Assembly (NCBI GenBank): GCA_902805845.1
Contig: CADCUI010000001.1
Location: 140,592 to 204,591 of the forward strand
Direction: 5' to 3'
Length of the DNA: 64,000 bases
Source: an uncultured Nocardioidaceae bacterium
Lineage (GTDB): Bacteria > Actinomycetota > Actinomycetes > Propionibacteriales > Nocardioidaceae
The position numbers were made by a program, and so were the translations under genes. The notes below the pieces were generated by a model. The model was not told the DNA's origin. It worked only from the letters and a program-made list of their open reading frames with translations, and made no database searches. Shown here piece by piece: positions 1 through 64,000 of the stretch. Positions within the stretch are counted from its first letter, which is position 1; every line of letters begins with the position of its first letter.

Positions 1-616
1 CGGCAAGGAGCTCGACCGCCGGGTGGCGGAGGTCCTGGAGCTGATCGGGCTGGAGGAGCGCGCCAAGGACCTGACGAAGGAGTACTCCGGCGGCATGAAG
101 CGCCGCCTCAACATCGGCGTGGGTCTCCTGCACCGCCCTGCGCTTCTCATCCTGGACGAGCCGACGGTGGGTGTGGACCCGCAGTCACGCAACGCGATCC
201 TGGAGTCCGTGGAGGCCTTGGCTGCCGAGGGGGTGGCGGTCCTCTACACCACGCACTACATGGAAGAGGCGGAGCGGCTCTGCGACCGGATCGCCGTCGT
301 CGACGCCGGCCGACTGCAGGCGGAGGGCACGCGGGACGAGCTCGTCCGCCTCACCGGTGGGGTCGACCACGTCCGCCTCTCCGGCGCCGGCGACATCGGC
401 GCGGCGGCCGCTGCGCTGCGCTCGCTGCCGACGGTCGTCGAGGTCGCCGCGGACCGCTCCGCGCTCACCCTGACCGTGCGTGACGCCGCGCGCGCGGTGG
501 CCCACCTCGTGACGGCCGCGACCGCCGCCGGCATGTCTCTCGACGGGGTCGAGGTCAGTCGACCGGACCTGGAGTCGGTCTTCCTGCACCTGACAGGCAA
601 GGCGCTCCGGGACTGA
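1..616 (+). CDS. ABC transporter ATP-binding protein (5' end outside window)
   Basis: The frame is open from the window edge. Translation has the ABC signature YSGGMKRRL, Walker B LLILDEPTVGVD and H-loop TTHYMEEA. Two ABC-2 permease genes follow. Confidence 0.9.
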   Translation, partial: GKELDRRVAEVLELIGLEERAKDLTKEYSGGMKRRLNIGVGLLHRPALLILDEPTVGVDPQSRNAILESVEALAAEGVAVLYTTHYMEEAERLCDRIAVVDAGRLQAEGTRDELVRLTGGVDHVRLSGAGDIGAAAAALRSLPTVVEVAADRSALTLTVRDAARAVAHLVTAATAAGMSLDGVEVSRPDLESVFLHLTGKALRD

Positions 617-618
617 CC

Positions 619-1782
619 GTGCGTCAGCTGCTCGTGATGACCGCCGCCGACCTGCGGCAGCGGCTGCGGGACCGGACCGTGCTGATCTTCGGGCTGCTGG
701 TGCCGCTGGGGCTCATGCTCGTCTTCAACCTGGTCTTCGGTGGCTCCGACGACGTGGAGCTGAGGCCGGTGGTCGTCGCGGTCAGCGCGCCGGCCGGCGA
801 CGCGTTCGCCGCTGTGGTGCTCGACGCGGTGGAGTCGGTGGACGCCGTCGACGTGACCGTGACCCGGGGCGATCCCGTCGAGGTCGCCGCGCGGACGCGA
901 TCGGGCGACGCCGACCTCGGGGTCGCCGTGCCGCAAGGGTTCACGGCCGCGCTCCAGGCGGGAGGGTCGACGGAGGTCGACATCACCGAAGGTGGCGAGG
1001 CCGGGCTCGAGACCGACATCGTGGTCTCGGTGGTGGACGGGGTCGTCGCCCGGCTGCACGCGGCGTCGGTGGCGGCACGTGCGGGTGCCGTCGCAGGGCT
1101 GCCGGCCGACCGCCTGGAGGGGCTTGCCGCCCGGGCCGCGGAGGGACCCGACATCACGCTCGTCCCCGGCGCGGCCGCCGACGAGCAGCTGTCGCCGGCA
1201 GGAGCAGTGGTCGCCGGTCAGGCGGGGCTCTTCTTGCTGTTCACCGTCGGCTTCGGGGTGCTGGGCCTGCTGGCCGAGCGGGAGCAGGGCACCCTCGACC
1301 GGCTCCGGTCCATGCCCATCCGGCCCGGCCTCGTCGTCGCCGCCAAGGCGCTCGCCGGCTTCGTCCTCGGTGTCCTTGCGACCGCGGTGCTCCTCGTCGC
1401 CGGCGCGCTGCTGTTCGACGTCGGGTTCGGCTCACCGGCCGGCGTGGCGGTCCTCGTGGTCGTCGCCGTCGCGGCGGCCACGTCCCTGACCTTCGTCGTC
1501 GTCCGCGTCGCGCGTACGGCGGAGCAGGCCAACGTCGCCCAGTCGATCCTCGCGCTGGTGCTGGGCGTGGCCGGTGGCGCCTTCTTCCCTCTCAGCGCCA
1601 CCGGGCCGGTGGGCGTGCTGCTCGACCTCAATCCCGTCGCCGCGCTGATCCGAGGGCTCGGCATCACCGCGGGCGGAGGGGGGCTCACCGACCTCGCCGG
1701 GCCGGTGACGACCCTCCTCGGGTTCGCGCTGGTCGCGACCCTGCTGTCGGGGCTGGTCCCGGACCGGGGCGCCGCCAGGTGA
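619..1782 (+). CDS. ABC-2 type transporter permease
   Basis: 387-aa ORF with a GTG start 3 nt after the ATPase stop. It has an N-terminal TM helix, a large extracytoplasmic loop and a C-terminal multi-TM bundle, which is typical of ABC-2 permeases. Confidence 0.8.
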   Translation: MRQLLVMTAADLRQRLRDRTVLIFGLLVPLGLMLVFNLVFGGSDDVELRPVVVAVSAPAGDAFAAVVLDAVESVDAVDVTVTRGDPVEVAARTRSGDADLGVAVPQGFTAALQAGGSTEVDITEGGEAGLETDIVVSVVDGVVARLHAASVAARAGAVAGLPADRLEGLAARAAEGPDITLVPGAAADEQLSPAGAVVAGQAGLFLLFTVGFGVLGLLAEREQGTLDRLRSMPIRPGLVVAAKALAGFVLGVLATAVLLVAGALLFDVGFGSPAGVAVLVVVAVAAATSLTFVVVRVARTAEQANVAQSILALVLGVAGGAFFPLSATGPVGVLLDLNPVAALIRGLGITAGGGGLTDLAGPVTTLLGFALVATLLSGLVPDRGAAR

Positions 1783-2942
1783 GGGCGGTCGTGGCCATCG
1801 CCGGCGTCGAGCTGCGCCGGTTCCTGAAGGACCGCTCGAACATCTTCTTCGTCTTCGTCTTCCCGCTGCTCCTCGTCGTGCTGCTGGGCAGCCAGTTCGG
1901 CGGTGAGGGACCGACCGGGAGGGCAGCCGTGGCGGGGCCGCCGAGCGAGCTCCGCTCCGACGTCGTGCACCGGCTCGAGGAGGCCGGGGTCGAGGTCACG
2001 CTCTCCGAGGCCGACGCCGTACGCCAGCAGATCGCCCGGGGTCGCACCGACGTGGGCCTCTTCCTGACTGCCGCCGACGGCACCAGTCTCGCGGCCGGCA
2101 GGGACGTGACGGTGGACCTCGTCGTCGGGTCGCAGGCCGGCTCCCGGCTGACGGTCCAGCACGTCCGCACGGCCATGGACGGCGTCGCCGACCAGGCCGG
2201 GCAGGTCGCGGCTCTCACCGGGGCGGGGATCGACGCAGCCACAGCCGAACGAGCACTGAGGACGGCCGCGGCCGACGCCTCGCGTCCGCGCGTGACGGTC
2301 ACCGACGCCGACGGGGAGGCGCAGCAGTTCGCGGGGCTGGGTCGGTTCGACCTCAGTGCGGCGACGCAGCTCCTGCTGTTCGTCTTCCTCATCTCGGTCG
2401 CCGGCTCCGCGACCCTCATCCAGGCGCGGCGGTACGGCGTGATGGCCCGCGTGCTGGCGGCACCGGTGTCGACCCGGCAGGCGATCTCGGGCGAGGCTCT
2501 CGGCCGGTTCTCGATCGCGATGGTCCAGGGCGTCTACATCATGGCCGGGACCGCGCTCCTCTTCGGCGTCGAGTGGGACAGCTGGCCGCTGTCCCTTCTC
2601 GTGCTCGCAGCGTTCGGCGCCGTGGCGGCGGCTGCGGCGATGGTCGTCGGCTCGGTCATGGACAACGACGCGGCAGCCAACGGCGTGGGAGTGGGAGCCG
2701 GTCTGGTGCTCGGCGCCCTGGGCGGGTGCATGACGCCCTTGGAGCTCTTCCCCGACACCCTGCGGACAGTCGCGCACCTCACCCCCCACGCCTGGGCCTA
2801 CGAGGCGTTCGCCGAGATCCAGCGGCACGAGGCCGGCCTGCTGGACGTCGCACCCCAGCTGGGGGTCCTGGCGGCCATGGCCACCGCGCTGCTGGTGCTC
2901 GGCGGCTGGCTGCTGGAGCGCAGCCTCGACCGGGCCCTGTGA
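1779..2942 (+). CDS. ABC-2 type transporter permease (paralog of previous gene)
   Basis: 387-aa ORF with a GTGA start/stop overlap with the upstream permease. It has the same length and architecture. Confidence 0.8.
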   Translation: MRAVVAIAGVELRRFLKDRSNIFFVFVFPLLLVVLLGSQFGGEGPTGRAAVAGPPSELRSDVVHRLEEAGVEVTLSEADAVRQQIARGRTDVGLFLTAADGTSLAAGRDVTVDLVVGSQAGSRLTVQHVRTAMDGVADQAGQVAALTGAGIDAATAERALRTAAADASRPRVTVTDADGEAQQFAGLGRFDLSAATQLLLFVFLISVAGSATLIQARRYGVMARVLAAPVSTRQAISGEALGRFSIAMVQGVYIMAGTALLFGVEWDSWPLSLLVLAAFGAVAAAAAMVVGSVMDNDAAANGVGVGAGLVLGALGGCMTPLELFPDTLRTVAHLTPHAWAYEAFAEIQRHEAGLLDVAPQLGVLAAMATALLVLGGWLLERSLDRAL

Positions 2943-2961
2943 ACCGCAGGGACAGCCGACG

Positions 2962-4074
2962 GTGCAGGCTCCTCCCATGAAGTCTTCGGCCTCCCGCAGG
3001 ACAGGGTTCGTCTGCGACGACAGCTACTTCGACCACCGGACCGACGAGGGGCTCGGGCCCTGGGTGGCGCCGGGGCCGGCGTTCGAGACACCGGAGGGGA
3101 AGAAGCGGATCCGCGACCTCGTGGTGGCCAGCGGCCTGGTGGCCGAGCTGGTCACGGTCCCGCCGTCGCCGTTGTCCCGGGACGACACACTGCGGTTCCA
3201 CACCGTTGCGTACCTCGACTCGATCGAGCGGATGTCGGCGGGAGAGGGCGGTGACGCCGGCGAGGTCACCTGGTTCGGGCCCGGTTCCTACGAGATCGCG
3301 CTGCTGTCCGCCGGCGGCACCTACGCGGCCGTTCGCGCGGTCGTCGACGGGGAGGTGGACAACGCCTACGCGCTCGTGCGGCCACCCGGCCACCATGCCG
3401 AGCGCGACCTCGGTCGCGGCTACTGCATGCTCGCCAACATCGCGCTGGCGATCCTCAAGGCCCGGGCAGAGCTGGGGGTGGGCCGGGTGGCGGTCGTGGA
3501 CTGGGACGTCCACCACGGCAACGGCACCGAGCAGGCCTTCTACGACGACCCGGAGACGTTGACGATCTCGCTGCACCAGGACCGGCTCTACCCGCGCGAC
3601 ACCGGCTTCGTCGAGCACCAGGGCGAGGGACCCGGCCGGATGGCGAACGTCAACCTGCCGCTGCCGGCGGGTTCGAGCCGCGGTGCTTACCTGGATGCGT
3701 TCGACAGGGTCGTGGAGCCGCTCGTGCGCCGGTTCCGGCCGGAGCTCATCGTGGTGGCCTGCGGCTTCGACGCGGGGTCGCTGGACCCGTTGGGACGGAT
3801 GATGCTCTCGGCCGGGGACTTCGGCGAGCTGACCCGGAGGGTGCGGGTGCTGGCCGAGGAGCTGTGCGGCGGTCGGCTGGTGCTCTCCCACGAGGGTGGC
3901 TACTCCGAGCTGCACGTGCCGTTCTGCGGGACGAGGGTGCTGGAGGAGCTGTCGGGCGCCTCGACCGGCATCGACGACCCGTTCGCGTGGGTGGAGGACC
4001 ACGGCGGGCAGGAGCTCCAGCCGCACCAGGCGGCGGCGGTGCAGGCCGTCGTCGACGCCCACCGGATCGGGTGA
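2962..4074 (+). CDS. Histone deacetylase-family amidohydrolase (class II HDAC-like / acetylpolyamine-type)
   Basis: Motifs RPPGHHAE, VDWDVHHGNGTEQAFYDD and ACGFDA in the translation. The start is ambiguous: GTG 2962 or ATG 2977. Confidence 0.85.
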   Translation: MQAPPMKSSASRRTGFVCDDSYFDHRTDEGLGPWVAPGPAFETPEGKKRIRDLVVASGLVAELVTVPPSPLSRDDTLRFHTVAYLDSIERMSAGEGGDAGEVTWFGPGSYEIALLSAGGTYAAVRAVVDGEVDNAYALVRPPGHHAERDLGRGYCMLANIALAILKARAELGVGRVAVVDWDVHHGNGTEQAFYDDPETLTISLHQDRLYPRDTGFVEHQGEGPGRMANVNLPLPAGSSRGAYLDAFDRVVEPLVRRFRPELIVVACGFDAGSLDPLGRMMLSAGDFGELTRRVRVLAEELCGGRLVLSHEGGYSELHVPFCGTRVLEELSGASTGIDDPFAWVEDHGGQELQPHQAAAVQAVVDAHRIG

Positions 4075-4159
4075 TCGGCACCCCCGCCTCATGTGGTGCA
4101 GATCTGCTCCTGGCGGCCGGTCCGGGGACGGTTCTGCACCAGATGAGCGCCCGGGACGG

Positions 4160-4450
4160 TCAGGGCTGCGCCGTGGACAGCAGCTCGGCGCCCAGCCACT
4201 CCTCGACCGTCACCCAGCGACCCGGCCGGAGCTCGGCGGCGTACGACACCCGCCCCTCCCATCGGCCGTCCGACGTCCTGCGCCACTCGAGCAGCAGCCC
4301 CGGCCGGGCGGCGGCCCCGTCGACGGGCGCCTTCACCCAGCAGTGCTTGACCGGGCACGGGGCGGTGACCGGCGGGGTCGGCTGCTCCTGCGCGCCCCGG
4401 CTGCGGGCGTGCAGCGGGAGCCCCTTGCCGCCGAACCCGCCTGCCATCAA
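4160..4450 (-). CDS. Small hypothetical protein
   Basis: 96-aa ORF in an otherwise unassigned gap, divergent from the VOC gene across an AT-richer patch (4446-4470). I recognise no family. Confidence 0.4.
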   Translation of the reverse strand: MMAGGFGGKGLPLHARSRGAQEQPTPPVTAPCPVKHCWVKAPVDGAAARPGLLLEWRRTSDGRWEGRVSYAAELRPGRWVTVEEWLGAELLSTAQP

Positions 4451-4478
4451 TCAAACATACGTGCGAACAGCCCTGCCC

Positions 4479-4544
4479 CGCGATCCGCCCTCGATGTCCG
4501 GCCGATCCGCCCGCGATGTCCGGCCGACTCGCCCCTCGTGCAGG
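4479..4544 (+). repeat. Family A 22-nt repeat, 3 tandem units, forward orientation
   Basis: Units are cgcgatccgccctcgatgtccg, gccgatccgcccgcgatgtccg and gccgactcgcccctcgtgcagg. The array ends 27 nt before the VOC start codon. Confidence 0.85.
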
Positions 4545-4571
4545 TGCCGACTGTCGGAGCGGTGAACGACA

Positions 4572-5267
4572 ATGACCGGCATGGTGCTCGCGACGTACAA
4601 GGACCTCTGCATCGACGCCGTCGACCCGGAGCGGATGGGGCGCTTCTGGGCCGAGGCGCTCGAGCTGGACCTCGAGCTGCTCGACGACGGCGACGCCAAG
4701 CTGACGGGCCCGACGCCCCAGCACACCGTGTGGGTCAACGGCGTCCCGGAGCCGTTGACCGTCAAGCAGCGGGTCCACCTCGACGTCTGGGCCGACGCGT
4801 ACGACGACGTGGAGGCGCTGGGAGCCACCATGGTCGACGCGGAGAGCTTCACGTGGGCGGTGCTGCGTGATCCGGAGGGCGGCGAGCTCTGCGTCTTCCG
4901 CACCCGCCCGGAGGGACGCCCGGGGCTGATGGAGGTCGTCCTCGACACCCGCGACGTCGAGAGCGCGAAGGCGATCTCGGTCTGGTGGGCGGACGTGCTC
5001 GGAGGCAAAGCCATGGACGCCGTCGAGGACGGGTTCTCCTACGTCGAGCAGGTGCCGGAGGCGCCCTTCGAGAGCCTGGTCTTCGTGCCGGTCCCGGAGC
5101 CCAAGACGGTCAAGAACCGCATCCACATCGACGTGAGCACCCCCGACCTGGATGCGCTGCTGACCAGGGGCGCCTCGGTGGTGAGGCCGCAGGACGACGA
5201 GATCGGCTGGACCGTCATGGCCGACCCCGACGGCAACGAGTTCTGCGCCTTCGTGCCGGCCCGCTGA
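4572..5267 (+). CDS. VOC (glyoxalase/bleomycin-resistance/dioxygenase) family protein, two-domain
   Basis: 231-aa ORF with two similar halves (...RVHLDVW... and ...RIHIDVS...), typical of glyoxalase-like domain proteins. Confidence 0.75.
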   Translation: MTGMVLATYKDLCIDAVDPERMGRFWAEALELDLELLDDGDAKLTGPTPQHTVWVNGVPEPLTVKQRVHLDVWADAYDDVEALGATMVDAESFTWAVLRDPEGGELCVFRTRPEGRPGLMEVVLDTRDVESAKAISVWWADVLGGKAMDAVEDGFSYVEQVPEAPFESLVFVPVPEPKTVKNRIHIDVSTPDLDALLTRGASVVRPQDDEIGWTVMADPDGNEFCAFVPAR

Positions 5268-5277
5268 CACAGCCGAC

Positions 5278-8200
5278 GTGGCACTCCACCTGCATCGCGG
5301 ACCGCGCACCGACCTGCTGGCGGACGCTCTCGGCGACCTGCTGTCGACGCCGCTGGCGGACCCGTTCGCCGAGGAGGTCGTGGTCGTCCCCGCGAAGGGT
5401 GTCGAGCGCTGGCTGACCCAGCGGCTCTCGCACCGGCTGGGCGTCGGCCCCCGGGGCGGCGACGGCGTGTGTGCCGGGGTCCGGTTCCTCAACCCGCGGT
5501 CCCTCGTGGCGCTGCTCACCGGCACCCTCGACGACGACCCCTGGGACCCCGACCAGTTCGTGTGGCCGCTGCTGGAGACCATCGACGCCTCCCTCGACGA
5601 GCCGTGGTGCCGGCCCCTGGCTCACCACCTCGGGCACGACACGCCGGGCGAGGGCGGCGAGCTGCGCCGGGACCGGCGCTACTCGGTGGCCCGGCGGCTC
5701 GCCGGCCTGTTTGCGTCGTACGCCGCTCAGCGCCCGCAGCTGCTGGTCGACTGGCGGGAGGAGCGGGACACCGACGGCGCAGGGGCGCCACTTCCGCAGG
5801 ACCTTGCCTGGCAGCCTCCCCTGTGGAGGGGGCTGATCGAGCGGGTCGACGCACCTGCTCCCGATGTCCGGCACCGGGACACCCTGGCGGCGATCAGGGG
5901 CGGTGCCGAGCTCGCGCTGCCGGACCGGCTGTCCATGTTCGGGCACACCCGCATGTCGGTCACCGAGCTGGAGCTGCTTCGGGCCGTCGGGGAGGTGCGC
6001 GACGTGCACCTGTGGCTACCGCAGGCCTCGCCGGGCGGATGGAGCCGGCTGGCCGACGGGACCTCGACGGGGCCGGTCCGGCGAGCCGACGACGCCAGCG
6101 GCCGGCTGCTGTCCCACCGGCTCCTGGCGTCGCTGGGCCGGGACTCGAGGGAGCTGCAACGCTCACTGGCGCTCCTCGGCGAGCTGACCGACACCGAGGT
6201 CCCGGACCCCGCCGAGCCCAACGACACCCTGCTGGGCTGGCTCCAGCAGGACCTGCGTCTGGACGCGGTGCCGTCCCGGCGCCGACTGCGCCCCTCGGAC
6301 CGGTCGGTCCAGGTGCACGCCTGTCACGGCCCGGCCCGCCAGGTCGAGGTGCTGCGCGAGGTGCTGGTCGGCCTGCTGCAGGACGACCCGACGCTGGAGC
6401 CCCGCGACGTCCTGGTGATGTGCCCCGACATCGAGGCCTACGCACCCCTGTTCTCGGCGACCTTCGGCCTCGCCGACGTCGTGGGCTCACAGGGACATCC
6501 TGGCCACCAGCTGCGGGTGCGGCTGGCCGACCGGGGACTCGCGAGCACCAACGGCCTGATGGCGCTGGCCGGCTCACTGGTGCACCTCGCCGGCGGCCGG
6601 GCCACGGCGAGCGAGGTGCTCGACCTGGCTGCCAGCGCCCCGGTCAGGCACCGGTTCGCCTTCGACGACGAGGACCTGGCCGAGCTCACGAGCTGGGTCG
6701 AGAGGTCGGGCACCCGGTGGGGGCTCTCGGCCGGGCTACGCGCGCCGTACGGGCTGCAGGAGTTCGCGGAGAACACCTGGGAGGCCGGACTCCACCGGGT
6801 GCTGCTGGGGGTCGCGATGGCCGAGGGGGACGGCTTCCTGGGGGGACAGGTGCCGCTGGACGACATCGGGAGCTCGAGCATCGACCTGGCGGGTCGCCTC
6901 GCCGAGCTCGTCGACCGGCTGGAGTCAGCGGTGGTGGCCCTGCGGTCGGCGACGACGCCGGTGACCTGGATGGCGGCCCTGCGGGACGGGGTGGCCTCGC
7001 TCGGCTCCGTGAGCTCGTACGACGCATGGCAGTCGGCTCAGCTCGACCGGGAGATCGAGTCGGTGCTCCGGGCCGCAGCGGTGGGGCCGAGGGCCGGGCG
7101 GGGAGCCGGGCCGGGGGGCGCGGGGCGCACCGGCACCGTGCTCCGGCTGGCCGACGTCCGCCGGCTGCTCGAGCAGCGTCTGCAGCCGCGACCGACCCGG
7201 GCGAACTTCCGTACCGGCCATCTCACTGTCTGCACCATGGTCCCGATGCGGTCGGTGCCGCACCGCGTGGTGTGCCTGGTCGGCCTCGACGACGGGGTCT
7301 TCCCCCGCTCGACGGTGGCCGACGGCGACGACGCCCTGCTCCGCGACCCGGTCACCGGGGAGCGCGATGCCCGGGGCGAGGACCGGCAGCTGCTCCTCGA
7401 CGCGATCCTGGCCGCGAGGGAGACCCTCGTGATGGCCTACACCGGCGCGAACGTCACCACCAACCAGCCGGTGCCACCCGCGGTCCCCCTCGACGAGCTC
7501 CTGGACGCGGTCGAGGCCACCGCCCCCGGCGCCCGTGAGGCAGTGCTGCAACGTCAGCCGCTGCAGCCCTTCGACCCTCGCAACTTCCAGGTGGGCGAGG
7601 GACGGCCGCCCTTCAGCTTCGACCGGGCGGCGGCGGGCGCGGCGCTCGCGCTCCAGCAGGTACGGCGCCCGGTGCGGCCCTTCCTCGCCACGCCGCTCCC
7701 CCGCCGGCCGGAGGCAGACGTGACCCTGGCCGCCCTGCAGTCCTTCTTCAAGAGCCCGGTGCGCGGCTTCCTCCGACAAGGGCTGGACGTCGCGGTCGGC
7801 GAGGAGCACGCCGAGGGCAAGGACTCCATGCCGGTGTCGCTCGACCACCTCGAGGAGTGGGAGCTGGGGGACCGGGTCCTCCGACGGATCCTCGACGGGG
7901 CGGACCCGGAGGAGGTGCTGCAGGCGGAGCTCCTGCGCGGCGACCTGCCGCCCCGGAGCCTCGGCGAGCAGGCGCTGCGCGGGGTGTGCGCCAAGGTGCA
8001 GGTGGTCCGGGACGCCGCAGCAGCCGACCGTGAGCCGGCCGTGACGGCACTCGACGTCACCCTCGACCTCGGCGGCGGCCGCCGCCTCACCGGGGTGGTG
8101 CCGGACGTGCGCGGGCAGCGGATCGTGCGGGTCAACTACTCCAAGCTGTCCGCCAAGCACCGGCTCGCCTCGTGGATCGACCTCCTGGCCCTGTCCGTGG

Positions 8201-8643
8201 CGTTTCCGGACCAGTCGTGGACGGCGGCGACGTACGGCTGGTTCAAGCAGTGGGGCAGAGAGGGCTGCGCCTGGTCGGTGCTGGGCCCCGTCGGCGACGG
8301 TGCGGCGGACCACCTCCGCGACCTCGTCGACGTCTACGACCGCGGGCTGCGCGAGCCGCTCCCGCTGTTCGCCAAGACGTCGTCGGCGTGGGCCACCGCG
8401 CTGCACAAGGGCAAGAACGCCGAGGACTCCGCCGGGAGCGCCTGGCGCGACCGTGACACCTATCCGGGGGAGCAGTCGGCGCCCGAGCACGTGCGCGTCT
8501 TCGGGCGGGGTTGCGAGCTCGAGCGGCTCCTGGGCGTCCCTCGACCCGACGAGCAGTGGTCGGAGGAGCCCACGCGCCTGGGCCGCTACGCGCGCCACGT
8601 GTGGGAGCCGCTGCTCCGGCACGAGAAGGGGAGGAACCTGTGA
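5278..8643 (+). CDS. recC: Exodeoxyribonuclease V gamma subunit RecC
   Basis: 1121 aa. The N-terminus (ALHLHRGPRTDLLADAL) and overall length are typical of RecC. It lies directly upstream of recB-recD with a start/stop overlap. Confidence 0.9.
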   Translation: MALHLHRGPRTDLLADALGDLLSTPLADPFAEEVVVVPAKGVERWLTQRLSHRLGVGPRGGDGVCAGVRFLNPRSLVALLTGTLDDDPWDPDQFVWPLLETIDASLDEPWCRPLAHHLGHDTPGEGGELRRDRRYSVARRLAGLFASYAAQRPQLLVDWREERDTDGAGAPLPQDLAWQPPLWRGLIERVDAPAPDVRHRDTLAAIRGGAELALPDRLSMFGHTRMSVTELELLRAVGEVRDVHLWLPQASPGGWSRLADGTSTGPVRRADDASGRLLSHRLLASLGRDSRELQRSLALLGELTDTEVPDPAEPNDTLLGWLQQDLRLDAVPSRRRLRPSDRSVQVHACHGPARQVEVLREVLVGLLQDDPTLEPRDVLVMCPDIEAYAPLFSATFGLADVVGSQGHPGHQLRVRLADRGLASTNGLMALAGSLVHLAGGRATASEVLDLAASAPVRHRFAFDDEDLAELTSWVERSGTRWGLSAGLRAPYGLQEFAENTWEAGLHRVLLGVAMAEGDGFLGGQVPLDDIGSSSIDLAGRLAELVDRLESAVVALRSATTPVTWMAALRDGVASLGSVSSYDAWQSAQLDREIESVLRAAAVGPRAGRGAGPGGAGRTGTVLRLADVRRLLEQRLQPRPTRANFRTGHLTVCTMVPMRSVPHRVVCLVGLDDGVFPRSTVADGDDALLRDPVTGERDARGEDRQLLLDAILAARETLVMAYTGANVTTNQPVPPAVPLDELLDAVEATAPGAREAVLQRQPLQPFDPRNFQVGEGRPPFSFDRAAAGAALALQQVRRPVRPFLATPLPRRPEADVTLAALQSFFKSPVRGFLRQGLDVAVGEEHAEGKDSMPVSLDHLEEWELGDRVLRRILDGADPEEVLQAELLRGDLPPRSLGEQALRGVCAKVQVVRDAAAADREPAVTALDVTLDLGGGRRLTGVVPDVRGQRIVRVNYSKLSAKHRLASWIDLLALSVAFPDQSWTAATYGWFKQWGREGCAWSVLGPVGDGAADHLRDLVDVYDRGLREPLPLFAKTSSAWATALHKGKNAEDSAGSAWRDRDTYPGEQSAPEHVRVFGRGCELERLLGVPRPDEQWSEEPTRLGRYARHVWEPLLRHEKGRNL

Positions 8644-11600
8644 CCGACGCCGGTCGGCTCCACACGACTGCCGCCGCACCGAGGCTGTTCGACATCGACG
8701 ACCCCCTTCCGCGTCCGGGCTCCACCACCCTGCTCGAGGCGAGCGCCGGCACGGGGAAGACCTGGGCCATCGCGGCCCTCGTCGCCCGTTACGTGATCGA
8801 GGACGGGTTGCCGCTCGAGCGGCTGCTCGTGGTGACCTTCGGGCGTGCCGCCAGCCAGGAGCTGAGAAGCAGGGTCCGCGAGCGGCTCGTCGAGGCCGAC
8901 CGCCACCTCGAGGCGGCGGTGGCCGACCGTCCGCTCCCGACCGGTGACGACGAGCTGCTCGCCCGTCTCGTGGTGGGCGATCCGGCCGTTCTGGTCGTGC
9001 GCCGTGACCGTGCCCGGCGGGCGCTGGCCGACTTCGACGCCGCGACGATCGCCACGATCCACCAGTTCTGCCAGCTGGTGCTCAAGGGCCTGGGGGTCGC
9101 TGGTGACCACGACTCGGCCGCCGAGCTCGTGGAGGACCTCCAGGAGCTGCGCGACCAGGTGGTCGACGACCTCTTCGTCGCCTCGTTCGCCGGCCTCGAG
9201 GAGGCTCCTCCCCTGGACAGGAACACCGTCGCCGCCCTGGCCAGGGAGGCGGTCGTCGACCCTGCGGCCGCCCTTCGGCCGGACGCCACGGTCGAGGGGC
9301 TGGCGGGTCTGCGGGTCCGGCTGGCCGAACAGGTCCGCGAGCAGATGCAGACCCGCAAGCGTCGGCTCGGCATCCTCAGCTACGACGACCTGCTCTCGCG
9401 CCTCGCCGACGCGCTCGAGCACGAGGACTCGGCCGCCCGGCTGCGGATGCGGGCCCGGTGGGACGTCGTCCTCGTCGACGAGTTCCAGGACACCGACCCG
9501 GTGCAGTGGGAGGTCTTCGACCGCGCGTTCTCCGGTCACGCCGCGATGGTCCTGATCGGCGACCCGAAGCAGGCCATCTACGCCTTCCGCGGCGGCGACA
9601 TCACGACGTACGGGCGGGCCAAGCGGTCTGCCACCGCGGAAGCCACGCTGGGCGTGAACTACCGCAGTGACGCACCGTTGGTGGAGTCCGTGGTGACACT
9701 TCTCGGCGGCGCTCGGCTCGGCGAGGACATCGTGGCGCGGCCGGTGAGCGCGCACTGCCGCGGCCAGCGACTGGCCGGCGCTCCCAGCACCGCCCCGCTG
9801 CGGCTGCGGCTGGTCAACCGTTCCCAGTTCGGAAGTCCGAGACCGCCGGCCATCGGCCCGGCACGCGCCGCGGTGGCCGCCGACCTGGCCCAGGACGTCG
9901 CCGCGCTGCTCGCCTCCGGGGCCACCCACGGTGGCCGGGCGCTGCGGGCCGAGGACGTCGCCGTGCTGTGTGCGACCGCCGCCCAGTGCGACCTGGTGCG
10001 TGCCGCCCTGGGGGAGGTGGGGGTGCCTGCCGTGGTGCTGGGCTCGGCGAGCGTGTTCGGTTCGGCCGCGGCCGACGACTGGCTGACGGTGCTGGAGGCG
10101 ATGGAGCGGCCTCACCGCAGCGACCGGGTCCGGGCAGCGGCGCTCACCGCGTTCTTCGACCTGACGCCCGAACAGCTGGCGTCCGGTGGGGACCAGGTCA
10201 CCGAGTCCATGGCCGAGACGATGAGGGACTGGGCACAGCTGATGAGCCGGCGCGGTGTCGCCGCGGTCTTCGAGGCGGCGGCCTCCGGAGGCGGGATGAA
10301 CCGTCGGCTCCTGCTGTACCAGGGTGGCGAGCGGCTGGCGACGGACCTGCGGCACCTCGCCCAGCTGCTCCACGAGCTCGTGGCCCGCGAGGGGCTGGCG
10401 CTGCCCGGTCTGCTCACGTGGCTGCGTGCCCAGATCGCCGAGACCCGTCGGGAGGCCCCCGAGGACCGGGCCCGTCGGCTGGACTCCGACGCCTTGGCGG
10501 TGCAGATCCTCACCATCCACAAGAGCAAGGGGCTCCAGTACCCCGTCGTCTACCTTCCCTTCGCCTCCGACCACAAGCAGAAGCGTGAGCTGCTTCCCCG
10601 GTTCCACGACGACGACGGCAACCGGTGCCTCGACGTCGGCGGCTCGCCCGCCGACGAGCACACCGCTCGAGCCCAGGCCGAGCTCGCCGACGAGCGGCTC
10701 AGGCTTCTCTATGTCGCGATGACCCGAGCGCAGAGCCAGGTGGTCACCTGGTGGTTCGCCAGCAAGCAGAACGTCGAGGCGTCGAGCCTCCACCGGGTCG
10801 TCATGGGGCGCGGACCGGGCCAGGCCGAGGTGCCGCTGTCCGTCGACGCGGTCTCCGACGAGGATGCGCTGGCGCGGGCGCGCCAGTGGGAGGAGCAGGG
10901 GGCGGTGTCGGTGGAGCTGGTCCGGCCGCGGTCCTCCCTCGCGGAGCCGCCGGCCCGGTCGCCGGTGGACGTCGAGCCCCGGGCGTGGACCCGGTCGGTG
11001 GACGACACCTGGGGACGCACGTCGTACACCGGGCTCAGCGGCGCCGCGTCGGCTCACGAGGCGGCGGGGGTGCCGTTCGGAAGCGAGCCCGAGGCGCCGG
11101 TCAAGGAGGACGAACCTGAGATCGTCGTGGCCGACGCCGTGGCGGAGCAGGACGCGGTGCGCTCGCCGATGACCGACCTCCCGGTCGGGGCCACCTTCGG
11201 CTCCCTGGTGCACGCCGTCCTCGAGCACGCGGACCCCGACGCGCCCGGCCACGACGGCGACCTGCGTGCTGAGCTCCTCCAGCACATCGGCGACCAGCTG
11301 GTCCGGTGGCCCGTGGCGCTCGACAAGAACGAGCTCGCCGACGCGCTGGTGGCGGTGCTCGACTCATCGATGGGCCCGCTTGCCGGTGACCGCACTCTCC
11401 GCCAGGTCGGCGTGCGGGACAGGATGACCGAGCTCGACTTCGAGCTTCCGCTCGCGGGCGGTGACCGGGACGAGCATCCCTGGACCTCCGCGCGGCTGTC
11501 AGGGATCGCGCCGCTGCTGCGGGAGCACCTGCCTGCCGACGACCCGCTGCTCCCGTACGCCGACGTGCTCGAGGGGCCCGGGCACGCCGCCCAGGTGCTG

Positions 11601-12020
11601 CACGGCTACCTGGCCGGCTCCGTCGACGTGGTGCTGCGAGTCGACGGCCGCTACCTGGTCGTCGACTACAAGACGAACCACCTCGGTCCGCGCACCGAGC
11701 CGCCGACCGAGCTGACGTCCGCGCACTACGCCCCGTCACGGCTGGCGGCCGCGATGACCCACTCCAGCTATCCGTTGCAGGCGCTGCTGTACGCCGTGGT
11801 GCTGCACCGTTTCCTCCGCTGGCGGCTGCCCGGCTACGACCCCGAGCAGCACCTCGGCGGTGTGCTGTACCTCTACCTCCGGGGGATGTGCGGGCCCGCG
11901 ACGCCGATGACCGACGGACAGCCCTGCGGGGTCTTCGCCTGGCGTCCGCCGGTGATTCTCGTCGAGGCGGTCTCGGACCTCCTCGACGGTGTGGACGAGC
12001 GGGCAGAGGGCACGGCATGA
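8640..12020 (+). CDS. recB: Exodeoxyribonuclease V beta subunit RecB (UvrD-like helicase plus PD-(D/E)xK nuclease)
   Basis: GTG at 8640 overlaps the recC stop (GTGA). Translation has Walker A EASAGTGKTW, VDEFQDTD, and the C-terminal nuclease motif VDVVLRVDGRYLVVDYKTN. The 8511 start in the ORF track is an upstream extension. Confidence 0.92.
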   Translation: MTDAGRLHTTAAAPRLFDIDDPLPRPGSTTLLEASAGTGKTWAIAALVARYVIEDGLPLERLLVVTFGRAASQELRSRVRERLVEADRHLEAAVADRPLPTGDDELLARLVVGDPAVLVVRRDRARRALADFDAATIATIHQFCQLVLKGLGVAGDHDSAAELVEDLQELRDQVVDDLFVASFAGLEEAPPLDRNTVAALAREAVVDPAAALRPDATVEGLAGLRVRLAEQVREQMQTRKRRLGILSYDDLLSRLADALEHEDSAARLRMRARWDVVLVDEFQDTDPVQWEVFDRAFSGHAAMVLIGDPKQAIYAFRGGDITTYGRAKRSATAEATLGVNYRSDAPLVESVVTLLGGARLGEDIVARPVSAHCRGQRLAGAPSTAPLRLRLVNRSQFGSPRPPAIGPARAAVAADLAQDVAALLASGATHGGRALRAEDVAVLCATAAQCDLVRAALGEVGVPAVVLGSASVFGSAAADDWLTVLEAMERPHRSDRVRAAALTAFFDLTPEQLASGGDQVTESMAETMRDWAQLMSRRGVAAVFEAAASGGGMNRRLLLYQGGERLATDLRHLAQLLHELVAREGLALPGLLTWLRAQIAETRREAPEDRARRLDSDALAVQILTIHKSKGLQYPVVYLPFASDHKQKRELLPRFHDDDGNRCLDVGGSPADEHTARAQAELADERLRLLYVAMTRAQSQVVTWWFASKQNVEASSLHRVVMGRGPGQAEVPLSVDAVSDEDALARARQWEEQGAVSVELVRPRSSLAEPPARSPVDVEPRAWTRSVDDTWGRTSYTGLSGAASAHEAAGVPFGSEPEAPVKEDEPEIVVADAVAEQDAVRSPMTDLPVGATFGSLVHAVLEHADPDAPGHDGDLRAELLQHIGDQLVRWPVALDKNELADALVAVLDSSMGPLAGDRTLRQVGVRDRMTELDFELPLAGGDRDEHPWTSARLSGIAPLLREHLPADDPLLPYADVLEGPGHAAQVLHGYLAGSVDVVLRVDGRYLVVDYKTNHLGPRTEPPTELTSAHYAPSRLAAAMTHSSYPLQALLYAVVLHRFLRWRLPGYDPEQHLGGVLYLYLRGMCGPATPMTDGQPCGVFAWRPPVILVEAVSDLLDGVDERAEGTA

Positions 12021-13870
12021 CCGCGGCGACGGCCTTCGTCCCCCTCGATGACCACGACCGGCGTCGTGCACGCCGGGCCCGGGGGCTCCTCGCCGAGATC
12101 AACGACGCCGGGTTCCTGGAGGCGGCCGACGTCCACGTCGCCCAACGCCTCGCTCGGCTGGGTGGCGAGACGTCCCCGGAGGTGCTGCTGGCGGTGGCGG
12201 TGGCCGTGCGGGCGGTCCGGGCGGGGTCGGTGTGCGTCGACCTCCGGTCGGTCGGTGACCTGGCTCCCGGGGTGCGCTGGCCGGACCCCGACTCGTGGGT
12301 CTCGTCGGTGCGGGGAAGCGCCCTGGTCGCCGACGGTGTGCTGTGCCTGGAGGGGACGGACCTCTACCTCAGGCGCTACTGGGAGGAGGAGCGCCAGGTC
12401 GTCGAGGACCTGCGCCGACGTGACGAGAGCGAACCCGTCGCCCTCGACCCCGGCATGGTGGCCGCTGCTCTTGCGGCGTACTTTCCCGACGACGACTCCA
12501 CCGACCAGCGGCTGGCGGCGGCGCTCTCCTGCCGCCGGTGGACCAGCGTCATCACCGGAGGTCCCGGCACGGGCAAGACGACGACGATCGCGCGGCTGCT
12601 GGGGGTGCTGCTGACGGTCGCGGGTGATCAGCCGCTCCGGGTGGCGCTCGCCGCGCCGACCGGCAAGGCGGCGGCCAGGATGGGGCAGGCGCTGCGGGAG
12701 GCCACCGACGTGCCGGGCTTCCCCGGGCGGGACGGGGCGGCCGACGGCGCGGTCGACTGGGCGGGCGACGGGGCGGCCGACGGGGCGGCCGACGCGGCTG
12801 CTGCCCGTCGGCGTGACCAGATCCGCGGCTACCAGGCGTCGACGATCCACCGGCTGCTCGGCTGGCGGCCGGACAGCTCGACCCGGTTCCGCCATGACAG
12901 GTCGAACCCGCTCCCCTACGACGTCGTCGTGGTCGACGAGACCTCGATGGTCTCGCTCACGCTGATGGCCCGGCTGCTGGAGTCGATGCGGCCGCAGGCG
13001 CGACTCGTGCTGGTGGGTGACGCCGATCAGCTTGCGTCCGTGGAGGCGGGCGCGGTGCTCGGTGACGTCGTCCGTGGCTGGAGCTCCACCGGCCCCGTGC
13101 GGCGCTTGGACAGGACCCGTCGGTTCGGCATGAACATCGCCGAGCTTGCCCAGGCGATCAGGGCAGGCGATGACGACGAGGTGGTCAGGGTCCTGCGTGA
13201 GGGCCGCGTCCCCGAGCAGCCGGACGACGGCAGGGTCGCCTGGGTGGAGGCCGACTCGCTCGACCCTCTCCTCGGGGACCAGGCGTTGCGGCTGTGGGAG
13301 GCCGGCCGAGGCGGCGAGGCAGAACGGGCCTGGCAGGTCTTCGAGGGCCACCGGTTGCTCTGTGCGCACCGGGACGGGCCGTACGGCGTCGGGACCTGGA
13401 ACCGGCGCGTCGAGCGGCTGCTGATGGCCGCCGTGGGACAGGACTGGCTCGAGGAGTGGTACCCGGGCCGCCCGTTCATCGTCAACGCGAACGATCGGGG
13501 GCTCGACCTCTGGAACGGCGACACCGGTGTCGCCTGCCTCGCCGCGCCCTCCGCTTCGAGGCCCGGTGCACGGACCGTCGGGGTGATCGGCAAGGGGGGC
13601 GGCGGGACGAGGTCGCTTCCGACGACGCGGCTGTCCGACGTGTCGACCGCTCACGCGATGACCGTGCACCGCAGCCAGGGCAGCCAGTTCGCGGACGTGA
13701 CGGTGCTGCTCCCCGAGCCGGACAGCCGCATCCTCACGCGCGAGCTGTTCTACACCGCGGTGACGCGCGCCCGGGACACGGTGAGAGTGGTCGGCTCGGA
13801 GGAGGCCGTACGTGCCGCGGTGACCCGACGGGCCCAGCGGGCGACCGGCCTGGCTCGCCGGCTGGGCTGA
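12017..13870 (+). CDS. recD: Exodeoxyribonuclease V alpha subunit RecD
   Basis: ATG at 12017 overlaps the recB stop (ATGA). Motifs: ITGGPGTGKTTT, VVVVDETSMV and AMTVHRSQGSQF. Confidence 0.92.
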   Translation: MTAATAFVPLDDHDRRRARRARGLLAEINDAGFLEAADVHVAQRLARLGGETSPEVLLAVAVAVRAVRAGSVCVDLRSVGDLAPGVRWPDPDSWVSSVRGSALVADGVLCLEGTDLYLRRYWEEERQVVEDLRRRDESEPVALDPGMVAAALAAYFPDDDSTDQRLAAALSCRRWTSVITGGPGTGKTTTIARLLGVLLTVAGDQPLRVALAAPTGKAAARMGQALREATDVPGFPGRDGAADGAVDWAGDGAADGAADAAAARRRDQIRGYQASTIHRLLGWRPDSSTRFRHDRSNPLPYDVVVVDETSMVSLTLMARLLESMRPQARLVLVGDADQLASVEAGAVLGDVVRGWSSTGPVRRLDRTRRFGMNIAELAQAIRAGDDDEVVRVLREGRVPEQPDDGRVAWVEADSLDPLLGDQALRLWEAGRGGEAERAWQVFEGHRLLCAHRDGPYGVGTWNRRVERLLMAAVGQDWLEEWYPGRPFIVNANDRGLDLWNGDTGVACLAAPSASRPGARTVGVIGKGGGGTRSLPTTRLSDVSTAHAMTVHRSQGSQFADVTVLLPEPDSRILTRELFYTAVTRARDTVRVVGSEEAVRAAVTRRAQRATGLARRLG

Positions 13871-13910
13871 CGAGGCCTGACCCGGGCTGACCCGGACTGA
13901 CGCGGGCTGT
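13861..13910 (+). repeat. Five phased 10-nt repeats (consensus CSSGGSCTGA)
   Basis: The five consecutive units are gctgggctga, cgaggcctga, cccgggctga, cccggactga and cgcgggctgt. The first contains the recD stop codon. The 10-nt spacing places TGA in all three frames. Confidence 0.7.
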
Positions 13911-13962
13911 GCCGATCCCAGCCGGGTGGTCGGACCTCCGGGCTGACCGGCACAATCGCCCC

Positions 13963-15051
13963 ATGGCCGACGTCGTCTACCTGCACGTGGGTGCGCCCAA
14001 GACGGGCACCACCTACCTGCAGGACCGGCTCCACGCCAACATCGCGACGCTGGCCCGGCACGGCGTGCGCTATCCCGTCGGCCCTCACCGGGACATGTTC
14101 CCGGCCGCCCTCGACCTCCTCGACCGCCGGTGGGGCGGCCAGCGCGAGGACGTCCGCGGACAGTGGCCGGCCCTCGCGGAGCGGGTCCGTCGCACTCCCG
14201 GGACGGTGCTCGTCAGCCACGAGATCCTCGCCGGCGCCGGCGCCGAGCAGGCCGCCCGGGCGATGAGCGACCTGGGGGACGCCGAGCTGCACGTCGTCTA
14301 CTCGGCCCGCGACATCGCCCGCCAGGTCCCCGCCGAGTGGCAGGAGCTGGTCAAGCACCGCCACGAGCGCTCCTTCCGGACCTTCGTCAAGCAGGTCCGC
14401 ACCGCGGAGCGTCGCGACTCGCCGCTGTGGTTCTGGCGGGTCCAGGGGCTGCCCGACGTCCTCAACCGGTGGTCGCAGGGGCTCCCGCCGGAGCGGGTCC
14501 ACCTGGTGACGGTGCCCCATCCCGGGGCGCCGCCGGACGAGCTGTGGCACCGGTTCTGCCGGGCGCTGGGGATCGACCCCGGGTGGGCTCCCGAGGACGC
14601 CGCCCGGTCGAACCCGTCGCTCGGCATCGACGAGACCGCGTTGCTGCGCGAGCTCAACCGGCGACTGCGCAAGGCCGGGCTGGACTCCGCGTCGTACCGG
14701 CACCTGGTCCGTCACCTCGTGGCCCACGAGACGCTGGCCGACCGACCTGGCATGCGTCGCGTCGGACTGCCGCCGCGGCTGCACGCATGGGCGGGGGAGA
14801 TCGCCGAGGAGTGGGTCGGCTGGGTCGAAGGGTCCGGCGTGGACGTCGTCGGCGACCTGGCCGATCTCCGCCCCGTCCTCCCTGAGCCCGGGAGCTGGCA
14901 GAAGGCCGACCGGCCCCGACCGCAGCGGATGGTCGACGCCGCCCTCGACGCGCTGGTCGCGGTCGTCGCCGAGGCCGCGGCCCGACCGGCGGTGCAGGCG
15001 GCCCCGCCACCGCTGCTGGACCGGGCGACCCGGAGGCTGCGTGGCCAGTGA
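13963..15051 (+). CDS. Sulfotransferase-like P-loop protein
   Basis: N-terminal VYLHVGAPKTGTTYLQ resembles the PAPS 5'-phosphosulfate loop PKxGTT, and YSARDIARQVPAEW resembles the 3'-phosphate motif. It is a clear paralog of the 16288-17508 product. I prefer ATG 13963 over the 13909 ORF start. There is no SD; cacaat lies about 7 nt upstream, so the mRNA may be leaderless. Confidence 0.7.
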   Translation: MADVVYLHVGAPKTGTTYLQDRLHANIATLARHGVRYPVGPHRDMFPAALDLLDRRWGGQREDVRGQWPALAERVRRTPGTVLVSHEILAGAGAEQAARAMSDLGDAELHVVYSARDIARQVPAEWQELVKHRHERSFRTFVKQVRTAERRDSPLWFWRVQGLPDVLNRWSQGLPPERVHLVTVPHPGAPPDELWHRFCRALGIDPGWAPEDAARSNPSLGIDETALLRELNRRLRKAGLDSASYRHLVRHLVAHETLADRPGMRRVGLPPRLHAWAGEIAEEWVGWVEGSGVDVVGDLADLRPVLPEPGSWQKADRPRPQRMVDAALDALVAVVAEAAARPAVQAAPPPLLDRATRRLRGQ

Positions 15052-16291
15052 TCCCTCCGTGGACCCGGAGCTCGAGGCGGCCGCCCGGTCCTGGGCCGAG
15101 CACCTGCGGACCGGAGGGACGACGCCCTGGGCCGACTGGGTCGTCGCCGCTCCGGGCCCGGCGGTGCCGCGTGCAGCAGCACCCTCTCCGCACCTCCCGG
15201 GCGCCGCGCACCTCGAGCTGCTCCGCCGGCTCAACCTGGAAGGGCCCCTTCCCGGGCTCGTCGACCACGTGCTGACCCGGCCGGGTCCGGGTCGCGGTCG
15301 GGTGCACCTCCCGTTGTCCTGGCCACCGGAGCGGCCGGCGGCACCGGCCGCGGAGGTACGCCGGGTCGCGGTCGGCGTCCTCGCGGACCTGACCTCGAGG
15401 CTCGAATCTCGAGGCGTCGCCACGGGCGCAGAACAGCCGAGGGGCCCCGCGTCGGGGCGCCGCCGCCTGCGCGGCCGGTCCTTCGTCCTCGAGGGGCTCC
15501 CGATGACGGTGACCACGCTGCGTGCCGGGCTGGCGGCGGCCGGCCTGGTCGAGCATCGACCCAAGCGGCCGTGGTTCCGGCTGGGACGCCGCGGAAGCAG
15601 CCGTCCCGACGCGGTGATCCTGGTCGCCGGCCCCCTCGACCAGGCGCTGCGGGAGGCCTGGGCCCGTCGCGTGCTCGAGGGGTCACCGCGGTCGTGGCGC
15701 GGATTCCTCACGATGTGGTCGACGCGCGAGGCCCTGCCCCCCTCCGCCGAGCTCGACCGGGTGCTGCAGAACTGGGTCCCCCGCGTCGGACCCGGACAGG
15801 TGCACGTCGTCGTCACCTCGGTGACGGAGGCCGCCGCACCGCTGGTCGACCGGGTCGCACAGATCCTCGGCGTACGCCCCGCTCAGGACGCCCAGGACGC
15901 GGGCCCGGCCCCCCTGACGCCGGTCATGCTCGACCTGCTGCGCCGGGTCAACGGCGTCCTGCCCTTCCTGGTCCCCGAGGAGGCGCGAGCGGTGCGGCGC
16001 GACGCCCTGGCCGACCTCATGCGCACCGAGCCGCTGGGTCCCCGGTGGGTGGGGCTGCCTCGTGGCCGGCGGTCCTGGGTGGTCGCCGCCGGCGCCCGCC
16101 AGGTCGAGACGGTCCGCGACGCGGGTGTGACCGTGCACGGGGACCTCGCCGCGCTGGCGCGTCCGTCGCGACGAGGACGCGGTGTGCGCGCCGAGGACAC
16201 CGTCGCGGCGGCGATCCGTATGATCCACCGCGTCGAGCGCCGCGCCGTCGCCACGGACGGCGGGCCGGTCGGCGGAGGGACGGACACGTGA
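15041..16291 (+). CDS. Hypothetical protein, possibly a degenerate member of the same fold
   Basis: 416 aa. The GTG start overlaps the upstream stop by 11 nt, and its stop overlaps the next start (GTGA). The segment FVLEGLPMTVTTLRAGLAAAGL aligns by eye with YLHVGAPKTGTTYLQDRL of its neighbours but lacks the Lys. Confidence 0.6.
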   Translation: MASDPSVDPELEAAARSWAEHLRTGGTTPWADWVVAAPGPAVPRAAAPSPHLPGAAHLELLRRLNLEGPLPGLVDHVLTRPGPGRGRVHLPLSWPPERPAAPAAEVRRVAVGVLADLTSRLESRGVATGAEQPRGPASGRRRLRGRSFVLEGLPMTVTTLRAGLAAAGLVEHRPKRPWFRLGRRGSSRPDAVILVAGPLDQALREAWARRVLEGSPRSWRGFLTMWSTREALPPSAELDRVLQNWVPRVGPGQVHVVVTSVTEAAAPLVDRVAQILGVRPAQDAQDAGPAPLTPVMLDLLRRVNGVLPFLVPEEARAVRRDALADLMRTEPLGPRWVGLPRGRRSWVVAAGARQVETVRDAGVTVHGDLAALARPSRRGRGVRAEDTVAAAIRMIHRVERRAVATDGGPVGGGTDT

Positions 16292-17508
16292 GCGGCGCGG
16301 CACGCACGATCCTGGTGCACGTGGGCGCACCCAAGACCGGTACCTCGTTCCTGCAGGACCTGCTCCTCCACAGCCAGGCCACGCTCGCCGAGCGGGGCGT
16401 GCTCTACCCGGCCGATCGCTTCGACGCCCACTTCCTCGCCGCACTCGACCTCATGGAGCTCCCGTGGGGCGGGCTGGAGCGCGAGGCCGTCGGCGCGTGG
16501 GACCGGCTCGCGGAGCAGGTGAGGGCGTGGGAGGGCACGGTGATCATCTCGCACGAGATCCTCGCCACCGCCTCGGCGGCGCACGTGGCGCGGGCTCTCT
16601 CCTCGTTCGGCGAGGACAGCGAGGTGCACATCGTGATGTCGGCCCGGGACCTGGTCCGACAGATCCCCGCGGAGTGGCAGGAGAACGTGAAGCACCGGCG
16701 GACGGTGGGCTACCGCGAGTTCCTCGACGCCATCCGCGACCCCGACTCCACCAGCAAGGTCGCGGCCTGGTTCTGGGGCGTCCAGGACATCCCCGCGACG
16801 CTGGGCCGCTGGGCCGCCGACGTGCCCCCGGAGCGGGTCCACCTGGTGACCGTGCCGGGGAGCGGCGCGCCCCGCGAGCTGCTGTGGGAGCGCTTCGCGA
16901 CGGTCTTCGGCCTCGACCCCGCTGACTTCGACACCGCTGTCGCGCAGCGGGCGAACCCCTCGCTCGGCGTGGCCGAGAGCGCGCTCGTGCGCCGCCTCAA
17001 CACGCGCGTCAACAACGGCGTCCTCCGCAACGAGCACTACCGCGAGTTCGTCCGTGAGCTGCTCGCGCACCGCACCCTCTCGTGGCGGCAGGAGGTGGTC
17101 CGGCTGCGGCTGCCGGCCGACGTCCAGGCCTGGGCCGTCGACCTCTCCCGGCAGTGGATCGACGAGCTCGGCGCACGCGGGTACGACGTCGTCGGCTCGC
17201 TGGAGGACCTCCGTCCGGTGGCGAGCCACGAGGGCGACTACCTCGACCCGGACGGCGAGCTGGACCTCACCGAGCCCGCGCTGCAGGGGCTGGCGGCGCT
17301 GCTCGTGCGGGCCGGCGAGATGCGCGACGAGATCGACGGGCTGCACCGCCACGTGGGGTTCCTCTCCGAGGAACGGGACCAGGCACGGAGGGAGGTCGGG
17401 CTGCTGCTGCGCAAGCGGCGCCAGTTCGTGGCGATGGCGGACCGCAGCCGGTCAGCGGCACTGGCGCTCGGCGCCTACCGGCGGGTCAAGCGGCTCGCCC
17501 GCGGCTAG
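16288..17508 (+). CDS. Sulfotransferase-like P-loop protein with C-terminal coiled-coil tail
   Basis: ILVHVGAPKTGTSFLQ and MSARDLVRQIPAEWQENVKHRR are colinear with the 13963 gene product. The C-terminal ~90 aa are charged and helical. The 15571 start in the ORF track is an artefactual extension. Confidence 0.7.
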   Translation: MSGAARTILVHVGAPKTGTSFLQDLLLHSQATLAERGVLYPADRFDAHFLAALDLMELPWGGLEREAVGAWDRLAEQVRAWEGTVIISHEILATASAAHVARALSSFGEDSEVHIVMSARDLVRQIPAEWQENVKHRRTVGYREFLDAIRDPDSTSKVAAWFWGVQDIPATLGRWAADVPPERVHLVTVPGSGAPRELLWERFATVFGLDPADFDTAVAQRANPSLGVAESALVRRLNTRVNNGVLRNEHYREFVRELLAHRTLSWRQEVVRLRLPADVQAWAVDLSRQWIDELGARGYDVVGSLEDLRPVASHEGDYLDPDGELDLTEPALQGLAALLVRAGEMRDEIDGLHRHVGFLSEERDQARREVGLLLRKRRQFVAMADRSRSAALALGAYRRVKRLARG

Positions 17509-17521
17509 GGCCTCCGGCTGG

Positions 17522-18304
17522 TCAGGGACGTGGCTGCTGGCCCGGCTGGTGACTGGCTCGGGGGACGACGGTGCCCTTCACGGCCGGCCGGGGCCGCAGC
17601 TCGCGCCCGGCGTACTTGCCGATCTGCCAGGTGGCGTAGGCGTCCGCGCTCCCGCTCCACACCCCGCCGGCGAGCGGTATCCGCCGCAGGACGGTGCCGG
17701 CGGCCCGCTTGCCGACCACGCGACCGACGAGGGCCGAGGTCGTCTCGGCGGCGACCAGCTTGTCGAGCTCCGGGTCGTGTGCCGGTGCGGTGGCGACCAC
17801 CATCGGGGTGCCGGGGACCTTGCCCTCCTTGACCAGGCCCCTCACGGTCTCCTCGCCCAGCGTGCAGAGCAGGATCGCGTTGCGCACCCGACCGTCGGAC
17901 AGGTCGTAGCCGCGGAGGTGCGCGATGCCCGCCACCATCCGGCACTGCAGCAGCGCCAGCCCGGTGATGTTCACCGGGATCGTCGCGGCGGCGGTCACGA
18001 ATCCGCCGACGTTGCTGACGAAGCCCTGGGCCGCAGCGAAGCTGGCGTGGTTCTCGATGAGCTCGTTGATCGCCGCGTCGACGTCGCCGTGCTGCTCCTC
18101 GAGCTGCTTGGTGGCCGCCCGCGCCGCGCCGGGGAGCGGCCCGATGCCGTGGATCGCGCGATGCACGGTCTGGTGCACGAAGCCGCTGTTGAGGTCCGGC
18201 GCCATCCGGTGCAGGTCGGGAGCGACCCTCTTCACGATGGCCTGCCTGATCTTCACGCGTCTGCCCTTCCCTCGCCGGACCCCCAGTCTGCCCAGGAACC
18301 GCAA
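17522..18304 (-). CDS. EcsC-family-like protein (probable)
   Basis: 260 aa. The central AAQGFVSNVGGFVTAAATIPVNITGLALLQCRMVAGIAHLRGYD resembles the EcsC family core. The start codon is uncertain. Confidence 0.6.
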   Translation of the reverse strand: MRFLGRLGVRRGKGRRVKIRQAIVKRVAPDLHRMAPDLNSGFVHQTVHRAIHGIGPLPGAARAATKQLEEQHGDVDAAINELIENHASFAAAQGFVSNVGGFVTAAATIPVNITGLALLQCRMVAGIAHLRGYDLSDGRVRNAILLCTLGEETVRGLVKEGKVPGTPMVVATAPAHDPELDKLVAAETTSALVGRVVGKRAAGTVLRRIPLAGGVWSGSADAYATWQIGKYAGRELRPRPAVKGTVVPRASHQPGQQPRP

Positions 18305-18404
18305 CCCCGACTCCTCGGCCGGTCACTTCCGCCCTGTCCGTCGACCCTGTCCGTCGGCGCCGCACGTTGCCCCCGTCCGTTGGCCAGGACGGGACAATGA
18401 GCAC

Positions 18405-19085
18405 ATGCCGACCGAGCCGCCGCCGTCGCCGTGGCTCTTCCCGGACTTCACCCGGCCCGACCAGGACGCCGCCTGCACCGACGACCTGGTCGGGCGCGGC
18501 GCCGACCTGGCTCCGGGGACCCTCCTGTCGGCCTACCGGTCCGGTCTCTTCCCGATGCCGGACGGTGGCTCCGGCATGAGCTGGTGGTCACCTCGGGACC
18601 GGGGCGTGCTGCCCCTCGACGCGATGTGCGTGTCGCGCTCGCTCGCGAAGTCGTGCCGCCGGATGGAGCTGCGGGTCGACACGTCCTTCGAGGACGTGGT
18701 CGCCGCCTGCGCCGACCCGGCACGCGACGGGGGCTGGATCGACGCCGACATCGCCGCGGCGTACACCCGTCTCCACCGGCTGGGCTGGGCGCACTCGGTG
18801 GAGACGTGGCAGCACGGGGAGCTCGTGGGAGGGCTGTACGGGGTCGCCATCGGCGGGCTGTTCGCCGGCGAGTCGATGTTCCACCGGGTCACCGACGCCT
18901 CGAAGGTGGCGCTGGTGGGGCTGGTCGACCTGCTCTCCGACGAGTACGCCGGGGCCCGGCTGCTCGACGTTCAGTGGCGCACCCCGCACCTCGCCTCGCT
19001 GGGGGTGGTGGAGGTGCCGAGAGCCGGCTACGTCCGAGCCCTCCACGCCGCCCTCCAGGTGCCGTTGCCGACCCCCTGGCGCTGA
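18405..19085 (+). CDS. aat: Leucyl/phenylalanyl-tRNA--protein transferase
   Basis: LLSAYRSGLFPM, WWSPRDRGVLPLD and GGLYGVAIGGLFAGESMFH are typical of Aat. I chose ATG 18405 within the longer 17925 ORF. Confidence 0.85.
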   Translation: MPTEPPPSPWLFPDFTRPDQDAACTDDLVGRGADLAPGTLLSAYRSGLFPMPDGGSGMSWWSPRDRGVLPLDAMCVSRSLAKSCRRMELRVDTSFEDVVAACADPARDGGWIDADIAAAYTRLHRLGWAHSVETWQHGELVGGLYGVAIGGLFAGESMFHRVTDASKVALVGLVDLLSDEYAGARLLDVQWRTPHLASLGVVEVPRAGYVRALHAALQVPLPTPWR

Positions 19086-19156
19086 CCCGCCCCTCAGGTC
19101 TGGCCGAGCCGCCCAACATGTTGGGCGGCTCGGCCAGACATGAGGGGCGGCTCGAC
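19083..19156. repeat. Family A palindromic element (2 forward plus 2 reverse units); probable bidirectional terminator
   Basis: CCGCCCCTCAGGTCTGGCCGAGCCGCCCAAC-AT-GTTGGGCGGCTCGGCCAGACATGAGGGGCGG forms 31-nt arms with one mismatch. It fills the whole gap between the convergent aat and fpg-like stops. Confidence 0.85.
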
Positions 19157-19161
19157 CGGGG

Positions 19162-20034
19162 CTACTTGAGCAGGCGCGAGAGCCGACGGTCGGCGAGCGG
19201 CTTTCCGCCGGTCTGGCACGTCGGGCAGTACTGCAGGGACGAGTCCGCGAACGAGACCTCCCGCACCGTGTCGCCGCAGACCGGGCACGGCAGCCCGGCG
19301 CGGCCGTGCACCGCGAGGTTGCTCTTCTTCTCGCTCTTCAGCTCGGCCGCTGCGAGGCCGGAGGACCGGGCTACCGCGTCGGAGAGCACCCCGCGGATCG
19401 CGTCGTACAAGGTGCGGAGCTCCTCGGGCGACTCCGCCACCGTCACCGCCGGCTTGAACGGCGACATGCGGGCCGCGTGGAGCAGCTCGTCGGAGTAGGC
19501 GTTGCCGATCCCGGCGATGGTCGACTGGGAGCGCAGGACGCCCTTGAGCTGCGCCCGCCCGGCGTCGCGGAGGATCTGCTCGAGGACCCCGATCGTGAAC
19601 TCGTCGGCCAGGGGATCCGGACCCAGCCGTGCCACCCCGGGCACCTCCTGGACGTCGCGCACGACGTAGATCGCCAGCCGCTTCTGCGTGCCGGCCTCGG
19701 TGATGTCCATGCCGGAGTCGTCGTCGAGCACGATCCGGGCGGCTAGCGGTGACTTGTTGCTCGGTCGCGGCGGCGCCGCCGGGACGGTGTCGCGCCACCG
19801 CAGCCAGCCGGCCCGGGAGAGGTGGATGACGAGGTGGAGCCCCGACGCGGTGATGTCGAGGAACTTGCCGTGCCTGGCCACGTCCTCGACCAGGGTGCCG
19901 GTCAGCGCGCTGAGCGGCGGGTCGAAGGTCTTGAGCGCACTGAAGGCGGCGACGTCCACCCGGACGATCGCGCGGTCGGCGAGGCGGCCGCGGAGGTCGT
20001 TGACGAGCGCCTCCACCTCGGGAAGCTCGGGCAT
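19162..20034 (-). CDS. Fpg/Nei family DNA glycosylase / AP lyase
   Basis: The start MPELPEVE carries the catalytic Pro2. The C-terminal zinc finger is CPVCGDTV...CPTCQ. The 20067 start in the ORF track would bury Pro2. Confidence 0.88.
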   Translation of the reverse strand: MPELPEVEALVNDLRGRLADRAIVRVDVAAFSALKTFDPPLSALTGTLVEDVARHGKFLDITASGLHLVIHLSRAGWLRWRDTVPAAPPRPSNKSPLAARIVLDDDSGMDITEAGTQKRLAIYVVRDVQEVPGVARLGPDPLADEFTIGVLEQILRDAGRAQLKGVLRSQSTIAGIGNAYSDELLHAARMSPFKPAVTVAESPEELRTLYDAIRGVLSDAVARSSGLAAAELKSEKKSNLAVHGRAGLPCPVCGDTVREVSFADSSLQYCPTCQTGGKPLADRRLSRLLK

Positions 20035-20133
20035 GGCGTCAGTGTAGGGGCCGGTTTCGGCCGTCACGGCGACACGATTCGCGCCGATAGCGATGTCTAC
20101 GACGAACCCTAGACGGCCCGATACGGTGCGATC

Positions 20134-21366
20134 GTGGACCCGATCAGGAACCCCTACGCGCCGGGCGCCGGGCAGCGCCCGCCCGTGCTGGCCGGCCGCG
20201 ATCGCGAGCTCGCCCAGTTCGACGTGACGCTGGAGCGGGTGGCCGCCGGCCGCCCGGAGCGCAGCATGGTCGTCTCAGGGCTGCGCGGCGTCGGCAAGAC
20301 GGTGCTGCTCAACGCACTGCGCGGCCAGGCCCTCGGGCGGGCCTGGGGCACCGGCAAGATCGAGGCCCGCCCGGACCAGTCGGTGCGGTTGCCGATCGCC
20401 CAGGCCGTCCACGCCGCCGTCCGCGAGGTCGGCCACCGTCACCGGAACCCCGACCGGGTCGACGAGGTGGCCGGCGTGGTCAAGGCCTTCGCGCTCCGCA
20501 CCGAGCTCAAGGACCGCAAGGGCATCCGGTGGAACGGCGCCACCGACGTGGCCGCAGCCAAGGGACGGGCCGACTCCGGCGACCTCGAGCTCGATCTCGT
20601 CGAGCTCTTCAGCGATGTCGGGGAGCTGGCCCGGGACCTCGGCGTCGGAGTGGGCCTCTTCGTGGACGAGATGCAGGACATCGCCTCCTCCGAGCTGGCC
20701 GCCCTCTGTGGCGCCGTGCACGAGCTGAGCCAGCAGGGGGCGCCGGTGGTCGTCGTGGGCGCCGGGCTGCCGCACCTGCCCGTGGCGCTCGCGGCCTCCA
20801 GGTCCTACGCCGAGCGGCTGTTCCGCTACGTCGTCGTCGACCGGCTCCCGCGCGAGATGGCCGAGCGGGCACTGCTGCGCCCCGCCGCCGAGGAGGGTGT
20901 CGGCTACGACCAGGAGGCGCTGGACGAGCTCTACGCCCTCACCGACGGCTACCCCTACTTCGTGCAGGCCTACGGCAAGGTCACCTGGGACCTCGCGGTG
21001 GGCAGCCCGATCCGGCTGACCGACGTGCACGAGGCCGCCCCCGAGGCGGAGGCGGAGCTGGGCACCGGCTTCTTCGGGGCACGCTACGACCGGGCCACCC
21101 CCGCCGAGCGCGACTACATGCGCACCATGGCCGAGCTCGGTGCCGACCACACCGGCGCCGACGGCGCGGCCGGCAGCCCTGATGTACCGGTGACGACGGC
21201 CGCGGTCGCCAAGGCGCTCGGCCGCAAGCCGCAGTCGCTCAGCCCGGCGCGCGACGGACTTCTCAAGAAGGGACTCGTCTACTCCTCCGAGCGGGGGACC
21301 GTGGCGTTCACGGTCCCCCACTTCGGCACGTTCCTGCGCTCCCAGCGGGCGGTCGCCGACCGCTGA
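20134..21366 (+). CDS. AAA-type ATP-binding protein with C-terminal winged-helix-like region
   Basis: Walker A SGLRGVGKTVLLN, Walker B GLFVDEMQD, and a C-terminal segment VTTAAVAKALGRKPQSLSPARDGLLKKGLVY resembling a wHTH. Confidence 0.75.
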   Translation: MDPIRNPYAPGAGQRPPVLAGRDRELAQFDVTLERVAAGRPERSMVVSGLRGVGKTVLLNALRGQALGRAWGTGKIEARPDQSVRLPIAQAVHAAVREVGHRHRNPDRVDEVAGVVKAFALRTELKDRKGIRWNGATDVAAAKGRADSGDLELDLVELFSDVGELARDLGVGVGLFVDEMQDIASSELAALCGAVHELSQQGAPVVVVGAGLPHLPVALAASRSYAERLFRYVVVDRLPREMAERALLRPAAEEGVGYDQEALDELYALTDGYPYFVQAYGKVTWDLAVGSPIRLTDVHEAAPEAEAELGTGFFGARYDRATPAERDYMRTMAELGADHTGADGAAGSPDVPVTTAAVAKALGRKPQSLSPARDGLLKKGLVYSSERGTVAFTVPHFGTFLRSQRAVADR

Positions 21367-21402
21367 CCCGAGACGGCAGGGCTCCCGAGCCCGGATCCGT
21401 GG

Positions 21403-21993
21403 TTGGCTGAGCTCGTGGACGTCGTGGCCGCTGCCTTCCAGGCAGTCCCCCGGGTGGGCTTCCTGCCCGCGCAGGCGCGCCCGCAGGCGGCGCACGACGG
21501 ACCGATCGACATCGGTCACGGGCAGACCAACTCCCAGCCCCGCACCGTCGCGAACATGCTGACCCTCCTGCAGGTACGGCGCGGGCAGCGGGTCCTCGAC
21601 GTCGGCGCGGGATCGGGATGGACGACGGCGCTCCTGGCCTACCTCACCGGCTCCACCGGCCAGGTGTGCGGTGTGGAAGCGGTGCCCGAGCTGGTCGAGG
21701 TGGGCCAGGCGAACCTTGCCGCGACCGGGCAGCCCTGGGCCTCGATCACCCAGTCGTCCGAGGAGGTGCTCGGCCTGCCGGACGAGGCGCCGTTCGAGCG
21801 GATCCTGGTCTCGGCGGAGGCGCGGACACTGCCCGAGCAGCTCGCGGCGCAGCTCGGCGACGGTGGCCGCATGGTGATCCCCGTCGCCGGCACGATGCTG
21901 GTCGTCGTGCGCCGGGGCAGCGAGCTCGACGTCTCCCGGCACGGCAGCTACCGGTTCGTCCCCCTGCGGTCGGGTCAGACGGAGACTTCCTGA
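21403..21993 (+). CDS. pcm: Protein-L-isoaspartate O-methyltransferase-like SAM methyltransferase
   Basis: SAM motif VLDVGAGSGWTTALLA and a length of about 196 aa. The start is non-ATG. Confidence 0.7.
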   Translation: MAELVDVVAAAFQAVPRVGFLPAQARPQAAHDGPIDIGHGQTNSQPRTVANMLTLLQVRRGQRVLDVGAGSGWTTALLAYLTGSTGQVCGVEAVPELVEVGQANLAATGQPWASITQSSEEVLGLPDEAPFERILVSAEARTLPEQLAAQLGDGGRMVIPVAGTMLVVVRRGSELDVSRHGSYRFVPLRSGQTETS

Positions 21994-22015
21994 CCGAAGG
22001 TGCCACGATGAGGGG

Positions 22016-22810
22016 ATGCACCACCCGGAGGGCCGGCCGCAGATCGTTGCGCACCGCGGGGCGAACCTCAGGCGTGCCGAGCACACGCTCGGGGCCTACG
22101 TGCAGGCGCTCGACGAGGGCGCCGACGCGCTGGAGTGCGACGTCCGGCTGAGTGCCGACGGCCACCTCGTGTGCGTCCACGACCGGCGGGTGGACCGCAC
22201 CACGAACTCCCGCGGCGTGGTCTCGACGATGACCCTGGCCGAGCTGAACCGGCTCGACGCGGCGTACTCGAAGAACCCGTGGGCCGAGCTGGACGACGAG
22301 GCGGAGGAGGTGGACAGCGACCACAACCGGGTGCTGACCCTGCGCCGGTTGTGCGAGGTCGTGCGGGACTACGACCGGGTGGTCGACCTCGCGATCGAGA
22401 CCAAGCACCCCACGCGTTACGGAGGTCTCGTGGAACGGCGGCTGGTGCAGCTGCTCGACGAGTTCGGCTGGGCGGGGGGCGACTCCCCGGCCCGGGTGAT
22501 GAGCTTCTCCGGAGTGGCTCTGACCCGCGTGCAGCGGCTGGCGCCGCAGCTGGACATCGTGCTGCTGATCGAGGGCGCGGTCTCCTGGCAGGTCACCCGC
22601 GCGATGCTGAGGCCGGGCTGGATCGCGGGGCCCGGGATCGACGAGCTGCGTGGCCGGCCGCGCCTCGGTCCGCGCTTGCTCGCCGCAGGGCACCGCATCC
22701 ACGTCTGGACGGTGAACACGCGGGACGATCTCGACCGTGCCCTCGAGGTCGGCGCGGAGGCCGTGATCACCGACGACCCTGCCACCCTGCACGCCATGGC
22801 CCGTGGGTGA
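22016..22810 (+). CDS. Glycerophosphodiester phosphodiesterase
   Basis: IVAHRGA, the ECDVRLSADGHLVCVHD motif, and the C-terminal HVWTVN. Confidence 0.85.
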   Translation: MHHPEGRPQIVAHRGANLRRAEHTLGAYVQALDEGADALECDVRLSADGHLVCVHDRRVDRTTNSRGVVSTMTLAELNRLDAAYSKNPWAELDDEAEEVDSDHNRVLTLRRLCEVVRDYDRVVDLAIETKHPTRYGGLVERRLVQLLDEFGWAGGDSPARVMSFSGVALTRVQRLAPQLDIVLLIEGAVSWQVTRAMLRPGWIAGPGIDELRGRPRLGPRLLAAGHRIHVWTVNTRDDLDRALEVGAEAVITDDPATLHAMARG

Positions 22811-22888
22811 GTGCGGGTTTGCGCCCCTGAAGGCAGGGAAGCATCCCGAGGACGGTCGAGTAGCCCGAGGCGGAGGAACGTCGTGATC

Positions 22889-23308
22889 ATGGAGCGTGAC
22901 GTGGAGGCCGAGGCAGACTCGGTCAACCTGCGCGTGCCCTTCCATGCCCCGGCCGCCTCGGTGGTGCGCAGCGAGCTGCGCGGCTGGCTCCAGTCGAAGG
23001 GCTTCCAGGGCGAGACCGTCGACGACGCCCGTGTCGTCGTCTCCGAGCTGGTCGGCAACAGCGTTCGGCACGCCGTACCGCTGCCGATCAACGACCTGGT
23101 GGTCTCCTGGTCCGTCGACGGCGGCGACCTCGTCATCTCGGTGAGCGACGGTGGCAGCGCCAACACCAGCCCGCACGTGGTCGAGGCGCCGGGCTCCGCC
23201 ATCTCCGGCAGAGGCCTGAGCATCGTCGAGGCCCTGGTGGAGCGTTGGTGGGTCGAGGCCGACCGTGGCCGTACGACCGTCCACGTCCGGATCCCGCTGT
23301 CCGACTGA
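22889..23308 (+). CDS. ATP-binding protein of the RsbW/SpoIIAB-like anti-sigma serine kinase fold (HATPase_c_2-like)
   Basis: ELVGNSVRHA and GRGLSIVEAL motifs. A GGAGGA RBS lies at 22872. The start is GTG 22883 or ATG 22889. Confidence 0.7.
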   Translation: MERDVEAEADSVNLRVPFHAPAASVVRSELRGWLQSKGFQGETVDDARVVVSELVGNSVRHAVPLPINDLVVSWSVDGGDLVISVSDGGSANTSPHVVEAPGSAISGRGLSIVEALVERWWVEADRGRTTVHVRIPLSD

Positions 23309-23405
23309 CGCCCACGCCCATGCCAGGCCACCGGCCACCGGCCACGGCCCGGGGTGATGGGCAGTGGTCATCGACCGGATGGAGTGACCGGTAGGTTGAC
23401 CTGCC

Positions 23406-24389
23406 ATGGGCAAGCGTGCTCGGGCCAGGTCCCGCGAGGAGTCGTCCCATCCGGAGGGGAGCGGCGTGGGCCGTGACGACGGCCCGGCCCCGCGGCAGCC
23501 GTGCCCGTGCGGTTCCGGGCGTCGCTACAAGGCCTGCCACGGCGCGGCCGGCGGTCCGGTGACGATCCGGGTCGCCCGTCCGTTCGCCGGCCTGCCCAGT
23601 GAGTGCGACCTCGTCGCGTTGCGCGAGTTCGTGCCGGCCGCGACCGCGCCGGCCACCCTCGCCGCCGAGCACGCGCCGCCGGGGGAGGACGCCGACCGCG
23701 CCGTCCAGCTGTGCTCGCTGCTGCCGATGGCCGCACCCGCGATGAAGCGTCAGGACGGGTCTGTCTGGGTGGGGCTCCAGGTGCAGCACGCCTTCGGCGA
23801 CCCGAGCCGCGAGCACGCGGCCGTGCTGCTCGACGCGTTGAGCGCGGAGCCGGGAGCGACGGTGGGGCTCACCGAGGGGCCGGGCGAGGGCCCGAGGCTG
23901 CAGGACGTGCTCGTCGACGAACCGCTGGCGGTGACCGTGCACGCCGGCTTCGACTTCTGGGTCGCCGACGTCGACGACCCGACCGGCAGCGTGGCGGCCT
24001 CGCTGGAACAGGCCAACGCTGCGGCGGCCCCCACGGCCCGGCTGACCTCGGTCGAGGCGGCGTACTGGACCGCGGTGGCGGCCAAGGAGCACCTGCGCTG
24101 GGTGCTTCCGCACGACGAGGACGCCCTGCTCACCGCCTTGGCGCGGCTGCACGCCGCCGGAGCCGACGCCCTGGTCCCCGACGGCCGGCTGGTGGGGATG
24201 TTCCGGGCGCACGGGCTGCTCGTGCCGGTCTGGGACCTGCCTGCCGGCACCGGCGCCGAGGCCCTGGAGGACCCGGCGTCGGAGTTCGCCGCGAGGCTCG
24301 ACGAGGCGCTCGCCGATGACACCGCGCTGTCGGAGCCGCAGCGCTCGGCCCGCATGGGACTGGCCAACCGACAGCTCACGATCCGCTGA
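23406..24389 (+). CDS. SEC-C motif protein (DUF5926-like)
   Basis: The N-terminal CPCGSGRRYKACHG is a SEC-C metal-binding motif. The remainder is a conserved actinobacterial-looking domain. Confidence 0.7.
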   Translation: MGKRARARSREESSHPEGSGVGRDDGPAPRQPCPCGSGRRYKACHGAAGGPVTIRVARPFAGLPSECDLVALREFVPAATAPATLAAEHAPPGEDADRAVQLCSLLPMAAPAMKRQDGSVWVGLQVQHAFGDPSREHAAVLLDALSAEPGATVGLTEGPGEGPRLQDVLVDEPLAVTVHAGFDFWVADVDDPTGSVAASLEQANAAAAPTARLTSVEAAYWTAVAAKEHLRWVLPHDEDALLTALARLHAAGADALVPDGRLVGMFRAHGLLVPVWDLPAGTGAEALEDPASEFAARLDEALADDTALSEPQRSARMGLANRQLTIR

Positions 24390-24656
24390 CCGCCGAGACC
24401 ACGTCGACCTGTCCGGAACGGGACCTCGGGCCTCGCAGGACGGGTCGTCACGGGACGCCGAGAAGTTGTGGAAAGGCTTGGCGGGTCATATGATCGGCGT
24501 GCCCGGTCGTTGCTGTATCCCCCGTCAGCAACGGCCGGGTTTCGCGTCCTTCAACCGCGCCGCGCGCACGTCGCGCGGCCCTGCGTCCGGGCACCAGACG
24601 CTCCGCCACATTCTGGAACAGTGCAGTTCGTCCCGCCTTGTGGTTTCGTTCGTGCG

Positions 24657-25763
24657 GTGATCAGGTTCGAGGGCGCCACCAAGACGTTCCCCGACGGGAC
24701 CGTGGCCGTGGGTGGGCTCGACCTGCTGGCGGCGACCGGCAGCATCACCGTCCTGGTGGGGCCGTCCGGCTGCGGCAAGACGACGTCGTTGCGGATGGTC
24801 AACCGCATGATCGAGCCGACCGGCGGCCGGATCATGATCGACGACCGTGACACCGCCTCGATGGACGCCGCCCAGCTGCGTCGTGGCATCGGCTACGTCA
24901 TCCAGCACGCCGGCCTCTTCCCGCACCGCACGATCGTCGACAACATCGCCACCGTCCCTCGTCTCCTCGGGTGGGACCGGTCGACGACGCGCAACCGTGC
25001 CCTCGAGCTCATCGAGCGGGTCGGCTTGCCGGCCTCGTTCGCCGGCCGCTACCCGCACCAGCTGTCCGGGGGCCAGCAGCAGCGGGTGGGGGTGGCCCGG
25101 GCGCTGGCCGCCGACCCGCCCGTCATGCTCATGGACGAGCCGTTCAGTGCTGTCGACCCCGTGGTGCGCGAGCAGCTGCAGGAGGAGTTCCTCCGGCTGC
25201 AGTCCGAGCTCGGCAAGACGATCCTCTTCGTCACCCACGACATCGACGAGGCGGTCAAGCTCGGCGACCAGGTGGCGGTGCTACGGGTGGGCGGCGTCCT
25301 GGCGCAGGTGGCCGACCCTGCGACGCTGCTACGCGACCCCGTCGACGACTTCGTGGCGGACTTCGCGGGACGCGACCGCGGCTACCGCGGTCTCGGCTTC
25401 CGCCCCGCCCCGTCGCTGACGCCGCGGTCGGAGCCGGCGGTGACGTTGGGCACCTCTCCGGAGGAGGTACGCCGGTCAGGCAACGCGTGGGTGCTCGTGG
25501 TGGACGACGACCGGCGACCGCTCGGATGGGTCGAGCCGGCCCGCGTCACCGAGCCGGTCGCGACCGACCGGCTCCACCGAGGCGGGACCGTCGCCCGGCT
25601 GGACGGGTCGTCGCGCGCGATCCTCGACGCCGCCCTGTCCTCGCCGTCGGGTCGCGGTGTGGTCGTCGACGACGACGGCTGCCTCCTCGGCACCGTCACG
25701 TCCGCCGAGGTCGTCGCCGCGCTGCAGTCACCGCCCGGCCCGGACTCGTCGGGGCAGCCGTGA
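24657..25763 (+). CDS. Glycine betaine/osmoprotectant-type ABC transporter ATP-binding protein with C-terminal CBS-like region
   Basis: GPSGCGKTT, LSGGQQQRVGVARAL and LLMDEPFSAVD. A ~120-aa C-terminal extension follows. GTG 24657 lies within the longer 24468 ORF. Confidence 0.88.
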   Translation: MIRFEGATKTFPDGTVAVGGLDLLAATGSITVLVGPSGCGKTTSLRMVNRMIEPTGGRIMIDDRDTASMDAAQLRRGIGYVIQHAGLFPHRTIVDNIATVPRLLGWDRSTTRNRALELIERVGLPASFAGRYPHQLSGGQQQRVGVARALAADPPVMLMDEPFSAVDPVVREQLQEEFLRLQSELGKTILFVTHDIDEAVKLGDQVAVLRVGGVLAQVADPATLLRDPVDDFVADFAGRDRGYRGLGFRPAPSLTPRSEPAVTLGTSPEEVRRSGNAWVLVVDDDRRPLGWVEPARVTEPVATDRLHRGGTVARLDGSSRAILDAALSSPSGRGVVVDDDGCLLGTVTSAEVVAALQSPPGPDSSGQP

Positions 25764-26404
25764 CCTGGATCCTGGACCACCTCGACGACATCGGCTACTA
25801 CACGCTCCAGCACGCCTGGCTGGCGGCGCTCCCTCTCCTCCTCGGGCTGCTGCTCGCCACCCCTCTCGGCTGGGCGGCACGCCGGTACCGCGGCCTCTAC
25901 ACACCGGTGGTCGCCGGCACCGGCCTTCTCTACACGATCCCGTCGCTGGCGCTGTTCATCCTGATGCCGCTGATCCTCGGCACCCAGATCCTCGACCCGG
26001 TCAACGTGGTCGTCGCGATGACGATCTACACCGTCGCGCTGCTCACCAGGACGGTGGCCGACGGGCTGGGGGCGGTCCCCGACTCCGTGATCGCCTCGGC
26101 GACCGCGATGGGCCTGGGTCCGGTGCGCCGGTTGTTCACCGTCGAGCTGCCGCTCGCCGTACCGGTCATCGCGGCCGGACTCAGGGTCGCGGCGGTCAGC
26201 AACGTCAGCATCGTCAGCGTCGCCGCCCTCATCGGCGTACCGCAGCTCGGGTCGCTGTTCACCGACGGCTTCTACCGCGACTTCCTCGACCCGATCGTGG
26301 CCGGCCTGGTGGCGTGCGTGGTGCTGGCGCTGCTGTTCGACCTCGTCATCGTCGTCCTCGCACGGCTGCTGACACCGTGGCTGCGCACGGGGGGTGCTCC
26401 GTGA
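25760..26404 (+). CDS. ABC transporter permease (osmoprotectant type)
   Basis: GTGA overlap with the ATPase stop. The translation is multi-TM with a binding-protein-dependent permease look. Confidence 0.85.
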   Translation: MTWILDHLDDIGYYTLQHAWLAALPLLLGLLLATPLGWAARRYRGLYTPVVAGTGLLYTIPSLALFILMPLILGTQILDPVNVVVAMTIYTVALLTRTVADGLGAVPDSVIASATAMGLGPVRRLFTVELPLAVPVIAAGLRVAAVSNVSIVSVAALIGVPQLGSLFTDGFYRDFLDPIVAGLVACVVLALLFDLVIVVLARLLTPWLRTGGAP

Positions 26405-27138
26405 ACGACGTCCTGAAGTGGCTCACCGACGGCGCCCACTGGCGCGGCGGCGAGGGCATCCCGCTGCGGCTCGGGGAGCATCTCCTCTACTCCGGTCTGG
26501 CCCTGCTCGTCGCCGCCGTGCTGGCGGTGCCGCTCGGCCTCTGGGTCGGTCACACCGGTCGCGGCCGCTACCTCGCCGTGAACGTCAGCGGCGGCCTCCG
26601 CGCCGTACCGAGCCTGGGGCTGCTCTTCGCAGCGATCATGCTGCTGGGCCCGCGGCTCAGCGGCGAGGCCGGCGTCTTCATCCCGAGCGAGCTGGTGCTC
26701 GTCGTCCTGGCGGTGCCGCCGATCCTCGCCGGCGCCTATGCCGGGGTGGAGCAGGTCGACGCCGCCGCGCGCGACGCCGCCCGCGGCATGGGCATGCGCG
26801 GCTGGCAGGTGCTGTGGCAGGTCGAGGTCCCCAACGCGATGCCCCTGGTCATCTCGGGGCTGCGCTCGGCGGCGCTGCAGGTCGTGGCCACGGCGACGCT
26901 GGCGGCCACGGTGGGGCTCGGCGGGCTCGGTCGGTTCCTCATCGACGGGCTGTCGGTGCGCGACTACGCCCAGATGGCCGGAGGCGCGGTCCTGGTGGCC
27001 GCGCTGGCCCTGCTCGTCGATCTCCTCGGCGCCACGCTGCAGCGCCTGGTGGTCTCGCCTGGTGTGACCGGACAGACTGGCCGAAGCACCGCTCGCACCC
27101 GACGGGGCGGCCGGCTACGGCTGGCGCTCCGGTCCTGA
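26401..27138 (+). CDS. ABC transporter permease (osmoprotectant type), second subunit
   Basis: GTGA overlap with the previous permease. Multi-TM. Confidence 0.85.
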   Translation: MNDVLKWLTDGAHWRGGEGIPLRLGEHLLYSGLALLVAAVLAVPLGLWVGHTGRGRYLAVNVSGGLRAVPSLGLLFAAIMLLGPRLSGEAGVFIPSELVLVVLAVPPILAGAYAGVEQVDAAARDAARGMGMRGWQVLWQVEVPNAMPLVISGLRSAALQVVATATLAATVGLGGLGRFLIDGLSVRDYAQMAGGAVLVAALALLVDLLGATLQRLVVSPGVTGQTGRSTARTRRGGRLRLALRS

Positions 27139-27154
27139 CGAAAGGCGACTTCTC

Positions 27155-28069
27155 GTGAAGCGCACCCGCCTGCTCCCTGTCCTCCCGGCCGTGGCCGCAC
27201 TCGTCCTGGCCGGTTGCGGCGGTGGCTCCGACCCGCTCGCGGAGGACACCGGCGACGGCGGGAACTCCTCGTCGGTCGTCGTCGGCTCCGCCAACTTCCC
27301 CGAGGCCGTGCTGCTGATGGAGATCTACGCCGGCGCCCTGGAGGCCGCCGGCCTCGAGGTGGAGACGAAGCCGAACATCGGCGCTCGCGAGGCCTACATC
27401 ACCGGCATCCAGGACGAGTCGGTCGACGTGCTCCCGGAGTACACCGGCAACCTGCGGCTCTACTTCGACGAGGACGCCACCGCCTCCGACCCCGAGGCGG
27501 TCTACAAGGAGCTCCAGGCGGCGCTGCCGGAGGAGCTCACCGTGCTCGACTACGCCGAGGCGCAGGACAAGGACGCCGTGGTGGTCACCCAGGACGTCGC
27601 CGACGAGTACTCGCTGACCAGCATCGAGGACCTCGCCCCGGTGGCCGGGGACCTCACGCTGGGGGGTCCGCCGGAGTGGAAGACCCGGTCGACCGGCATC
27701 CCGGGCCTGGAGAAGCTCTACGGCGTGACCTTCGGGGACTTCATCGAGCTCGACGCCGGTGGACCGCTGACCCTCAAGGCGCTCCAGGACGGGCGGATCG
27801 ACGCGGGCAACCTCTTCACCACCAACCCGAACATCGCCGGCGAGGACCTGGTGCCGCTCGAGGACCCGGAGTTCTTGTTCGCCGCGCAGAACATCGTGCC
27901 GCTCGTCCGCACCGACGCGGTGACCGACGACCTCGAGACGGCTCTCAACGACGTCTCCGCTGCCCTCGACACCGCCACGCTCGCCGACATGGTCGCCCAG
28001 GTCGAGATCGACAAGGAGGACCCGCAGGACGTCGCCGATCAGTTCCTCTCCGACGCCGGCCTCAACTGA
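27155..28069 (+). CDS. Glycine betaine-type ABC substrate-binding lipoprotein
   Basis: Signal peptide with lipobox LAGC. The mature domain is acidic and typical of OpuAC/OpuCC-like binding proteins. Confidence 0.88.
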   Translation: MKRTRLLPVLPAVAALVLAGCGGGSDPLAEDTGDGGNSSSVVVGSANFPEAVLLMEIYAGALEAAGLEVETKPNIGAREAYITGIQDESVDVLPEYTGNLRLYFDEDATASDPEAVYKELQAALPEELTVLDYAEAQDKDAVVVTQDVADEYSLTSIEDLAPVAGDLTLGGPPEWKTRSTGIPGLEKLYGVTFGDFIELDAGGPLTLKALQDGRIDAGNLFTTNPNIAGEDLVPLEDPEFLFAAQNIVPLVRTDAVTDDLETALNDVSAALDTATLADMVAQVEIDKEDPQDVADQFLSDAGLN

Positions 28070-28098
28070 CGCCCGCCCGGCGACTCGGGGGGTAGACG

Positions 28099-28827
28099 AT
28101 GCGCCCGCTGGTGATCCCCGCGCGGTTCAACGGCCCGCCCGGGTCCGCGAACGGTGGCTACGCCGCCGGAGTCCTGGCACGTGCGGCTCGGCCGGCCACA
28201 GGGTGGGACGGTGAGGTGACCGTCAGGCTGCGGCAGCCGCCGCCGCTCGAACGGCCGCTCGCTCCCACCGTCGTCGACGGGACCGTGGAGCTGAGGGACG
28301 CGGAGAAGACCGTGGCAGTGGCCTACGACTACGGGCCGGAGGCATGGACCGATCCCGAGCCGGTGGCCCTCGCCACCGCTCGTGGAGCCGAGAGCCGGTA
28401 CGCCGGGGCGCGGTCCCACCCGTTCCCGACCTGCTTCTCCTGCGGGCCCGCCCGGGAGGCCGGTGACGGGCTCCGGATCTTCCCCGGGCGCGTCGACGGC
28501 GACCGGGTGGCGGCGACCTGGACTCCGCTGGCGGGGCTCGACGGGCCGATCGGTGACGTCGACGAGCCGGTGACGTGGGCCGCCCTCGACTGCGTCGGCG
28601 CCTGGTCGTCGGACCTGGAGCACCGACCTCTGGTGCTGGGGGAGGTGTCGGCGCGGGTTGTCTCCCCGCCGAGCCTGGGCGCGACGTACGTCGTCGTGGG
28701 GACCCACCTGCGCACGGAGGGCCGGAAGACCTGGACGGCGACGGCGATGTTCGACGAGGACGGTTCAGTGGTGGGGCAGGCCGAGCAGCTGTGGATCGCC
28801 GTCGACTGGGCCCGCTCCGTCAGCTGA
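28099..28827 (+). CDS. Hotdog-fold thioesterase-like protein
   Basis: NGGYAAG and the CFSCGP...GDGLRIF motif are typical of PaaI-like hotdog proteins. Confidence 0.6.
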   Translation: MRPLVIPARFNGPPGSANGGYAAGVLARAARPATGWDGEVTVRLRQPPPLERPLAPTVVDGTVELRDAEKTVAVAYDYGPEAWTDPEPVALATARGAESRYAGARSHPFPTCFSCGPAREAGDGLRIFPGRVDGDRVAATWTPLAGLDGPIGDVDEPVTWAALDCVGAWSSDLEHRPLVLGEVSARVVSPPSLGATYVVVGTHLRTEGRKTWTATAMFDEDGSVVGQAEQLWIAVDWARSVS

Positions 28828-28833
28828 CCCCTG

Positions 28834-28890
28834 CCGAGTCGGCGCGAATGCACGCCGGCTCGTGCATTCACGCCGACTGGGCCTGCTTTT
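28834..28890 (+). terminator. Hairpin formed by the first forward/reverse Family B pair, followed by a CTTTT run
   Basis: An ~18-bp stem (agtcggcgcgaatgcacg / cgtgcattcacgccgact, one mismatch), loop ccggct, then gcctgcttttc. On the other strand the same palindrome follows the arcA stop. Confidence 0.45.
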
Positions 28891-28942
28891 CGCGTGCATT
28901 CGCGCCGACTCGGCGTGCGGGGCGTGCGTTCGCGCCGACTCG
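28834..28942. repeat. Family B repeat cluster (1 forward plus 3 reverse units)
   Basis: ccgagtcggcgcgaatgcacg (forward), then cgtgcattcacgccgactgg, gcgtgcattcgcgccgactcg and cgtgcgttcgcgccgactcg (reverse). It lies between the convergent thioesterase and arcA stops. Confidence 0.85.
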
Positions 28943-30163
28943 TCAGACGGGGTCGCGGGAGATCGGGCACGACATGCACCGGGGCCCGCCGCGCCCGGAT
29001 CCGAGCTCGGACCCGGCGATCGCGATGACCTCGATGCCGGCGGCCTCGAGCCGGGCGTTGGTCTCGACGTTCCGCTCGTAGGCCACCGCGACCCGCGGCG
29101 CGATCGCCAGGGTGTTGTTGCCGTCGTCCCACTGCTCGCGCTCGGCGGTGACGGGGTCGAGGCCGGTGTCGATCTGGTGCAGCGTGTCGATGCGCATGGC
29201 CTTGGCGGCGGCCACGAGGAAGGGCTCCTCCGGCGCCATGTCGAGCACCATGCCGCCGTCGTCCCCGCGGTCGGCGACGGTCACGGCGTAGGCCGACAGG
29301 GAGTCGGCGAGGTTGGGATACATCACGATCTTGTCGACGTCGACCATCGTGCAGACGGTGTCCAGGTGCATGGTGGCCCGCTGCTGGGCGATGGGCACCG
29401 CCAGCACGGTCTCGGCCAGGTCCGCGGCGAACATCTGCCGCGCCAGCCGCTCCGCACCGGCCGGTGTGGTGCGCTCGCCGACACCGACGGCGACGACACC
29501 CGGCGCCAGGAGGAGGACGTCGCCGCCCTCGACGTACTCCTGGTGCCAGCCGTGGATCCGGGGTACGCCGGCGAAGCGCGGATGCAGGGAGTAGATGAGC
29601 TCGGTCAGCTGGCTCTCCCGGTCCCGCGCCTCCATCTTCAACGACGTGATGGCGACGTGGTCGCGGACCCACACGCTCGAGTCACGCGTGAACAGCAGGT
29701 TGGGCAGCGGGTCGACGAGGAAGTCGTCGGAGGGCAGCAGCGTGGTGACCAGGCCGTGGCCGCCGCGGACCTCGTCGTTGCGGACGCCCTCGCAGAGCAC
29801 CCGGGTGAGCTCTGCCGGGCCGAGCTCGGTGAGCGCCGTGGTGAGGTAGTCGCGCAGGGTGTCGCCCAGCCCGAGGTTCTGCATCACCGCGGTGATCGCG
29901 CGCGACCGGGCCTCCTCCGACTCCAGCGTCTCGGCCAGCAGCTCCACCAGGTAGAGCACCTCGACCCCACGCGCCCGCAGCGCCTCGGCGAACGCGTCGT
30001 GCTCCTCCTGTGCCCGGCTCACCCACGGGATGCCGTCGTAGAGCAGCTTGTCGTTGTTGCGGGGCGTGAGCCGTTTCAGCTCCGGCCCGGGCCGGTGAAG
30101 CATCACCGTGCGCAGCCGTCCGACCTCGCTGTCGACCCCTGGGGGCGCTCCCGCCGCGTCCAT
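28943..30163 (-). CDS. arcA: Arginine deiminase
   Basis: [17 protein letters not shown] at the N-terminus, a catalytic Cys near the C-terminus ([10 protein letters not shown]), and 406 aa. Confidence 0.92.
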
Positions 30164-30172
30164 GCCGACACC

Positions 30173-31375
30173 CTAGTCGCGGCTGACGGCCTCGTCCCCG
30201 GGGAGGCCGCGGGCCGCTGCCAGCGCGAGGGCCAGCACGTCCTTGGCCGGCCGGCCCGTCGTAGTCGCGACCGCGGTGACGTCGTCGTACTCCGGCTGCG
30301 CGTTCATGAGCTCGCCGTCGAGCCAGGCGAGCTTGACCCGCACCGGGTGGCCGGCCACCTCGACCACCCGGATCTCCCGGTCGAGCGCGGTCTTGACGTA
30401 GTGCTTCTCGCGCACGCCGATCGTCGAGGTCTGCTCGAAGACCACGCGGCGTACGGCGGGGAGCAGCTCTTCCCGTGCCAGGACCGACAGCGTGTGCGCG
30501 GGGCGTCCCTTCTTCATGAGGATCGGTGTCAGCCAGGCGTCCGAGGCACCGGCCTCGAGGAGGGCCCGGATCACGTCGGGCCACAGCCGGGGGTCGAGGT
30601 CGTCGACGTTGGTCTCCAGCACCACGGCCGCCTCGTCACCTCCGACGGGCGGACCCGTCTCGACCGGCTCGCCGACCAGCAGCCGCACCACGTTGGCATG
30701 GCTGGCCGGGTCCCGCCCCCCGGCGCCGACGCCCACCGCGGTCACGGTCATCGGCGGCTGCGGGCCGAACGACGACGCCATGGTGGCGAGCAAGGCGGCC
30801 CCGGTCGGCGTGCAGGACTCACCGGCACCCGGACCGGCGTACGACGGGCTGCCGCGCAGCAGCTGCACCACGGCGGGCACCGGGACGGGAAGGTCGCCGT
30901 GCGACGCGTTCGTCCTGCCGGACCCCACCGCCACCGGCGAGACCACCACCGAGGTCAGTCCCAGGTGCACCAGCCCGGCGCAGGCGGCGACGACGTCGGC
31001 GATCGCGTCGAGCGCGCCCACCTCGTGGAAGTGCACCTCGTCGACCGAGCACCCGTGCACGGTCGCCTCGGCTTCCGCAAGCCGGGTGAACACCGCCTCG
31101 GCGAGGGCGGCGACCGGTGGGGCAAGGTCTGCCGAGGCCAGCAGCGCCAGCACGTCCGACAAACCGCGCTGCTGTGTGGAGTCCGGGACCGCCACGCGGC
31201 ACCGGGTTGCGCTGAGGCCCCCGCGGCTGACGGTCTCCACGTCGAGCGTCACGGGCTCGGGAGCGACCGCGTCGACCGCGTCGCGCAGGACGGTCACCGG
31301 CACCCCCACGCCGACCAGCGCGCCGAGGAGCATGTCACCGGAGGCGCCGGCGGAGGCGTCGACCCAGCCGATCAT
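30173..31375 (-). CDS. larC: LarC-family nickel insertion protein (DUF111)
   Basis: N-terminal DASAGASGDMLLGAL and HFHEVGALDAIADV are typical of LarC. 400 aa. Confidence 0.85.
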   Translation of the reverse strand: MIGWVDASAGASGDMLLGALVGVGVPVTVLRDAVDAVAPEPVTLDVETVSRGGLSATRCRVAVPDSTQQRGLSDVLALLASADLAPPVAALAEAVFTRLAEAEATVHGCSVDEVHFHEVGALDAIADVVAACAGLVHLGLTSVVVSPVAVGSGRTNASHGDLPVPVPAVVQLLRGSPSYAGPGAGESCTPTGAALLATMASSFGPQPPMTVTAVGVGAGGRDPASHANVVRLLVGEPVETGPPVGGDEAAVVLETNVDDLDPRLWPDVIRALLEAGASDAWLTPILMKKGRPAHTLSVLAREELLPAVRRVVFEQTSTIGVREKHYVKTALDREIRVVEVAGHPVRVKLAWLDGELMNAQPEYDDVTAVATTTGRPAKDVLALALAAARGLPGDEAVSRD

Positions 31376-31403
31376 GGCCGACTTCCGTACTGAGCCGCGC
31401 GGG

Positions 31404-32126
31404 TCATCCGTCTCGCTCCTCCGGGGGTTCCCGCCGAGGATGGGCGTGAGCCCGCCGGGCGACCCGGGCAGCGAAGACCCCCGCCCCGTAGCCGTTGTCG
31501 ATGTTGACCACGCTCACCCCCGGGGCGCAGGAGTTGAGCATGGCGAGGAGGGCGGCCAGCCCGCCGAAGGACGCGCCGTACCCGACGGACGTCGGCACCG
31601 CCACGATCGGCACGCCCACGAGGCCGCCGACGACGCTGGGAAGTGCGCCCTCCATGCCGGCCACCACCACCAGGCAGTCGGCGGCCGCCAAGGAGTCCCG
31701 CACCGCCAGCAGCCGGTGCAGGCCGGCCACGCCGACGTCCTGGACCAGCCGCACGCCGGTGCCGTGGACGGTCGCGGTCAACGCGGCCTCCCGCGCCACC
31801 GGAGCGTCGGAGGTGCCGGCCGACACCACGGCGACAGTGCCGACCGGCGACGGCGGTGTGCCGAGCGTGGCGCACCGGGCGCCCTCGTCGACCGAGGCCG
31901 CCGGGAGGTCGGCTCGCACCCTGGCCATCGCCTCGGGCGTCAGCCGGGTGGCCAGGACCGCACGGTCGGGGTGGGCCTGGTGCAGCTTGCGCAGGATCGA
32001 CACCACCTGGTCGGGGGTCTTTCCGGCGCCGAAGACGACCTCCGGATCACCGGTCCGCGGTGCGCGGTCGAGGTCGAGCTTGGCGAAGCCGAGATCGGCG
32101 GTAGGGACAGGCGCTTCAGGCTCCAC
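31404..32126 (-). CDS. larB: LarB-family nickel pincer cofactor biosynthesis protein (AIR carboxylase-like)
   Basis: VAVVSAGTSDAPVAREA and the PurE-like VVAGMEGALPSVVGGL. Confidence 0.85.
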   Translation of the reverse strand: MEPEAPVPTADLGFAKLDLDRAPRTGDPEVVFGAGKTPDQVVSILRKLHQAHPDRAVLATRLTPEAMARVRADLPAASVDEGARCATLGTPPSPVGTVAVVSAGTSDAPVAREAALTATVHGTGVRLVQDVGVAGLHRLLAVRDSLAAADCLVVVAGMEGALPSVVGGLVGVPIVAVPTSVGYGASFGGLAALLAMLNSCAPGVSVVNIDNGYGAGVFAARVARRAHAHPRREPPEERDG

Positions 32127-32187
32127 CGGCCCAGGCTAGGCGACGCCGGGGACCGGCCCGCGACGGCCGACGGCTCCTGCTCTCGTC

Positions 32188-32246
32188 GCGTGCATTGGCG
32201 CCGACTCGAGGGGGTGGGCGCGTGCATTGGCGCCGACTCGAGGGGG
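32188..32246 (-). repeat. Family B repeat, 2 tandem units (32-nt period)
   Basis: gcgtgcattggcgccgactcgaggggg occurs twice (starts 32188 and 32220). It lies between the DUF2235 stop and the larB start. Confidence 0.85.
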
Positions 32247-32252
32247 ACTGCG

Positions 32253-33539
32253 TCAGGCGGTCTGGCGCGGTCGAGGGGCTGTGCGTCCGCCCTGGCCAGG
32301 CAGCCCCTGGCCAGGCAGCCCCTGGCCAGGCAGCCCCTGGCCAGGCAGCCCCTGGCCAGGCAGCCCCTGGCCTGCGCCGAGGGCGATGCCCCGTTCGCAC
32401 AGCCACGTCGAGATCCGCTCGTACGTCGGTTCGGGCAGGGCGACCACCGGCTCGATGCAGTCGGCGAACCGGCCGCACGCCTCGGACCACACCGCCAGAT
32501 TTCGCGGGCCGTAGTCCTCGCCCGCTGCGAAGTGGTCGGCAGCCGCCGACGAGATCCGCACCGTCACGCACTCGGGGCGGTCGAGCCGCCGCTGATGACC
32601 GAGGAACGCCTTGCCGCTCTTGATGCCGAGCACGATCTTGAGCCGGATCACCAAGTCGAGCAGCCAGAACATCGGGGTCATCGAGTGGTGCCGGATCGCT
32701 GAGGAGCCGCTCGCGACGTACCGCCGCAGCAGGGACTCGTCGAAGGCCAGCCCCAGCCGGTTGGCCTCGCCCACCATCCACAGCAGCGCGGTGTCGGAGA
32801 GCCCCGCCTCGGCGTAGCCGCCGCCGACGTCGGAGTGCACGCCTTCGAACCACACCTGGCGGACCCGCTCGTCCTCGTTGTCGCCGCCCTTCACGGCCTC
32901 CCAGAGGCAGGGCTCGAACTTCATCCGCTGCTCGTCGGCGGCCAGCGCCTGCCGGGCACAGAGCACCGCGTCGCTGAGCTGCACGTCGTGGAACTGGTGA
33001 GCACGGCGGACGGCGCCGGGCACGCCGAGCGCGCCGACGGTGTCGAACACGCCGAGGAACTGGATAGGTGTCGCGTCGTGGCAGTAGTCGTGGCGGAACT
33101 CTGCGGCGCTGGAGCCGAACATGCCACCGGCGGGATCGCGCTGCCTGTAGCGCGCCACCGCCTCGGGCAGCCGCTCGTCTACGAGGGCCCGCCTGGTCAG
33201 CAGTCCGACCTTTCCGATCATCCCCACCATCGACCGGGCGGTGTAGGCGCCGCGGCTGAAGCCGAACACGAAGATCTCGTCGCCCGGCTCGTAGTTGAGG
33301 GCCAGGAAGCGGTAGCCGGCCAGCACGTTGGTGAAGAGGCCCAGCCCGAACGCGCCGCCGAGGAACCGGTCCACGCGGTAGCTGCCGCCCACCCCGCTGA
33401 GGTAGAGCACCAGCTGCTGCACGCCGTCCGTGGCGGCGAGGTCGGTCTGCACGGTCCGAGCGATCTTCTCGATGTTGGTGACACACCGGCTGTCGGGGCG
33501 GTTCCACGTCCCGTCGCAGCAGATCACCAGCCGCTTCAT
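32253..33539 (-). CDS. DUF2235 (Tle1-like alpha/beta hydrolase) protein with C-terminal (GQGLP)5 repeat
   Basis: MKRLVICCDGTWN and FGFSRGAYTARS (GxSxG). The start at 33539 is preceded by GGGAGGAG. The 33605 start in the ORF track is an extension. Confidence 0.8.
   Translation of the reverse strand: MKRLVICCDGTWNRPDSRCVTNIEKIARTVQTDLAATDGVQQLVLYLSGVGGSYRVDRFLGGAFGLGLFTNVLAGYRFLALNYEPGDEIFVFGFSRGAYTARSMVGMIGKVGLLTRRALVDERLPEAVARYRQRDPAGGMFGSSAAEFRHDYCHDATPIQFLGVFDTVGALGVPGAVRRAHQFHDVQLSDAVLCARQALAADEQRMKFEPCLWEAVKGGDNEDERVRQVWFEGVHSDVGGGYAEAGLSDTALLWMVGEANRLGLAFDESLLRRYVASGSSAIRHHSMTPMFWLLDLVIRLKIVLGIKSGKAFLGHQRRLDRPECVTVRISSAAADHFAAGEDYGPRNLAVWSEACGRFADCIEPVVALPEPTYERISTWLCERGIALGAGQGLPGQGLPGQGLPGQGLPGQGLPGQGGRTAPRPRQTA
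32290..32370. repeat. 15-nt tandem repeat ccaggcagcccctgg, x5.4, in frame in the DUF2235 gene
   Basis: Five perfect units from 32296 to 32370 plus a partial leading unit. It encodes GQGLP x5 near the C-terminus. The unit ends (ccagg/cctgg) are self-complementary. Confidence 0.95.
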
Positions 33540-33649
33540 AGCTGGATGCTCCTCCCTTGGCCTGCCACCTGTCACGGTGCCTGCAACGACACGCAGCATG
33601 AGCATTTCGACTCAGGCGGCGGGACCATCGGCGGTGGGACGATCACGCC

Positions 33650-34732
33650 ATGAGCAACCCAGCGGAGCGCGTGGTGGAGGAGCTGGTCTCGGCCGGCCTG
33701 GTCGACCCGGCTCGGTCCGGCGACGCCCGGAGCGTGGTGGCGCACGCGCTCGCCGACCCAGGAGCCCCCGGAGCGGCGGCCCCGGGCCGGCGGACCGGGA
33801 CCCGCAGCCGACTCGTCGAGATCGCCGGTTACGCCGGCGGGGCCCTGGTGATGGCCGCGGTCGGGCTGTTCCTGGCGCAGGAGTGGTCCTCGCTGTCCGG
33901 AGCCGCGCAGGTCGGGGCGCTCGCCGGCATCGCCGTGGTGCTCGCGGTCGCCGGGGTCGCGGTCTCGCGTGTCGGCGGTGGCCCCGCCGTGATGCGGTCG
34001 GGGCGCGACGAGGTACGCCGCCGCCTCGCCTCCGCACTGCTCGTCGGCGCCGCGGTGGCAGCTGCCCTGGCGGTCAACCGCCAGGTCGAGCTCCTCCTCG
34101 ACGACGAGTTCTCCGACTGGCCCACGCTGGCGGGCGTCGTCACGTTGATCGTGCTCGGGATCGCCGCCTACGCCTTTGCGCCGTCCGCGCTGGCGCTGGT
34201 GGTGATCGCCGCCGCCGGCTTCCAGGGCGTCATCACCGGATGGGTCCTCCCTGACCGGCTCGAGGCGTCATCGGTCTGGCAGGGCCTGACGCTCATGGTC
34301 CTGGGCGCCGTGTGGCTGGGGTGGGCCGAGACGCGGGGCTTCCGCGAGGACGCCGTCGGGAGGACCATCGGCGTCGGCTACCTGCTGTTCGGCGCGCAGA
34401 TGATCCTGGTCGAGGGCTCCTACGCCAACCTCGCCTACGCGTTGACCGCGGTGGTCGCGGTGGCCGGCTTCGTCCTCTACGTCCGCACGGTCGCCTGGCC
34501 CTACCTCGTCGCCGGGGTGCTGGGCATCACGCTGGTCGTGCCCGAGGCCGTCATCGACTGGACCGGCGGAGCGCTCGGGCCCGCCGGTGCCGTCCTGGTC
34601 GCGGGGCTCACCCTGCTGGGTGCGGCCGTCGTCGGCCTGCGGGTGCGCAAGGAGGCCGGCGACGCGCCGGACCAGCCGCCCGCGGAGCAGCAGCCCCGGG
34701 ACTCCGGTCACCGGGTCGGCACCGCCTCCTGA
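33650..34732 (+). CDS. Integral membrane protein (hypothetical)
   Basis: 360 aa with a soluble N-terminal ~50 aa, then about 9 hydrophobic helices. It is divergent from the DUF2235 gene. Confidence 0.6.
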   Translation: MSNPAERVVEELVSAGLVDPARSGDARSVVAHALADPGAPGAAAPGRRTGTRSRLVEIAGYAGGALVMAAVGLFLAQEWSSLSGAAQVGALAGIAVVLAVAGVAVSRVGGGPAVMRSGRDEVRRRLASALLVGAAVAAALAVNRQVELLLDDEFSDWPTLAGVVTLIVLGIAAYAFAPSALALVVIAAAGFQGVITGWVLPDRLEASSVWQGLTLMVLGAVWLGWAETRGFREDAVGRTIGVGYLLFGAQMILVEGSYANLAYALTAVVAVAGFVLYVRTVAWPYLVAGVLGITLVVPEAVIDWTGGALGPAGAVLVAGLTLLGAAVVGLRVRKEAGDAPDQPPAEQQPRDSGHRVGTAS

Positions 34733-35754
34733 CGGCGGTCGGCGACCAGGCTCGTCACGGTCGTGATCACGAGCACGCCGACGATCACCGCGAGCGACCA
34801 CAGGGTCGGGATCTCCGGGACCTCCTCCCAGCGCAGGTGCGCCCAGTGCAGCCCCAGCTTCACCCCGATGAACCCCAGGATCGCCGCCAGCCCGTAGCCG
34901 AGGTGGCGCAGCTTCGACAGTGCCCCCTCGAGCACGAAGTACAGCGCCCGCAGGCCGAGCAGCGCGAAGGCGTTCGTGGCGAAGACGAGGAACGGGTCGC
35001 CGGTGATGCCGTAGACGGCGGGAACCGAGTCGACCGCGAACACGATGTCCGTGGCGAAGACCGCCACCACCACGAGCGCGAGCGGCGTCACGGCGCGGCG
35101 GCCGTGCAGGCGCGTGAACAGCCGCGGACCGTCGTAGGAGTCGGTGACCGGGATGACCCGGCGTACGAGCCGGACGCTGCGCATCGAGTCCACATCGAGC
35201 TCCTGCTCGTGACCGGCGAGCGCGTCGCGCAGGATCTTGACCGCGGTGACCACGAGGACAGCCCCGAACACGAGGAACATCCAGTCGAACCGCGAGAGCG
35301 CGGCCGCCCCCATCGCGATGAAGATGCCGCGCAGCACCAGTGCGCCCACGATGCCGTAGAGCAGCACCCGCTGCTGCAGCTCGCGCGGCACGGCGAAGGC
35401 GGCCATGAGCAGCAGGAACACGAACAGGTTGTCGACGCTCAGCGACTTCTCGACGAGGTAGCCGGTGAGGTACTCCAGGCCCCGTTCGGACCCGTGACCG
35501 GCGAAGACGTAGCCCGCAAAGGCCAGCGGCAGCGCCACGTAGAAGACCGACCAGCCGACGGCCTCGCGCATCGACACCTCGTGCGGCTTGCGCGTGATGA
35601 CGAAGTCGAGGGCGAGCAGCACGACGACGGCGCCGATGACGGCGGCCCACAGGGTGGGAGTGCCGATCGTGTCGAGGGCGCCGCCGCCCGGCTCCGCGGC
35701 GACGACACGGTGGAACGGGTACGACGTGGTGGGTGCGGCCAAGGGCGGGGCCAT
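34708..35754 (-). CDS. terC: TerC family integral membrane protein
   Basis: GYLVEKSLSVDNLFVFLL and FATDIVFAVDSVPA are TerC motifs. ATG at 35754 is preceded by GAGGAG. The 35916 start in the ORF track would run through the riboswitch-like leader. Confidence 0.85.
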   Translation of the reverse strand: MAPPLAAPTTSYPFHRVVAAEPGGGALDTIGTPTLWAAVIGAVVVLLALDFVITRKPHEVSMREAVGWSVFYVALPLAFAGYVFAGHGSERGLEYLTGYLVEKSLSVDNLFVFLLLMAAFAVPRELQQRVLLYGIVGALVLRGIFIAMGAAALSRFDWMFLVFGAVLVVTAVKILRDALAGHEQELDVDSMRSVRLVRRVIPVTDSYDGPRLFTRLHGRRAVTPLALVVVAVFATDIVFAVDSVPAVYGITGDPFLVFATNAFALLGLRALYFVLEGALSKLRHLGYGLAAILGFIGVKLGLHWAHLRWEEVPEIPTLWSLAVIVGVLVITTVTSLVADRRQEAVPTR

Positions 35755-35776
35755 GGGTCTCCTCAGGTCTGTCAGG

Positions 35777-35895
35777 CCTGAGGTCTCCTCCACCCTGCCT
35801 CCCGGAGTCGGGCGGCGGGCGACTGCCCGGGATGCCACTGGCGGCATCGAACTGACCGGGCGGGTCCGGACGGGAGTACTCCCCTCGAGGACCGA
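35777..35895 (-). promoter_or_regulatory. Probable yybP-ykoY (Mn2+) riboswitch in the terC leader
   Basis: The minus-strand RNA reads ...GGUCCUCGAGGGGAGUACUCCCGUCC...GGAGGAGACCUCAGG. This matches the conserved GGGGAGUA 5' element and the GAGACC 3' element, with GAGG/CCUC closing P1. Downstream, CCUCAGG-N9-CCUGAGG can sequester the GAGGAG RBS. Confidence 0.55.
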
Positions 35896-35952
35896 GAATA
35901 CAGCATCGGAGGCCACCCTGACGGTGGTGGCGACGAGGGGAGAAGGGTGCCG

Positions 35953-36495
35953 ATGAGTGGACTGTCGATCGGCGGGTTGACCGCCGTACCGGTGTCGGAA
36001 CGACCCGACCTGGTGCCGGACGTGGTGCGCTCCGCGCTGGCGGCGTGGCCCGCGGGCGCCGACGTCGGCGTCGTCGAGATCGACCCGGACCTGGCCGACA
36101 CCGCGGCGCTCACCGATGCCTACGACCTGCCGCTCGCCGCCAGCGGCAACTGCGTCGTGGTCGGCGGTCGCCGTGAGGGCGTGGAACGGGTCGCGGCCTG
36201 CGTCGTCGGCGCCGACACCCGGGCCGACGTCAACAACGCGGTCAAGCGCCGGCTCGACGTCCGGAAGGCCTCGTTCCTCGCGATGGCGGAGGCCGTGGAC
36301 CGGACCGGCATGGAGTACGGCGGGATCACACCGATCGGGCTGCCGGTGCAGTGGCGGCTGTTCGTCGACGCGTCACTGACGGCCATGCCGGTCGTGGTGA
36401 TCGGGAGCGGCCTGCGGCGTTCGAAGCTGCTGCTGTCGGGAGAGGTGCTCGCGACGCTCGACCGCGCCGAGGTGGTGGCCGGCCTCGGGATCTGA
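35953..36495 (+). CDS. YbaK/EbsC-family aminoacyl-tRNA editing (deacylase) domain protein
   Basis: NCVVVGG...ADVNNAVKRRLDVRKASF...GMEYGGITPIGLP resembles the YbaK domain. A GGAGAAGG RBS lies before ATG 35953. Confidence 0.7.
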   Translation: MSGLSIGGLTAVPVSERPDLVPDVVRSALAAWPAGADVGVVEIDPDLADTAALTDAYDLPLAASGNCVVVGGRREGVERVAACVVGADTRADVNNAVKRRLDVRKASFLAMAEAVDRTGMEYGGITPIGLPVQWRLFVDASLTAMPVVVIGSGLRRSKLLLSGEVLATLDRAEVVAGLGI

Positions 36496-36501
36496 CCCGG
36501 G

Positions 36502-36876
36502 TCAGACCTTCTTCCTCTTCCTCTTCTGCTGACCGAGCGCGACCAGCCCCGCCACGACCGCGGACGCGGGCACGCCGGTGAGGACCGCTCCCAGGGCGGG
36601 CTTGACGGCGTGGGCGCGCAGCGCCAGTGCCCCCGCTCCGGCGTCGCCGGCGTCGACCAGCATCCCCAGCCTCACCAGCGCCGGCTTGTGCTCGGGCCTG
36701 GCCAGCAGCGTCGCCACCCCGAGGGCCAGGTCGCGGATGCCGAAGATCCGCATCAGGAAGGGGGCCTCGTGGTGCGTGTGGTCCAGCATCATCGCCTTCA
36801 GGCTCCGCTCCGGAACGGCGTACGCGGCGGCGCCGACGGCGATCCGGGCGAGCGAGAGGGAGGTGGCGTTGTCCAT
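36502..36876 (-). CDS. Small membrane protein with KRKRKK tail (hypothetical)
   Basis: 124-aa ORF with hydrophobic segments and a basic C-terminus. I recognise no family. Confidence 0.5.
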   Translation of the reverse strand: MDNATSLSLARIAVGAAAYAVPERSLKAMMLDHTHHEAPFLMRIFGIRDLALGVATLLARPEHKPALVRLGMLVDAGDAGAGALALRAHAVKPALGAVLTGVPASAVVAGLVALGQQKRKRKKV

Positions 36877-36895
36877 GGGCCGACCCTAGCCAGCC

Positions 36896-36981
36896 CGAGT
36901 CGGCGCTTGTGCACGCCGGAACCCCGTCGAGTCGGCGCTTGTGCACGCCGGAACCCCGTCGAGTCGGCGCTTGTGCACGCC
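36896..36981 (+). repeat. Family B repeat, 2.7 tandem units (32-nt period)
   Basis: cgagtcggcgcttgtgcacgccggaaccccgt occurs twice, then cgagtcggcgcttgtgcacgcc. It lies between the pirin stop and the start of the small membrane gene. Confidence 0.9.
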
Positions 36982-36994
36982 GACAGCGCCGAGG

Positions 36995-37750
36995 TCAGGT
37001 CGGATGCATCTCCCACACGAGCAGCTCGGCTTCCGTACCCGCCGCCACACCCCGACCACCGGAGGCGAACAGCTTCGCCGCGTCCCCCTCGCCGAGTCGG
37101 CGCGAAGGCACGCCCTCCACGTCGACGTCCCCCCGGGCCACGAAGAGGTGCATCAGTCCGGCGTCCGGCAGCGGCACCGAGTGGCCAGGGCCGAGGCGGA
37201 TGACGTGCAGCGCCGCCCGACTGTTGCCCAGGCGGACCGCCGTACGGTCGGCCTGGGAACGCAGGCCCGAGGCCAGCGTCAGCCACCGACCACCGTCGAG
37301 CTCGGCGTGGACGTCGGACTGGGCGTAGTCCGGCGACCGCCCCGGCTCGTCGGGCAGCACCCACATCTGCACGAAGTGCACCGGCTGGTCGCCCTCGGTG
37401 ACCTCGGTGTGGACGACGCCGCTGCCGGCACTCAGCCGCTGCACGACGCCGGGTACGACGGTGCCACCGCGGCCGGTCGAGTCCTCGTGCCGGAGGCACC
37501 CGCCCAGGACCCAGGTGACGATCTCGAGGTCGCGGTGCGGGTGCGGCGGGTAGCCGTGACCGGGCGCCACCCGGTCCTCGTTGTGGCAGACCAGGAAGCC
37601 CAGCGACACCTCGGCCGGGTCGTAGTGCCGGTCGAAGGAGAACAAGTGCCGCGTGGTGCGGCCCGGTACGTCGGTGGCGAACCGGTCGCTGCTCCGGCGC
37701 ACCTCGATCCGCGGCTGTCCCCCGCTCCGGCCTGACGCTTCGCCCCGCAT
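36995..37750 (-). CDS. Pirin family protein
   Basis: GYPPHPHRDLEIVTWVL and QRLSAGSGVVHTE are pirin cupin motifs. I chose ATG 37750. The 576-aa ORF (to 38725) is read-through antisense to the CDF gene. Confidence 0.85.
   Translation of the reverse strand: MRGEASGRSGGQPRIEVRRSSDRFATDVPGRTTRHLFSFDRHYDPAEVSLGFLVCHNEDRVAPGHGYPPHPHRDLEIVTWVLGGCLRHEDSTGRGGTVVPGVVQRLSAGSGVVHTEVTEGDQPVHFVQMWVLPDEPGRSPDYAQSDVHAELDGGRWLTLASGLRSQADRTAVRLGNSRAALHVIRLGPGHSVPLPDAGLMHLFVARGDVDVEGVPSRRLGEGDAAKLFASGGRGVAAGTEAELLVWEMHPT
37084..37114 (+). repeat. Single Family B unit embedded in the pirin CDS
   Basis: ccccctcgccgagtcggcgcgaaggcacgcc matches cccctgccgagtcggcgcgaatgcacgcc at 28828. It is translated on the minus strand as GVPSRRLGEG. 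Confidence 0.75.
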
Positions 37751-37780
37751 GCCTCTTTGGTAGCACCTACGCTGGCGGCC

Positions 37781-38704
37781 ATGGGGCACGGCCACGGGCA
37801 CGGGCACACGGCCGGGCGCGCCACGGACCGGTCGCGGCTGCGCGCAGTCCTGGCGATCACGGTCGTGGTGCTCGTCGCCGAGCTCGTGGGCGCGTGGTGG
37901 AGCGGCTCGCTGGCGCTGCTGGCCGACGCCGGTCACCTCGCGACGGACGCGGGAGCACTGACGCTCGCGCTCGCCGCGCTGCTCGTGGCCGGTCGACCCG
38001 CGTCGAACCGGCGTACGTTCGGCCTCCACCGAGCCGAGATCCTGGCTGCGCTCGCGAACGCCCTGGTGCTGCTCGTCGTCTGCGGCTACCTCGCGTTCGA
38101 GGGGGTACGGCGGCTCGCCGACCCGCCCTCCGTGCAGGGCCAGCCGATGCTGTGGTTCGGGGTGGTGGGTCTGGTCGCCAACCTGCTCGGGGTGGCGCTG
38201 CTGCACCGGAGGCGCGGCTCGTCGCTCAACATGCGCGGCGCCTACCTCGAGGTGGTCAGCGACCTGGCCGGCTCGGTGGCCGTCGTGGTCGCCGCGGTGC
38301 TGGTCCTCGGGCCCGGGTACCTCCGTGCGGACGCGATCGCCTCGCTGCTCATCGCCGCGGCGATCCTGCCCCGGGCGGTGGTGCTGGCGCGGGACGCCGT
38401 CGAGGTGCTCCTCGAGGCGACCCCTGCCCACATCGACCCCGACGACGTCCGCGACCACCTCCTGCAGGCGCCCGGGGTGCTCGACGTCCACGACCTGCAC
38501 GTGTGGACGATCACCAGCGGCATGCCGTCGTTGTCTGTCCACGTCACGGTCGACGACCGCACGCTCGAGCGGCTGGGGGTGGGTGCACTCCTGGACCGTT
38601 TCAGCGACTGCGTCGCCGACCACTTCGACGTCGACCACACCACCTTCCAGATCGAGCCGGGATCGCACCGGGACCACGAGCACCTGGGCGAGGTGCACCG
38701 CTGA
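37781..38704 (+). CDS. Cation diffusion facilitator family transporter (CzcD/ZitB-like) with His-rich N-terminus
   Basis: MGHGHGHGH, then SLALLADAGHLATD (the TM2 HxxxD site). The C-terminal domain is DVHDLHVWTITSG. Confidence 0.88.
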   Translation: MGHGHGHGHTAGRATDRSRLRAVLAITVVVLVAELVGAWWSGSLALLADAGHLATDAGALTLALAALLVAGRPASNRRTFGLHRAEILAALANALVLLVVCGYLAFEGVRRLADPPSVQGQPMLWFGVVGLVANLLGVALLHRRRGSSLNMRGAYLEVVSDLAGSVAVVVAAVLVLGPGYLRADAIASLLIAAAILPRAVVLARDAVEVLLEATPAHIDPDDVRDHLLQAPGVLDVHDLHVWTITSGMPSLSVHVTVDDRTLERLGVGALLDRFSDCVADHFDVDHTTFQIEPGSHRDHEHLGEVHR

Positions 38705-38780
38705 ACCGGGTGGTCCGGCACGCATGACCGGCGGCCGGTCATCACCCCCTCCTACGCCGTGGCGTCACTAGGCTGAGCGC

Positions 38781-39656
38781 ATGCGTCGCCGACCCCTCGC
38801 CCTGCTCGCCGTACCGCTCCTGATCGCCGCCGCTGCGTGCGCGCCGCAGGAGGAGAGCCCCCAGGCCGGCGGCGGCAGCGACAGCCCGTCCCCGAGCGGG
38901 GATGCGTGTGCGGTCGACCAGCTGCCCCTCGAGAAGCCGGGGACGCTCACCATCGGCACCGACACCCCTGCCTTCGAGCCGTGGTTCGTGGACAACGATC
39001 CGACCAACGGCAAGGGGTTCGAGTCCGCGGTGGCGTACGCCGTCGCCGAGCAGCTCGGCTTCGACGCGGGCCAGGTGGAGTGGGTGGACGTCCGTTTCAA
39101 CAACTCCTACAAGCCCGGGCCGAAGAGCTTCGACTTCGACATCAACCAGATCTCGATCACCCCGGAGCGCGAGAAGGTCGTGGACTTCTCCGAGGGCTAC
39201 TACTCCGCGGCGCAGGGCGTCATCGCCCTCGGCGACTCCCCGGTCGCCGACGCCACCTCGGTCGCGGACCTGGCCGAGTTCAAGCTCGGCGCCCAGACCG
39301 GCACCACGAGCCTCACCGCGATCCGCGACGTCATCCAGCCGGCCGAGGACCCGCTCGTGTTCACCGACACCAATGCAGCGAAGCAGGCCCTGCAGAACGG
39401 GCAGGTCGACGCGATCCTCGCCGACGTGCCGACCGCCTTCTACATCACCGCGGTCGAGATCCCGGGCTCGTCGATCGTCGGGCAGTTCCAGCCCGAGACC
39501 GGTCAGCAGGAGCAGTTCGGCATGTTGTTCGAGCAGGACAGCGGCTTGGTGCCGTGCGTCAACGAGGCGCTCGCCGCACTGACCGCCGACGGCACGCTGG
39601 AGTCGATCGAGAAGCGGTGGCTCTCCGACGTGGTGGACGTCCCGGTCCTCGACTGA
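38781..39656 (+). CDS. Polar amino acid ABC transporter substrate-binding lipoprotein
   Basis: Lipobox AAAC. FDFDINQISITPEREKVVDFS is typical of family 3 binding proteins. Confidence 0.85.
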   Translation: MRRRPLALLAVPLLIAAAACAPQEESPQAGGGSDSPSPSGDACAVDQLPLEKPGTLTIGTDTPAFEPWFVDNDPTNGKGFESAVAYAVAEQLGFDAGQVEWVDVRFNNSYKPGPKSFDFDINQISITPEREKVVDFSEGYYSAAQGVIALGDSPVADATSVADLAEFKLGAQTGTTSLTAIRDVIQPAEDPLVFTDTNAAKQALQNGQVDAILADVPTAFYITAVEIPGSSIVGQFQPETGQQEQFGMLFEQDSGLVPCVNEALAALTADGTLESIEKRWLSDVVDVPVLD

Positions 39657-39707
39657 CCCGTCGGGTCCTGGGCGGGGTGCTTGCGGTGAGCTGTCGGACG
39701 GAGATGC

Positions 39708-40556
39708 GTGGCTGACTGGCGGCCGAGCGAGGCGCAGCAGCAGCGCCTCGTGGTCGCACGACGGATGCACCGGCGTTCCTCGCTGCTGGCCTCGGCCTCG
39801 GCCGTGGTCTTCTTCGCCGTCGTCGCTTTGGCCCTCGTCTCGTCCCCGGGATGGCCGACGGTGCGGGCCACCTTCTTCGACTGGTCGCAGGCGGTCGAGG
39901 CCTGGCCCGACGTGGTGGAGGGCTTCTGGGTCAACGTCCGGCTGTTCCTCCTCGCGGAGCCGCTGATCCTCCTGCTCGGGCTGGCCGTGGCCGCGGTCCG
40001 GGTGAGCAGGTCCCCGGTGCTGGTGCCGTTGCGGATGATCGCGATCGGGTACACCGACCTGTTCCGAGGTCTTCCGACGATCCTCGTCGTCTTCCTGGTC
40101 TGCTTCGGCGTACCGGCGCTGCAGCTGCAGGGTGTGACCACCTCGCTGTTCTGGCTGGCGTTGGTGGCGCTGGTGCTCTCCTACGGGGCCTACGTCGCGG
40201 AGGTGTTCCGTGCCGGCATCGAGTCCGTGCACCCGTCACAGGTCGCCAGCGCCACGGCGCTCGGTCTGTCCAACGCGCAGACGCTCCGGCACGTGGTGGT
40301 GCCACAGGCGGTACGCCGCGTCCTCCCGCCGCTGCTGAACGACTTCATCTCGCTGCAGAAGGACACCGCGCTGGTGGCGACCGTGGGGCTGCTCGACGCC
40401 CTGGGCACCGCCTCGGACGCGGCGAACTACTCCTTCAACTTCACCCCCTACCTGGTGGCGGCGGCCCTCTTCGTGGCGCTGACCGTCCCGCTCGCCCGGC
40501 TCACCGACTGGTTGGGACGGCGCGCGATGCAGCGCGAGCGGGCAGGTGTCCCGTGA
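39708..40556 (+). CDS. Polar amino acid ABC transporter permease
   Basis: The EAA-like loop ATALGLSNAQTLRHVVVPQA and a multi-TM translation. Confidence 0.85.
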   Translation: MADWRPSEAQQQRLVVARRMHRRSSLLASASAVVFFAVVALALVSSPGWPTVRATFFDWSQAVEAWPDVVEGFWVNVRLFLLAEPLILLLGLAVAAVRVSRSPVLVPLRMIAIGYTDLFRGLPTILVVFLVCFGVPALQLQGVTTSLFWLALVALVLSYGAYVAEVFRAGIESVHPSQVASATALGLSNAQTLRHVVVPQAVRRVLPPLLNDFISLQKDTALVATVGLLDALGTASDAANYSFNFTPYLVAAALFVALTVPLARLTDWLGRRAMQRERAGVP

Positions 40557-41290
40557 GCAGCCCGCCGGTGCTCAGGATCGAACGGCTCCGCAAGACGTAC
40601 GGCGACCGCACGGTCCTCCGTGATCTCGACCTCACCGTCGAGGCGCACGACGTCGTCTGCCTGATCGGCGCCTCGGGCAGCGGCAAGTCCACGCTGCTCA
40701 GGTGCATCGACCTCCTCGAGCCGACCCAGGACGGCACGATCTGGTTCGAGGGCCAGGACGTGTCGGATCCGCGGGTCGATGCCCGTGCCGTCCGCAAGCG
40801 GATCGGCGTGGTCTTCCAGGCCTACAACCTCTTCCCGCACCTCACCGTGCTCGACAACGTGATGCTCGCGCCCCGCAAGGTGCACGGGCTGTCGGCTGAC
40901 CAGGCCAGGGCCAGGGCGACCGAGCTGCTGGAGCAGTTCGGCCTGGCCGACAAGGCCGACGCGCACCCCGACCGGTTGTCGGGCGGCCAGCAGCAGCGAG
41001 CCGCGGTGGTGCGTGCGTTGGCGACCAGTCCTTCCCTGCTGCTGCTGGACGAGGTGACCGCGGCGCTGGATCCGCTGCTCGTCGGCGAGGTGCTGGAGAT
41101 CCTCCGGCGGCTGGCCGAGCAGGGCACCACCATGGTGCTCGCCACCCACGAGATGGGCTTCGCCCGGGACGTCGCGACCAAGGTGTGCTTCCTCGACGAC
41201 GGCTGCGTCCTCGAGGAGGGCTCGCCGGCCGCCATGTTCTCGGCGCCGCGTGAGCAGCGCACCCGTCAGTTCCTCCGCCGCATCCTCTGA
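40553..41290 (+). CDS. Polar amino acid ABC transporter ATP-binding protein (GlnQ-like)
   Basis: GASGSGKSTLL, LSGGQQQRAAVVRAL and LLLDEVTAALD. GTGA overlap with the permease stop. Confidence 0.9.
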   Translation: MSSPPVLRIERLRKTYGDRTVLRDLDLTVEAHDVVCLIGASGSGKSTLLRCIDLLEPTQDGTIWFEGQDVSDPRVDARAVRKRIGVVFQAYNLFPHLTVLDNVMLAPRKVHGLSADQARARATELLEQFGLADKADAHPDRLSGGQQQRAAVVRALATSPSLLLLDEVTAALDPLLVGEVLEILRRLAEQGTTMVLATHEMGFARDVATKVCFLDDGCVLEEGSPAAMFSAPREQRTRQFLRRIL

Positions 41291-41299
41291 CCCCCCGTC

Positions 41300-41387
41300 G
41301 CCGACCCGCCCCTCATGTCTGGCCGACCCGCCCCTCATGTCTGGCCGACCCGCCCGTCATGTCCGGTCGACCCGCCTTTCGTGCAGA
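41300..41387 (+). repeat. Family A 22-nt repeat, 4 tandem units, forward
   Basis: gccgacccgcccctcatgtctg x2, then gccgacccgcccgtcatgtccg and gtcgacccgcctttcgtgcaga. The array ends 10 nt before the CoA-transferase ATG. Confidence 0.9.
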
Positions 41388-41397
41388 ATCCCCACGC

Positions 41398-42555
41398 ATG
41401 GCCTACGCGCTGGACCAGGGGACGGGACCACTCAGGGGCATCAGGGTCGTCGAGATCGCCGGCATCGGTCCTGGCCCACACGCGGCGACGATCCTGGCCG
41501 ACCTGGGGGCCGACGTCGTCCGGATCGAGAAGCCGGGGGGTGCGGCGAGTGCCGGCCCACGCAGGACCGACCTGCTCACCCGGGGCCGACCGAGCGTCGT
41601 CCTCGACCTCAAGCACCCGGCCGCCCTCGCGGCCGTGCTCGAACTGGTGGCCGAGGCGGACGTCCTCATCGAAGGCATGCGCCCCGGTGTCGCCGAGCGT
41701 CTCGGCTTCGGGCCCGAGGACTGCTTCGCGCGAAACGGCAGGCTGGTCTACGGCCGGATGACGGGGTGGGGCCAGGACGGCCCTCTCGCGCAGGCCGCCG
41801 GCCATGACCTGAACTACATCGCCGTCAACGGGTTGCTCCACGGGCTCGGTCAGGACCCCAGCCGCCCACACTTCCCGAGCAACCTCCTTGGCGACTTCGG
41901 AGGTGGTTCGACGTACCTCGTGATCGGCGTGCTCGCCGCCGTCCTCGAGGCGCGCACAAGCGGGACGGGGCAGGTGGTGGACGCCGCGATCGTCGACGGC
42001 ACTGCTCACCTGAACCTGATGTGGGCCTCCCTGCTCGCCGGTGGCCTCGGCCAGGAACGGCGGGCGTCCAACATGCTCGACGGAGGCATCCCGCACTACG
42101 ACCTCTACGAGACCGCCGACGGCGAGCACATGGCCGTCGGGGCGCTGGAGCCGCGCTTCTACGCCGACCTGCTGGCACGCCTCGGCATCGCAGGGGTGGC
42201 GCCCGACCGCCACGACGCCGACCGGCTGGGCGAGCTCCGCCAGCTCCTCACCGACACGTTCCTGACCAGGACGCAGGCGGAGTGGACTGCGATCTTCGCC
42301 GGCAGCGACGCCTGCTGCACCCCGGTCCTGCCGCTGACCGAGGCACGCGAGCATCCCCACCTCGAGGCGCGCGGGGTGTACGTCGACCGCGGTGGTGTCG
42401 TGCAGCCGGCCCCTGCTCCCCGGTTCTCCCGGACCGGGGCAACCCTGTCCACCGGGCCGTCCACGCCCGGGGCGGACACCCGCGCGGTGCTCGAGGCGTG
42501 GGGCGTCGCCGACGTCGACGTACTGCTCAACTCAGGTGCCGCCGTCCAAGCCTGA
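41398..42555 (+). CDS. CaiB/BaiF family III CoA-transferase (alpha-methylacyl-CoA racemase-like)
   Basis: GIRVVEIAGIGPGPHAATILADLGADVVRIE and GWGQDGP...AGHDLNY are typical of family III CoA-transferases and racemases. Confidence 0.88.
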   Translation: MAYALDQGTGPLRGIRVVEIAGIGPGPHAATILADLGADVVRIEKPGGAASAGPRRTDLLTRGRPSVVLDLKHPAALAAVLELVAEADVLIEGMRPGVAERLGFGPEDCFARNGRLVYGRMTGWGQDGPLAQAAGHDLNYIAVNGLLHGLGQDPSRPHFPSNLLGDFGGGSTYLVIGVLAAVLEARTSGTGQVVDAAIVDGTAHLNLMWASLLAGGLGQERRASNMLDGGIPHYDLYETADGEHMAVGALEPRFYADLLARLGIAGVAPDRHDADRLGELRQLLTDTFLTRTQAEWTAIFAGSDACCTPVLPLTEAREHPHLEARGVYVDRGGVVQPAPAPRFSRTGATLSTGPSTPGADTRAVLEAWGVADVDVLLNSGAAVQA

Positions 42556-42556
42556 C

Positions 42557-42643
42557 CAGCATCCCGGGCGGGTCGGGCAGACATGAGGGGCGGGTCGAGC
42601 AGACATGAGGGGCGGGTCGGGCAGACATGAAGGGCGGGTCGGC
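42557..42643 (-). repeat. Family A 22-nt repeat, 4 tandem units, reverse
   Basis: cagcatcccgggcgggtcggg, cagacatgaggggcgggtcgag, cagacatgaggggcgggtcggg and cagacatgaagggcgggtcggc. The array starts 2 nt after the CoA-transferase stop. Confidence 0.9.
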
Positions 42644-42767
42644 ACCGTGGCCAGAGGGGCTGAGGAGGGCCCGGCCATGGCCACCGTGACAGCCGCGGTG
42701 CCAGAGTTGGATACTCACCGGTAACCGCGCCTGTCGGGTCGCGGACGCCGCACCGAAAGTGGGGAGC

Positions 42768-43985
42768 ATGACTGACGCGCCGCAGGCGATCGTGTACGAC
42801 GCAATCCGAACCCCGCGGGGCAAGGGCAAGAAGGACGGGTCGCTCCACGAGGTGAAGCCGATCGACCTGGTCGTCACGCTCCTCGACGAGATCCGCAAGC
42901 GCAATGACGGCTTCGACCCCGCGCGGGTCGACGACGTGGTGCTCGGGATCGTCACCCCGATCGGGGACCAGGGTGGCGACCTCGCCAGGACCGCCGCCCT
43001 CGCGGCTGGCTATCCCGAGACCACCGCCGGCGTGCAGCTCAACCGGTTCTGCGCCTCCGGCCTCGAGGCGGTCAACCAGGCCGCGGCCCGGGTCCGCTCC
43101 GGATGGGAGGACCTCGTCCTCGCCGGCGGGGTCGAGTCGATGAGCCGGGTGCCGATGGGCTCCGACGGTGGCGCCTGGGCCTGCGACCCGGCGACGGCGT
43201 TCCAGACCGCCTTCGTGCCGCAGGGCATCGGTGCCGACCTCGTCGCCACCCTCGAGGGATTCAGCCGCAGGGACGTCGACGCCTACGCCGCCGAGTCACA
43301 GGCACGTGCGGCCAAGGCGCAGGCCAACGGGTACTTCGACGGTTCCGTCGTCCCGGTCCGAGACATGAACGGGCTCACGATCCTCGAGCGCGACGAGCTC
43401 ATCCGGCCCGGCACCACCGTCGAGACCCTCGCGGCCCTCAAGCCCAGCTTCGCCTTCCACGGCGACCTCGGGTTCGACGCCGTCGCGCTCGAGAAGTACC
43501 ACTGGGTCGAGCGCATCAACCACGTCCACCACGCCGGCAACTCCTCCGGCATCGTCGACGGCGCGGCGATCGTCGTCGTCGGCACCGAGCAGGTCGGTGA
43601 GGAGCTGGGGCTGCGCCCGCGTGCCCGCATCCTGTCGACAGCCGTCTCCGGCTCCGAGCCGACGATCATGCTCACCGGCCCCGCGCCGGCGGCTCGCAAG
43701 GCGCTCGCGAAGGCAGGTCTCACCATTGGTGACATCGACCTCTGGGAGATGAACGAGGCCTTCGCCGCCGTGGTCCTCCGCTTCATGCGCGACCTGGAGC
43801 TCGACTCCGAGGTCGTCAACGTCAACGGCGGTGCGATCGCCATGGGCCACCCGCTCGGCGCCACCGGCGCGATGCTCATCGGCACCCTGGTCGACGAGCT
43901 CGAGCGGCGCGACCTGCGCCGCGGGCTGGCCACTCTCTGCGTCGGTGGCGGGATGGGCATCGCCACCGTCGTCGAGCGCATCTGA
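42768..43985 (+). CDS. fadA: Acetyl-CoA C-acyltransferase (thiolase)
   Basis: [12 protein letters not shown] (active-site Cys), [17 protein letters not shown] and CVGGGMG. Confidence 0.9.
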
Positions 43986-44015
43986 CCGACCTCCTCCCAC
44001 CGAAGGATTCTTGTC

Positions 44016-46214
44016 GTGACCGAGCAAAACCACGTCGTGCGTTACGAGCGCGACGAAGACGGGATCGTCACGCTCACCATGGACGAGCCGGGGGCCGGCG
44101 CCAACACCATGAACGAGGCCTACCGCGACGGCATGCGGACGGCCGTCGACCGGCTGGTGCACGAGGTGGCGGCCACCGGCGACGTCGTCGGCGTCGTCCT
44201 CGCCAGCGGCAAGAAGACGTTCTTCGCCGGTGGCAACCTCAACCTGCTGGTGCAGGCGCGGCCCGAGGACGCCCGGCAGCTCTTCGACCAGAGCATGACC
44301 ATCAAGGCCGACCTACGGCGGCTCGAGACTCTCGGAGTCCCGGTCGTGGCCGCGATCAACGGCGCCGCGCTCGGGGGAGGGCTGGAGATCGCGCTGGCCT
44401 GTCACCGGCGGATCGCCGCGGAGGGACGCTACGAGATCGGGCTGCCGGAGGTGACGCTCGGGCTGCTGCCCGGAGGTGGGGGCGTCGTACGCACGGTGCG
44501 GATGCTCGGCCTGCAGACTGCGCTCACCGAGGTGCTGCTGCAGGGCCAGCGGTACAAGCCTGCCGTCGCCCTGGAGAAGGGGCTGGTCGACGAGGTCGTC
44601 CCGGCGCCCGACCTGCTGGGTCGGGCGAAGGCGTGGTTGCTGGAGAGCAGGGGCGACGAGAGCGCCGCCACGCAGCCGTGGGACCGGCAGGGCTACAAGA
44701 TGCCCGGCGGCACCCCGTCGCACCCGAGCCTGGCCGCGATGCTCCCGGTCTTCCCCGCGACGCTGCGCAAGCAGACCAAGGGCGCCGACTACCCCGCGCC
44801 GAAGGCGATCATGTCGGCGGCCGTGGAGGGCGCCCAGCTCGACGTCGAGGGTGCACAGCGGGTGGAGGCCCGCTACTTCACCAAGCTCGCGACAAGCCAG
44901 AACGCGAAGAACATGATCCAGGCGTTCTTCTTCGACCTGCAGGCGATCAGCTCGGGCTCGCTGCGGCCACCGGGCTTCGACGCCTTCCGGGCGGCGAGGG
45001 TCGCAGTCCTCGGCGCCGGGATGATGGGCGCCGGCATCGCCTACGTCTGCGCCAGGTCGGGCATGGAGGTCGTGCTCAAGGACGTCAGTCTCGAGGCCGC
45101 CGTGCGCGGCAAGGACTACTCGGCGAAGCTCAACGACAAGGCGATCTCGCGCGGCCGGTTGACGGCTGAGGGGTCCGCGGAGCTGCTCCGCCGGATCACC
45201 CCGACCGACAACACCGAGGACCTCAAGGGCTGCGACCTCGTCATCGAGGCGGTCTTCGAGGATCCTGCGCTGAAGCACAAGGTCCTCGCCGAGGTGCTGG
45301 ACGTCGTCAACGCCGATGCGCTGCTGTGCTCCAACACCTCGACGCTGCCGATCACCGAGCTCGCCGAGGGCGTCGACCGGCCGGCGGACTTCGTCGGCCT
45401 GCACTTCTTCTCCCCCGTCGACAAGATGCCGCTGGTGGAGATCGTCCGGGGCGCGGAGACCTCCGACGCCGCCGTCGCCAGGGCGATCGACGTCGTCCAA
45501 CAGATCCGCAAGACCCCCATCGTGGTCAACGACAGTCGCGGCTTCTTCACCTCCCGAGTCATCGGCACCCAGATCAACGAGGGCCTCGCGATGCTCAGCG
45601 AGGGTGTCCACCCGGTGAGCATCGAACGGGCGGCCCTCCAGGCCGGTTACCCGGTGGGGCCGCTGCAGATCAGCGACGAGCTCAACATGGAGCTCATGGT
45701 CAAGATCCGCAACGCCACGAGGGCCGCGGTCGAGCGCGAGGGCGGCGCCTACGCCCCGCATCCCGCCGAGCGGGTCATCGATCGGATGATCGAAGTGGGC
45801 CGGCCCAGCAAGCTGAGGGGCGCCGGCTTCTACGAGTACGACGAGGCGGGCAGTCGTCAGGGGCTCTGGACCGGGTTGCCGGGAGAGTTCCCGACCGCGG
45901 CCGATCAGCCGGACTTCCGGGAGCTGCAGGAGCGCTACCTCTTCATCGAGGCCGTGGAGACCGCGCGCTGCTTCGACGAAGGCGTGCTCACCTCGACAGC
46001 AGAGGCGAACATCGGCTCGATCTTCGGGATCGGCTACCCGGCCCTCACCGGCGGCGCCGCCCAGTTCATCGACGGCTACGAGGGCCCCGCCGGGACGGGG
46101 CTGACGGCGTTCGTGGCCCGGGCCCAGGAGCTGGCGGCGACGTACGGCGAACGCTTCCGGCCGCCGGCGAGCCTGCTGGGGAAGGCTGAACGGGGCGAGC
46201 GCTTCAAGGGCTGA
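44016..46214 (+). CDS. fadB: Fatty acid oxidation complex alpha subunit (enoyl-CoA hydratase / 3-hydroxyacyl-CoA dehydrogenase)
   Basis: An N-terminal crotonase fold ([18 protein letters not shown]) and a central NAD-binding [14 protein letters not shown]. 732 aa, downstream of the thiolase. Confidence 0.9.
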
Positions 46215-46297
46215 CCGTCGCCCGGGCCGTGGAGGGCCGGGGTGCCCTGTTCCGCGAACCGGCCACGCCGGACGCCGGTCGTGGAGACACTGGTGCC

Positions 46298-47005
46298 ATG
46301 TCGCAGCCGGTGGTGGACGTCCGCTCGCTGCAGGTCCGATTCGGCCGGGTCGACGCCGTCCGCGGGATCAGCTTCGCGGTGGAGGCGGGTGCGGCGACGG
46401 CCCTGCTCGGCCGCAACGGTGCCGGCAAGTCCACGACCATGCGGGTCCTGGCGGGGGTCATCGCTCCCACCGCCGGGCAGGTTCTGGTGGCGGGACGCGA
46501 CGTCGCTACGGAGACCCTTGCGGTCAAGCGGCTGACCGGCTACTGCCCCGACGTGGGCGGCCTGGTCCCCCGGGCCACCCCCTGGGAACACCTCCAGCTC
46601 GCCGCCCGGCTGCGGCGGCTCACCGACTGGGAGGACACCGCGCGCGACCTGCTCGAGCGCTTCGACCTGGGCGCAGCCGCGCACCGGGTCACCGCCGGCT
46701 TCAGCCACGGTATGGGCCGCCGGATGTCGGTCGTGCTGGCGGCCTTCCACGCTCCCGCGGTGCTGCTGCTCGACGAGCCGTTCGACGGCGTGGACCCGCT
46801 CGGCGTCGAGGCCACCATGGAGGTGATCGCCGACGCCCGGGCCCGCGGTGCTGCCGTCCTGGTCTCCACCCACCTGCGAGAGCTGGCCATCGACGCCTGC
46901 CAGGACGCGATCGTCCTCCGGGGCGGCTCCGCGGTCGCGGAGCTGTCGGCGGCGGAGATGGCGGGAGAGGCGGGCGCGGGTGTCTACCGCGGTCTCCTCG
47001 ACTGA
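46298..47005 (+). CDS. ABC transporter ATP-binding protein
   Basis: GRNGAGKSTTM, a degenerate signature FSHGMGRRM, and LLLDEPFDGVD. I chose ATG 46298 within the 46229 ORF. Confidence 0.85.
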   Translation: MSQPVVDVRSLQVRFGRVDAVRGISFAVEAGAATALLGRNGAGKSTTMRVLAGVIAPTAGQVLVAGRDVATETLAVKRLTGYCPDVGGLVPRATPWEHLQLAARLRRLTDWEDTARDLLERFDLGAAAHRVTAGFSHGMGRRMSVVLAAFHAPAVLLLDEPFDGVDPLGVEATMEVIADARARGAAVLVSTHLRELAIDACQDAIVLRGGSAVAELSAAEMAGEAGAGVYRGLLD

Positions 47006-47024
47006 GCCCAGTCGGCGCCGGCAG

Positions 47025-48536
47025 GTGGACCGGGTGTGGCGCCCGGTGGCCGACACCGGCGCGCTGCTGCGTTTCCGTGCCGGCATGGTTCGGGACGGGT
47101 CGAGGGCGCTCGCCCTGGCAGGATCCGCGGGACTGGTGCTGATCACGGTCCTGGCCGGCTGGCTGCCGGCGTACCTCCCTGACGGGGAGTCGCGCCGCAC
47201 CGACGTGCTGAGCCTGTTGCCGAGCGCGATGGTGGGCGTGTTCGTCGTCGCCGCGATCTCCGCGGCCGCTTCGGGTGGCGGACGTGAGCTGCTGCCGCGG
47301 GAGGAGGCGGTGGCGTTCCCGCTCAGTGCTGTCACCGACCACCTCGGGGCGCTGGTGATGGCGCCGCTGAACATCGCCTGGCTGCTGCAGTCCTGGACGT
47401 TGCTGGGCGCCACGGCGTACGTCGCGGGCCCGACGCCGAGGCTGCTGCTCAGCCAGGTTGTCGTGGTGACCTGGCTGGTGACCGCCACCGCGCTCGCCCA
47501 GGTCGTCGGGTGGGCCTTCGAGCTGCTCCGTCGCAGCCGTCACGGCGTGTGGGGGAGCCGCATCGTGCTGGTCGCCGTGGGAGCCGCCGCAGTGCAGCTG
47601 GTGGCGACCGATCGGCTGGTCCCGCTGCTGCAGCGCAGCCCTACCCTCCACGTCACGATCGCCAGCCTGCGGGTGCGCACGGAGGTGACCGCCGGCTTCT
47701 TCGCGACGGTCGCCTCGCTGCTGGCGGTGACGGCGCTCGCGGTGGCCGTCGGCGTCGCGCTCGCCGACGTGGTGAGCCGGCGCCCCGCTCGCGACGAGCT
47801 GCGGCTGGAGACGGCGGCGCAGGAACCGCGTCGCGACCCGGGGTCGGACCTCGTCGCCGTCATGCGCACCGACCGGGTCGGCATCTGGCGCTCCTTGCCG
47901 CTGCGACGCGGCCTGCTGGTGCTCACGGTGATGCCCGGAGGGGTGGCCATCGCCGGCGACCTGCCGTGGCAGCTGCTCACGATCCTGCCGGGGTTGGTGG
48001 CCTCCGGCGGCGCACTGCTCTTCGGGGTGAACTCCTGGTGCCTCGATGGTCGCGGCGCGTTGTGGCGTGACAGCCTGCCGGTCGGCCCGGAGCTGGCATT
48101 CGTGGCCCGAGCGCTCGTGCTGGTCGAGGTGCTGCTCGTCGCCACCGCCGGCACGGTGGCGATGGCCGCGATGCGCGCCGGGGTACCTACCGCTGCCGAG
48201 CTGGCAGCCGTGAGCTGCGGAGCACTCGTGGTCGTCGGTCAGGTGGTGTCGGCGTCCTTGCGATGGTCGGTGCGCCGGCCGTTCGCGGTCGACCTGCGGA
48301 GCGCCCGGGCCACGCCCGCGCCGCCGCTGGTGATGGTCGCCTACTCGGCGCGGCTTGCGGTGTCGACCACGCTGGTGGGGCTGGGCTTCTCGGTGCTGGC
48401 GCTGGTGCCGTGGGAGTGGTCGGTCGTCGTCGCCCTGCCGATGCTGCTGCTCTCCGCCTGGCGGTTGAGCCGCACGGCTGCGGCGTGGGGTGATCCGGTG
48501 ACCCGGGGGCGCGTCGTCGCGACCGTCGCGAGCTGA
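47025..48536 (+). CDS. Large polytopic membrane protein, putative permease partner of the preceding ATPase
   Basis: About 500 aa with more than 10 hydrophobic helices, immediately downstream of the ATPase. The start is GTG 47025 or 47034. The 46848 start in the ORF track overlaps the ATPase gene. Confidence 0.55.
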   Translation: MDRVWRPVADTGALLRFRAGMVRDGSRALALAGSAGLVLITVLAGWLPAYLPDGESRRTDVLSLLPSAMVGVFVVAAISAAASGGGRELLPREEAVAFPLSAVTDHLGALVMAPLNIAWLLQSWTLLGATAYVAGPTPRLLLSQVVVVTWLVTATALAQVVGWAFELLRRSRHGVWGSRIVLVAVGAAAVQLVATDRLVPLLQRSPTLHVTIASLRVRTEVTAGFFATVASLLAVTALAVAVGVALADVVSRRPARDELRLETAAQEPRRDPGSDLVAVMRTDRVGIWRSLPLRRGLLVLTVMPGGVAIAGDLPWQLLTILPGLVASGGALLFGVNSWCLDGRGALWRDSLPVGPELAFVARALVLVEVLLVATAGTVAMAAMRAGVPTAAELAAVSCGALVVVGQVVSASLRWSVRRPFAVDLRSARATPAPPLVMVAYSARLAVSTTLVGLGFSVLALVPWEWSVVVALPMLLLSAWRLSRTAAAWGDPVTRGRVVATVAS

Positions 48537-48564
48537 CGGCGACCCCCGGCCGCCCCCTGTCAGG

Positions 48565-49098
48565 TCACTTCTTGTTGTCGGTGCCTCCGCCCGAGATGCA
48601 GGCGAGCAGTGCGCCCTGCATGTCGGTCATCGGGTTCGCGGACTTGCCCTGGAAGGTGGCCGAGAGGCCCTCCTTGATGGCGTCCTCGTTGATGGCCTCG
48701 TCAACGCAGGCGGCCTGCTCCGCGTCGAGGTCGGTCTCGGCGGTGGTGTTGATCTGGTCGGTGATCAGCTTCTTCATGTCGACGCACCGCACGATCACGT
48801 CGGCGGTGGCGTCGGCGTCCCCCTGCGACATGTCAGTGGGAGTGGCGTCCTGAGCGATCTCGAGGTCGTCGTTGAGCAACTTGTACTTCTGCATGTCCGC
48901 GACGCCGACGTCGTCGACCATCCCGTTGGCGAAGCACTCGGCCTGCTCATCGGTGAGCTTGGCGCCCCCGGCGACGCTCGCATCCCCCTCGAGCACGCTG
49001 GCCTTGATGTTCTCCTTGGCCTTGTCGTCCTCGCTGTTGCCGCAGGCGCTCAGCGAGATCAGCAGTGTCGCGCAGAGCGCGGTCACGGTCTTCTTCAT
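48565..49098 (-). CDS. Secreted acidic lipoprotein with an internal two-module duplication
   Basis: MKKTVTALCATLLISLSAC is a lipobox. Two modules start with DEQAECF and AEQAACV, each with a second Cys. The gene is visibly richer in A/T than its surroundings. Confidence 0.7.
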   Translation of the reverse strand: MKKTVTALCATLLISLSACGNSEDDKAKENIKASVLEGDASVAGGAKLTDEQAECFANGMVDDVGVADMQKYKLLNDDLEIAQDATPTDMSQGDADATADVIVRCVDMKKLITDQINTTAETDLDAEQAACVDEAINEDAIKEGLSATFQGKSANPMTDMQGALLACISGGGTDNKK

Positions 49099-49243
49099 GG
49101 ATTCTCCTGATCGGGGTGTGCACGCAGCCTACTGACCGCCGCCTTGTGGACCGCGGACCGAAAATCGATCGCGGAGTGCGAGGGCGGCCGCGGCCGTCCA
49201 GGGGCTCACCGGGACTCAGAGATCCACCGACCCGACTGGTCCC

Positions 49244-49603
49244 TCACTCGACGACGACGTCATCCCCGCGGCGAAGGGCGCGACGGACCCGCAGCTTGAG
49301 GACCTTGCCATAGCTGAGCACGAGCTGGGTGTAGCCGGGCGTGGGGCCGTGGTACCCGAGGAACCCGCGCGGCCCCTCGACCATCGCGCCGGTCTCGACG
49401 TCGTACTTGCTCTGGTGCCACGGGCACACCAGGCACCCGTCGGCGTCGACCGTGCCCTGGGAGAGGTCGCCGAGCTGGTGCCGGCACCGAGGTGAGACCG
49501 CGAACAGCTCCCCGTCCCGGCGGTGACCGACCGCCCACTGCCCGACGCGGCGTACCGCCCCTGGTGGCAGGTCACGGGCAGGGATGCGGTTCTCGTCGGT
49601 CAT
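49244..49603 (-). CDS. Rieske [2Fe-2S] domain protein
   Basis: CRHQ...CPWHQ (CxH / CxxH ligands). ATG 49603 is preceded by AGGAGG. The 351-aa ORF in the track is an extension through the repeat arrays. Confidence 0.8.
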   Translation of the reverse strand: MTDENRIPARDLPPGAVRRVGQWAVGHRRDGELFAVSPRCRHQLGDLSQGTVDADGCLVCPWHQSKYDVETGAMVEGPRGFLGYHGPTPGYTQLVLSYGKVLKLRVRRALRRGDDVVVE

Positions 49604-49677
49604 CGGTCCTCCTGGTGGGTGCGCGTGGCGCGGGTCGATGGGCGGGGCAGTGCTCCCCAGATACCCCATCTCACCCA

Positions 49678-49787
49678 GCCGACCCGCCCTCGATGTCTGG
49701 TCGACCCGCCCACGATGTCTGGCCGAGCCGCCCACGATGTCTGGCCGAGCCGCCCACGATGTCTGGCCGAGCCGCCCACGATGTCGG
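49678..49787 (+). repeat. Family A 22-nt repeat, 5 tandem units, forward (CGATG subtype)
   Basis: gccgacccgccctcgatgtctg, gtcgacccgcccacgatgtctg, gccgagccgcccacgatgtctg x2 and gccgagccgcccacgatgtcgg. Confidence 0.92.
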
Positions 49788-49864
49788 TTGACGGCTTGCG
49801 CCGCGGCGGCGTTGGCTGAGGGAAGGGCGCGGCGCCAGGTCGCGCCGACATCAGGAGGTAAACC

Positions 49865-50245
49865 GTGAGCAACCGCGTCGTGCACTTCGAGATCCCGTAC
49901 GACGACCCGGACCGCGCGTCGAAGTTCTACGCCGACACGTTCGGCTGGGAGCTCACGTCGATGCCCGAGATGGGCTACGTGCTGGCGTCGACCGGTCCCA
50001 GCGGCGAGCAGGGACCGACCGAGCCCGGCTTCATCAACGGGGGGATGCTCCAGCGGGGGAGTCACTGGACGGCACCCAACGTCGTCATCGACGTCGCCAA
50101 CATCGAGGACGCGCTCACGGCAGTGGGGGAGCACGGCGGCAGCACCGTGGTCGAGCGGGAGCCCGTCGGGGACATGGGTTTCAGCGCCTACTTCAAGGAC
50201 AGCGAGGGCAACCTGATCGGCCTCTGGGAGACCGCCAGCGGCTGA
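49865..50245 (+). CDS. VOC (glyoxalase) family protein
   Basis: VVHFEIPYDDPDRASKFYADTFGW and FKDSEGNLIGLWE are typical of single-domain VOC proteins. A GGAGG RBS lies before the GTG. Confidence 0.8.
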   Translation: MSNRVVHFEIPYDDPDRASKFYADTFGWELTSMPEMGYVLASTGPSGEQGPTEPGFINGGMLQRGSHWTAPNVVIDVANIEDALTAVGEHGGSTVVEREPVGDMGFSAYFKDSEGNLIGLWETASG

Positions 50246-50248
50246 TTG

Positions 50249-50314
50249 CCGGTACGCCGGGCGGGTCGGCCAGACATCGTGGGCGGGTCGGCCGGACATC
50301 GCGGGCGGGTCGGC
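50249..50314 (-). repeat. Family A 22-nt repeat, 3 tandem units, reverse (CGATG subtype)
   Basis: ccggtacgccgggcgggtcggc, cagacatcgtgggcgggtcggc and cggacatcgcgggcgggtcggc. It lies between the VOC stop and the convergent kinase stop. Confidence 0.88.
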
Positions 50315-50325
50315 GGGACGGGCAC

Positions 50326-51960
50326 CTAGTCCGAGACGGTCCGCTGCCGCGGGAAGGGCACGACCCAGGTGAGGGCGGTACCCGCACCGGGGGCGGTCTC
50401 GACCTCGAAGGTGCCGCCGTGCTGGGCCGCTCGCTCGGCCAGGTTCGCCAGACCACTGCGACGGGTGCTGCGGATCCCCACGCCGTCGTCGCGCACGGTG
50501 AGCCGCACACCGCCGCGGTCGACGGTGGCGACCACCTCGACGTGGCTGGCCGAGGCGTGCCGCACGACGTTCGACAGCCCTTCGCGCACGCAGGCCGCGA
50601 GGTCCGCGGCCAGCGCTCCGGCGACCTCCCCCGAGGGCGCCTCGAGCGACACCAGCGGCTCGAAGCCCAGCAACGGCGCGGCCTCGCTGACGATCTCCGA
50701 GACCAGCTTCTCCAACGTCACGTGGTGCTCGTCGGCGGTGCGCAGGCTCATGATCGTGGTGCGGATCTGGCTGATCGTCTCGTCCAGCGAGCTCACCGCC
50801 GTCTCGAGCCGTGCCTGGACGTCGCCGTCGACCCGGCCGGCGAGCTGCTGCAGGGACATGCCGGTCCCGTAGAGCCGCTGGATGACGTGGTCGTGCAGGT
50901 CGCGGGCCAACCGGTTGCGGTCCTCCAGCCGCTGCACCTTGTCGGCCACCTCACGCGCCGCCGCCAGCTCCAGCACGATCGCGGCGTGCCGGGCGAACGT
51001 CCCGGCGACCTCCACGTCGGCCTCGGTGAACCGCGGGGCCTCCGACAGCCGGCCGAGGAAGAGTGCGCCCAGCACGCTGTCCTGACCCTGGAGCGGGATG
51101 AGCATCCCGGGGCCGAGATCGGCGCCGCTCATCTCGTGGAAGCCGCCCCGCTCCACGTCAGGAAGGTGGGCCACCACCTGGCCCCGGCGGCTGCGCAGGA
51201 CGCGGCGTACCCACGCGCTGTCCTCGAGCGCGAACTCGCGACCGAGCAGCGCCTCCTCGCTGTGCAGCCCCCGCGCGTAGCGGATCCTGACCCGGTCGTG
51301 CTCGCCCAGCAGCATCACCGCGACCAGGTGGGCCTCCGACAGCTCGCGGGCCCGGTCCGAGACCAGACGCAGCGGCTCGTCGAGGTCCGGCGCGAGGAGG
51401 TCTCGGGTCATGCTCGTCGCCGCGCTCATCCACCGGCGCGCCTTGAGCGCGTCGCGCAGCAGCTGCACCCCGGCGACGGCCTCACCCAGCCCGGCACCCA
51501 GCTCGCCGGCCAGGGCCTCGTCCTCCTCGGTCCAGGCCGGACCGGGTCGTCGTTGCCCGACGTAGAGGATGCCGACGGTCCGGCCGTTGCCGCACAGCCG
51601 CGTGCCGAGGAAAGTGTGCAGCTCGGGGTGGCCCGGCGGCAGCCTGAGGGCGGACAGGGCCGCGGGGCCGCTGAGGCGGAGCGTCCCGCCGGCTTCCTCC
51701 ACCTCCTGCAGCAGCCGCTCGCTGAAGGGGTCGACGGGCCCTCGGCCGACCGCGACCGGCGGCATCCCGGCGAAGCAGGGCGGGCCGAGGGTGCCGTCGT
51801 CCTGGAGGAGGGCGGCTCCGGCGACGTCGGCGCCGAAGACGGACCGGCCGAGCTCTGCCACCCGCGCCACCCGTGCTGCGTGGGGGCGGTCGGCCCTCAT
51901 GAGCTCGGGCAGGGCAGCAAGCAGCCTGCTCACCTTCGAGTCTCCGCTCGAGAACCCCAC
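50326..51960 (-). CDS. GAF-domain sensor histidine kinase (HisKA_3 / NarL-partner type)
   Basis: Two GAF-like N-terminal regions, the H-box ERNRLARDLHDHVIQRLYG, and a C-terminal HATPase (VRDDGVGI). No response regulator gene is adjacent. Confidence 0.85.
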   Translation of the reverse strand: MGFSSGDSKVSRLLAALPELMRADRPHAARVARVAELGRSVFGADVAGAALLQDDGTLGPPCFAGMPPVAVGRGPVDPFSERLLQEVEEAGGTLRLSGPAALSALRLPPGHPELHTFLGTRLCGNGRTVGILYVGQRRPGPAWTEEDEALAGELGAGLGEAVAGVQLLRDALKARRWMSAATSMTRDLLAPDLDEPLRLVSDRARELSEAHLVAVMLLGEHDRVRIRYARGLHSEEALLGREFALEDSAWVRRVLRSRRGQVVAHLPDVERGGFHEMSGADLGPGMLIPLQGQDSVLGALFLGRLSEAPRFTEADVEVAGTFARHAAIVLELAAAREVADKVQRLEDRNRLARDLHDHVIQRLYGTGMSLQQLAGRVDGDVQARLETAVSSLDETISQIRTTIMSLRTADEHHVTLEKLVSEIVSEAAPLLGFEPLVSLEAPSGEVAGALAADLAACVREGLSNVVRHASASHVEVVATVDRGGVRLTVRDDGVGIRSTRRSGLANLAERAAQHGGTFEVETAPGAGTALTWVVPFPRQRTVSD

Positions 51961-52239
51961 GCTTCGCGGCCCCTGCTCACCCGGTCACCCGGGCGCACCC
52001 CGAGTGTCCTTTCACCCATTCAGGACACTAGTCCCCCCGAAGTCGGGCGGGAAGGGGCAACGGGGCAAAAACCACGGCATCGGACAACCAGGCTTGACGG
52101 CTTGTTTCGGCCCATCTGAGGATGTCCCGGTGACCTCGTCCCGCGCGCGAGTGCCGCAGACGGCGTGCAATCTTCGGGGAGGCCGCTTCATGACCGAGCG
52201 CGCTCCAGCCTCGGGGTGCCGACGACCTGCTGAGCGCCG

Positions 52240-52995
52240 GTGACGAACGCGCTCGTGCAGTACGCCGTGTCCGACGGTGTCGCGACCCTGATCCTCGACA
52301 GCCCGCACAACCGCAACGCGCTGAGCCGTCGGCTGGTGTCCGAGCTGTTCGAGGGATTCGACCGGGCGGAGGCCGACGACGACGTGCGAGTCGTCGTGCT
52401 CACGGCCTCCGGGTCGGTGTTCTGCTCCGGCGCCGACCTCGCCGAGGCATCCGACGACGGCATGGAGGACGGCGCCCGTCGCATCGTCGACCTGCAGCGG
52501 CGGATCGTCGGCTCGGACAAGCCTGTCGTCGCTCGGGTGCAGGGTGCCGTCCGTGCCGGCGGCACCGGCGTCGTCGCCGCAGCGGACATCGCCATCTGCG
52601 CGGACGACGTGACGTTCGCACTCACGGAGGTCCGGCTGGGACTGGCGGCGGCGGTGATCTCGTTGACGGTGCTTCCGCGGCTGACCAGCAGGGCGGCCGC
52701 GCGCACCTTCCTCACCGGCGAGACGTTCGACGCCGGGGCAGCGGCTGCGATGGGCCTGGTGACGACAGCGGTCCCGCAGGAGCAGCTCGACGACGAGGTC
52801 GGCCGCGTGGTCGACGACCTGCGCAAGGGCCATCCTCAGGGGCTGCGGGAGAGCAAGCGGCTGGTGAACGCCGAGCTCCTGGCCCGCATCGACGAGTCGG
52901 GGGCGGACGTCGCGGACCTGTCGGCGCGGCTCTTCGGCTCCGAGGACGCCCGCGAGGCGATGGCAGCGTTCCTGGCCCGCCGCCAGGAACGCTGA
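52240..52995 (+). CDS. Enoyl-CoA hydratase/isomerase family protein
   Basis: VFCSGADL and VQGAVRAGGTGV crotonase motifs. 251 aa. Confidence 0.88.
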   Translation: MTNALVQYAVSDGVATLILDSPHNRNALSRRLVSELFEGFDRAEADDDVRVVVLTASGSVFCSGADLAEASDDGMEDGARRIVDLQRRIVGSDKPVVARVQGAVRAGGTGVVAAADIAICADDVTFALTEVRLGLAAAVISLTVLPRLTSRAAARTFLTGETFDAGAAAAMGLVTTAVPQEQLDDEVGRVVDDLRKGHPQGLRESKRLVNAELLARIDESGADVADLSARLFGSEDAREAMAAFLARRQER

Positions 52996-53005
52996 AATCA
53001 GCGGG

Positions 53006-53803
53006 TCAGCCTCCCAGGGCGTCGAGCGTCGCCATCTCGTCGTCGGAGAGGAAGAAGCCGGCGACGTCGGCGTTGGCGCGGATCCGCTCGGGGTCCCCTG
53101 ACTTGGGGATCACCACGACACCGTGCTGCACGTGCCAACGCACGATGACCTGCGCCGGCGTGCGCTCGCGGCGCTCGGCGATGTCTCGGATCGTCGGGTG
53201 GTCGAGGGTCCCACCCCGCAGCGCGCTGTAGCCCTCGACGGCGACCTTGCGCGCCCGGTGCTCCTCGAGAACGGCCCTGTCGAACAGCAACGGGCTCCAC
53301 TCGATCTGGTTCACCGCCGGGGTGGCGCCGGTCTCCGCGGCCAGCCGGTCGATCAGGTCGACACCGAAGTTGCTCACACCGATGTCCCGGGCCAGCCCTG
53401 CCGCACGCGCCTCGACGAGCGCCGTCCACAGCCGCACGTCGTCGTCGCCCTGCGCCGGCCAGTGCACCAGCCACAGGTCGACGTGGTCGGTCCCGAGCAG
53501 CTCCAGGCTGCGTTGGAGAGTCTCCCGCTCCTTGCCCACCTGGTGCGGTGGGCACTTCGTGGTGAGAAAGACGTCCTCCCGAGGGACGCCGCTGTCCCGC
53601 AGCCCGCGGCCGACCTCCCCCTCGTTGCCGTAGACCGTCGCGGTGTCGAGGTGGCGGTAGCCGGCCTCCAGGGCTGCCGTCACGGCGGTCGTCGCCGCCT
53701 CACCCTTGAGCTGCCAGGTGCCGAAACCGAGGAGCGGCATGCGGCCGCTCTCGAGCGTGACGGCGTCGGAGGGGATGTTCGGGTGCGGCGGGTTCGCGGT
53801 CAT
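53006..53803 (-). CDS. Aldo/keto reductase (2,5-diketo-D-gluconate reductase-like)
   Basis: LGFGTWQL, YRHLDTATVYGNE, LVHWP and VIPKS motifs. I chose ATG 53803 within the longer ORF. Confidence 0.88.
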   Translation of the reverse strand: MTANPPHPNIPSDAVTLESGRMPLLGFGTWQLKGEAATTAVTAALEAGYRHLDTATVYGNEGEVGRGLRDSGVPREDVFLTTKCPPHQVGKERETLQRSLELLGTDHVDLWLVHWPAQGDDDVRLWTALVEARAAGLARDIGVSNFGVDLIDRLAAETGATPAVNQIEWSPLLFDRAVLEEHRARKVAVEGYSALRGGTLDHPTIRDIAERRERTPAQVIVRWHVQHGVVVIPKSGDPERIRANADVAGFFLSDDEMATLDALGG

Positions 53804-53835
53804 GCCGGTCGATGCTAGTCGGGTAGCGTCGGGGC

Positions 53836-54030
53836 ATGACCGAGCCCGCCGACGACGCCCGGATCGACACCAGGGCCGAGCTGCTGCCCGAGGAGGCCGC
53901 CGTCGGGAGCGAGGTCCCGCGGGAGCAGGCCAGCGCGATCCTCGAGGAGTCAGAGGAGCGGACCCTGCACCCCGAGGAGACGCAGCTGGCGTCGACCCAG
54001 ACGCCCGACGAGGGCCGCTCCTCGGACTGA
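53836..54030 (+). CDS. Small acidic hypothetical protein
   Basis: 64-aa E/D-rich ORF in the divergent gap upstream of helD. I recognise no family, and coding status is uncertain. Confidence 0.35.
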   Translation: MTEPADDARIDTRAELLPEEAAVGSEVPREQASAILEESEERTLHPEETQLASTQTPDEGRSSD

Positions 54031-54159
54031 ACGGTCTGCGAGCGTCTGCGCCCGCGGACCGCGCCTGCTCGGTAGAGTGGCGCGTTCCCCAGTCGGCAGG
54101 GTCGCCCTGCCTGGCAACCACTCAGCTGTCCAGCAACCGCACGAGGGAGATCGGCTCCG

Positions 54160-56307
54160 GTGACCGACGAGGTGGTGGCGGCCGACGTCACCGCGCAGGA
54201 GGTGGCGCACGAGCAGGAGTTCGTCGACACCGTCTACCGACGCCTGTCCGAGGCCACCCGCAACGCAGAGGCACTGGCGCGTGAAGGGCACGGCAGGGCC
54301 AGGCTCGGCCACGAGGGTGGACTCGTCGAGCGCGACGCGATGGTCTTCCAGGCCGCCAAGCGCATCGCCACGCTCAACGCCGCCCACGAGGGCTTGGTGT
54401 TCGGGCGGCTGGACCTCAAGGACCCGACCGAGCAGCCCCGCTACATCGGCCGCATCGGCCTGCGCGACGAGCACCGCGACACCCTGCTGATCGACTGGCG
54501 GGCGCCGGCCGCCGCGGTGTTCTACCAGGCGACGGCCGCCGAGCCCCAAGGCGTCGTACGCCGTCGGGTGCTCAGGTGCTCGGGCAAGGTGGTCGTCGGC
54601 ATCGAGGACGACCTGCTCGACGCCGAGACCGGCTCGGACCTGCCCGTGGTCGGTGAGGGCGCACTCATCGCCCAGCTGTCCCGGGCCCGCGACCGCTCCA
54701 TGCACTCCATCGTCGCGACGATCCAGGCGCAGCAGGACAAGGCGATCCGGGCGCCGGCCAAGGGCGTCGTCGAGATCAGCGGTGGACCAGGTACCGGCAA
54801 GACCGTGGTGGCCCTGCACCGGGCGGCGTACCTGCTCTACACCGACCGCGCCCGTTACGAGCGGGGCGGGGTGCTCGTCGTCGGCCCGTCCGGGGTCTTC
54901 ATGCGCTACATCGAGCGGGTGCTGCCGTCGCTCGGCGAGACAGCGGTGGCGCTGCGCTCGTTGGGCGAGGTCGTCGACGGCATCCGGGCCGACCGGCACG
55001 ACGACCCTGCGGTGGCGGCGGTCAAGGGCAGCTCCCGGATGGCGGAGGTCGTGCGTCGGGCCTGCCGGCAGGCCGTGCCCGGCGCGCCGCGGGAGTTCCG
55101 CTACTTCTACCGCGACGACACCCTGGTGCTGGACTCGCGTGAGCTCAGCCGGATCCGGCGGGGGCTGCTCGGGCAGGGCAGGCGCAACCGCCAGGTCGGC
55201 CGCGTCGCCAGCGCCCTGGTCGACGCACTGTGGCGGCAGGTCCGGGGGGAGCGCGCTCAGGAACGCAGCAAGGAGGAGTTCACCGACACCCTGCTGGGAG
55301 ACGACCGGTTCCTGCTCTTCGTCCGTGACTGGTGGCCGGCCCTGGACGCCACCGAGGTGCTTCCCTGGCTGCGCGACCCGGAGTTCCTCGGCGTCGTCGC
55401 CGAGGGCGTGCTGACGCCCGCGGAGATCCAGACCGTGGCCCGCGGGTGGGGCGACGACCTGTCCGTGGAGGACGTGGCCCTGGTCGACGAGGTCCGCTAC
55501 CAGATCGGCGACCCGCCGGCGAGGACCGACGACGAGGAGGCCGATCCGCTGGCCGGCCTGGTCGACGCCAACATGCCGGAGCTGACCACGGTCACCGATC
55601 GCGAGTTCTCCGGTCCGCGCACGGCCGGCCGGACCGATGACGACGGCTACGCCCACGTGCTCGTCGACGAGGCCCAGGACCTGACCCCGATGCAGTGGCG
55701 CATGGTGGGCCGCCGAGGGGCCGCGGCCACCTGGACCGTCGTCGGCGACCCGGCCCAGTCGTCCTGGCCGCATCCGGAGGAGTCCCGGCAGGCGAAGGAC
55801 GACGCGCTGTTCCGCATCGGGCCGCTGCGCCGGCCGCGCCACCGGTTCCACCTCGGCACCAACTACCGCAACAGCGCCGAGATCTACCGTTACGCCGCGG
55901 CGTACGCCGAGCGGGTGGGGCTCTCCGCCGACCTGCCCGACGCCGTCCGCTCCACCGGCGCGGATCCTGTCGAGGTCGTCGTCGACGTCCTCGAGGACGG
56001 AGTCCGGGAAGCGGTCGACGAGCTGCTCGGCGTCGTCGACGGCACCGTGGCCGTCGTCGTGCCCGCCGCGCGGCGCCAGGAGGTCACCCGCTGGGTCGGC
56101 GACTGGCCGGAGGTGGCCGACGCGCTGGCCGGCGGCGACGCTGCTCGGCTGGCGGTGCTGGGAGGCCTGGACACCAAGGGGCTGGAGTTCGACGGCATCG
56201 TGGTCGTGGAGCCGGGGGAGATCCAGCAGGAGTCCCCGACGGGACGAGCGACGCTCTACGTGGTGCTGACCCGTGCCACGCAGCGGCTGGTCACCGTCAG
56301 GTCCTGA
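54160..56307 (+). CDS. helD: HelD-like (class II, HelR-type) UvrD-family helicase / RNA polymerase-associated ATPase
   Basis: An N-terminal coiled-coil-like region, then FGRLDL...YIGRIGL...LLIDWRAP, Walker A GGPGTGKT and VLVDEAQDL. The C-terminus is GLEFDGIVVVEP...LYVVLTRAT. Confidence 0.85.
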   Translation: MTDEVVAADVTAQEVAHEQEFVDTVYRRLSEATRNAEALAREGHGRARLGHEGGLVERDAMVFQAAKRIATLNAAHEGLVFGRLDLKDPTEQPRYIGRIGLRDEHRDTLLIDWRAPAAAVFYQATAAEPQGVVRRRVLRCSGKVVVGIEDDLLDAETGSDLPVVGEGALIAQLSRARDRSMHSIVATIQAQQDKAIRAPAKGVVEISGGPGTGKTVVALHRAAYLLYTDRARYERGGVLVVGPSGVFMRYIERVLPSLGETAVALRSLGEVVDGIRADRHDDPAVAAVKGSSRMAEVVRRACRQAVPGAPREFRYFYRDDTLVLDSRELSRIRRGLLGQGRRNRQVGRVASALVDALWRQVRGERAQERSKEEFTDTLLGDDRFLLFVRDWWPALDATEVLPWLRDPEFLGVVAEGVLTPAEIQTVARGWGDDLSVEDVALVDEVRYQIGDPPARTDDEEADPLAGLVDANMPELTTVTDREFSGPRTAGRTDDDGYAHVLVDEAQDLTPMQWRMVGRRGAAATWTVVGDPAQSSWPHPEESRQAKDDALFRIGPLRRPRHRFHLGTNYRNSAEIYRYAAAYAERVGLSADLPDAVRSTGADPVEVVVDVLEDGVREAVDELLGVVDGTVAVVVPAARRQEVTRWVGDWPEVADALAGGDAARLAVLGGLDTKGLEFDGIVVVEPGEIQQESPTGRATLYVVLTRATQRLVTVRS

Positions 56308-56389
56308 GCAGGTCCCTGGGCAGATTCCTGGGCAGTACGCACGTCGTGGCGCGCGCAGGGCCGGATCCCCGAGAGATCCGGTCCCTGTC

Positions 56390-56580
56390 CTGCGCTGCCG
56401 TGCCCCCCGGCCGGCCACCCCCACGCAGTGCCAGACCCCCCGGTCCGGCGTCTCCACGGCACCCCCCAAGGCCACCGTGGGTCCTTGCAGACCGGTCGCC
56501 CCCCGACGGCCGGTCAACCACCCCCTTCCGCCACTACAGACGGCGTCTGCACCGGCCCGGGTCCGAGCCCCCCGGCTCGT
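56390..56580 (+). ncRNA. Candidate C-rich-loop sRNA region (6C-like hairpin cluster)
   Basis: Five exact CCCCCC runs and one CCCCC run in about 190 nt of non-coding DNA. Most sit in the loops of short GC stems, e.g. GACCGGTCG-CCCCCC-GACGGCCGGTC and CGAGCC-CCCC-GGCTCG. No credible ORF is present. Confidence 0.35.
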
Positions 56581-56708
56581 TCCCTTCTGAGGACAACTCT
56601 GGGCCACGCACAGGTCCCGAGGTAAGGGCAGTATGTCCGGTTTCCTGAGCCGTACGGGGGGGTGCTCGCGGGCCCAAGGTCCCGGTTGAAGGTTGATACC
56701 GTCTCGGC

Positions 56709-58616
56709 ATGGCCGACCTCCCCGACGCCCAGGCCGCCCTGGAGCGGCTGCGGGGACACGAGGCCTGGGCGGTGATCCGCACCCGCGACGCGGACTCGGT
56801 CACCCTGGTCGGCGGTGCCCGGTCGGAGGCCGGGTCGCTGCTCGACGTACCCCTCGAGCAGGGGTCGCCGCCCGTGGGCCGCAGGTACGACCGGCTCCTC
56901 GCCGTACCGTTCCGGCAGGTGGCCGAGCGGGGGTTCGAGGCGCACGACGACGGCACGCCGCTGGTGGTGGTCGACGTCGACTTCGAGGCCGAGGTGCCCT
57001 TCGCCGACCTCGTCGCCGCGCTGCCGCAGCAGCAGGTCGCGCTCGAGCGTCCCGGCGGCTTCGAGACCTCCGACGAGGAGTACGCCGCCGTCGTACGCCG
57101 CATCATCGACGACGAGATCGGGAACGGCGAGGGCGCCAACCTCGTGGTGGGTCGCAGCTATCGCGCCCAGCTGCGTGACTGGGGACCGGAGGCCGCGCTC
57201 GGCGTGCTGCGGCGGCTGCTCGAGCGCGAGCGCGGCGCCTACTGGACCTACTGCTTCTTCACCGGTGACCGCTACCTGGTCGGCGCGAGCCCCGAGCGGC
57301 ACGTCTCGGTGCACGGCGGTGACGTGCGGATGAACCCGATCAGTGGCACGTTCCGGCTGCGCGGGCTGCCCGTCGCCGAGCGCAAGCAGCGGCTGCTGCA
57401 GTTCCTGGCCGACGAGAAGGAGATCTACGAGCTCTTCATGGTCGTCGACGAGGAGCTCAAGATGATGTGCGACGTCTGCAACGAGGGCGGCCAGGTGCTG
57501 GGTCCGTTCCTCAAGCCGATGAGCCACCTGGTGCACACCGAGTACCTCCTCGCCGGCCGCACCACCCGCGACGTCCGCGAGGTGCTCCGGGACACGATGT
57601 ACGCCGCGACGGTCACCGGTGCTCCGGTCGAGAACGCCTGCCGGCTCATCCGCAGGTACGAGTCCGAGGGGCGTGGCTACTACGGCGCGGCGCTCGCGCT
57701 CCTCGGCAGGGACGCCAGCGGGGCGCCGACGGCAGACAGCCCGATCGTGATCCGCACCGCCGACGTGTCGACCTCCGGGGCGCTGCGGGTCACCGCGGGG
57801 GCGACGCTCGTGCGTGACTCCGACCCCGCTTCCGAGGTCGCCGAGACGTGGTCGAAGGCCGGAGGCATCCTCACCGCGTTCGGGCTCCTCGAGGCTCCGG
57901 AGACCCCGGACGGCGGCATCGAGGCGCTCACCCGCGACGAGGACGTGCTCATCGCGCTCGCCTCACGCAACCAGCGGCTGAGCAAGTTCTGGCTCACCGA
58001 CCAGGGCGGCGCCGCCCCGGAACCGCAGCTCAAGGGTCGCAGCGTGGCCGTGCTCGAGGGCGAGGACGACTTCGTCAACATGCTCCGTCACGTCTTCACC
58101 GTGCTCGGCATGAACGTGGCGGTGCTGGCCCACGACGAGTACGCAGCAGGTGCCTTCGACGCCTTCGATCTCGTCGTCGTGGGTCCTGGTCCTGGCGACC
58201 CCCGCGACGGTGAGCAGCCCAAGATCGCCGCGTTCCGACAAGCCACGGACGACCTGCTGGCCGCGGGCAAGCCCTTCCTCAGCGTGTGCCTGGGCCACCA
58301 GGTGCTGTGCGACAGGCTGGGGATTCCCCTTGCCTACAAGGACATCGTCTTCCAGGGCACGCAGTCCCGGGTGAGCCTGGGAGGAGTGCGCGGCGACGCC
58401 CGTGACGAGGTCGTCGGCTTCTACAACACCTTCGTCGGGCGCCCGGACGGGTCGCTGGCGCCGGGGGTCAGGGTCTCAGCCGACCCTGTCAGCGGCGACA
58501 TCCACATGGTCGCCGGACCACACTTCCGCGGGGTCCAGTTCCATGCCGAGTCGATCCTGACCGAGAACGGCTTCGCGCTGCTGCGCGACCTCGTGCTGGA
58601 TCTCCTGGCGCCCTGA
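56709..58616 (+). CDS. Anthranilate synthase family protein, fused chorismate-binding and glutamine amidotransferase domains (PhzE-like architecture)
   Basis: SPERHVS, MNPISGT and the GRGYYGAA...IRTA...AGATLVRDSDP chorismate-enzyme motifs. The C-terminal GATase has SVCLGHQ and VQFHAES. Confidence 0.85.
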   Translation: MADLPDAQAALERLRGHEAWAVIRTRDADSVTLVGGARSEAGSLLDVPLEQGSPPVGRRYDRLLAVPFRQVAERGFEAHDDGTPLVVVDVDFEAEVPFADLVAALPQQQVALERPGGFETSDEEYAAVVRRIIDDEIGNGEGANLVVGRSYRAQLRDWGPEAALGVLRRLLERERGAYWTYCFFTGDRYLVGASPERHVSVHGGDVRMNPISGTFRLRGLPVAERKQRLLQFLADEKEIYELFMVVDEELKMMCDVCNEGGQVLGPFLKPMSHLVHTEYLLAGRTTRDVREVLRDTMYAATVTGAPVENACRLIRRYESEGRGYYGAALALLGRDASGAPTADSPIVIRTADVSTSGALRVTAGATLVRDSDPASEVAETWSKAGGILTAFGLLEAPETPDGGIEALTRDEDVLIALASRNQRLSKFWLTDQGGAAPEPQLKGRSVAVLEGEDDFVNMLRHVFTVLGMNVAVLAHDEYAAGAFDAFDLVVVGPGPGDPRDGEQPKIAAFRQATDDLLAAGKPFLSVCLGHQVLCDRLGIPLAYKDIVFQGTQSRVSLGGVRGDARDEVVGFYNTFVGRPDGSLAPGVRVSADPVSGDIHMVAGPHFRGVQFHAESILTENGFALLRDLVLDLLAP

Positions 58617-58618
58617 CC

Positions 58619-59197
58619 ATGGGCGACCGCCCGAGCGTCGTGGTCGTCGACCACCAGGACTCCTACACCTTCAACCTGGTGCACCTGGTCGCCGCGGTGA
58701 CCGGCGAGCTCCCGGTGGTCGTCGACCACCACGAGGTGACGTCGACCGACCTCCTCGGGTTCAGCCACGTCGTCCTGTCGCCCGGACCCGGCAACCCCGA
58801 CGAGCCCGGCGACTTCGGGGTCGGCCGGGACGTGCTGCGCCACGCCGCCGTGCCGGTGCTCGGGGTGTGCCTGGGCATGCAGGGCCTCGTGGCCGGCTAC
58901 GGCGGCCGGGTGGCCGCTGTCAACCCGGCGCACGGTGACGTCGCCTCGGTGAGGCACGCAGGGACCGGGCTCTTCGAGGGCATCCCCTCGCCGTTCCAGG
59001 CGGTCCGCTACCACTCGCTGGCCGCTGTCAGCGTGCCGGCGGTCCTGGAGACCACCGCGTGGAGCGAGGACGGGACGGTGATGGCGGTCGCCCACCGGAC
59101 GCTGCCGCTGGTGGGCGTGCAGTTCCACCCGGAGTCGGTGCTGACCACCCATGGTGCGGTGATCGTCGAGAACTTCCTGTCCGGCCGGCTGCGGTGA
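58619..59197 (+). CDS. pabA: Glutamine amidotransferase component II (PabA/TrpG type)
   Basis: VVDHQDSYTFNL, the GVCLGMQ catalytic Cys, and VQFHPESVLT. Confidence 0.88.
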   Translation: MGDRPSVVVVDHQDSYTFNLVHLVAAVTGELPVVVDHHEVTSTDLLGFSHVVLSPGPGNPDEPGDFGVGRDVLRHAAVPVLGVCLGMQGLVAGYGGRVAAVNPAHGDVASVRHAGTGLFEGIPSPFQAVRYHSLAAVSVPAVLETTAWSEDGTVMAVAHRTLPLVGVQFHPESVLTTHGAVIVENFLSGRLR

Positions 59198-60549
59198 CCG
59201 GGCCGCCGGAGGCCTTCCAGGCGGCCGCGGGCTCCTCGGACAGGCTGGTGTGGCTGGACGGTCACGTGGCCGAGCACCCGTGGTCCGGCCGGGGCTCGCT
59301 GCTCGGTGTCCTCGGGGCCGACGACGTGTCGCTCACCTTCGACGCGGGTCGGCGACAGGTGCTCCGCCACCGTGGAGAGAACTCCCAGCCGGTCGGGGAC
59401 GACATCTTCGACGTCCTGGAGGCCGAGGTGGCTCGGGACGCCGGCGACCCGTCGGTGGTGTGGGTGGGCTACCTCGGTTACGCCTGCCGGACCGACCTGC
59501 CCGGCAGACCGGCCGACCCGGGTTCCGGCGTACCCGACGCGGTGTGGCTGCGGCTGGTCGACCCCCTCACCCTGCCGACCCGCCCTTCATGTCTGGCCGA
59601 GCCGCCCACGATGCTGGGCGATCGCAGCATCGTGGGCGGCTCGAACGAACATGAAGGGCGGGTCGACGAGGGGTACGCCGCGGCGTACGCCGAGGTGCAA
59701 CGGCAGCTGCGGCTCGGGAACTCCTACGAGGTCAACCTCACCTACCGGGAGAGGCTCGCCTCCGACGTCGACCCGGTGACGGCGTACCTTCGCTTGCGCG
59801 AGATCAACCCGGCGCCCTACTCCGGCTACCTGCGGCACCGCGGTGTCCACCTGCTCAGCTCGAGCCCCGAGCGGTTCGCGGCCGTGGACGGGGAGCGGGT
59901 GCTCGAGGCCCGGCCGATCAAGGGCACGACGCGGCGTGGCGCGACCCCGGCGGAGGACGCCGAGGAGGCGCGACGGCTGGCCGCCGACCCGCGGTTCCGC
60001 GCCGAGAACCTCATGGTCGTCGACCTGCTGCGCAATGACCTGTCGATGGTGTGCGACCCCGGCACCGTCACGGTGCCGGCGCTGATGGCGGTGGAGTCCT
60101 ACCCCTCGGTGCACCAGCTCGTCTCGACGATCCGCGGCCGGCTGCACGACGGCGTCTCGACGGTGCGGGCGGTGCGGGCGCTCTTCCCGGCCGGGTCGAT
60201 GACCGGGGCGCCGAAACGCCGGACGATGGAGATCATCGACGCCGTCGAGGCCACCCCGAGGGGCGCGTACGCCGGGGCCTTCGGCTGGCTCTCCGGTGAC
60301 GGCCGGGCCGACCTCAGCGTCGTCATCCGGACCCTCGTCGCGACGCGGAGCGGCGTGTCGACCAGCATCCTGGGCGGCTCGACCGGACATGAGGGGCGGG
60401 TCGGCGGGTGGACCTACGAGCTCGGCACCGGCGGGGGGATCACCGTGCGCTCCACCCTGCACGAGGAGTACGACGAGACGCGCTGGAAGGCCGCCCGGCT
60501 CCGGGCGGCCCTCCACGTGGATCCTGGGTCGGACCTCTCGACGCCCTGA
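59194..60549 (+). CDS. pabB: Aminodeoxychorismate synthase component I-like chorismate-binding enzyme carrying two in-frame Family A repeat segments
   Basis: GTGA overlap with the pabA stop. Motifs: SYEVNLT, SSSPERF, RPIKGT, AENLMVVDLLRND, FPAGSMTGAPK, PRGAYAGAFGW and GGGIT. Repeat-derived peptides lie at about residues 127-158 and 390-404. Confidence 0.85.
   Translation: MTGPPEAFQAAAGSSDRLVWLDGHVAEHPWSGRGSLLGVLGADDVSLTFDAGRRQVLRHRGENSQPVGDDIFDVLEAEVARDAGDPSVVWVGYLGYACRTDLPGRPADPGSGVPDAVWLRLVDPLTLPTRPSCLAEPPTMLGDRSIVGGSNEHEGRVDEGYAAAYAEVQRQLRLGNSYEVNLTYRERLASDVDPVTAYLRLREINPAPYSGYLRHRGVHLLSSSPERFAAVDGERVLEARPIKGTTRRGATPAEDAEEARRLAADPRFRAENLMVVDLLRNDLSMVCDPGTVTVPALMAVESYPSVHQLVSTIRGRLHDGVSTVRAVRALFPAGSMTGAPKRRTMEIIDAVEATPRGAYAGAFGWLSGDGRADLSVVIRTLVATRSGVSTSILGGSTGHEGRVGGWTYELGTGGGITVRSTLHEEYDETRWKAARLRAALHVDPGSDLSTP
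59574..59667. repeat. Family A palindromic element (2 forward plus 2 reverse units around GCGATCG) inside the pabB CDS
   Basis: gccgacccgcccttcatgtctg and gccgagccgcccacgatgctgg, then gcgatcg, then cagcatcgtgggcggctcgaac and gaacatgaagggcgggtcgac. The ~40-nt arms have about 4 mismatches. Confidence 0.9.
60363..60405 (-). repeat. Family A half-element (2 reverse units) inside the pabB CDS
   Basis: cagcatcctgggcggctcgac and cggacatgaggggcgggtcggc. This is the same inner-unit variant (CAGCATCC) as at 42557. Confidence 0.85.
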
Positions 60550-60550
60550 C

Positions 60551-60653
60551 GGCGCAGGGCGGCCCAGCGAGGGCGGCCCGGCGCAGGGCGGCCCAGCGAG
60601 GGCGGGCCAGCGAGGCGGGCCAGCGAGGCAGTCCAGCGAGGCAGCCCAGCGAT
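60551..60653. repeat. Short tandem repeats: a 29-nt duplication followed by about 4 copies of a 13-nt unit (CCAGCGAGGCRGB)
   Basis: CCAGCGA recurs at 60564, 60593, 60607, 60620, 60633 and 60646. It fills the convergent gap between pabB and the protease gene. Confidence 0.85.
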
Positions 60654-62024
60654 CTACTGCTCCTCGTCACTGTCGAGCGTGGCTGTCAACGTGACGCTCT
60701 CGCCGGAGCGGCTCACGGTGAGCTCGACCTCGTCCCCCGGCCGGTAGCCGCGGATGGTGGCCACCAGGGACTCCACCCCGGTGATGGCGTGGTCGTCGAC
60801 ACGGGTGACCACGTCGCTGGCCCGCAACCCGGCCGCCTCGGCGGCGGAGCCCTCGTTGACCGACGCGATCCGGGCGCCGGTCACGAGACCGCCGTCGACG
60901 CCGTCCTGGCCATCTCCTCCGAGGTCGTCGCCCTCGAGACCGCCCTCGGAACCGCCCTGAGCGCCCGCGTTGGCCGCGGTGACGCCGAGCTGGGCGTGGG
61001 TCGGGGTCTCCTCGTTGCGCAGCTGCTCGACGATCGGCAGCACGTTGGTCAGCGGGATCGCGAAGCCCAGGCCGATGGAGCCGCCTTCGCTCCCGAGCCC
61101 GGCGCTGGCGGTCCGGATCGAGGAGTTGATCCCGACGACCTGGCCGGCAAGGTTGACCAGCGGGCCTCCGGAGTTGCCGGGGTTGATCGCCGCGTCGGTC
61201 TGGACCGCGGGGTAGACGGTGGCCTCCTCGTCGCTCCCGCCCACCGTGACCGGCCGGTTGAGCGAGCTGACGATGCCGCTGGTCACGGTGGCGTCGAGCC
61301 CGAACGGCGAACCGATCGCGACCACACCCTCCCCGACGTCGAGCGCGTCGGAGTCGCCGAGCTCGGCCGCCGTGAGGCCGGAGACGTCCTGGGCCCTGAT
61401 GACCGCGAGATCGGTGACCGGATCGGTGCCGACGACCGTGGCAGGAGCGGTGCTGCCGTCGTCGAAGCTCACCGTCAGCTGGCCGCCGTCGGCGGCCACG
61501 TCCACGACGTGGTTGTTGGTGAGGATGTCGCCGTCCTCACTGAGGATGACTCCCGAGCCGGACCCCGCGCCGCCGGAGCTGACGACGTCGATCTTGACCA
61601 CCGAGGGCAGCACCCGAGCCGCGACCGCCTCCGGCGAGCCCTCAGGGGCGGTCGCGTCGGTCGCGTCGGTAGAGCCGGACGACGATCCGCGGTTCAACGA
61701 GGTCGACGACCCCTCCTCGGACCGGGCAACCGTGGACGTGCCGGTCGCCGACGTCGTGTCGTCGTCGACCGCGTCGTAGGCCGCTGCGCCTGCGAAGCCG
61801 CCGGCGCCGCCCGCCACCAGCGCCGCCGCGAGCAGGGCTGCGGCGCCGGCGCGCGAGCGGCGCCGTGGGGCAGGGGACGGGGGGCTCCCCGGAGGGGTGC
61901 TGCCCCCCGGGGCGTCCCATGAGGGAGGGATCACGGTGGTGTGCTCCGTGGTCGTCTGCGCAGCAGTAGGCGCGGCGGGGTCTGGCCGGTCGGCAGGGCC
62001 GTACCCGGAGGGATTCGAGGTCAT
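60654..62024 (-). CDS. pepD: HtrA/PepD-like S1C serine protease with PDZ domain
   Basis: ILTNNHVV (His), TDAAINPGNSGGPLV (Ser) and a C-terminal PDZ-like region. ATGA overlap with the upstream kinase stop. Confidence 0.85.
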   Translation of the reverse strand: MTSNPSGYGPADRPDPAAPTAAQTTTEHTTVIPPSWDAPGGSTPPGSPPSPAPRRRSRAGAAALLAAALVAGGAGGFAGAAAYDAVDDDTTSATGTSTVARSEEGSSTSLNRGSSSGSTDATDATAPEGSPEAVAARVLPSVVKIDVVSSGGAGSGSGVILSEDGDILTNNHVVDVAADGGQLTVSFDDGSTAPATVVGTDPVTDLAVIRAQDVSGLTAAELGDSDALDVGEGVVAIGSPFGLDATVTSGIVSSLNRPVTVGGSDEEATVYPAVQTDAAINPGNSGGPLVNLAGQVVGINSSIRTASAGLGSEGGSIGLGFAIPLTNVLPIVEQLRNEETPTHAQLGVTAANAGAQGGSEGGLEGDDLGGDGQDGVDGGLVTGARIASVNEGSAAEAAGLRASDVVTRVDDHAITGVESLVATIRGYRPGDEVELTVSRSGESVTLTATLDSDEEQ

Positions 62025-63412
62025 GCATCGAGGATGACCGGCGATGCTGAGCCCTCACTGAAAGCCGGATAGTCCTTCGCTGGCAGCCGCAACCAGAACG
62101 CCGCACCGCCACCAGGTGCCGCGCCGGCCCACGCCGCCCCGCCGTGGCGCTCGGCGACAGCCCGGACGATCGACAGTCCGAGCCCGGAGCCGGGCATGGT
62201 CCGCGACTCCGGGGACCGGTAGAACCGCTCGAACACCTGCGGCAGGTCCTCCTCGGCGATCCCGGGCCCCTCGTCGGCGACGTAGAGGGTCCCGTCCGCG
62301 AGCTGGACCGTCACCACCCCTCCGGGCGGGCTCCACTTCGCGGCGTTGTCGAGCAGGTTGGTGACGGCCCGCTCCAACGACACCGGCTCCCCGGTCAAGG
62401 GGTGCGGTTCCACGTGCACGTCGAACCCGATACCGGTCGCCCGGCGACGCACCCGCTCCACGGCGTGCTCGACGACGTCGGCCAGGTCGACCGGCTGGAG
62501 GCGCGCCTCCACGTGATCGTCCCGGGCCAGCTCGGTGAGGTCACCGATCAGCGTGGTCAGCTCGTCGATCTGGAAGCGGACGTCGGCCATCAGCTCGGCG
62601 CGTGCCTCCTCCGACAAGCCGCCGCGGGAGTCGGCCTGGATCAGGAGGTCGAGGTTGGTGCGCATGGAGGTGAGGGGGGTGCGCAGCTCGTGGCCGGCGT
62701 CGGCGACCAGCTGACGTTGCCGGCGACGGCTGCCCTCGAGCGCGGTCAGCATCGTGTTGAAGGCGACCGCGAGCCTGCTCACCTCGTCGTTGCCCTGCAC
62801 GGCGATCGGCTCCAGCCGTTCGGTGCGCGCAATCTCCGCGACCGCCTCGCTCAGCCGGCGCACCGGTCGCAGGCCGTTGCGTGCCACCGCCCAGCCGGCG
62901 ATACCCGCACCGACCACCCCGAGCAGCCCGAAGGTCGTGAGGATGAGACCGAGGCGCCTCAACGACTCCTCGGTGGCGTCGAGTGACTGGCTGAGCACGA
63001 ACGCGGTGCCGGGCTGGAGCCCGACCGCGGCCACCCGCCAGCGCTGGCCGTCGCTGGTGACGGTGCGCAGGGAGTACTCCCGCTCGCCGGCGGCGACCGC
63101 GACCTCCTCCGGTGAGGGGTCGACGGAGCTGTTGTCCGACGGCTCGTCGAGCCTGCCGTCGGCGTAGACGACGCCGTACCGCATGTCGGCGATCTCCAGC
63201 ATCCACATCGAGGCCGGCGGGTCACTCAGCCGCACCGCTTCCGGGTTGCGGGCCAGCCTGGCCGCCCGCTCGACGAGTGACTGGTCGAGCGTCGAGACGA
63301 GCTGGTGCTGCACGGTGAGGTACGCCGCCGCGGCGACCCCGGCCACCGACAGCGCGACCGCGATCGACGCCAGCAACGCCACCCGGGCGGCGAGCGTGCC
63401 CCGGAACCTCAT
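62021..63412 (-). CDS. mprB: Two-component sensor histidine kinase (MprB-like)
   Basis: Two TM segments, a HAMP domain, the H-box ADAGHELRTPLTS, and HATPase motifs (DNAAKWS, DEGPGI, GSGLGLSIV). Confidence 0.85.
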   Translation of the reverse strand: MRFRGTLAARVALLASIAVALSVAGVAAAAYLTVQHQLVSTLDQSLVERAARLARNPEAVRLSDPPASMWMLEIADMRYGVVYADGRLDEPSDNSSVDPSPEEVAVAAGEREYSLRTVTSDGQRWRVAAVGLQPGTAFVLSQSLDATEESLRRLGLILTTFGLLGVVGAGIAGWAVARNGLRPVRRLSEAVAEIARTERLEPIAVQGNDEVSRLAVAFNTMLTALEGSRRRQRQLVADAGHELRTPLTSMRTNLDLLIQADSRGGLSEEARAELMADVRFQIDELTTLIGDLTELARDDHVEARLQPVDLADVVEHAVERVRRRATGIGFDVHVEPHPLTGEPVSLERAVTNLLDNAAKWSPPGGVVTVQLADGTLYVADEGPGIAEEDLPQVFERFYRSPESRTMPGSGLGLSIVRAVAERHGGAAWAGAAPGGGAAFWLRLPAKDYPAFSEGSASPVILDA

Positions 63413-63430
63413 GCGGGCCTCACGCGGGGC

Positions 63431-64000
63431 TCATCCGCTCTCCCGGAGCACGTAGCCGACGCCGCGGACGGTGTGCAGCAGCCGTGACTCACCCTCTGCC
63501 TCGGTCTTGCGGCGGAGGTAGCCGATGTAGACCTCCAAGGAGTTCGCGGTCGTCGGGAAGTCGTAGCCCCACACCTCCTCCAGGATGAACGACCGGTCGA
63601 GCACCCGACGGGGCCGGCGCATGAACATCTCGAGCAGCGCGAACTCCGTGCGGGTGAGGTCGATGGGCCGCTCGCTCCGGCGTACCTCCCGGGTGGCGGG
63701 GTTCAGCATGAGGTCGGCGAACGTCAGCGTCTCCGCGTCGAGGTCCTCCCCGCCGTGCCGGTCGTCCCCGGCCGGCGTACGCCGCAGCAGTGCCCTGAGC
63801 CTGGCCAGCAGCTCCTCGAGCGCGAACGGCTTGGTGAGGTAGTCGTCGGCGCCGGCGTCGAGGCCGTCGACGCGGTCGCCGACGGAGTCCCGAGCGGTCA
63901 GCACCAGGATCGGCAGGTCGTTGCCCGCCGACCGGAGGGCCTTGGTGGCCTCGATCCCGTCCAGCCGGGGCATCATCACGTCCATGACGACGACGTCCGG
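63431..64000 (-). CDS. mprA: OmpR-family response regulator (MprA-like), N-terminus outside window
   Basis: A receiver-domain remainder ([18 protein letters not shown]) and a winged-helix output domain ([10 protein letters not shown]...VRGVGYVL). The frame is open to the window edge. Confidence 0.88.

Follow-up and report, generated by a model that had tools for sequence, protein, structure and literature searches.

A modular 22-nt interspersed repeat family of Nocardioidaceae with REP/BIME-like behavior and genome-specific units

A short repeat recurs throughout a 64-kb stretch of DNA from an uncultured soil bacterium of the Nocardioidaceae (hereafter the window), raising the question of whether its copies are mobile elements, host signals or tandem repeats that arose in place. 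Reading of the sequence revealed 29 units of a 22-nt module, here called Family A, spread over eight loci. The original prediction had placed these eight loci correctly and had put the number of units at about 27. As it had also proposed, each locus consists of forward units (F, the left arm), of reverse units (R, the right arm), or of a palindrome in which F is followed by R. The loci and the genes that contain or separate them are as follows.

4479..4544, + strand: F arm of 3 units, lying in a divergent spacer ahead of a glyoxalase-like gene (4572-5267)
19081..19156, no strand assigned: F2+R2 palindrome between convergent genes
41300..41387, + strand: F arm of 4 units, occupying the spacer from the stop of an ABC ATPase gene (41290) to the CoA-transferase start (41398)
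41398..42555, + strand: CoA-transferase III gene, flanked by the F4 and R4 arms; resident, and syntenic in the relatives L054 and L055
42556..42643, - strand: R arm of 4 units, beginning 0-2 nt past the CoA-transferase stop
49678..49787, + strand: F arm of 5 units, preceding a glyoxalase gene
49865..50245, + strand: glyoxalase/bleomycin-resistance-like gene, flanked by the F5 and R3 arms
50249..50314, - strand: R arm of 3 units, in the gap where the glyoxalase and histidine-kinase genes converge
59194..60549, + strand: PabB/TrpE-family (chorismate-binding) ORF, with two repeat loci inside, read in frame
59574..59667, no strand assigned: F2+R2 palindrome inside the PabB ORF (site 1)
60362..60405, - strand: R arm of 2 units inside the PabB ORF (site 2)

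The unit consensus, GCCGACCCGCCCnnnATGTCTG, is C-rich and asymmetric. Of the module, 12 positions are constrained (CGA-n-CCGCCC-nnn-ATG), one triplet is hypervariable and the tail is semi-conserved. Within arms, units follow one another head to tail with a period of exactly 22 nt and no spacer. The strict build that had been described for the whole family is departed from only at the palindrome centers, where the two inner units share a 12-nt overlap (19103-19134) or stand about 6-8 nt apart (around 59618-59625). Distinct variants of the inner-end unit (..CGTGCAGR and ..ATGCTGG) were seen as predicted; the outermost unit is also a distinct variant, with a C-rich leader before it. Adjacent and mirrored units resemble each other more than units of different loci. 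Near-matches at 25110 and 38117 encode 'ADPP' motifs, in an ABC ATPase and a cation-efflux protein, and were rejected as family members.

Chance, an assembly artefact or a CRISPR-like array can be given practically no credence, since nothing past the superficial look of short direct repeats speaks for them. The consensus was matched 12 times with up to 3 mismatches, against 0.01 matches expected by chance, and the exact core CGASCCGCCC 26 times against 3.7 expected, with 24 of the 26 lying within arrays. The family recurs in independent assemblies, which argues against an artefact: it is present in a cultured isolate, in independently assembled MAG contigs as long as 3.4 Mb, in JGI contigs and in a metagenome contig built from short reads (k137_). 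CRISPR repeats are separated by unique spacers of similar length, whereas Family A units abut without spacers and therefore are not CRISPR.

With F and R arms that mirror each other as inverted copies, the elements have terminal inverted repeats. Two-armed copies are very stable hairpins and single arms are unstructured: the RNA folds of the palindromes at 19081..19156 and 59574..59667 reached -77.7 kcal/mol (z -9.8) and -90.3 kcal/mol (z -13), whereas single-arm arrays folded no better than shuffles (z 0.18 for the F4 arm at 41300, and 1.27 and -1.06). Single-arm arrays (18.6/22) were barely more decayed than two-armed ones (19.2/22). A G-quadruplex role for the R arms was discarded, as the G-runs are lost in other dialects of the unit. 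On comparison with relatives, the core positions (CGA, CCGCCC, ATG) were identical in 60 of 60 cases and the non-core module positions in 35 of 50, with 64-72% identity in the flanking non-coding DNA (core contrast p about 5e-10). The core has stayed fixed, and the remaining ten positions of the module change as fast as the non-coding DNA beside the arrays (about 70% identity).

The copies occupy dead space between transcription units, immediately past stop codons, immediately ahead of promoters or where two genes converge. The TGA stop of a Leu/Phe-tRNA protein transferase gene (ending at 19085) falls within the first unit of the 19081..19156 palindrome, beside which a minus-strand Fpg-like gene ends at 19162. 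The R arm at 42556..42643 lies upstream of the promoter-like site (42686-42715) of a thiolase gene, and the F arm at 49678..49787 runs right up to TTGACG, a conserved -35-like motif at position 49788. The outer, C-rich-first end faced the 3' end of a gene in 16 cases against 6 (p 0.026); these and the other gene-context counts are approximate because a crude GC3 gene finder missed genes. A search of the 41-51 kb region revealed no canonical intrinsic terminators beyond chance. The genes bracketed by F and R arms include VOC/glyoxalase twice, GNAT and small ORFs, which at first made a mobile cassette suggestive. The cargo role was rejected, as the glyoxalase and the CoA-transferase are resident genes with orthologues in relatives, whether arrays accompany them or not; the glyoxalase at 49865..50245 shares 59% amino acid identity with the copy in MFD01275, which has no arrays.

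Such positions could mean that the arrays are host cis-elements selected for function, with F arms as Rho entry sites or insulators that keep transcripts out of a region, F+R copies as bidirectional terminators or mRNA 3' stabilizers, or both as sites for nucleoid or regulatory proteins. In a variant of this explanation the 22-bp period, about two helical turns, sets all protein sites on one face of the DNA. The strong core constraint amid drifting positions fits selection, as do the placement exactly past stop codons and ahead of promoters, the orientation of the outer end (the 16 against 6 above), the unstructured and C-rich F arms (42-47% C, 25-31% G), the missing terminators, and the long retention of the PabB and glyoxalase sites. 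We nevertheless consider host function unlikely to be the explanation. The R-only arm at 42556 lies downstream of a co-directional gene, where its RNA is G-rich, and further counter-evidence came from the coding copies, the layouts and the relatives described below.

The loci at 59574 and 60362, whose place within an open reading frame the original prediction had overlooked, are in frame within the PabB-like gene (folate pathway) and hence are translated. Site 1 corresponds to residues about 127-158 (..PTRPSCLAEPPTMLGDRSIVGGSNEHEGRV..) and site 2 to residues about 390-404 (..TSILGGSTGHEGRVG..). In the AlphaFold model, pLDDT fell below 50 at residues 132-154 of the site 1 loop and 389-403 of the site 2 loop; the model was otherwise confident, and the inserts were its only long low-pLDDT internal segments. 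Both inserts are thus predicted disordered loops, and the copies sit in two permissive surface loops of the protein. In the window, L049 and L050, site 1 carries F2+R2, read in one and the same frame; unit counts differ in L051 and L052. Its core reads CCGCCC in the window and L049 and CCGTCA in both arms of L050, in each genome agreeing with that genome's other arrays. The P0011/P0020 clade has no array at site 2. PabB, with its two sites, is the only firm in-ORF case, most copies being intergenic; the other apparent cases in the fetched loci were mostly N- or C-terminal ORF run-ons and were not accepted as firm. A regulatory role is hardly possible for copies inside a coding region, which argues against host cis-elements.

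A strict two-unit pattern gave 0 matches in 185,579 species genomes and was found in 2 short JGI contigs. The reading of the unit as a local oddity, based on this result, was dropped after a looser, core-only pattern matched at least 45 loci in other Nocardioidaceae MAGs with the same grammar; a search of related genomes had been suggested by the original prediction. The strict pattern came back empty because of dialect differences between genomes. Arms are made of 2-12 head-to-tail modules of equal length, and arrays were classed as FR (31), F (26), R (15) and RF (0; p about 1e-9), FR being the commonest class with 31 of 74 arrays. F also stood before R in 13 of 13 neighboring array pairs (pairs within 2 kb; spans up to 1.2 kb). 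If the arrays were host cis-elements, gene-then-F ('R..X..F') layouts should be no rarer than F..X..R ones, yet none of the 13 had that layout. Each genome has its own unit 'dialect' (CCGCCC, CCGTCA, TCGGCG and others), and orthologous copies follow their host genome, a case of concerted evolution. Genome-specific dialects were seen at two orthologous sites, PabB site 1 and the F arm upstream of the glyoxalase gene, and the dialect shifted without a change of length. A second co-resident family shares the module skeleton (CGAG-N6-N3-RTG).

We further examined gain and loss at orthologous sites. At the site of the F5 arm (49678), L058, L059 and L054 carry an orthologous array, whereas L049 and L060 are empty there and lack both glyoxalase arms; the spacer orthologous to the R4 arm at 42556 has no array in L054 and L055. 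Filled and empty sites differ by discrete blocks. P0122/L053 was set aside as a closer relative, as it has a duplicated or misassembled CoA-transferase in a different context. Several array sites are ancient and orthologous across genera, and others differ in presence or absence between genera. The comparison of orthologous sites thus gave a divided answer to the original prediction: insertion polymorphism was seen, but several sites are ancient and shared, and recent transposition was not evident. A 99.6%-identical strain carries one 22-nt unit more, and the R locus at 50249 has 3 units in the window, 4 in L001, 4 in L059 and 5 in L058; the arm at 4479..4544 showed no difference in a second strain. 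From strain to strain, arms grow or shrink by entire modules, in keeping with slipped-strand mispairing. Other tandem repeats of the window also vary, by 7-nt and 30-nt indels. That relatives' orthologous spacers manage without arrays and that unit number varies freely between strains are both points against host cis-elements.

These changes could also be explained without any transposition, by micro- or minisatellite-type repeats that were born in place and kept alike over hundreds of arrays by slippage and ectopic gene conversion (molecular drive). The 22-nt copy-number steps, comparable to the 7-nt and 30-nt indels, fit this explanation, and so do the likeness of adjacent and mirrored units, the change of dialect at orthologous sites with constant length, and the lack of en-bloc shared unit order, transposase or target-site duplication. 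We regard it as rather improbable, however, because independent origins do not explain one 22-nt module at dozens of unrelated loci, and neither the defined outer terminal variant nor the absolute F-before-R polarity is accounted for. The discrete-block difference of filled and empty sites also speaks against it, and neutral conversion alone predicts no 12 invariant positions beside a hypervariable triplet.

Searches for a mobilizer gave negative results. No transposase, integrase or Y1_Tnp domain was detected among about 45 window ORFs (Pfam), as the original prediction had stated for the window, or among the genes called in the fetched loci. No RAYT (Y1 transposase) gene flanked by repeats was present in the window or in about 400 kb of fetched loci, and no related IS in the window ORFs or the array-rich DNA. 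All-versus-all blastp of 635 ORFs from about 400 kb of array-rich DNA revealed only ordinary paralogues as multi-copy genes near arrays. Inspection revealed no target-site duplication, the flanks being inverted (C-rich left, G-rich right) and not direct. Among 56 arms in one genome, runs of consecutive identical units common to any two arms never exceeded 2, so no recent copy-and-paste of entire elements can be seen. The window and four loci had no match in Rfam at the gathering threshold, plasmids none by blastn, and viral contigs 0 matches to a loose pattern; the literature searched on Nocardioides/Actinobacteria REP, REPIN/RAYT, MITE and in-frame palindromic elements held nothing relevant. 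The earlier view that this is no known named element stands for all of these sources, while the suggested novel mobile or proliferating element is undemonstrated, with no target-site duplication, associated gene or arms sharing more than 2 identical units. What was observed instead is that genera differ in presence or absence of arrays, that strains differ in copy number and that the unit changes in concert across a genome.

A missing transposase, dialects and inverted pairs after genes would also be accounted for if the core were a motif like the DNA-uptake signals (DUS/USS) of Neisseria and Haemophilus, accumulating by biased uptake and recombination. Related genomes carry variants of a conserved DUS/USS core, with inverted pairs serving as terminators and copies in tolerant coding segments; Family A likewise has genome-specific dialects, inverted pairs at gene ends, copies in permissive coding loops and no mobile gene in the window ORFs or in about 400 kb of array-rich DNA. 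Uptake signals are, however, scattered single motifs, largely in genes, and not head-to-tail arrays of at least 2 units. The singletons largely refute the idea: the core is not over-represented outside arrays, with 2 solo exact cores in 64 kb against 3.7 expected by chance, both coding coincidences. Natural competence is not known in Nocardioidaceae, and we hold both this origin and its account of the three features to be very improbable.

Family A is an undescribed interspersed repeat family of Nocardioidaceae, built differently from REP/BIME. The explanation we prefer, with moderate confidence, is a REP/BIME-like (REPIN-type) modular foldback family maintained by slippage, gene conversion and core recognition by a candidate factor. 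Counting against it are the negative searches for a mobilizing gene and for target-site duplications, the short runs of units shared between arms and the near-equal decay of single-arm and two-armed arrays. The elements would have been born two-armed with defined outer ends, and a protein encoded at another location, for which the module core is the putative recognition site, would have spread them in trans. Present-day evolution would proceed mostly in place, by slippage and gene conversion, and two-armed copies may act, as a side effect, as 3'-end hairpins or bidirectional terminators where canonical terminators are missing. A terminator role leaves single R arms downstream of co-directional genes (42556) unexplained, and a simple insertion model does the same for the F..gene..R pairs around resident genes. 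More tentatively, the 22-bp modules might be iterated recognition sites of a dedicated, co-evolving trans-acting protein, either a RAYT-like domesticated transposase or a nucleoid/termination factor. The constant core, the neutrally drifting remainder and the dialects together point to such a recognition partner, which is now searchable.

Abundant REP-type repeats are a textbook feature of Proteobacteria and, to our knowledge, are essentially undescribed in high-GC Actinobacteria; no report of REPIN-RAYT in Actinomycetota, the host phylum, was found in the literature searched. REP elements have a conserved 5' GT[AG]G tetranucleotide next to the hairpin, and this GTAG-type tetranucleotide is missing from the Family A consensus. 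The REP/REPIN unit is an imperfect palindrome of 20-40 nt, whereas the Family A unit is not palindromic and its arms, unlike REP, are module arrays, with no RAYT found in the DNA searched. A resemblance in behavior to REP/BIME and to Rickettsia palindromic elements (RPE), proposed originally, was supported. REP, BIME and REPIN elements are likewise short, GC-rich, highly abundant and mostly extragenic, lying between convergent or co-directional genes; their inverted pairs form hairpins in ssDNA or RNA, and singlets occur beside doublets (PMC3116915, PMC3337134). They also form genome-specific classes, mostly have no adjoining transposase and persist for long at some sites (PMC3116915, PMC3337134). 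The hairpin-forming inverted doublet is the commonest arrangement in both. REP singlets and REPINs contrast in decay (PMC3116915), whereas Family A single arms are not clearly decayed. RPE are palindromic repeats in frame within protein-coding genes, translated and tolerated in surface-exposed segments (PMC10969869), and the in-frame translation of two loci within PabB makes the parallel stronger than originally recognized. RPE are single elements of about 100-150 bp, whereas Family A forms arrays of 22-bp modules.

Other known systems share single features. MIRU/VNTR loci are actinobacterial head-to-tail direct repeats at dispersed intergenic operon sites, abutting stop and start codons and varying in unit number between strains. 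Family A is similarly dispersed, head to tail and strain-variable (3, 4, 4 and 5 units), but MIRU units are about 40-100 bp and direct only, with neither inverted arms nor an F-then-R grammar, whereas the Family A unit is 22 nt and its inverted arms are common. Pneumococcal BOX elements are built as boxA-(boxB)n-boxC with a variable number of the internal module. BOX and the Correia elements of Neisseria resemble Family A in their modular build, inverted ends as RNA hairpins and influence on neighboring gene ends (PMC10969869). They have distinct end modules or TIRs, whereas Family A modules are all the same 22-mer, and the TA target duplication of Correia has no counterpart here. MITEs share the inverted termini but not the target-site duplication, the near-identical full-length copies or the related IS. 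Plasmid and partition iterons, tandem repeats of about 20 bp located at one locus next to a rep/par gene, fit in period and head-to-tail build, but Family A occupies eight loci in 64 kb with unrelated neighbors. Drosophila foldback (FB) transposons have long inverted arms of tandem short sub-repeats in variable number, some with almost no central DNA; their arm pairs can bracket unrelated DNA. They are eukaryotic elements of kilobase size, in some cases with a coding region of their own, and no homology with Family A is implied.

The family offers a natural experiment in concerted evolution, in which different dialects are found at one and the same set of orthologous sites, two loops of an essential-pathway enzyme among them. 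The arrays provide strain-level VNTR markers for uncultured Nocardioidaceae; they also cause gene-calling errors (N-terminal extensions and false starts at the ATG of the module) and probably break short-read assemblies. A conserved enzyme can evidently tolerate -90 kcal/mol hairpins and repeat-encoded peptides. If two-armed copies are terminators, they would help to explain termination in genomes that have no canonical intrinsic terminators. If the modules are indeed sites of a dedicated protein, the system would parallel the REPIN-RAYT partnership in actinobacteria, though with modules of an entirely different architecture. The specificity of the protein would then set the dialect of each genome, the pairing of F with R arms that it brings about would explain the absolute F-before-R rule even across whole genes, and the second family (CGAG-N6-N3-RTG) would have its own paralogous partner.

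All loci of Family A, the 22-nt module repeat, were inspected and phased in the window, which has a G+C content of about 72–74%. The original prediction of a unit family at eight loci was borne out, with 29 units in total instead of about 27. F denotes the C-rich left arm and R the inverted, G-rich right arm.

Family A arrays in the window, by start position
4479, left arm of three units (F3)
19081, left and right arms of two units each (F2+R2)
41300, left arm of four units (F4)
42556, right arm of four units (R4)
49678, left arm of five units (F5)
50249, right arm of three units (R3)
59574, left and right arms of two units each (F2+R2)
60362, right arm of two units (R2)

Within arms, units followed one another head to tail with a period of exactly 22 nt and no spacer, as predicted. 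The predicted consensus, with up to 3 mismatches, matched the window 12 times versus 0.01 expected, and Tandem Repeats Finder detected period-22 arrays at 4481, 41300, 42566, 49678, and 50258. In the 29 units, CGA (positions 3–5), CCGCCC (7–12), and ATG (16–18) were 90–100% conserved, position 6 was C, G, or T, and positions 13–15 formed a hypervariable triplet (34–55% conserved). The exact core occurred 26 times in the window versus 3.7 expected, and 24 of these were inside arrays. These results show that Family A is a real, dispersed, oriented modular family. That the repeats act as uptake signals is exceedingly improbable, and we consider it excluded by the absence of core singletons (2 of 26 exact cores outside arrays). 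Near-matches at 25110 and 38117 were ruled out as members, being coding 'ADPP' motifs; at 25110–25131 and 38117–38138, the unit's initial 12 nt (GCCGACCCGCCC) are read as the codons Ala-Asp-Pro-Pro. This stretch recurs in an ABC-ATPase segment (..ALAADPPVMLMDEP..) and a cation-efflux protein, and the match is coincidence or, conceivably, a hint at the source of the module.

The best named homologues were from 'uncultured Nocardioidaceae bacterium', Marmoricola sp. MAGs, and Nocardioides spp. A strict two-unit pattern had zero matches in 185,579 species genomes and was found in two JGI contigs only. The core-only pattern revealed at least 45 loci, so that Family A is no local oddity, a possibility the original prediction had raised. 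Among the core-only matches listed, more than 30 were in one near-complete MAG (MFD01275.bin.1.42, hereafter MFD01275), and others were in GB_HAYS_MAG_00061, Marmoricola MAGs, and a Nocardioidaceae MAG; matches in Dehalococcoidia, Streptomyces (two), Actinophytocola, and Sphingomonas, about five in all, look like chance. Every real locus had the common architecture with a genome-specific unit, or dialect.

Unit dialects
Window: GCCGAsCCGCCCnnnATGTCTG
MFD01275: GTCGAGCCGCCCCTCrTGACCG
Genome of contig_4136: GTCGAGCCGTCACTCGTGCCGG
GB_HAYS: CCGATCCGCCCCACATGGCCGG
L051, a locus fetched from a related genome: degenerate GTCGAGrsGTCAC... form

The array density extends beyond the window: L057 carries a further two-unit R arm (..CCTGCATCCGGGGCGGGTCGGGCAGACATCGAGGGCAGGTGGGC..) at ~3690–3740, some 1.7 kb to the left of position 1, where glutamate-synthase-like and GATase genes converge.

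Across the window and the loci fetched from related genomes (L-numbers), 31 arrays were FR palindromes (F, then R), 26 were F only, and 15 were R only, whereas the reverse order, RF, did not occur (FR versus RF, two-sided p about 1e-9). F also preceded R in 13/13 pairs of arrays within 2 kb of each other; the F..R pairs of the window are 41300/42556, 49678/50249, and 59574/60362. The palindrome axis was variable: it lay within CATG, followed a complete unit, or spanned a spacer of at most about 28 nt. The outermost unit in MFD01275 started with GCCGAGCC and internal units with GGTCGAGCC, and a C-rich stretch of about 16 nt was present 5' of the outermost unit. Array flanks were inverted (C-rich left, G-rich right), not direct, and no target-site duplication was seen there. 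RNA folding yielded −77.7 kcal/mol (z −9.8) for the palindrome at 19081 and −90.3 kcal/mol (z −13) for that at 59574; single arms as RNA had no more structure than shuffles. These predictions indicate that two-armed copies form hairpins. Canonical terminator-like sites were not enriched in 41–51 kb of the window. MFD01275 has a separate hairpin element of about 90–110 nt (GGTTCCCCAAGGGATGTCGGC ... CTCCCCACGGGTCAC ... CCATGGGGAGT ... GCCGACATCCCTTGGGGAACC), for example at L023 ~940–1040, L031 ~2450–2560, L044 6583–6690, and L022 3100–3200. It occurred solo or, at no fewer than nine loci, as a half element joined to 22-nt arrays at their inner end, had no Rfam match, and was absent from the window.

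Arrays typically started 5–20 nt 3' of a TGA stop and occupied the spacer up to the next gene. At 19081, the first palindrome unit includes the TGA stop of the gene for Leu/Phe-tRNA protein transferase. The F5 arm terminated exactly at a TTGACG motif (49788), which was kept upstream of the glyoxalase gene in relatives both with and without arrays, and the R4 arm was flanked on one side by the CoA-transferase stop and on the other by a promoter-like site (42686–42715). According to a crude gene finder, single arms had their outer end toward a gene 3' end in 16 cases and toward a 5' end in 6. Genes bracketed by F..R pairs were small and of accessory type (VOC/glyoxalase, GNAT, a DUF3253-like ORF, and a zinc-ribbon ORF), together with a CoA-transferase and the PabB catalytic core. 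We rejected these genes as cargo: they are resident, since the window glyoxalase and its orthologue in MFD01275, a copy without arrays, are 59% identical, and L054 and L055 have the CoA-transferase in syntenic position.

At L049 2368–3519 (MFD01275), gene calling fused the glyoxalase orthologue with the enoyl-CoA hydratase into a single protein of 383 aa; the window has a stand-alone hydratase gene (52240–52995), separated from the glyoxalase gene by a histidine-kinase gene and an R array. Owing to the module ATG and its stop-free frames, gene callers, and likewise ORF lists, start proteins within arrays (MTGRAAP.. prefixes) or extend through them, as at L037 474–495, L038 1029, L042 2590, and window 41359. 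Such false starts and extensions are a systematic annotation hazard in these genomes. The 645-aa 'CoA-transferase' at L053 10001–11938, near a contig end, comprises two near-identical copies joined via poly-T/F and is probably an assembly artefact or tandem duplication, unrelated to the repeats.

ORF 59194–60549, missed in the original prediction, encloses both locus 59574 (site 1) and locus 60362 (site 2) and encodes a chorismate-binding protein of the PabB/TrpE family (Pfam PF00425, E 2.9e-78). The same protein was called on an independent metagenome contig (P0001), and the reading frame continues through both repeat loci. In an AlphaFold model from 18 orthologues (pTM 0.81), the only long internal low-confidence coils were residues 132–154 and 389–403, exactly the repeat-encoded peptides; both sites were length-variable loops in the alignment of these orthologues. 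Repeat-derived peptides occurred at the sites in most of the ~50 closest orthologues and were absent from Nocardioides proper in this comparison; pabB of the cultured Nocardioides caldifontis has 1F+2R units. These findings show that Family A is tolerated in frame within PabB, and the in-ORF copies behave like Rickettsia palindromic elements (RPE; PMC10969869). The two-armed hairpin at site 1 was unchanged in position and frame in the window, L049, L050, L051, and L052 (2F+2R in the first three), and each copy carried the dialect of its own genome. In L050, both arms had a compensating CCGCCC-to-CCGTCA change, and its other arrays share the CCGTCA core. Site 2 was empty in L049 and the P0011 clade. 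Directly 3' of the PabB stop, between the convergent PabB and HtrA-like genes, a G-rich tandem repeat (60550–60652; 13–14 nt, about 7 copies, CCAGCGAGGGCGG-like) includes GGGCGG, as does the R-arm core, yet has another period.

A second strain (contig k137_65099) was 99.5–99.6% identical over the compared parts of the window (about 1–60223), and its arrays differed by exactly one additional 22-nt unit, at 50291; its other indels were in other tandem repeats. Unit number in Family A therefore changes between strains. Further tandem repeats lie at 12731–12798, 23326–23349, and 32290–32372 (periods 12, 7, and 15 nt), and the 99.6%-identical strains differ there by whole units (7 nt at 23326, 30 nt at 32296); the repeat of period 15 nt sits within a Tle1-like phospholipase ORF, close to the C-terminus. 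The hypervariable triplet was shared by 39% of adjacent units, 33% of mirrored units, and 14% of units of different loci, which points to local duplication or conversion.

The layout Rieske / F5 / promoter / glyoxalase / R / kinase was kept in closer relatives (glyoxalase 88% aa), and the R arm 3' of glyoxalase had 3, 4, 4, or 5 units in four sequences. The F5 arms of the window and L058 aligned unit for unit: the 12 core positions per unit were identical at 60/60 sites, and the remaining 10 at 35/50 (70%), equal to the flanking non-coding identity of 64–72%. With p about 5e-10 under neutrality, the core is under strong constraint. A purely functional role, as Rho entry sites, insulators, terminators, or protein-binding arrays, would fit this constraint and the placement; we regard it as unlikely, however, given that arrays are dispensable in relatives and RF layouts are missing. 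The R4 arm was missing from L054 and L055, and both glyoxalase arms from L049 and L060. Comparison of orthologous spacers, suggested in the original prediction, thus gave a divided answer, with some sites filled or empty and polymorphic and others kept across relatives. After PabB site 1, the F arm that precedes the glyoxalase gene was a second orthologous site with own-genome dialects; Family A evolves in concert. In the ABC / CoA-transferase spacer of L054 (9933–10001; F4 in the window), a C-rich / G-rich hairpin-like relic with two TCGAGGGGCGGGCGG copies resembles the CCGCCC dialect, unlike the CCGTCA dialect of its own genome (contig_4136), and may represent an old copy not reached by homogenisation.

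As predicted, no transposase turned up among about 45 window ORFs checked, nor did an integrase or Y1 domain; RecBCD is encoded at 5278–13870. The fetched loci, with 635 ORFs, contained no multi-copy gene. No Rfam family and no match in plasmid or viral searches corresponded to Family A, and the literature search found nothing on such elements in Actinobacteria. A second repeat family (28835–28942, 32187–32240, 36896–36981, and 37093–37114) is built of a 22-nt unit, CGAGTCGGCGCnnnTGCACGCC, mostly with an 8–10 nt spacer after it (period 30–32), with 9 good matches in the window versus 0.29 expected. It shares the skeleton CGAG-N6-N3-RTG-N6 and the niche of Family A, after stop codons and between convergent genes, with F then R at 28835–28942; it looks like a co-resident sister family.

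We infer that the elements would arise as two-armed units with defined outer ends, that a trans-acting factor would recognise the cores, and that present-day change would be mainly slippage plus gene conversion. Two-armed birth is suggested by the polarity rule, the terminal variant, the two-unit minimum, and the block-wise filled/empty differences, and the trans-acting factor by 12 frozen positions beside neutrally drifting ones and by the dialects. An origin by drive only seems rather improbable: it agrees with there being neither a transposase nor common unit orders (no two of 56 MFD01275 arms compared share more than 2 consecutive identical units), but is unable to fit the shared module, termini, and polarity. 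REP/BIME and REPIN elements behave as our two-armed proposal does (PMC3116915, PMC3337134). The resemblance to REP/BIME and RPE held in behaviour; as members of REP/REPIN, however, the repeats fail, lacking the unit palindrome and GTAG motif, and no RAYT was found in the window or fetched loci. Family A thus consists of REP/BIME- and RPE-like interspersed repeats with unusual properties, namely strict 22-bp modularity, an arm polarity that is absolute even where genes intervene, and replacement of the dialect at orthologous sites within coding sequence.

Follow-up and report, generated by a model that had tools for sequence, protein, structure and literature searches.

Facing arrays of a REP/BIME-like repeat bracket a resident CoA-transferase gene in a Nocardioidaceae genome

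Why should one complete gene sit exactly between two mirror-image arrays of a short repeat? The question is raised by a CoA-transferase gene, here termed mcr, in the genome of an uncultured Nocardioidaceae bacterium. The stretch of DNA analyzed (the window) comprises 64,000 nt. The original prediction, made from this sequence, offered three readings of the layout: capture or delivery of a gene cassette at the tip of a hairpin; inversion or excision mediated by the inverted arms; and pairing of leader and trailer in the mRNA. Our overall account differs. We consider mcr to be an ordinary gene of fatty-acid metabolism and a long-standing resident, the repeats to be members of an old REP/BIME-like family, and the facing arrays most likely to have been installed in place, possibly by seeding, with a possible duplex between the two arms. 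We assign this account a probability of roughly 0.6.

The bracketed locus

The features at and around mcr are as follows.

40553 to 41290, + strand: glnQ-like ABC-transporter ATPase gene (Pfam ABC_tran, E = 4.7e-36)
41300 to 41387, + strand: forward (F) array of four 22-nt units, C-rich on the + strand
41398 to 42555, + strand: mcr, CoA-transferase family III, alpha-methylacyl-CoA racemase-like (Pfam CoA_transf_3, E = 3.7e-77)
42556 to 42643, - strand: reverse (R) array of four 22-nt units, G-rich on the + strand
42677 to 42767, + strand: putative regulatory region of the thiolase-fadB operon (promoter scan; conservation in five relatives)
42768 to 43985, + strand: thiolase gene (fadA-like; Pfam Thiolase_N and Thiolase_C)
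44016 to 46214: fadB, downstream of the thiolase gene

Two arrays of period 22 are detected by Tandem Repeats Finder (41300-41376 and 42566-42642), both with 3.5 copies and 94% matches. In the 22-nt register, the units are:

41300 to 41321 (U1) and 41322 to 41343 (U2): forward units, both GCCGACCCGCCCCTCATGTCTG
41344 to 41365 (U3): forward unit
41366 to 41387 (U4): forward unit, GTCGACCCGCCTTTCGTGCAGA
42556 to 42577 (R4), 42578 to 42599 (R3), 42600 to 42621 (R2) and 42622 to 42643 (R1): reverse units

The predicted bracket of four forward and four reverse units around the CoA-transferase gene is therefore present, and the forward units do end 10 nt before the start codon: the ATG lies at 41398, 10 nt past U4, and the same start is confirmed by a relative, L071, which begins MAYALNQGTGPL. 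The reverse units had been placed 2 nt past the stop codon (42553-42555). This holds by the counting used there; in the 22-nt register, R4 begins 0 nt after the stop. Both arrays are open. The inner end of the forward array lacks an inverted core, and its last unit is a CGTGCAGA variant; the inner unit of the reverse array, which touches the mcr stop codon, is a CAGCATCC variant.

The mcr product matches PF02515 along its full length (260 bits against a cut-off of 23.3; profile positions 1-366). P0001, a protein of an uncultured Nocardioidaceae bacterium that bears the annotation alpha-methylacyl-CoA racemase, shows 100% identity to it. (An exact protein look-up of the window's mcr, with both candidate start codons, returned no record for either.) Profile and orthologue annotation place mcr in the CoA-transferase III family; its enzyme specificity is putative.

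The upstream glnQ-like gene closes an SBP-permease-ATPase operon, and its stop codon (41288-41290) lies 9 nt ahead of the forward array. On the other side, alignment shows that the reverse array fills the variable part of the mcr-thiolase spacer. The region beyond it, 42677-42767, carries an operator-like motif, GTGACAG..GGTGYCA, followed by CGAAAGTGGGGA ahead of the ATG at 42768; the promoter scan finds a promoter-like pair, GTGACA-18-GATACT, at 42686-42715. With this conserved fadA regulatory region downstream, the glnQ-mcr transcription unit would end at the reverse array.

A dispersed family of 22-nt units

The family unit is 22 nt long, with a 12-nt core, G-Y-CGA-S-CCGCCC, and a spacer of about 10 nt; the conserved family core is GA-N-CCGCCCC. 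Units iterate head to tail, and arrays often end in one or more inverted units, which close them as a hairpin. The terminal hairpin, GTCGAGCCGCCC-N9-GGGCGGCTCGAC, spans about 33 nt, its 12-bp stem capped by a 9-nt loop. Among 85 elements, 43 are open arrays and 42 are closed hairpins, every one of the latter running forward then reverse. In this respect the original comparison of the mcr locus to a family palindrome that holds a gene at its center is apt. Two closed palindromes in the window illustrate the form:

19081 to 19156: closed palindrome between convergent genes, with two forward and two reverse units (RNA fold -77.7 kcal/mol, z = -9.75)
59574 to 59667: closed palindrome, in frame inside a PabB-like gene (RNA fold z = -12.5)

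Closed palindromes thus fold very strongly, whereas open arms do not: the single mcr arms give z = +0.12 (forward) and z = +1.47 (reverse), neither significant. The PabB-like gene holds a second in-frame copy at 60364-60405, and its palindrome at 59574-59667 has a counterpart in the MFD MAG, where locus L057 carries an element at the orthologous site.

The window is dense in such elements, with about nine family loci in 64 kb; the 22-nt unit occurs 12 times at three or fewer mismatches, against 0.01 expected. A relaxed two-unit pattern, which sets a lower bound on taxonomic spread, identifies at least 65 loci among GTDB species genomes and none in 2.9 million viral contigs. One 3.7-Mb MAG accounts for about 58 of the matches listed; it has at least 60 family loci, scattered along the whole of its 3.41-Mb contig, from 56 kb to 3.4 Mb. 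A strict two-unit pattern matches two short metagenome contigs and none of 185,579 species genomes, a zero that reflects too specific a pattern. Variant units occur in Marmoricola and, with a 33-nt period, in N. caldifontis. Rfam contains no family matching the repeat. We found no description of such a repeat family in Nocardioidaceae in the literature, in keeping with the original remark that no described system with this layout was known in Actinobacteria, and the family is apparently reported here for the first time.

Single elements favor convergent spacers: the counts in convergent, co-directional, and divergent spacers are 25, 18, and 2, versus 8, 29, and 7 expected (p = 7e-10). Their orientation relative to neighbouring genes is random (10:8 in co-directional spacers). 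This ratio led us to reject a "sense rule," by which arrays would come after the stop of a gene that reads in their direction; the appearance of such a rule results from the excess of convergent spacers. TGACC stop contexts are enriched at the outer ends of arrays (68% versus 30%, p = 1e-5). No replichore or replication-strand bias was seen along the 3.4-Mb MAG contig. The family comprises old, lineage-restricted, small dispersed repeats of Nocardioidaceae, REP/BIME-like in size, location, and behavior, and is not a gene-carrying cassette. Different genera retain its elements at orthologous sites, and the unit types are specific to each genome.

A resident gene between new repeats

Six Nocardioidaceae relatives formed the comparison set for mcr synteny. 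The gene order glnQ-mcr-thiolase-fadB is kept in four of them (L002, L071, L073, and L074), and mcr-thiolase in the other two (L003 and L072). Their spacers measure 7-40 nt between glnQ and mcr and 55-260 nt between mcr and the thiolase gene, and contain no family units. Identity between the window's mcr and its orthologues is 72-80%, in keeping with the values for neighbouring genes and with the range within the set of relatives; in the star-like identity matrices, mcr is no outlier. (The closest relative in any collection shows just 89% thiolase identity.) The GC3 of mcr, 0.889, is the second lowest among the called genes (z = -2.4), a small anomaly. A foreign allele, which this value might suggest, was rejected for want of backing from the identity matrices. 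Among the relatives examined, none displays an empty-site palindrome at a glnQ-thiolase junction.

Judged by these comparisons of order and identity, mcr is an ancestral, vertically inherited resident of the glnQ-mcr-fadA-fadB block, and not cargo. The repeats are the newcomers: the relatives share the synteny, their short spacers are repeat-free, and mcr is no more divergent than its neighbours. In the window's lineage, repeats entered both mcr spacers: the glnQ-mcr spacer of about 19 nt, and the variable stretch from the mcr stop to the fadA promoter. A candidate native seed resembling the reverse core past the mcr stop (GGGCGGCCCGG in L002, weaker in L072) was discarded; near-matches occur at about 0.6 per kb, and the resemblance is not significant.

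What the arms share

Complementarity between the mcr arms is 81-92% over 61-102 nt. The outer pairs, U1/R1 and U2/R2, do differ by one base each, as was first noticed, but these single-base differences reflect the homogeneity of the family rather than a special relationship between the arms. The first unit of the 59574 palindrome has exactly the sequence of R1. Likewise, the inner variants had been said to meet at the center of the 59574-59667 palindrome. This is true of the reverse variant CAGCATCC alone; the forward variant CGTGCAGA is of a different type, found also at the array ends at 4523 and 38117. These differing inner subtypes fit two separate arrays as well as they fit seeding.

In the window, partner arms score 0.86-0.91, versus at most 0.864 for arrays of different loci, in just 40 comparisons. 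The idea that arms are closer to each other than to other loci was nevertheless rejected: the corresponding test in the MAG is not significant, and R1 equals a unit elsewhere. A shared-rare-variant test for arm relatedness in the MAG was also not significant. U3/R3 and U4/R4 pair poorly, and no compensatory changes are found between the mcr arms. Arrays have sharp outer boundaries, and the sequence that flanks them is rich in C on one side and in G on the opposite side. At mcr, the outer flanks CCCCCCGTC and ACCGTGGCC are not direct repeats, so no target-site duplication is seen there. Template-switch copying that extends arm complementarity into the flanks was considered and dropped, as no such extension is seen.

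Facing arrays beyond mcr

The original prediction had called for a count of arrays flanking genes against chance expectation. Run across genomes, this check reveals an excess: 11 of 13 neighbouring array pairs are facing and none is back-to-back (p = 1.1e-5; facing versus back-to-back 11:0, p = 0.001). Pairs that enclose a gene number seven in three genomes, and all seven are facing (p = 6e-5). Where a closed element neighbours an open array, the array agrees in type with the arm nearer to it in 8 of 8 cases (6 independent). In a simulation of the window, two or more facing brackets arise with P = 0.001. The facing of neighbouring arrays is therefore statistically solid, even round resident genes, and indicates a directional mechanism of spread.

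The window contains a second bracket:

49678 to 50320, + strand: five forward units (49678-49787) and three reverse units (50251-50320)

It encloses a gene for a 126-aa glyoxalase/Ble-like protein (49865-50245), in a region that is variable in relatives. Another bracket, in L074, encloses a methyltransferase gene with no homologue in the syntenic Pirin-CDF region of L073 or in the window. Most informative for the history of a bracket is one around a DUF5995 gene, orthologous in three lineages with reverse-unit counts of 3, 1, and 3 and with the orientation of the gene unchanged. Its upstream element is a closed hairpin (two forward units, one reverse) in two lineages; at the same place the third has a decayed open forward array of three to four units. 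The more distant L079 has an ABC operon instead of DUF5995, within a different gene set, and no arrays.

The bracketed genes are of unrelated housekeeping types, and none recurs elsewhere. No recurrent gene family or transposase was found adjoining the arrays. There is no transposase, recombinase, or RAYT among the 49 window proteins; no RAYT among the genes inside brackets; no transposase, invertase, or integrase in the window or beside the brackets; and no intI or integrase in the 64-kb window. No IS was seen in the 64-kb window or in 8-kb MAG blocks, and a rough Y1 probe (an approximate query) had no match in about 0.6 Mb of loci.

Pairing of the arms

The minimum-free-energy fold of 41285-42660 pairs the mcr arms over about 100 nt. 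The ancestral glnQ-mcr spacer of 7-40 nt implies co-transcription of the two genes. On one glnQ-mcr RNA, the arms would form a duplex of about 88 bp that loops out mcr and would probably serve as a substrate for RNase III. The arms might likewise pair in single-stranded DNA. An RNA panhandle, as originally suggested, is thus physically plausible by this modeling; no sign of selection for it was detected. The layout is symmetrical, so in every facing pair the enclosed gene, on either strand, has forward units on its 5' side and reverse units on its 3' side. Back-to-back pairs would form a duplex equally well, but none occurs, and pairing alone therefore cannot explain the polarity.

Weighing the alternatives

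An attractive alternative is that an intact family palindrome received the 1.16-kb CoA-transferase gene at its tip, as a captured or delivered cassette. Its geometry is right, with the forward-then-reverse polarity of all 42 closed elements, and the low GC3 of mcr is in its favor. At other brackets, gene insertion is possible: the L074 methyltransferase, DUF5995 (by comparison with L079), and the glyoxalase in its variable region. At mcr itself, conserved gene order and short, repeat-free spacers in six relatives oppose it, as do the neighbour-like identity of mcr, the star-like matrix, and the lack of an empty-site palindrome at the glnQ-thiolase junction. Here the capture proposed in the original prediction is refuted, since the relatives hold the same gene between unrelated flanks; no gene was captured, and we give this alternative almost no weight. 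Nor do we think it at all likely that the arms, of about 88 nt, are terminal inverted repeats or recombination sites that make the forward-gene-reverse segment invertible, excisable, or transposable. Seven single genes bracketed by facing arms in three genomes would suit such a role, as would the sharp outer boundaries with C-rich flanks and the report that REP/BIME units sequester whole genes (PMC3333891). Yet mcr and DUF5995 retain their ancestral position and orientation, the latter constant through three lineages; target-site duplications are absent; neither the window nor the surroundings of the brackets contain a transposase, invertase, or integrase; and the enclosed genes are unrelated housekeeping types that recur nowhere else. 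We found no evidence for the inversion or excision once suggested.

Selection for the panhandle itself, as an RNase III site or stabilizer that separates mcr expression from the ABC-transporter message, is a stronger contender, if still an improbable one. It draws on the predicted fold, in which the arms pair with each other and are unstructured alone; on likely co-transcription, given the short ancestral spacer and a conserved fadA promoter beyond the reverse array; on the constant placement of forward units 5' and reverse units 3' of enclosed genes; and on the persistence of the DUF5995 bracket through three lineages. There is also precedent: Correia elements of Neisseria form hairpins in mRNA that are bound or cut by RNase III and can affect neighbouring genes (PMC2649163). 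Weighing against such selection are the absence of compensatory changes, the poor U3/R3 and U4/R4 pairing, the lack of back-to-back pairs despite their equal ability to duplex, the 10:8 orientation of single elements relative to genes, and the relatives that manage without arms. Coincidence offers another explanation, in which two unrelated arrays landed in both mcr spacers and the mirror layout means nothing. The density of the family in the window, the different inner-end subtypes, and the non-significant arm-to-arm tests in the MAG all accord with it; because units are near-consensus, arm similarity is uninformative on this point. Its low standing, around half that of a selected panhandle, follows from the simulated P of 0.001 for two or more facing brackets, from the preponderance of facing pairs (11 of 13, and 11:0 over back-to-back), and from array orientation that is not set by gene direction.

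A possible route to facing arrays

How might facing arrays arise round a gene that was already there? Our tentative proposal, perhaps a one-in-three prospect at best, is strand-polar seeding by a resident hairpin element. The arms would have been placed in situ, possibly by strand-polar copying off such an element, and neighbouring arrays of the family would arise already facing. A resident hairpin would seed additional units further downstream along the same DNA strand, within about 2 kb, through single-strand cut-and-paste or templated copying. From either strand, the new array would continue the nearer arm of the resident element. Slippage would then alter copy number, and the single inverted core of the hairpin would decay. 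The end product would be a forward array, a gene, and a reverse array. The model is built from geometry and from analogy with E. coli TnpA_REP. That enzyme cuts single-stranded DNA at sites over 400 nt away from a resident BIME, and the same study proposes that it places BIMEs at remote sites and can "sequester entire genes" (PMC3333891). The final step, decay of the inverted core to leave an open array, is seen directly at the DUF5995 locus.

A broader and distinctly less likely version supposes that in Nocardioidaceae a strand-polar activity, either a nuclease or transferase of single-stranded DNA or templated copying, puts hairpin halves round resident single genes. The arms of these gene-in-hairpin units would then pair over 0.1-2 kb, as RNA or single-stranded DNA. 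The units would serve generally to excise single cistrons from operon transcripts or to insulate them, or else would be an initial stage in making chromosomal genes mobilizable as cassettes.

A high-GC Gram-positive family possesses what is apparently a new REP/BIME-like system, with half-hairpin iteration, strict polarity, and in-frame copies. Cultured carriers of variant units, such as Nocardioides caldifontis, could make its spread testable. Should the arms act in RNA, they would add a new case in which pairing at long range serves to process or insulate one cistron.

Comparison with known systems

MITEs consist of inverted arms with nothing between them, and mobile insertion cassettes (MICs) of IS ends that flank passenger genes. 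The Nocardioidaceae elements resemble both, as inverted arms around nothing or around a gene. They differ in lacking target-site duplications and, in the window and the 8-kb MAG blocks, any cognate IS, and in forming tandem arrays of variable copy number. Moreover, mcr is not a MIC passenger, because it is syntenic in relatives that have no arms; in the six relatives, arms and gene do not come and go as one unit at non-syntenic sites. Integron attC sites are likewise imperfect palindromes directly past stop codons, with the appearance of one hairpin per gene. The Nocardioidaceae elements, by contrast, are dispersed over 3.4 Mb rather than gathered in one array beside intI, and mcr is not mobile.

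MIRUs are dispersed tandem-repeat loci in actinobacterial spacers, often within operons, whose copy number varies between strains. In these general features the two families are alike. MIRU units are 40-100 bp long, direct only, and oriented with transcription, and include short coupled ORFs; the units described here are 22 nt (not a multiple of 3), commonly form inverted arms, and have no orientation bias. Palindromic repeats that lie in frame within genes are also known from Rickettsia, where each Rickettsia palindromic element (RPE) is a single element of 100-150 bp. The in-frame palindromes of the PabB-like gene are similar, a likeness at the level of the family and not of the mcr locus; sequence and host are unrelated, and RPEs are not iterated 22-nt units.

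For the panhandle, the best functional analogy is with the processing stems of 16S and 23S rRNA, in which flanking complements pair over about 1-3 kb, loop out the gene, and form an RNase III site. Those stems are conserved, locus-specific, and experimentally shown, whereas the mcr arms are copies of a dispersed repeat and are absent in relatives.

The closest parallel is the REP/BIME-RAYT system of Proteobacteria (REPINs, REPtrons). Whole genes with a BIME on either side have been reported, and REPs invariably flank RAYT genes (PMC3333891); the Nocardioidaceae arms enclose housekeeping genes instead of a transposase. A defining mark of REPs is a conserved tetranucleotide, GTAG (or CGTC), at one end of the palindrome (PMC3733652); this tag is present at neither end of the Nocardioidaceae units, which begin with G-Y-CGA-S-CC. 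Further differences are the iterated unit, here a 22-nt half-hairpin; hairpins with unequal numbers of units in their arms; strict forward-then-reverse polarity; and a host in the Actinomycetota, with no Nocardioidaceae family in the REP surveys found. In other respects the correspondence is close. The Nocardioidaceae repeats are short, high-copy palindromes in spacers, mostly at gene 3' ends, and their copy number differs between relatives at one locus (DUF5995, in three lineages). Both systems consist of small GC-rich hairpin units at tens of gene-end spacers, clustered in direct and inverted combinations, with genome-specific sequence types and long persistence at orthologous sites.

Arrays around the mcr gene

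The mcr gene, encoding an alpha-methylacyl-CoA racemase-like CoA-transferase, lies between two facing arrays of a 22-nt hairpin-forming repeat.

Features of the mcr locus
41300-41387, + strand: forward array, four 22-nt units in register
41398-42555, + strand: mcr ORF, the sole ORF between the arrays; Pfam CoA_transf_3 full length, E = 3.7e-77
42556-42643, - strand: reverse array, four 22-nt units in register

Tandem Repeats Finder calls two period-22 arrays (41300-41376 and 42566-42642; 3.5 copies each, 94% matches). This call, the register reading, and the Pfam match bear out the original prediction of four forward and four reverse units around a complete CoA-transferase gene. The forward array begins 9 nt past the stop of the upstream glnQ-like ABC ATPase gene and, as predicted, stops 10 nt short of the mcr ATG at 41398; the reverse array immediately adjoins the mcr stop. 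The mcr product is 100% identical to an NCBI protein annotated as alpha-methylacyl-CoA racemase, from an uncultured Nocardioidaceae bacterium.

At three or fewer mismatches, the unit occurs 12 times in the window against 0.01 expected. The arms are 81-92% complementary across 61-102 nt, and each outer unit pair does differ by a single base. As a special arm-to-arm relation, however, this similarity is uninformative, because all units lie near the family consensus and one reverse unit (42622-42643) recurs unchanged as the first unit of the palindrome at 59574. The inner variants were also thought to meet at the centre of the 59574-59667 palindrome. This holds for the reverse variant (CAGCATCC) but not for the forward one (CGTGCAGA), a separate end type that also ends arrays at 4523 and 38117. 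Folded singly, neither arm is significantly structured (z = +0.1 and +1.5); the family's closed palindromes reach z = -9.8 and -12.5.

Gene order in relatives

The orthologous region was reached in six relatives through mcr and thiolase homologues: L002, L071, L072, L073, L074 (Marmoricola sp. SMAG_U883), and L003 (Nocardioides caldifontis). Four of the six keep the order SBP-permease-glnQ-mcr-thiolase-fadB-ABC, and the other two keep mcr-thiolase-fadB. No family units are present in their glnQ-mcr (7-40 nt) or mcr-thiolase (55-260 nt) spacers. In L071, mcr begins MAYALNQGTGPL, 28 nt past the glnQ stop, confirming the start at 41398. Alignment of the mcr-thiolase spacers identified a conserved operator- and promoter-like block upstream of thiolase-fadB (GTGACAG-N-GGTGYCA, GATACT, CGAAAGTTGGGA; window 42677-42767), reported for all relatives and specifically for L002, L003, L071, and L072. 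The reverse array falls in the variable sequence that separates the mcr stop from this block.

All five genes give star-like matrices of pairwise identity, and the window mcr (72-80% identical to its orthologues) is not more divergent than the relatives' copies among themselves (70-88%). Its GC3 (0.889, second lowest of the called window genes, versus a mean of 0.932 over the 50 genes of at least 150 codons; z = -2.4) is a lone anomaly, not backed by these unremarkable protein identities. Synteny, repeat-free spacers, and ordinary divergence together indicate that the repeats came to both sides of an mcr gene already present, so that the gene is resident rather than cargo. Capture of a gene cassette at a palindrome tip, one of the readings first proposed, is ruled out by this conserved gene order: the same gene occupies the same site with unit-free flanks in six relatives, a finding that the proposal itself had named as refuting it. 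Inversion or excision mediated by the arms, a second proposal, is unsupported.

Two related observations concern these genes. In L002, a TGACAG..CTGTCA palindrome similar to the operator-like thiolase block precedes mcr; it is absent from the window, where the forward array fills that spacer. Another locus, L001 (6001-7938), encodes a 645-aa protein made of two CoA_transf_3 halves in tandem, both of which share ~58-60% identity with mcr. Its setting (GntR, adh_short, topoisomerase) is unrelated, and this paralogue or fusion is irrelevant to the mcr locus.

The repeat family

A strict two-unit pattern had no match in 185,579 species genomes, and matched only two short metagenome contigs. A relaxed pattern identified at least 65 loci, and ~58 of the matches listed come from one long-read MAG, MFD01275.bin.1.42 (hereafter the MAG), dispersed from 56 kb to 3.4 Mb along its main contig. 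The pattern has no match among 2.9 million viral contigs, and nothing in the window attains the gathering score of any Rfam family. Variants that keep the core GA-N-CCGCCCC with changed spacers occur in Marmoricola (GCGTTGAGCCGCCCCTCGTGCT), a further MAG (L035), and N. caldifontis (33-nt period). In the last of these, a cultured species, five reverse-type cores (GGGGCGGTTCAAC) lie 33 nt apart downstream of fadB (L003, 11111-11250); they are related to the family, with a longer period, and might serve as an experimental model.

A core-based census covered 85 elements. Closed hairpins make up 42, all 42 in the order forward then reverse; open arrays comprise 20 forward and 23 reverse. The typical MAG element has two to four forward units, the last core being closed by a 9-nt loop and one inverted core. 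Single elements are distributed unevenly among spacer types (convergent 25, co-directional 18, divergent 2, versus 8, 29, and 7 expected; p = 7e-10), their orientation is random with respect to gene direction (10:8), and elements have no trend along the chromosome. A C-rich stretch precedes the outer ends, often with a TGACC stop context (68% versus 30%). Neither the 49 window proteins nor the genes inside brackets (genes between facing forward and reverse arrays) include a transposase or recombinase, and no gene family recurs beside arrays.

Some elements have other surroundings. In a divergent spacer of the window, three forward units (4479-4544, the last a CGTGCAGG variant) precede a two-domain Glyoxalase_6 gene (4581-5267) by 37 nt, with no reverse partner downstream. 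In a convergent spacer of the MAG (L038, 3041-3144), facing two-unit arms surround a 103-nt segment with an unrelated 17-bp hairpin (GTGCGGTGCGTCTGAGTC..GACTCAGATGCACCGCAT), which looks like a family element wrapped round a probable terminator.

The window also contains other repeats. Tandem arrays of 30-32-nt units at 36896-36982 and 28856-28952, both in spacers beside gene ends, look like a second, different family: one has 2.7 perfect copies of CGAGTCGGCGCTTGTGCACGCCGGAACCCCGT, and the other resembles its reverse complement. The spacer after the PabB-like gene (60550-60652) contains ~7 copies of a 13-nt unit (AGGGCGGCCCAGCG; alternatively called with period 29), G-rich and including GGGCGG as in the family core. 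A perfect 15-nt repeat (32290-32372; 5.5 copies of CCCTGGCCAGGCAGC) lies within a Tle1-like phospholipase gene (32253-33539), and so encodes an in-frame 5-aa repeat.

Facing arrays

Adjacent asymmetric elements separated by under 2 kb form 11 facing pairs (MAG, 8; window, 2; Marmoricola, 1), one or two tandem pairs, and no back-to-back pairs (p = 1.1e-5 versus random orientation). All seven gene-enclosing pairs face (p = 6e-5), and when placement was simulated for the window by itself, two brackets had P = 0.001. Arrays therefore flank genes more often than the chance rate against which the original prediction was to be judged. The enclosed genes are unrelated: mcr; glyoxalase-like; PfkB kinase; DUF559; DUF5995; NlpC/P60 protein; and methyltransferase. 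Gene direction is ruled out as the cause because it does not set element orientation, and so is pairing strength, because back-to-back arrays would pair equally well. Moreover, in closed-plus-open pairs the open array matches the type of the closed element's nearer arm (8 of 8, six independent). Together with the facing pairs, this is the geometry of a single hairpin element with something inside. At mcr, the enclosed gene preceded that geometry. The mirror layout is thus a rule of the family, and the mcr locus is one instance of this recurrent layout.

The second window bracket (49678-50320) has five forward units (49678-49787) and three reverse units (50251-50320) around a 126-aa glyoxalase/Ble-like gene (49865-50245); gene content of this region differs in L073, L074, and the MAG (L060). 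In L074 (3160-4140), about four forward units (GCGTTGARCCGCCCCTCGTSCY) and two reverse units surround a methyltransferase gene, which has no homologue in the window or in the available syntenic Pirin-CDF region of L073.

Two loci were compared across genomes. The DUF5995 bracket of the MAG (L062) is orthologous in two further lineages (L075/L076 and L077/L078), with DinB 82-87% identical. L075/L076 have DinB, a hairpin (two forward units and one reverse core), DUF5995, three reverse units, and adh_short; L077/L078 have the same layout with one reverse unit. The MAG version has three reverse units, a forward array expanded to three or four units, and a decayed inverted core where the other lineages have a closed hairpin. 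Copy number therefore changes, a closed element can give rise to an open array, and brackets can persist across lineages. The units in each genome are that genome's own spacer variant, which implies that the units are homogenised, or co-evolve with a factor that recognises them. At the second locus, the 59574-59667 palindrome lies in frame within the PabB-like gene (59194-60549, chorismate-binding enzyme), and the MAG has one at the orthologous position (L057, 3397-3470). A second in-frame unit pair (60364-60405) is confined to the window lineage; the MAG's native sequence there is already G-rich. The translated units read ..LPTRPSCLAEPPTM..GGSNEHEGR.. and ..GGSTGHEGRVGG...

Proposed origin and probable RNA consequence

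Facing pairs may be born in place, through a strand-polar process or polar templated copying that, on either strand, would place new reverse-type units downstream of an existing element. Because reverse units would always arise downstream, such a process would reproduce the observed geometry and leave the gene unmoved. This origin is tentative (probability roughly 0.3), since its support comes from geometry and analogy and no enzyme has turned up so far. Among documented systems, Escherichia coli TnpA_REP comes closest: once bound to a resident BIME, it cuts single-stranded DNA at sites more than 400 nt from it, and the authors of that work proposed that BIMEs are inserted at a distance, thereby sequestering entire genes (PMC3333891).

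The remaining proposal was an RNA panhandle. Judging from the ancestral spacer of 7-40 nt, glnQ and mcr almost certainly are co-transcribed; with the next conserved promoter beyond the reverse array, both arms should be on one RNA. The predicted fold pairs the arms over ~88 nt, and a duplex of this length would be a probable RNase III substrate. Compensatory changes between the arms are absent, and relatives manage without arms. The panhandle is a plausible prediction.

Comparison with known systems

No literature description of such a repeat family in Nocardioidaceae was found. MITE/MIC elements do not fit: there is no target-site duplication, and mcr is syntenic without arms in relatives. 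Nor does an integron, since the loci are dispersed, and MIRUs differ from this 22-nt unit with its inverted arms. In having copies in frame within genes, the family is reminiscent of Rickettsia palindromic elements. The family cannot be filed with REP/BIME elements, because the GTAG/CGTC tag is absent and a RAYT has not been found so far. Nevertheless, in size, copy number, location, and locus-specific copy-number variation it resembles them, and in behaviour it is REP/BIME-like.

Follow-up and report, generated by a model that had tools for sequence, protein, structure and literature searches.

The window analysed here, a 64-kb stretch of DNA from an uncultured Nocardioidaceae bacterium, contains a gene of 126 aa (49865..50245, + strand; stop codon at 50243–50245) for a VOC protein of the glyoxalase/bleomycin-resistance-like kind (domain call Glyoxalase/Ble-like_N; PF22677 at 3.3e-13 and PF00903 at 1.4e-9). 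It is flanked by a divergent Rieske [2Fe-2S] gene (49244..49603, −) and a convergent GAF-HisKA_3 sensor histidine kinase gene (50326..51960, −), both recognized by domain matches. The first-pass annotation had placed inverted arrays of 22-bp units on both sides of the VOC gene, and the sequence together with TRF confirmed this arrangement. The upstream array (49678..49787, +) consists of the five forward units claimed, joined head to tail and carrying the variable triplets TCG, ACG, ACG, ACG, and ACG in order; TRF reported it as a 22-bp array at 49678–49785 with 4.9 copies and 95% matches. As had also been noted, it lies in the region shared by the divergent VOC and Rieske genes, and 74 nt separate its head from the start of the Rieske gene. 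The downstream array (50249..50314, −; TRF 50258–50319, reverse orientation, 2.8 copies) begins 3–4 nt past the VOC stop codon. Its three reverse units resolve, on the minus strand, into two full units, GCCGACCCGCCCGCGATGTCCG (50293–50314, triplet GCG) and GCCGACCCGCCCACGATGTCTG (50271–50292, triplet ACG), and a degenerate tail unit, GCCGACCCGCCCGGCGTACCGG (50249–50270), beside the VOC stop. The head of this array is 11 nt past the kinase stop, and the 80-nt convergent spacer between the VOC and kinase genes is filled by the array.

The tail of the upstream array directly adjoins a TTGACG-N18-TTGGCT motif (49788..49817, +). The form TTGAC(G/A)-N17/18-TTG(G/T)CTG was found upstream of the VOC homologues in the related loci L085, L089, L090, and L091, and homologues with 75–79% identity, which occur in unrelated contexts and lack arrays, have the same TTGAC…TTGGCT motif. 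This portable motif may represent the VOC gene's own promoter or operator; a scan for sigma-70 consensus promoters and intrinsic terminators revealed nothing. The presumed 5' leader contains a small GC hairpin, GGCGCG…CGCGCC (49826..49846, +), which L085 shares; a Shine-Dalgarno sequence (GGAGG) and a GTG start codon come after the hairpin.

The units at the VOC locus belong to a repeat family, designated here Family A, that is represented in the 64 kb by about 30 units at eight sites, six of which are intergenic. The module is 22 bp long; its core is invariant and bipartite, with (G/C)YCGA-S-CCGCCC and ATGTCYG on either side of a free 3-nt triplet. Allowing up to three mismatches, the VOC-locus unit occurs 12 times in the window (0.02 expected), and the core CCGCCCNNNATGTC occurs 23 times (3.5 expected). 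The arrays are polar, with a "head" (GCCGACCCGCCC…) at one end and a degenerate "tail" at the other; the flanks of the heads are merely C-rich. One array (4481..4544, +), of the xCG subtype and with a TCGTGCAGG tail, stands alone upstream of a Glyoxalase_6 gene. A second bracket surrounds a CoA-transferase gene: its left arm (41300..41387, +; supported by TRF and sequence) comprises three units and a TCGTGCAGA tail between the stop of an ABC ATPase gene and the CoA-transferase start, and its right arm (42556..42643, −), with three units and a GATGCTGG tail, lies directly 3' of the CoA-transferase stop.

Two further pairs form tail-to-tail palindromes. The first (19082..19156; −74.4 kcal/mol, z −9.4) separates the convergent genes for a Leu/Phe-tRNA-protein transferase and an Fpg/Nei protein, and its first unit provides a TGA stop codon. 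The second (59574..59665; −90.3 kcal/mol, z −13.2) is located in frame in an ORF for a PabB-like (chorismate-binding) protein, which also includes two reverse units in frame (60355..60405, −) within a 19-aa insertion, VSTSILGGSTGHEGRVGGW, missing in nine of nine aligned homologues. The arms of both hairpins mirror each other exactly, even in the variable triplets. Tails face each other in both gene brackets and in both perfect hairpins of the window. For the single arrays, predicted folding was no stronger than that of dinucleotide shuffles (z −0.8 to +2.2), and the 22-bp unit has no internal complementarity. Several other candidate roles were rejected: the potential of GGGCGGG in the G-rich strand to form a G-quadruplex is not shared by the related families and so cannot be general; a role of the C-rich strand as a Rho rut site is not supported by any consistent orientation of the arrays relative to the flanking genes; and the likeness to the LexA box, RecA-NDp/PafBC, DnaA box, AdpA, and HAIR motifs amounts to partial matches that are inconsistent across the units.

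The arrays were also found in a second assembly, that of the 99.6%-identical (99.57%) strain L001, and in independent metagenomes (L083–L087 and L094–L095), which indicates that they are not an assembly artefact. The metagenomic locus L085, from a sister lineage, has the order Rieske gene, five forward units, VOC gene, five reverse units, and kinase gene, and therefore represents an orthologous bracket with an orthologous five-unit upstream array. Between the window and L085, identity amounts to 88% in the VOC coding sequence, 75.6% at third codon positions, and 71–73% in the non-repeat spacers. Set against this neutral divergence of about 25%, the 17 core positions of the five units differ by a single change in 85 sites (P <= 1.3e-9), whereas the variable triplets differ at 8 of 15 positions; the core of Family A is constrained and the triplet is free. 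The number of units, meanwhile, changes between strains that are more than 99% identical, and it changes by whole units. The window and L001 differ by exactly one 22-bp indel, the downstream array of L001 having one additional unit. L085 and L086, with flanks about 99.5% identical, differ in their arrays by one unit (five downstream units in L085, four in L086) and about eight substitutions. Hypermutation of the arrays was rejected, because the two substitutions in about 470 nt between the window and L001 correspond to the background rate.

The first-pass annotation had also claimed that the two arms of a locus agree in subtype while the loci differ, and that the arms consequently share a history, having been born together or homogenised. 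The agreement within a locus was found: the VOC arms have xCG before ATGTC and the CoA-transferase arms xTC. The subtypes are not exclusive to a locus, however, as xCG also occurs at 4481–4544 and the hairpin at 59574–59665 contains both types, and in essence they differ by one or two variable nucleotides. When individual units were compared in a distance matrix, the partner arm was the nearest neighbour for three of the four bracket arms. The observed pairing of arms was the best of 45 among the six non-hairpin arrays (p = 0.022), and permutation among all ten arrays gave p = 0.016; the arms of a locus cluster in this small sample of 6–10 arrays from 64 kb. Both arms of the VOC bracket predate the split from the L085 lineage, and a common origin of the two is plausible from these similarities. 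Ongoing homogenisation is not supported: the upstream arm of the window is closer to the upstream arm of L085 (distance 1.80) than to its own downstream partner (2.27). In addition, the arms of L085 have unlike triplets (GCG upstream, GTG downstream), and unit gains and losses affect one arm only.

The same data bear on the possibility that two adjacent spacers each acquired an array in a separate event, and that inverted orientation and subtype match are coincidental. The main triplet classes number just two, and each is present at several loci, so that the naive chance of a subtype match at two loci is about 1 in 4, and the separate evolution of the arms would also fit. Recurrent gain is suggested by L094, in which a diverged array follows the stop of the kinase gene (the contig ends there); no array is present at that site in L097, although it is the closer relative. 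The CoA-transferase locus shows, moreover, that arrays are able to arrive around a resident gene. Orientation speaks against coincidence: every inverted pair that we found is tail-to-tail, which applies to both brackets and both hairpins of the window and to a bracket in Nocardioides taihuensis L003, and for the three single-gene brackets random orientation would give (1/4)^3 ≈ 0.016. The arms are mutual nearest neighbours in the best of the 45 pairings, and the complementarity of the CoA-transferase arms reaches about 25 nt past the units (102 nt, 81%). We therefore regard separate arrival as unlikely.

This complementarity could alternatively act at the RNA level, with the C-rich 5' arm pairing with the G-rich 3' arm on one mRNA in a long stem around the ORF, which would be an RNase III processing site or stabilize the transcript. 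The VOC arms are 89–92% complementary over about 60 nt, and those of the CoA-transferase locus are 81% complementary over 102 nt and 92% over 61 nt; there, the neighbouring genes are all co-oriented with short spacers, and co-transcription is plausible. At the VOC locus, however, the upstream neighbour is divergent and the 5' arm is probably not part of the VOC mRNA; the promoter-like motif, which is conserved and portable and separates the gene from the upstream array, also argues against such pairing. The triplets of L085 reveal no compensatory pattern between arms across lineages, and Rfam 15 covariance models at the gathering score gave no matches in the whole window. An RNA bracket is accordingly, in our estimation, very improbable.

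Comparison with more distant relatives showed what occupies these sites elsewhere. Downstream of kinase relatives with 74, 63, and 51% identity lie a conserved gene of 76 aa and one for a desaturase; a VOC gene and arrays are both absent. The question whether arrays occur at this site without the VOC gene was answered in the negative for L092, L093, and L097, in which no VOC gene stands beside the kinase gene and arrays are missing too. At the second locus, the CoA-transferase gene is found 3' of the ABC ATPase gene in array-free relatives as well, which makes this its ancestral position, and at the place of the array 42556–42643 the relatives have about 6 kb of other genes. Insertion of this gene into an earlier palindrome is consequently excluded; the arms must have arrived around a resident gene. 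In N. taihuensis L003, a related repeat family brackets an AbiEi/DUF559 gene with the same architecture.

Since inverted repeats enclose single genes, the arrays might be recombination sites that flip or mobilize the gene between them. The accessory nature of the VOC and AbiEi/DUF559 genes, which occur in varied contexts, and the location of arrays at synteny breaks would agree with an invertible or excisable cassette. Yet the orientation of the VOC gene does not vary among the window, L001, L085, and L086, its homologues elsewhere are free of arrays, and inversion would be inconsequential with the putative promoter enclosed; no recombinase gene is located nearby. We find this explanation barely credible. 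Another proposal, which we also hold to be quite improbable, is that the centre of the palindrome is a preferred site of gene capture or rearrangement recognized by a putative dedicated sequence-specific protein; on that reading, the gene brackets would be traces left in Nocardioidaceae by gene acquisition of an integron-like or hotspot-like kind. Several observations are consistent with gene capture: the tails always point toward the enclosed gene, the tail sequences are idiosyncratic and the fastest changing, the VOC and AbiEi/DUF559 genes are accessory and lie at synteny breaks, and the core is strongly constrained. The ancestral position of the CoA-transferase gene is inconsistent with it.

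A two-unit pattern requiring ATGTC had no matches in the species-representative genomes (GTDB), an absence that holds for the ATGTC form only, because the pattern is too strict for related repeats with variant 3' halves such as those of L094 (…CTCATTCGAG) and N. taihuensis (…AGTTGTTGTCG). The same pattern gave two real matches and one chance match in the JGI metagenomes. Neither a translated-array query against 5.8 billion proteins nor a search for the Family A repeat in 72,556 plasmids and 50,697 phages returned any match. Other loci of Actinomycetota carry arrays with a 21–22-bp period and different unit sequences. No RAYT or transposase domain was detected in the 42 window ORFs covered by Pfam, which lie outside about 36.4–39.7 kb and three stretches of 1.3–2.5 kb.

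The constraint on the core raises the question of whether the units are operators. According to this explanation, they would bind a putative regulator, which, sitting on the inverted arrays to both sides, could synapse and thereby loop the gene out or shield it from neighbouring genes, and the copy number would tune the strength of the effect, with the hairpins and in-gene copies as by-products. The bipartite core kept around a free 3-nt spacer across the neutral divergence described above and the period of 22 bp, close to two helical turns, would fit such binding; the upstream array, whose head is close to the Rieske start, stops exactly where the TTGACG motif of the VOC gene begins, its five units are kept in both lineages, and VOC-family genes stand downstream of two of the three forward arrays. 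Operators would nevertheless not be expected in frame within a biosynthetic gene or as perfect palindromes in the spacer of a convergent gene pair. The bracketed genes (encoding a CoA-transferase, a VOC protein, and an AbiEi/DUF559 protein) are functionally unrelated, near-identical strains differ in unit number and in the downstream tails, VOC homologues elsewhere have the promoter motif without arrays, and no candidate regulator was found. Operator arrays thus appear to us rather unlikely.

Among known systems, Family A most invites comparison with the REP/BIME/REPIN elements described in E. coli, Pseudomonas, and Stenotrophomonas (Di Nocera et al. 2013, PMC3733652; Bertels & Rainey 2011, PMC3116915). 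REPs form HH, TT, and HT dimers, may have DNA inserted between the dimer partners, supply stop codons, and include intragenic copies of 20–30 aa (PMC3733652). Like them, Family A is short and GC-rich and, within the 64 kb, dense in intergenic regions, with a lineage-specific sequence; it occurs as singles, clusters, and inverted dimers that fold as one long hairpin, has DNA between dimer partners, and provides stop codons and in-frame genic copies. The inverted hairpin doublet is represented by 19082–19156 (−74 kcal/mol) and 59574–59665 (−90 kcal/mol). On the other hand, the unit is non-palindromic instead of an imperfect palindrome of 20–40 nt folding as a stem-loop, the profile of 38 Family A units contains no GTAG or CGTC end tag, by which most REP families are defined, head-to-tail arrays, rare in REP families, are dominant, the arrays are polar with a degenerate tail, and the host is an actinobacterium. 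To our knowledge, there is no RAYT associated with Family A. Rickettsia palindromic elements (RPEs) are repeats that, like REPs, lie in frame in conserved enzyme genes and add 20–30 residues (PMC3733652). Palindromic Family A copies likewise occur in frame within an enzyme gene, but RPEs are single palindromes of 100–150 bp in an alphaproteobacterial endosymbiont, whereas Family A comprises 22-bp modules that are mostly intergenic.

Head-to-tail arrays in actinobacterial gene spacers, also inside operon-like rows, resemble the MIRU-VNTR loci, and the L001 indel and the five versus four units of L085 and L086 represent strain copy-number polymorphism of the same kind. MIRU-VNTR of Mycobacterium tuberculosis have units of 46–101 bp, are oriented with the operon, and contain small ORFs that overlap the stop and start codons of the neighbouring genes and couple these genes; Family A has 22-bp units in both orientations. 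We know of no report of MIRU units as inverted pairs, hairpins, or gene brackets. Plasmid iterons, for example those of R6K, are 22-bp direct repeats, of which inverted copies also exist. The tandem period of about 22 bp and the conserved core, which suggests protein binding on one helix face, are reminiscent of them; in contrast to iterons, Family A is chromosomal and dispersed over many loci, with no rep gene or origin nearby, and the flanks of the array are Rieske, VOC, and kinase genes instead of an initiator gene.

Weighing these comparisons, we give about even weight to the interpretation that Family A is of the REP/BIME/REPIN kind and that the VOC bracket is an old tail-to-tail pair whose arms have since evolved separately with the core kept. 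Family A would then be a lineage-restricted, non-coding interspersed repeat of unusual construction, in which 22-bp modules are strung head to tail into polar arrays and the basic higher-order composite is a pair of arrays joined tail to tail. Tails without DNA between them give a perfect long hairpin; in the VOC and CoA-transferase brackets, one gene lies between the tails. The VOC bracket may be one such old pair, with arms probably of common origin; it lies at a break in synteny, with an accessory VOC cassette and its own putative promoter beside the kinase gene. Each arm has since evolved separately by gain and loss of whole units, presumably through slippage or unequal exchange, while selection or continual re-copying has kept the unit core intact.

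An intact core in every unit points to a sequence-specific recogniser, most likely a protein, which we infer from the conservation pattern. Core conservation could instead reflect selection for a cellular function and not maintenance of the element. The arrays may affect transcription of the VOC and Rieske genes or termination between the VOC and kinase genes, and the function of Family A and the mechanism by which it may have spread are here likewise deduced from comparison of the units and their positions.

In conclusion, Family A is a previously undescribed repeat family of REP-like kind in a soil Nocardioides-type bacterium; full-text literature searches retrieved no description of the family or its architecture. 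Interspersed repeats of REP/REPIN type have received much study in Proteobacteria and hardly any in high-GC Actinobacteria, and the text of the 2013 REP survey does not mention Actinobacteria (Di Nocera et al., PMC3733652). Family A is unusual in being modular and polar, in forming tail-to-tail pairs that either fold as hairpins or enclose one gene, and in being tolerated in frame within an essential-type enzyme gene. From a practical standpoint, the arrays break metagenome assemblies, give rise to spurious ORF calls, and offer VNTR-like strain markers. A core that remains constant at about 25% neutral change implies an active recognising or maintaining factor, and the arrays with a 21–22-bp period elsewhere in Actinomycetota suggest that the design may be general.

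The first-pass annotation had described a VOC-family gene framed by inverted arrays of a 22-bp repeat (Family A), and this arrangement was confirmed by TRF, by direct reading and by a mismatch count. In the window, which has a G+C content of 72.7%, TRF placed a 22-bp array at 49678–49785 (4.9 copies, 95% matches) and an array of opposite orientation at 50258–50319, and the Family A unit occurs 12 times with up to three mismatches, against 0.02 expected. Read directly, the left arm (49678–49787, +) consists of five forward units, with GCCGACCCGCCCTCGATGTCTG first, GTCGACCCGCCCACGATGTCTG second, GCCGAGCCGCCCACGATGTCTG occurring twice and GCCGAGCCGCCCACGATGTCGG last. The right arm (50249–50314, −) contains GCCGACCCGCCCGCGATGTCCG (50293–50314), GCCGACCCGCCCACGATGTCTG (50271–50292) and the degenerate unit GCCGACCCGCCCGGCGTACCGG (50249–50270), whose end is 3 nt away from the stop codon of VOC (50243–50245). 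According to Pfam, the enclosed gene (49865–50245, +) encodes a Glyoxalase/Ble-like_N protein of 126 aa, with a divergent Rieske protein gene (49244–49603, −) on one side and a convergent GAF-HisKA_3 kinase gene (50326–51960, −) on the other. Between the array and the Rieske start, the stretch 49652–49677 (minus strand GTGAGATGGGGTATCTGGG) is conserved at 393–411 of the sister-lineage locus L085, and the remaining spacer is not; its minus strand contains GGGTAT, which we take to resemble a −10 of the sigma-B/sigma-F type, and a putative matching −35 would fall within the first unit of the array.

The same arrays were found in a metagenome contig of a near-identical strain (ENA ERZ1300029 k137_65099; L001, L096), 99.57–99.7% identical to the window. 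For the FadB-like protein, the nearest species-representative genomes (Nocardioides, Marmoricola and other Propionibacteriales) reach only 64–69% identity. Pfam covered 42 ORFs, those of the window outside ~36.4–39.7 kb and outside three stretches of 1.3–2.5 kb in which no ORF passed the codon-bias filter. No transposase domain was found among them; they encode ordinary chromosomal functions such as RecC, a RecB-like helicase-nuclease, arginine deiminase and ABC transporters.

Family A occupies eight sites in the window: a single array upstream of a Glyoxalase_6 gene (4481–4544, +), the arms of the VOC bracket and of a second bracket around a CoA-transferase gene (41300–41387, +; 42556–42643, −), a tail-to-tail palindrome between convergent genes (19082–19156), and a second such palindrome (59574–59665) and two units (60355–60405, −) inside a PabB-like ORF. 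In a profile of 38 units pooled from all sources, G4, A5, C7–C12, G18 and G22 are invariant, A16, T17, T19 and C20 are nearly so, positions 1, 2, 6 and 21 are two-state, and positions 13–15 form an essentially free triplet. The arrays are polar: the head is an abrupt GCCGACCCGCCC start behind a C-rich flank, and the tail is a degenerate unit, either of a recurring type (…GATGCTGG and …TCGTGCAGR, three times each) or unique. Single arrays fold no better than shuffled sequences (z −0.8 to +2.2), whereas both tail-to-tail composites form near-perfect hairpins, one at −74 kcal/mol (z −9.4) and one at −90 kcal/mol (z −13.2), whose arms mirror each other, triplets included. Since the tails also point inward to the enclosed gene in both brackets, every inverted pair seen is tail-to-tail.

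The PabB-like ORF (~59212–60549) is a homologue of aminodeoxychorismate/anthranilate synthase component I (Chorismate_bind 3.7e-78; PDB matches). Its palindrome, a 92-nt hairpin, reads in frame as LPTRPSCLAEPPTMLGDRSIVGGSNEHEGRVD and falls in the variable linker that precedes the catalytic domain. The two units at 60355–60405 are part of a 19-residue insertion, VSTSILGGSTGHEGRVGGW, which sits just ahead of the conserved GTGGGI motif and is present in none of nine aligned homologues. Both elements are identical in the second strain (L096). These in-frame copies show that Family A reaches new sites, coding sequence included, as do REPs and Rickettsia palindromic elements (PMC3733652). The closest PabB-like homologue (P0121, 61% identity) has a tandem peptide repeat of its own, PTPSRRGCASAP in two copies, in the linker that holds the palindrome in the window (alignment A1, columns 190–225); repeats may land in this linker recurrently. 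Directly behind the PabB-like stop codon lies a 13/29-bp tandem array (60550–60652; AGGGCGGCCCAGCG, ~7 copies).

The nearest VOC homologues (86–88% identity) lie on short metagenome contigs. L085 is an orthologous locus, with Rieske, five forward units, VOC, five reverse units and kinase, and the VOC bracket thus predates the split between the window and L085. The related locus L086 (identical to L087) encodes a VOC protein identical to that of L085 in flanks ~99.5% identical, and its downstream array has four units, triplets unlike those of L085 and a wholly different tail; between the window and L001, the downstream array differs by exactly one 22-bp unit. Window and L085 are 88% identical in the coding sequence, 75.6% at third codon positions and 71–73% in non-repeat spacers; the 17 core positions of the five upstream units changed at one of 85 sites (P <= 1.3e-9 at the neutral rate), compared with eight of 15 variable triplet sites. 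These comparisons indicate that turnover of the arrays proceeds in whole units and that the core is actively maintained. Such strong constraint implies a putative sequence-specific recognising factor, which could serve either the element (mobilisation, maintenance) or the cell (regulation, insulation, termination). The constraint would also fit operator arrays acting through looping; we consider this rather unlikely, because the intragenic copies do not fit it. That the bracket is an invertible cassette is extremely improbable, as no orientation variants were seen.

VOC homologues at 75–79% identity lie in unrelated contexts without arrays, and all of them keep TTGAC(G/A)-N17/18-TTG(G/T)CTG ~60–70 nt before the start codon (L089, L090 and L091); the motif is also present in L085 (529–560) and in the window (49788–49817, directly behind the array tail). 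In the window and L085 the motif is followed by a conserved GC hairpin. We infer that it is a putative portable promoter/operator of VOC; it was not called in a consensus sigma-70 scan, and its second hexamer is at odds with the TANNNT −10 consensus, so it may be read by an alternative sigma factor or act as an operator. If it is the VOC promoter, transcription of VOC starts past the upstream array and does not include it, which makes 5'/3' RNA pairing of the arms very doubtful at this locus.

Arrays that occur at this site regardless of the VOC gene would have spoken against the first-pass reading and were not seen: downstream of the kinase homologues L097 (74%), L093 (63%) and L092 (51%) neither VOC nor arrays were found. 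The next genes there are a conserved convergent 76-aa gene and one for a fatty-acid desaturase, both absent from the window, which places VOC and its arrays at a synteny break. In L094/L095 (kinase 62%, enoyl-CoA hydratase 69%) a diverged variant, GTCGACCCGCCCCTCATTCGAG, begins 18 nt past the kinase stop, oriented like the array of the window, and the contig stops there. In several array-free Nocardioides relatives (L009, L017, L018) the CoA-transferase orthologue likewise stands behind the ABC permease and ATPase genes, and this gene is therefore resident, the arrays having come around it. The right arm of its bracket, which sits where relatives have ~6 kb more genes before thiolase, is again at a rearrangement point. 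The two arms are complementary for ~25 nt past the units (102 nt at 81%). Window and L001 differ at 42598 and, in a cluster, at 42706–42771: the spacer that separates the right arm from the start of the thiolase gene has six substitutions and one 2-nt deletion within ~65 nt, a stretch that includes a 15-codon ORF behind a Shine-Dalgarno-like sequence.

The first-pass annotation had proposed that the arms of a locus share a history, born together or homogenised, on the grounds that the unit subtype agrees within a locus (CGATGTC, or xCG, at VOC; TCATGTC, or xTC, at CoA-transferase) and differs between loci. The subtype is not a locus-private mark, since xCG also occurs at 4481 and both types are mixed in the 59574 hairpin. 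When the arrays are compared by best-match unit distance, each bracket arm has its partner as nearest or near-nearest array, and the observed pairing is the best of 45 possible for the six non-hairpin arrays (p=0.022; p=0.016 for all ten arrays), statistics that rest on few arrays (n=6–10). A common origin of the arms is thus plausible and modestly supported. Ongoing homogenisation is not supported: the distance of the window's upstream arm from that of L085 is 1.80, against a larger 2.27 from its downstream partner, triplets differ between the two arms of L085, and unit indels hit one arm only. Independent insertion of the arms would agree with the existence of only two main subtypes; we regard it as improbable, given that all single-gene brackets of Family A type, including that of Nocardioides taihuensis, are tail-to-tail (3/3; random-orientation chance ~0.016). 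The basic composite would be a tail-to-tail pair of arrays, and the VOC bracket would be one such pair with the gene between the tails.

On a base of 64 kb of one genome and short metagenome contigs, Family A is best interpreted as an interspersed repeat family that resembles REP/BIME elements and is built in an unusual, modular and polar way. REPs form HH, TT and HT dimers, may hold DNA between dimer partners, supply stop codons and occur within genes (PMC3733652); likewise, the first Family A unit at 19082 provides a TGA stop. Filing the family as REP was rejected, because its unit is non-palindromic and lacks the GTAG/CGTC tag, head-to-tail arrays are the dominant form and no RAYT is known for it.

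Other repeats were noted in the window. A second family (core CGAGTCGGCGC…GTGCACGC, 30–32-bp period; 28836–28952, 36896–36982) seems to be built likewise, from a conserved core and a variable remainder; it forms a hairpin and reverse units between convergent genes (28836–28945) and 2.7 perfect forward units (36896–36982), and L006 has a related 32-bp array at 12198–12281, between FadB and an ABC gene. A 15-bp unit, CCCTGGCCAGGCAGC, which contains the palindrome CCTGGCCAGG, is repeated perfectly five and a half times at 32290–32372; the copies overlap the 3' end of a Tle1-like phospholipase ORF (32253–33611, −) and may therefore be coding.

A two-unit ATGTC pattern gave no match in 185,579 species-representative genomes and two real matches in JGI metagenomes (L083, L084); the pattern is too narrow, as related families exist. 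An HMM of the unit revealed no further members in the other ~75 actinobacterial loci, and other Actinomycetota carry arrays of 21–22-bp period with unrelated units. One such 22-bp unit, CGTTGAGTTGGGCCYGCCTKCC, occurs in a MAG of another lineage (L077; 6788–6852, 9801–9960, 12937–13110; copies 98–100% identical). It makes up forward arrays, a hairpin composite immediately ahead of FadB, and a run of eight units upstream of an MDMPI gene; other relatives have no such gene between FadB and the ABC-transporter gene. N. taihuensis CGMCC 4.7318 (L003, 19225–20385) has a related 22-bp family, GYCGAACCGCC-AGTYGTTGYYG, with the 5' half-core in common, in a tail-to-tail bracket around one gene: forward units 4 nt past a histidine-phosphatase stop, an AbiEi_4/DUF559 gene (19355–20332) for an REase-like protein, and reverse units, followed by an SDR-VOC gene pair. 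In L088 and L090, VOC lies directly behind the histidine phosphatase gene. N. taihuensis is a cultured organism in which gene brackets could be studied.
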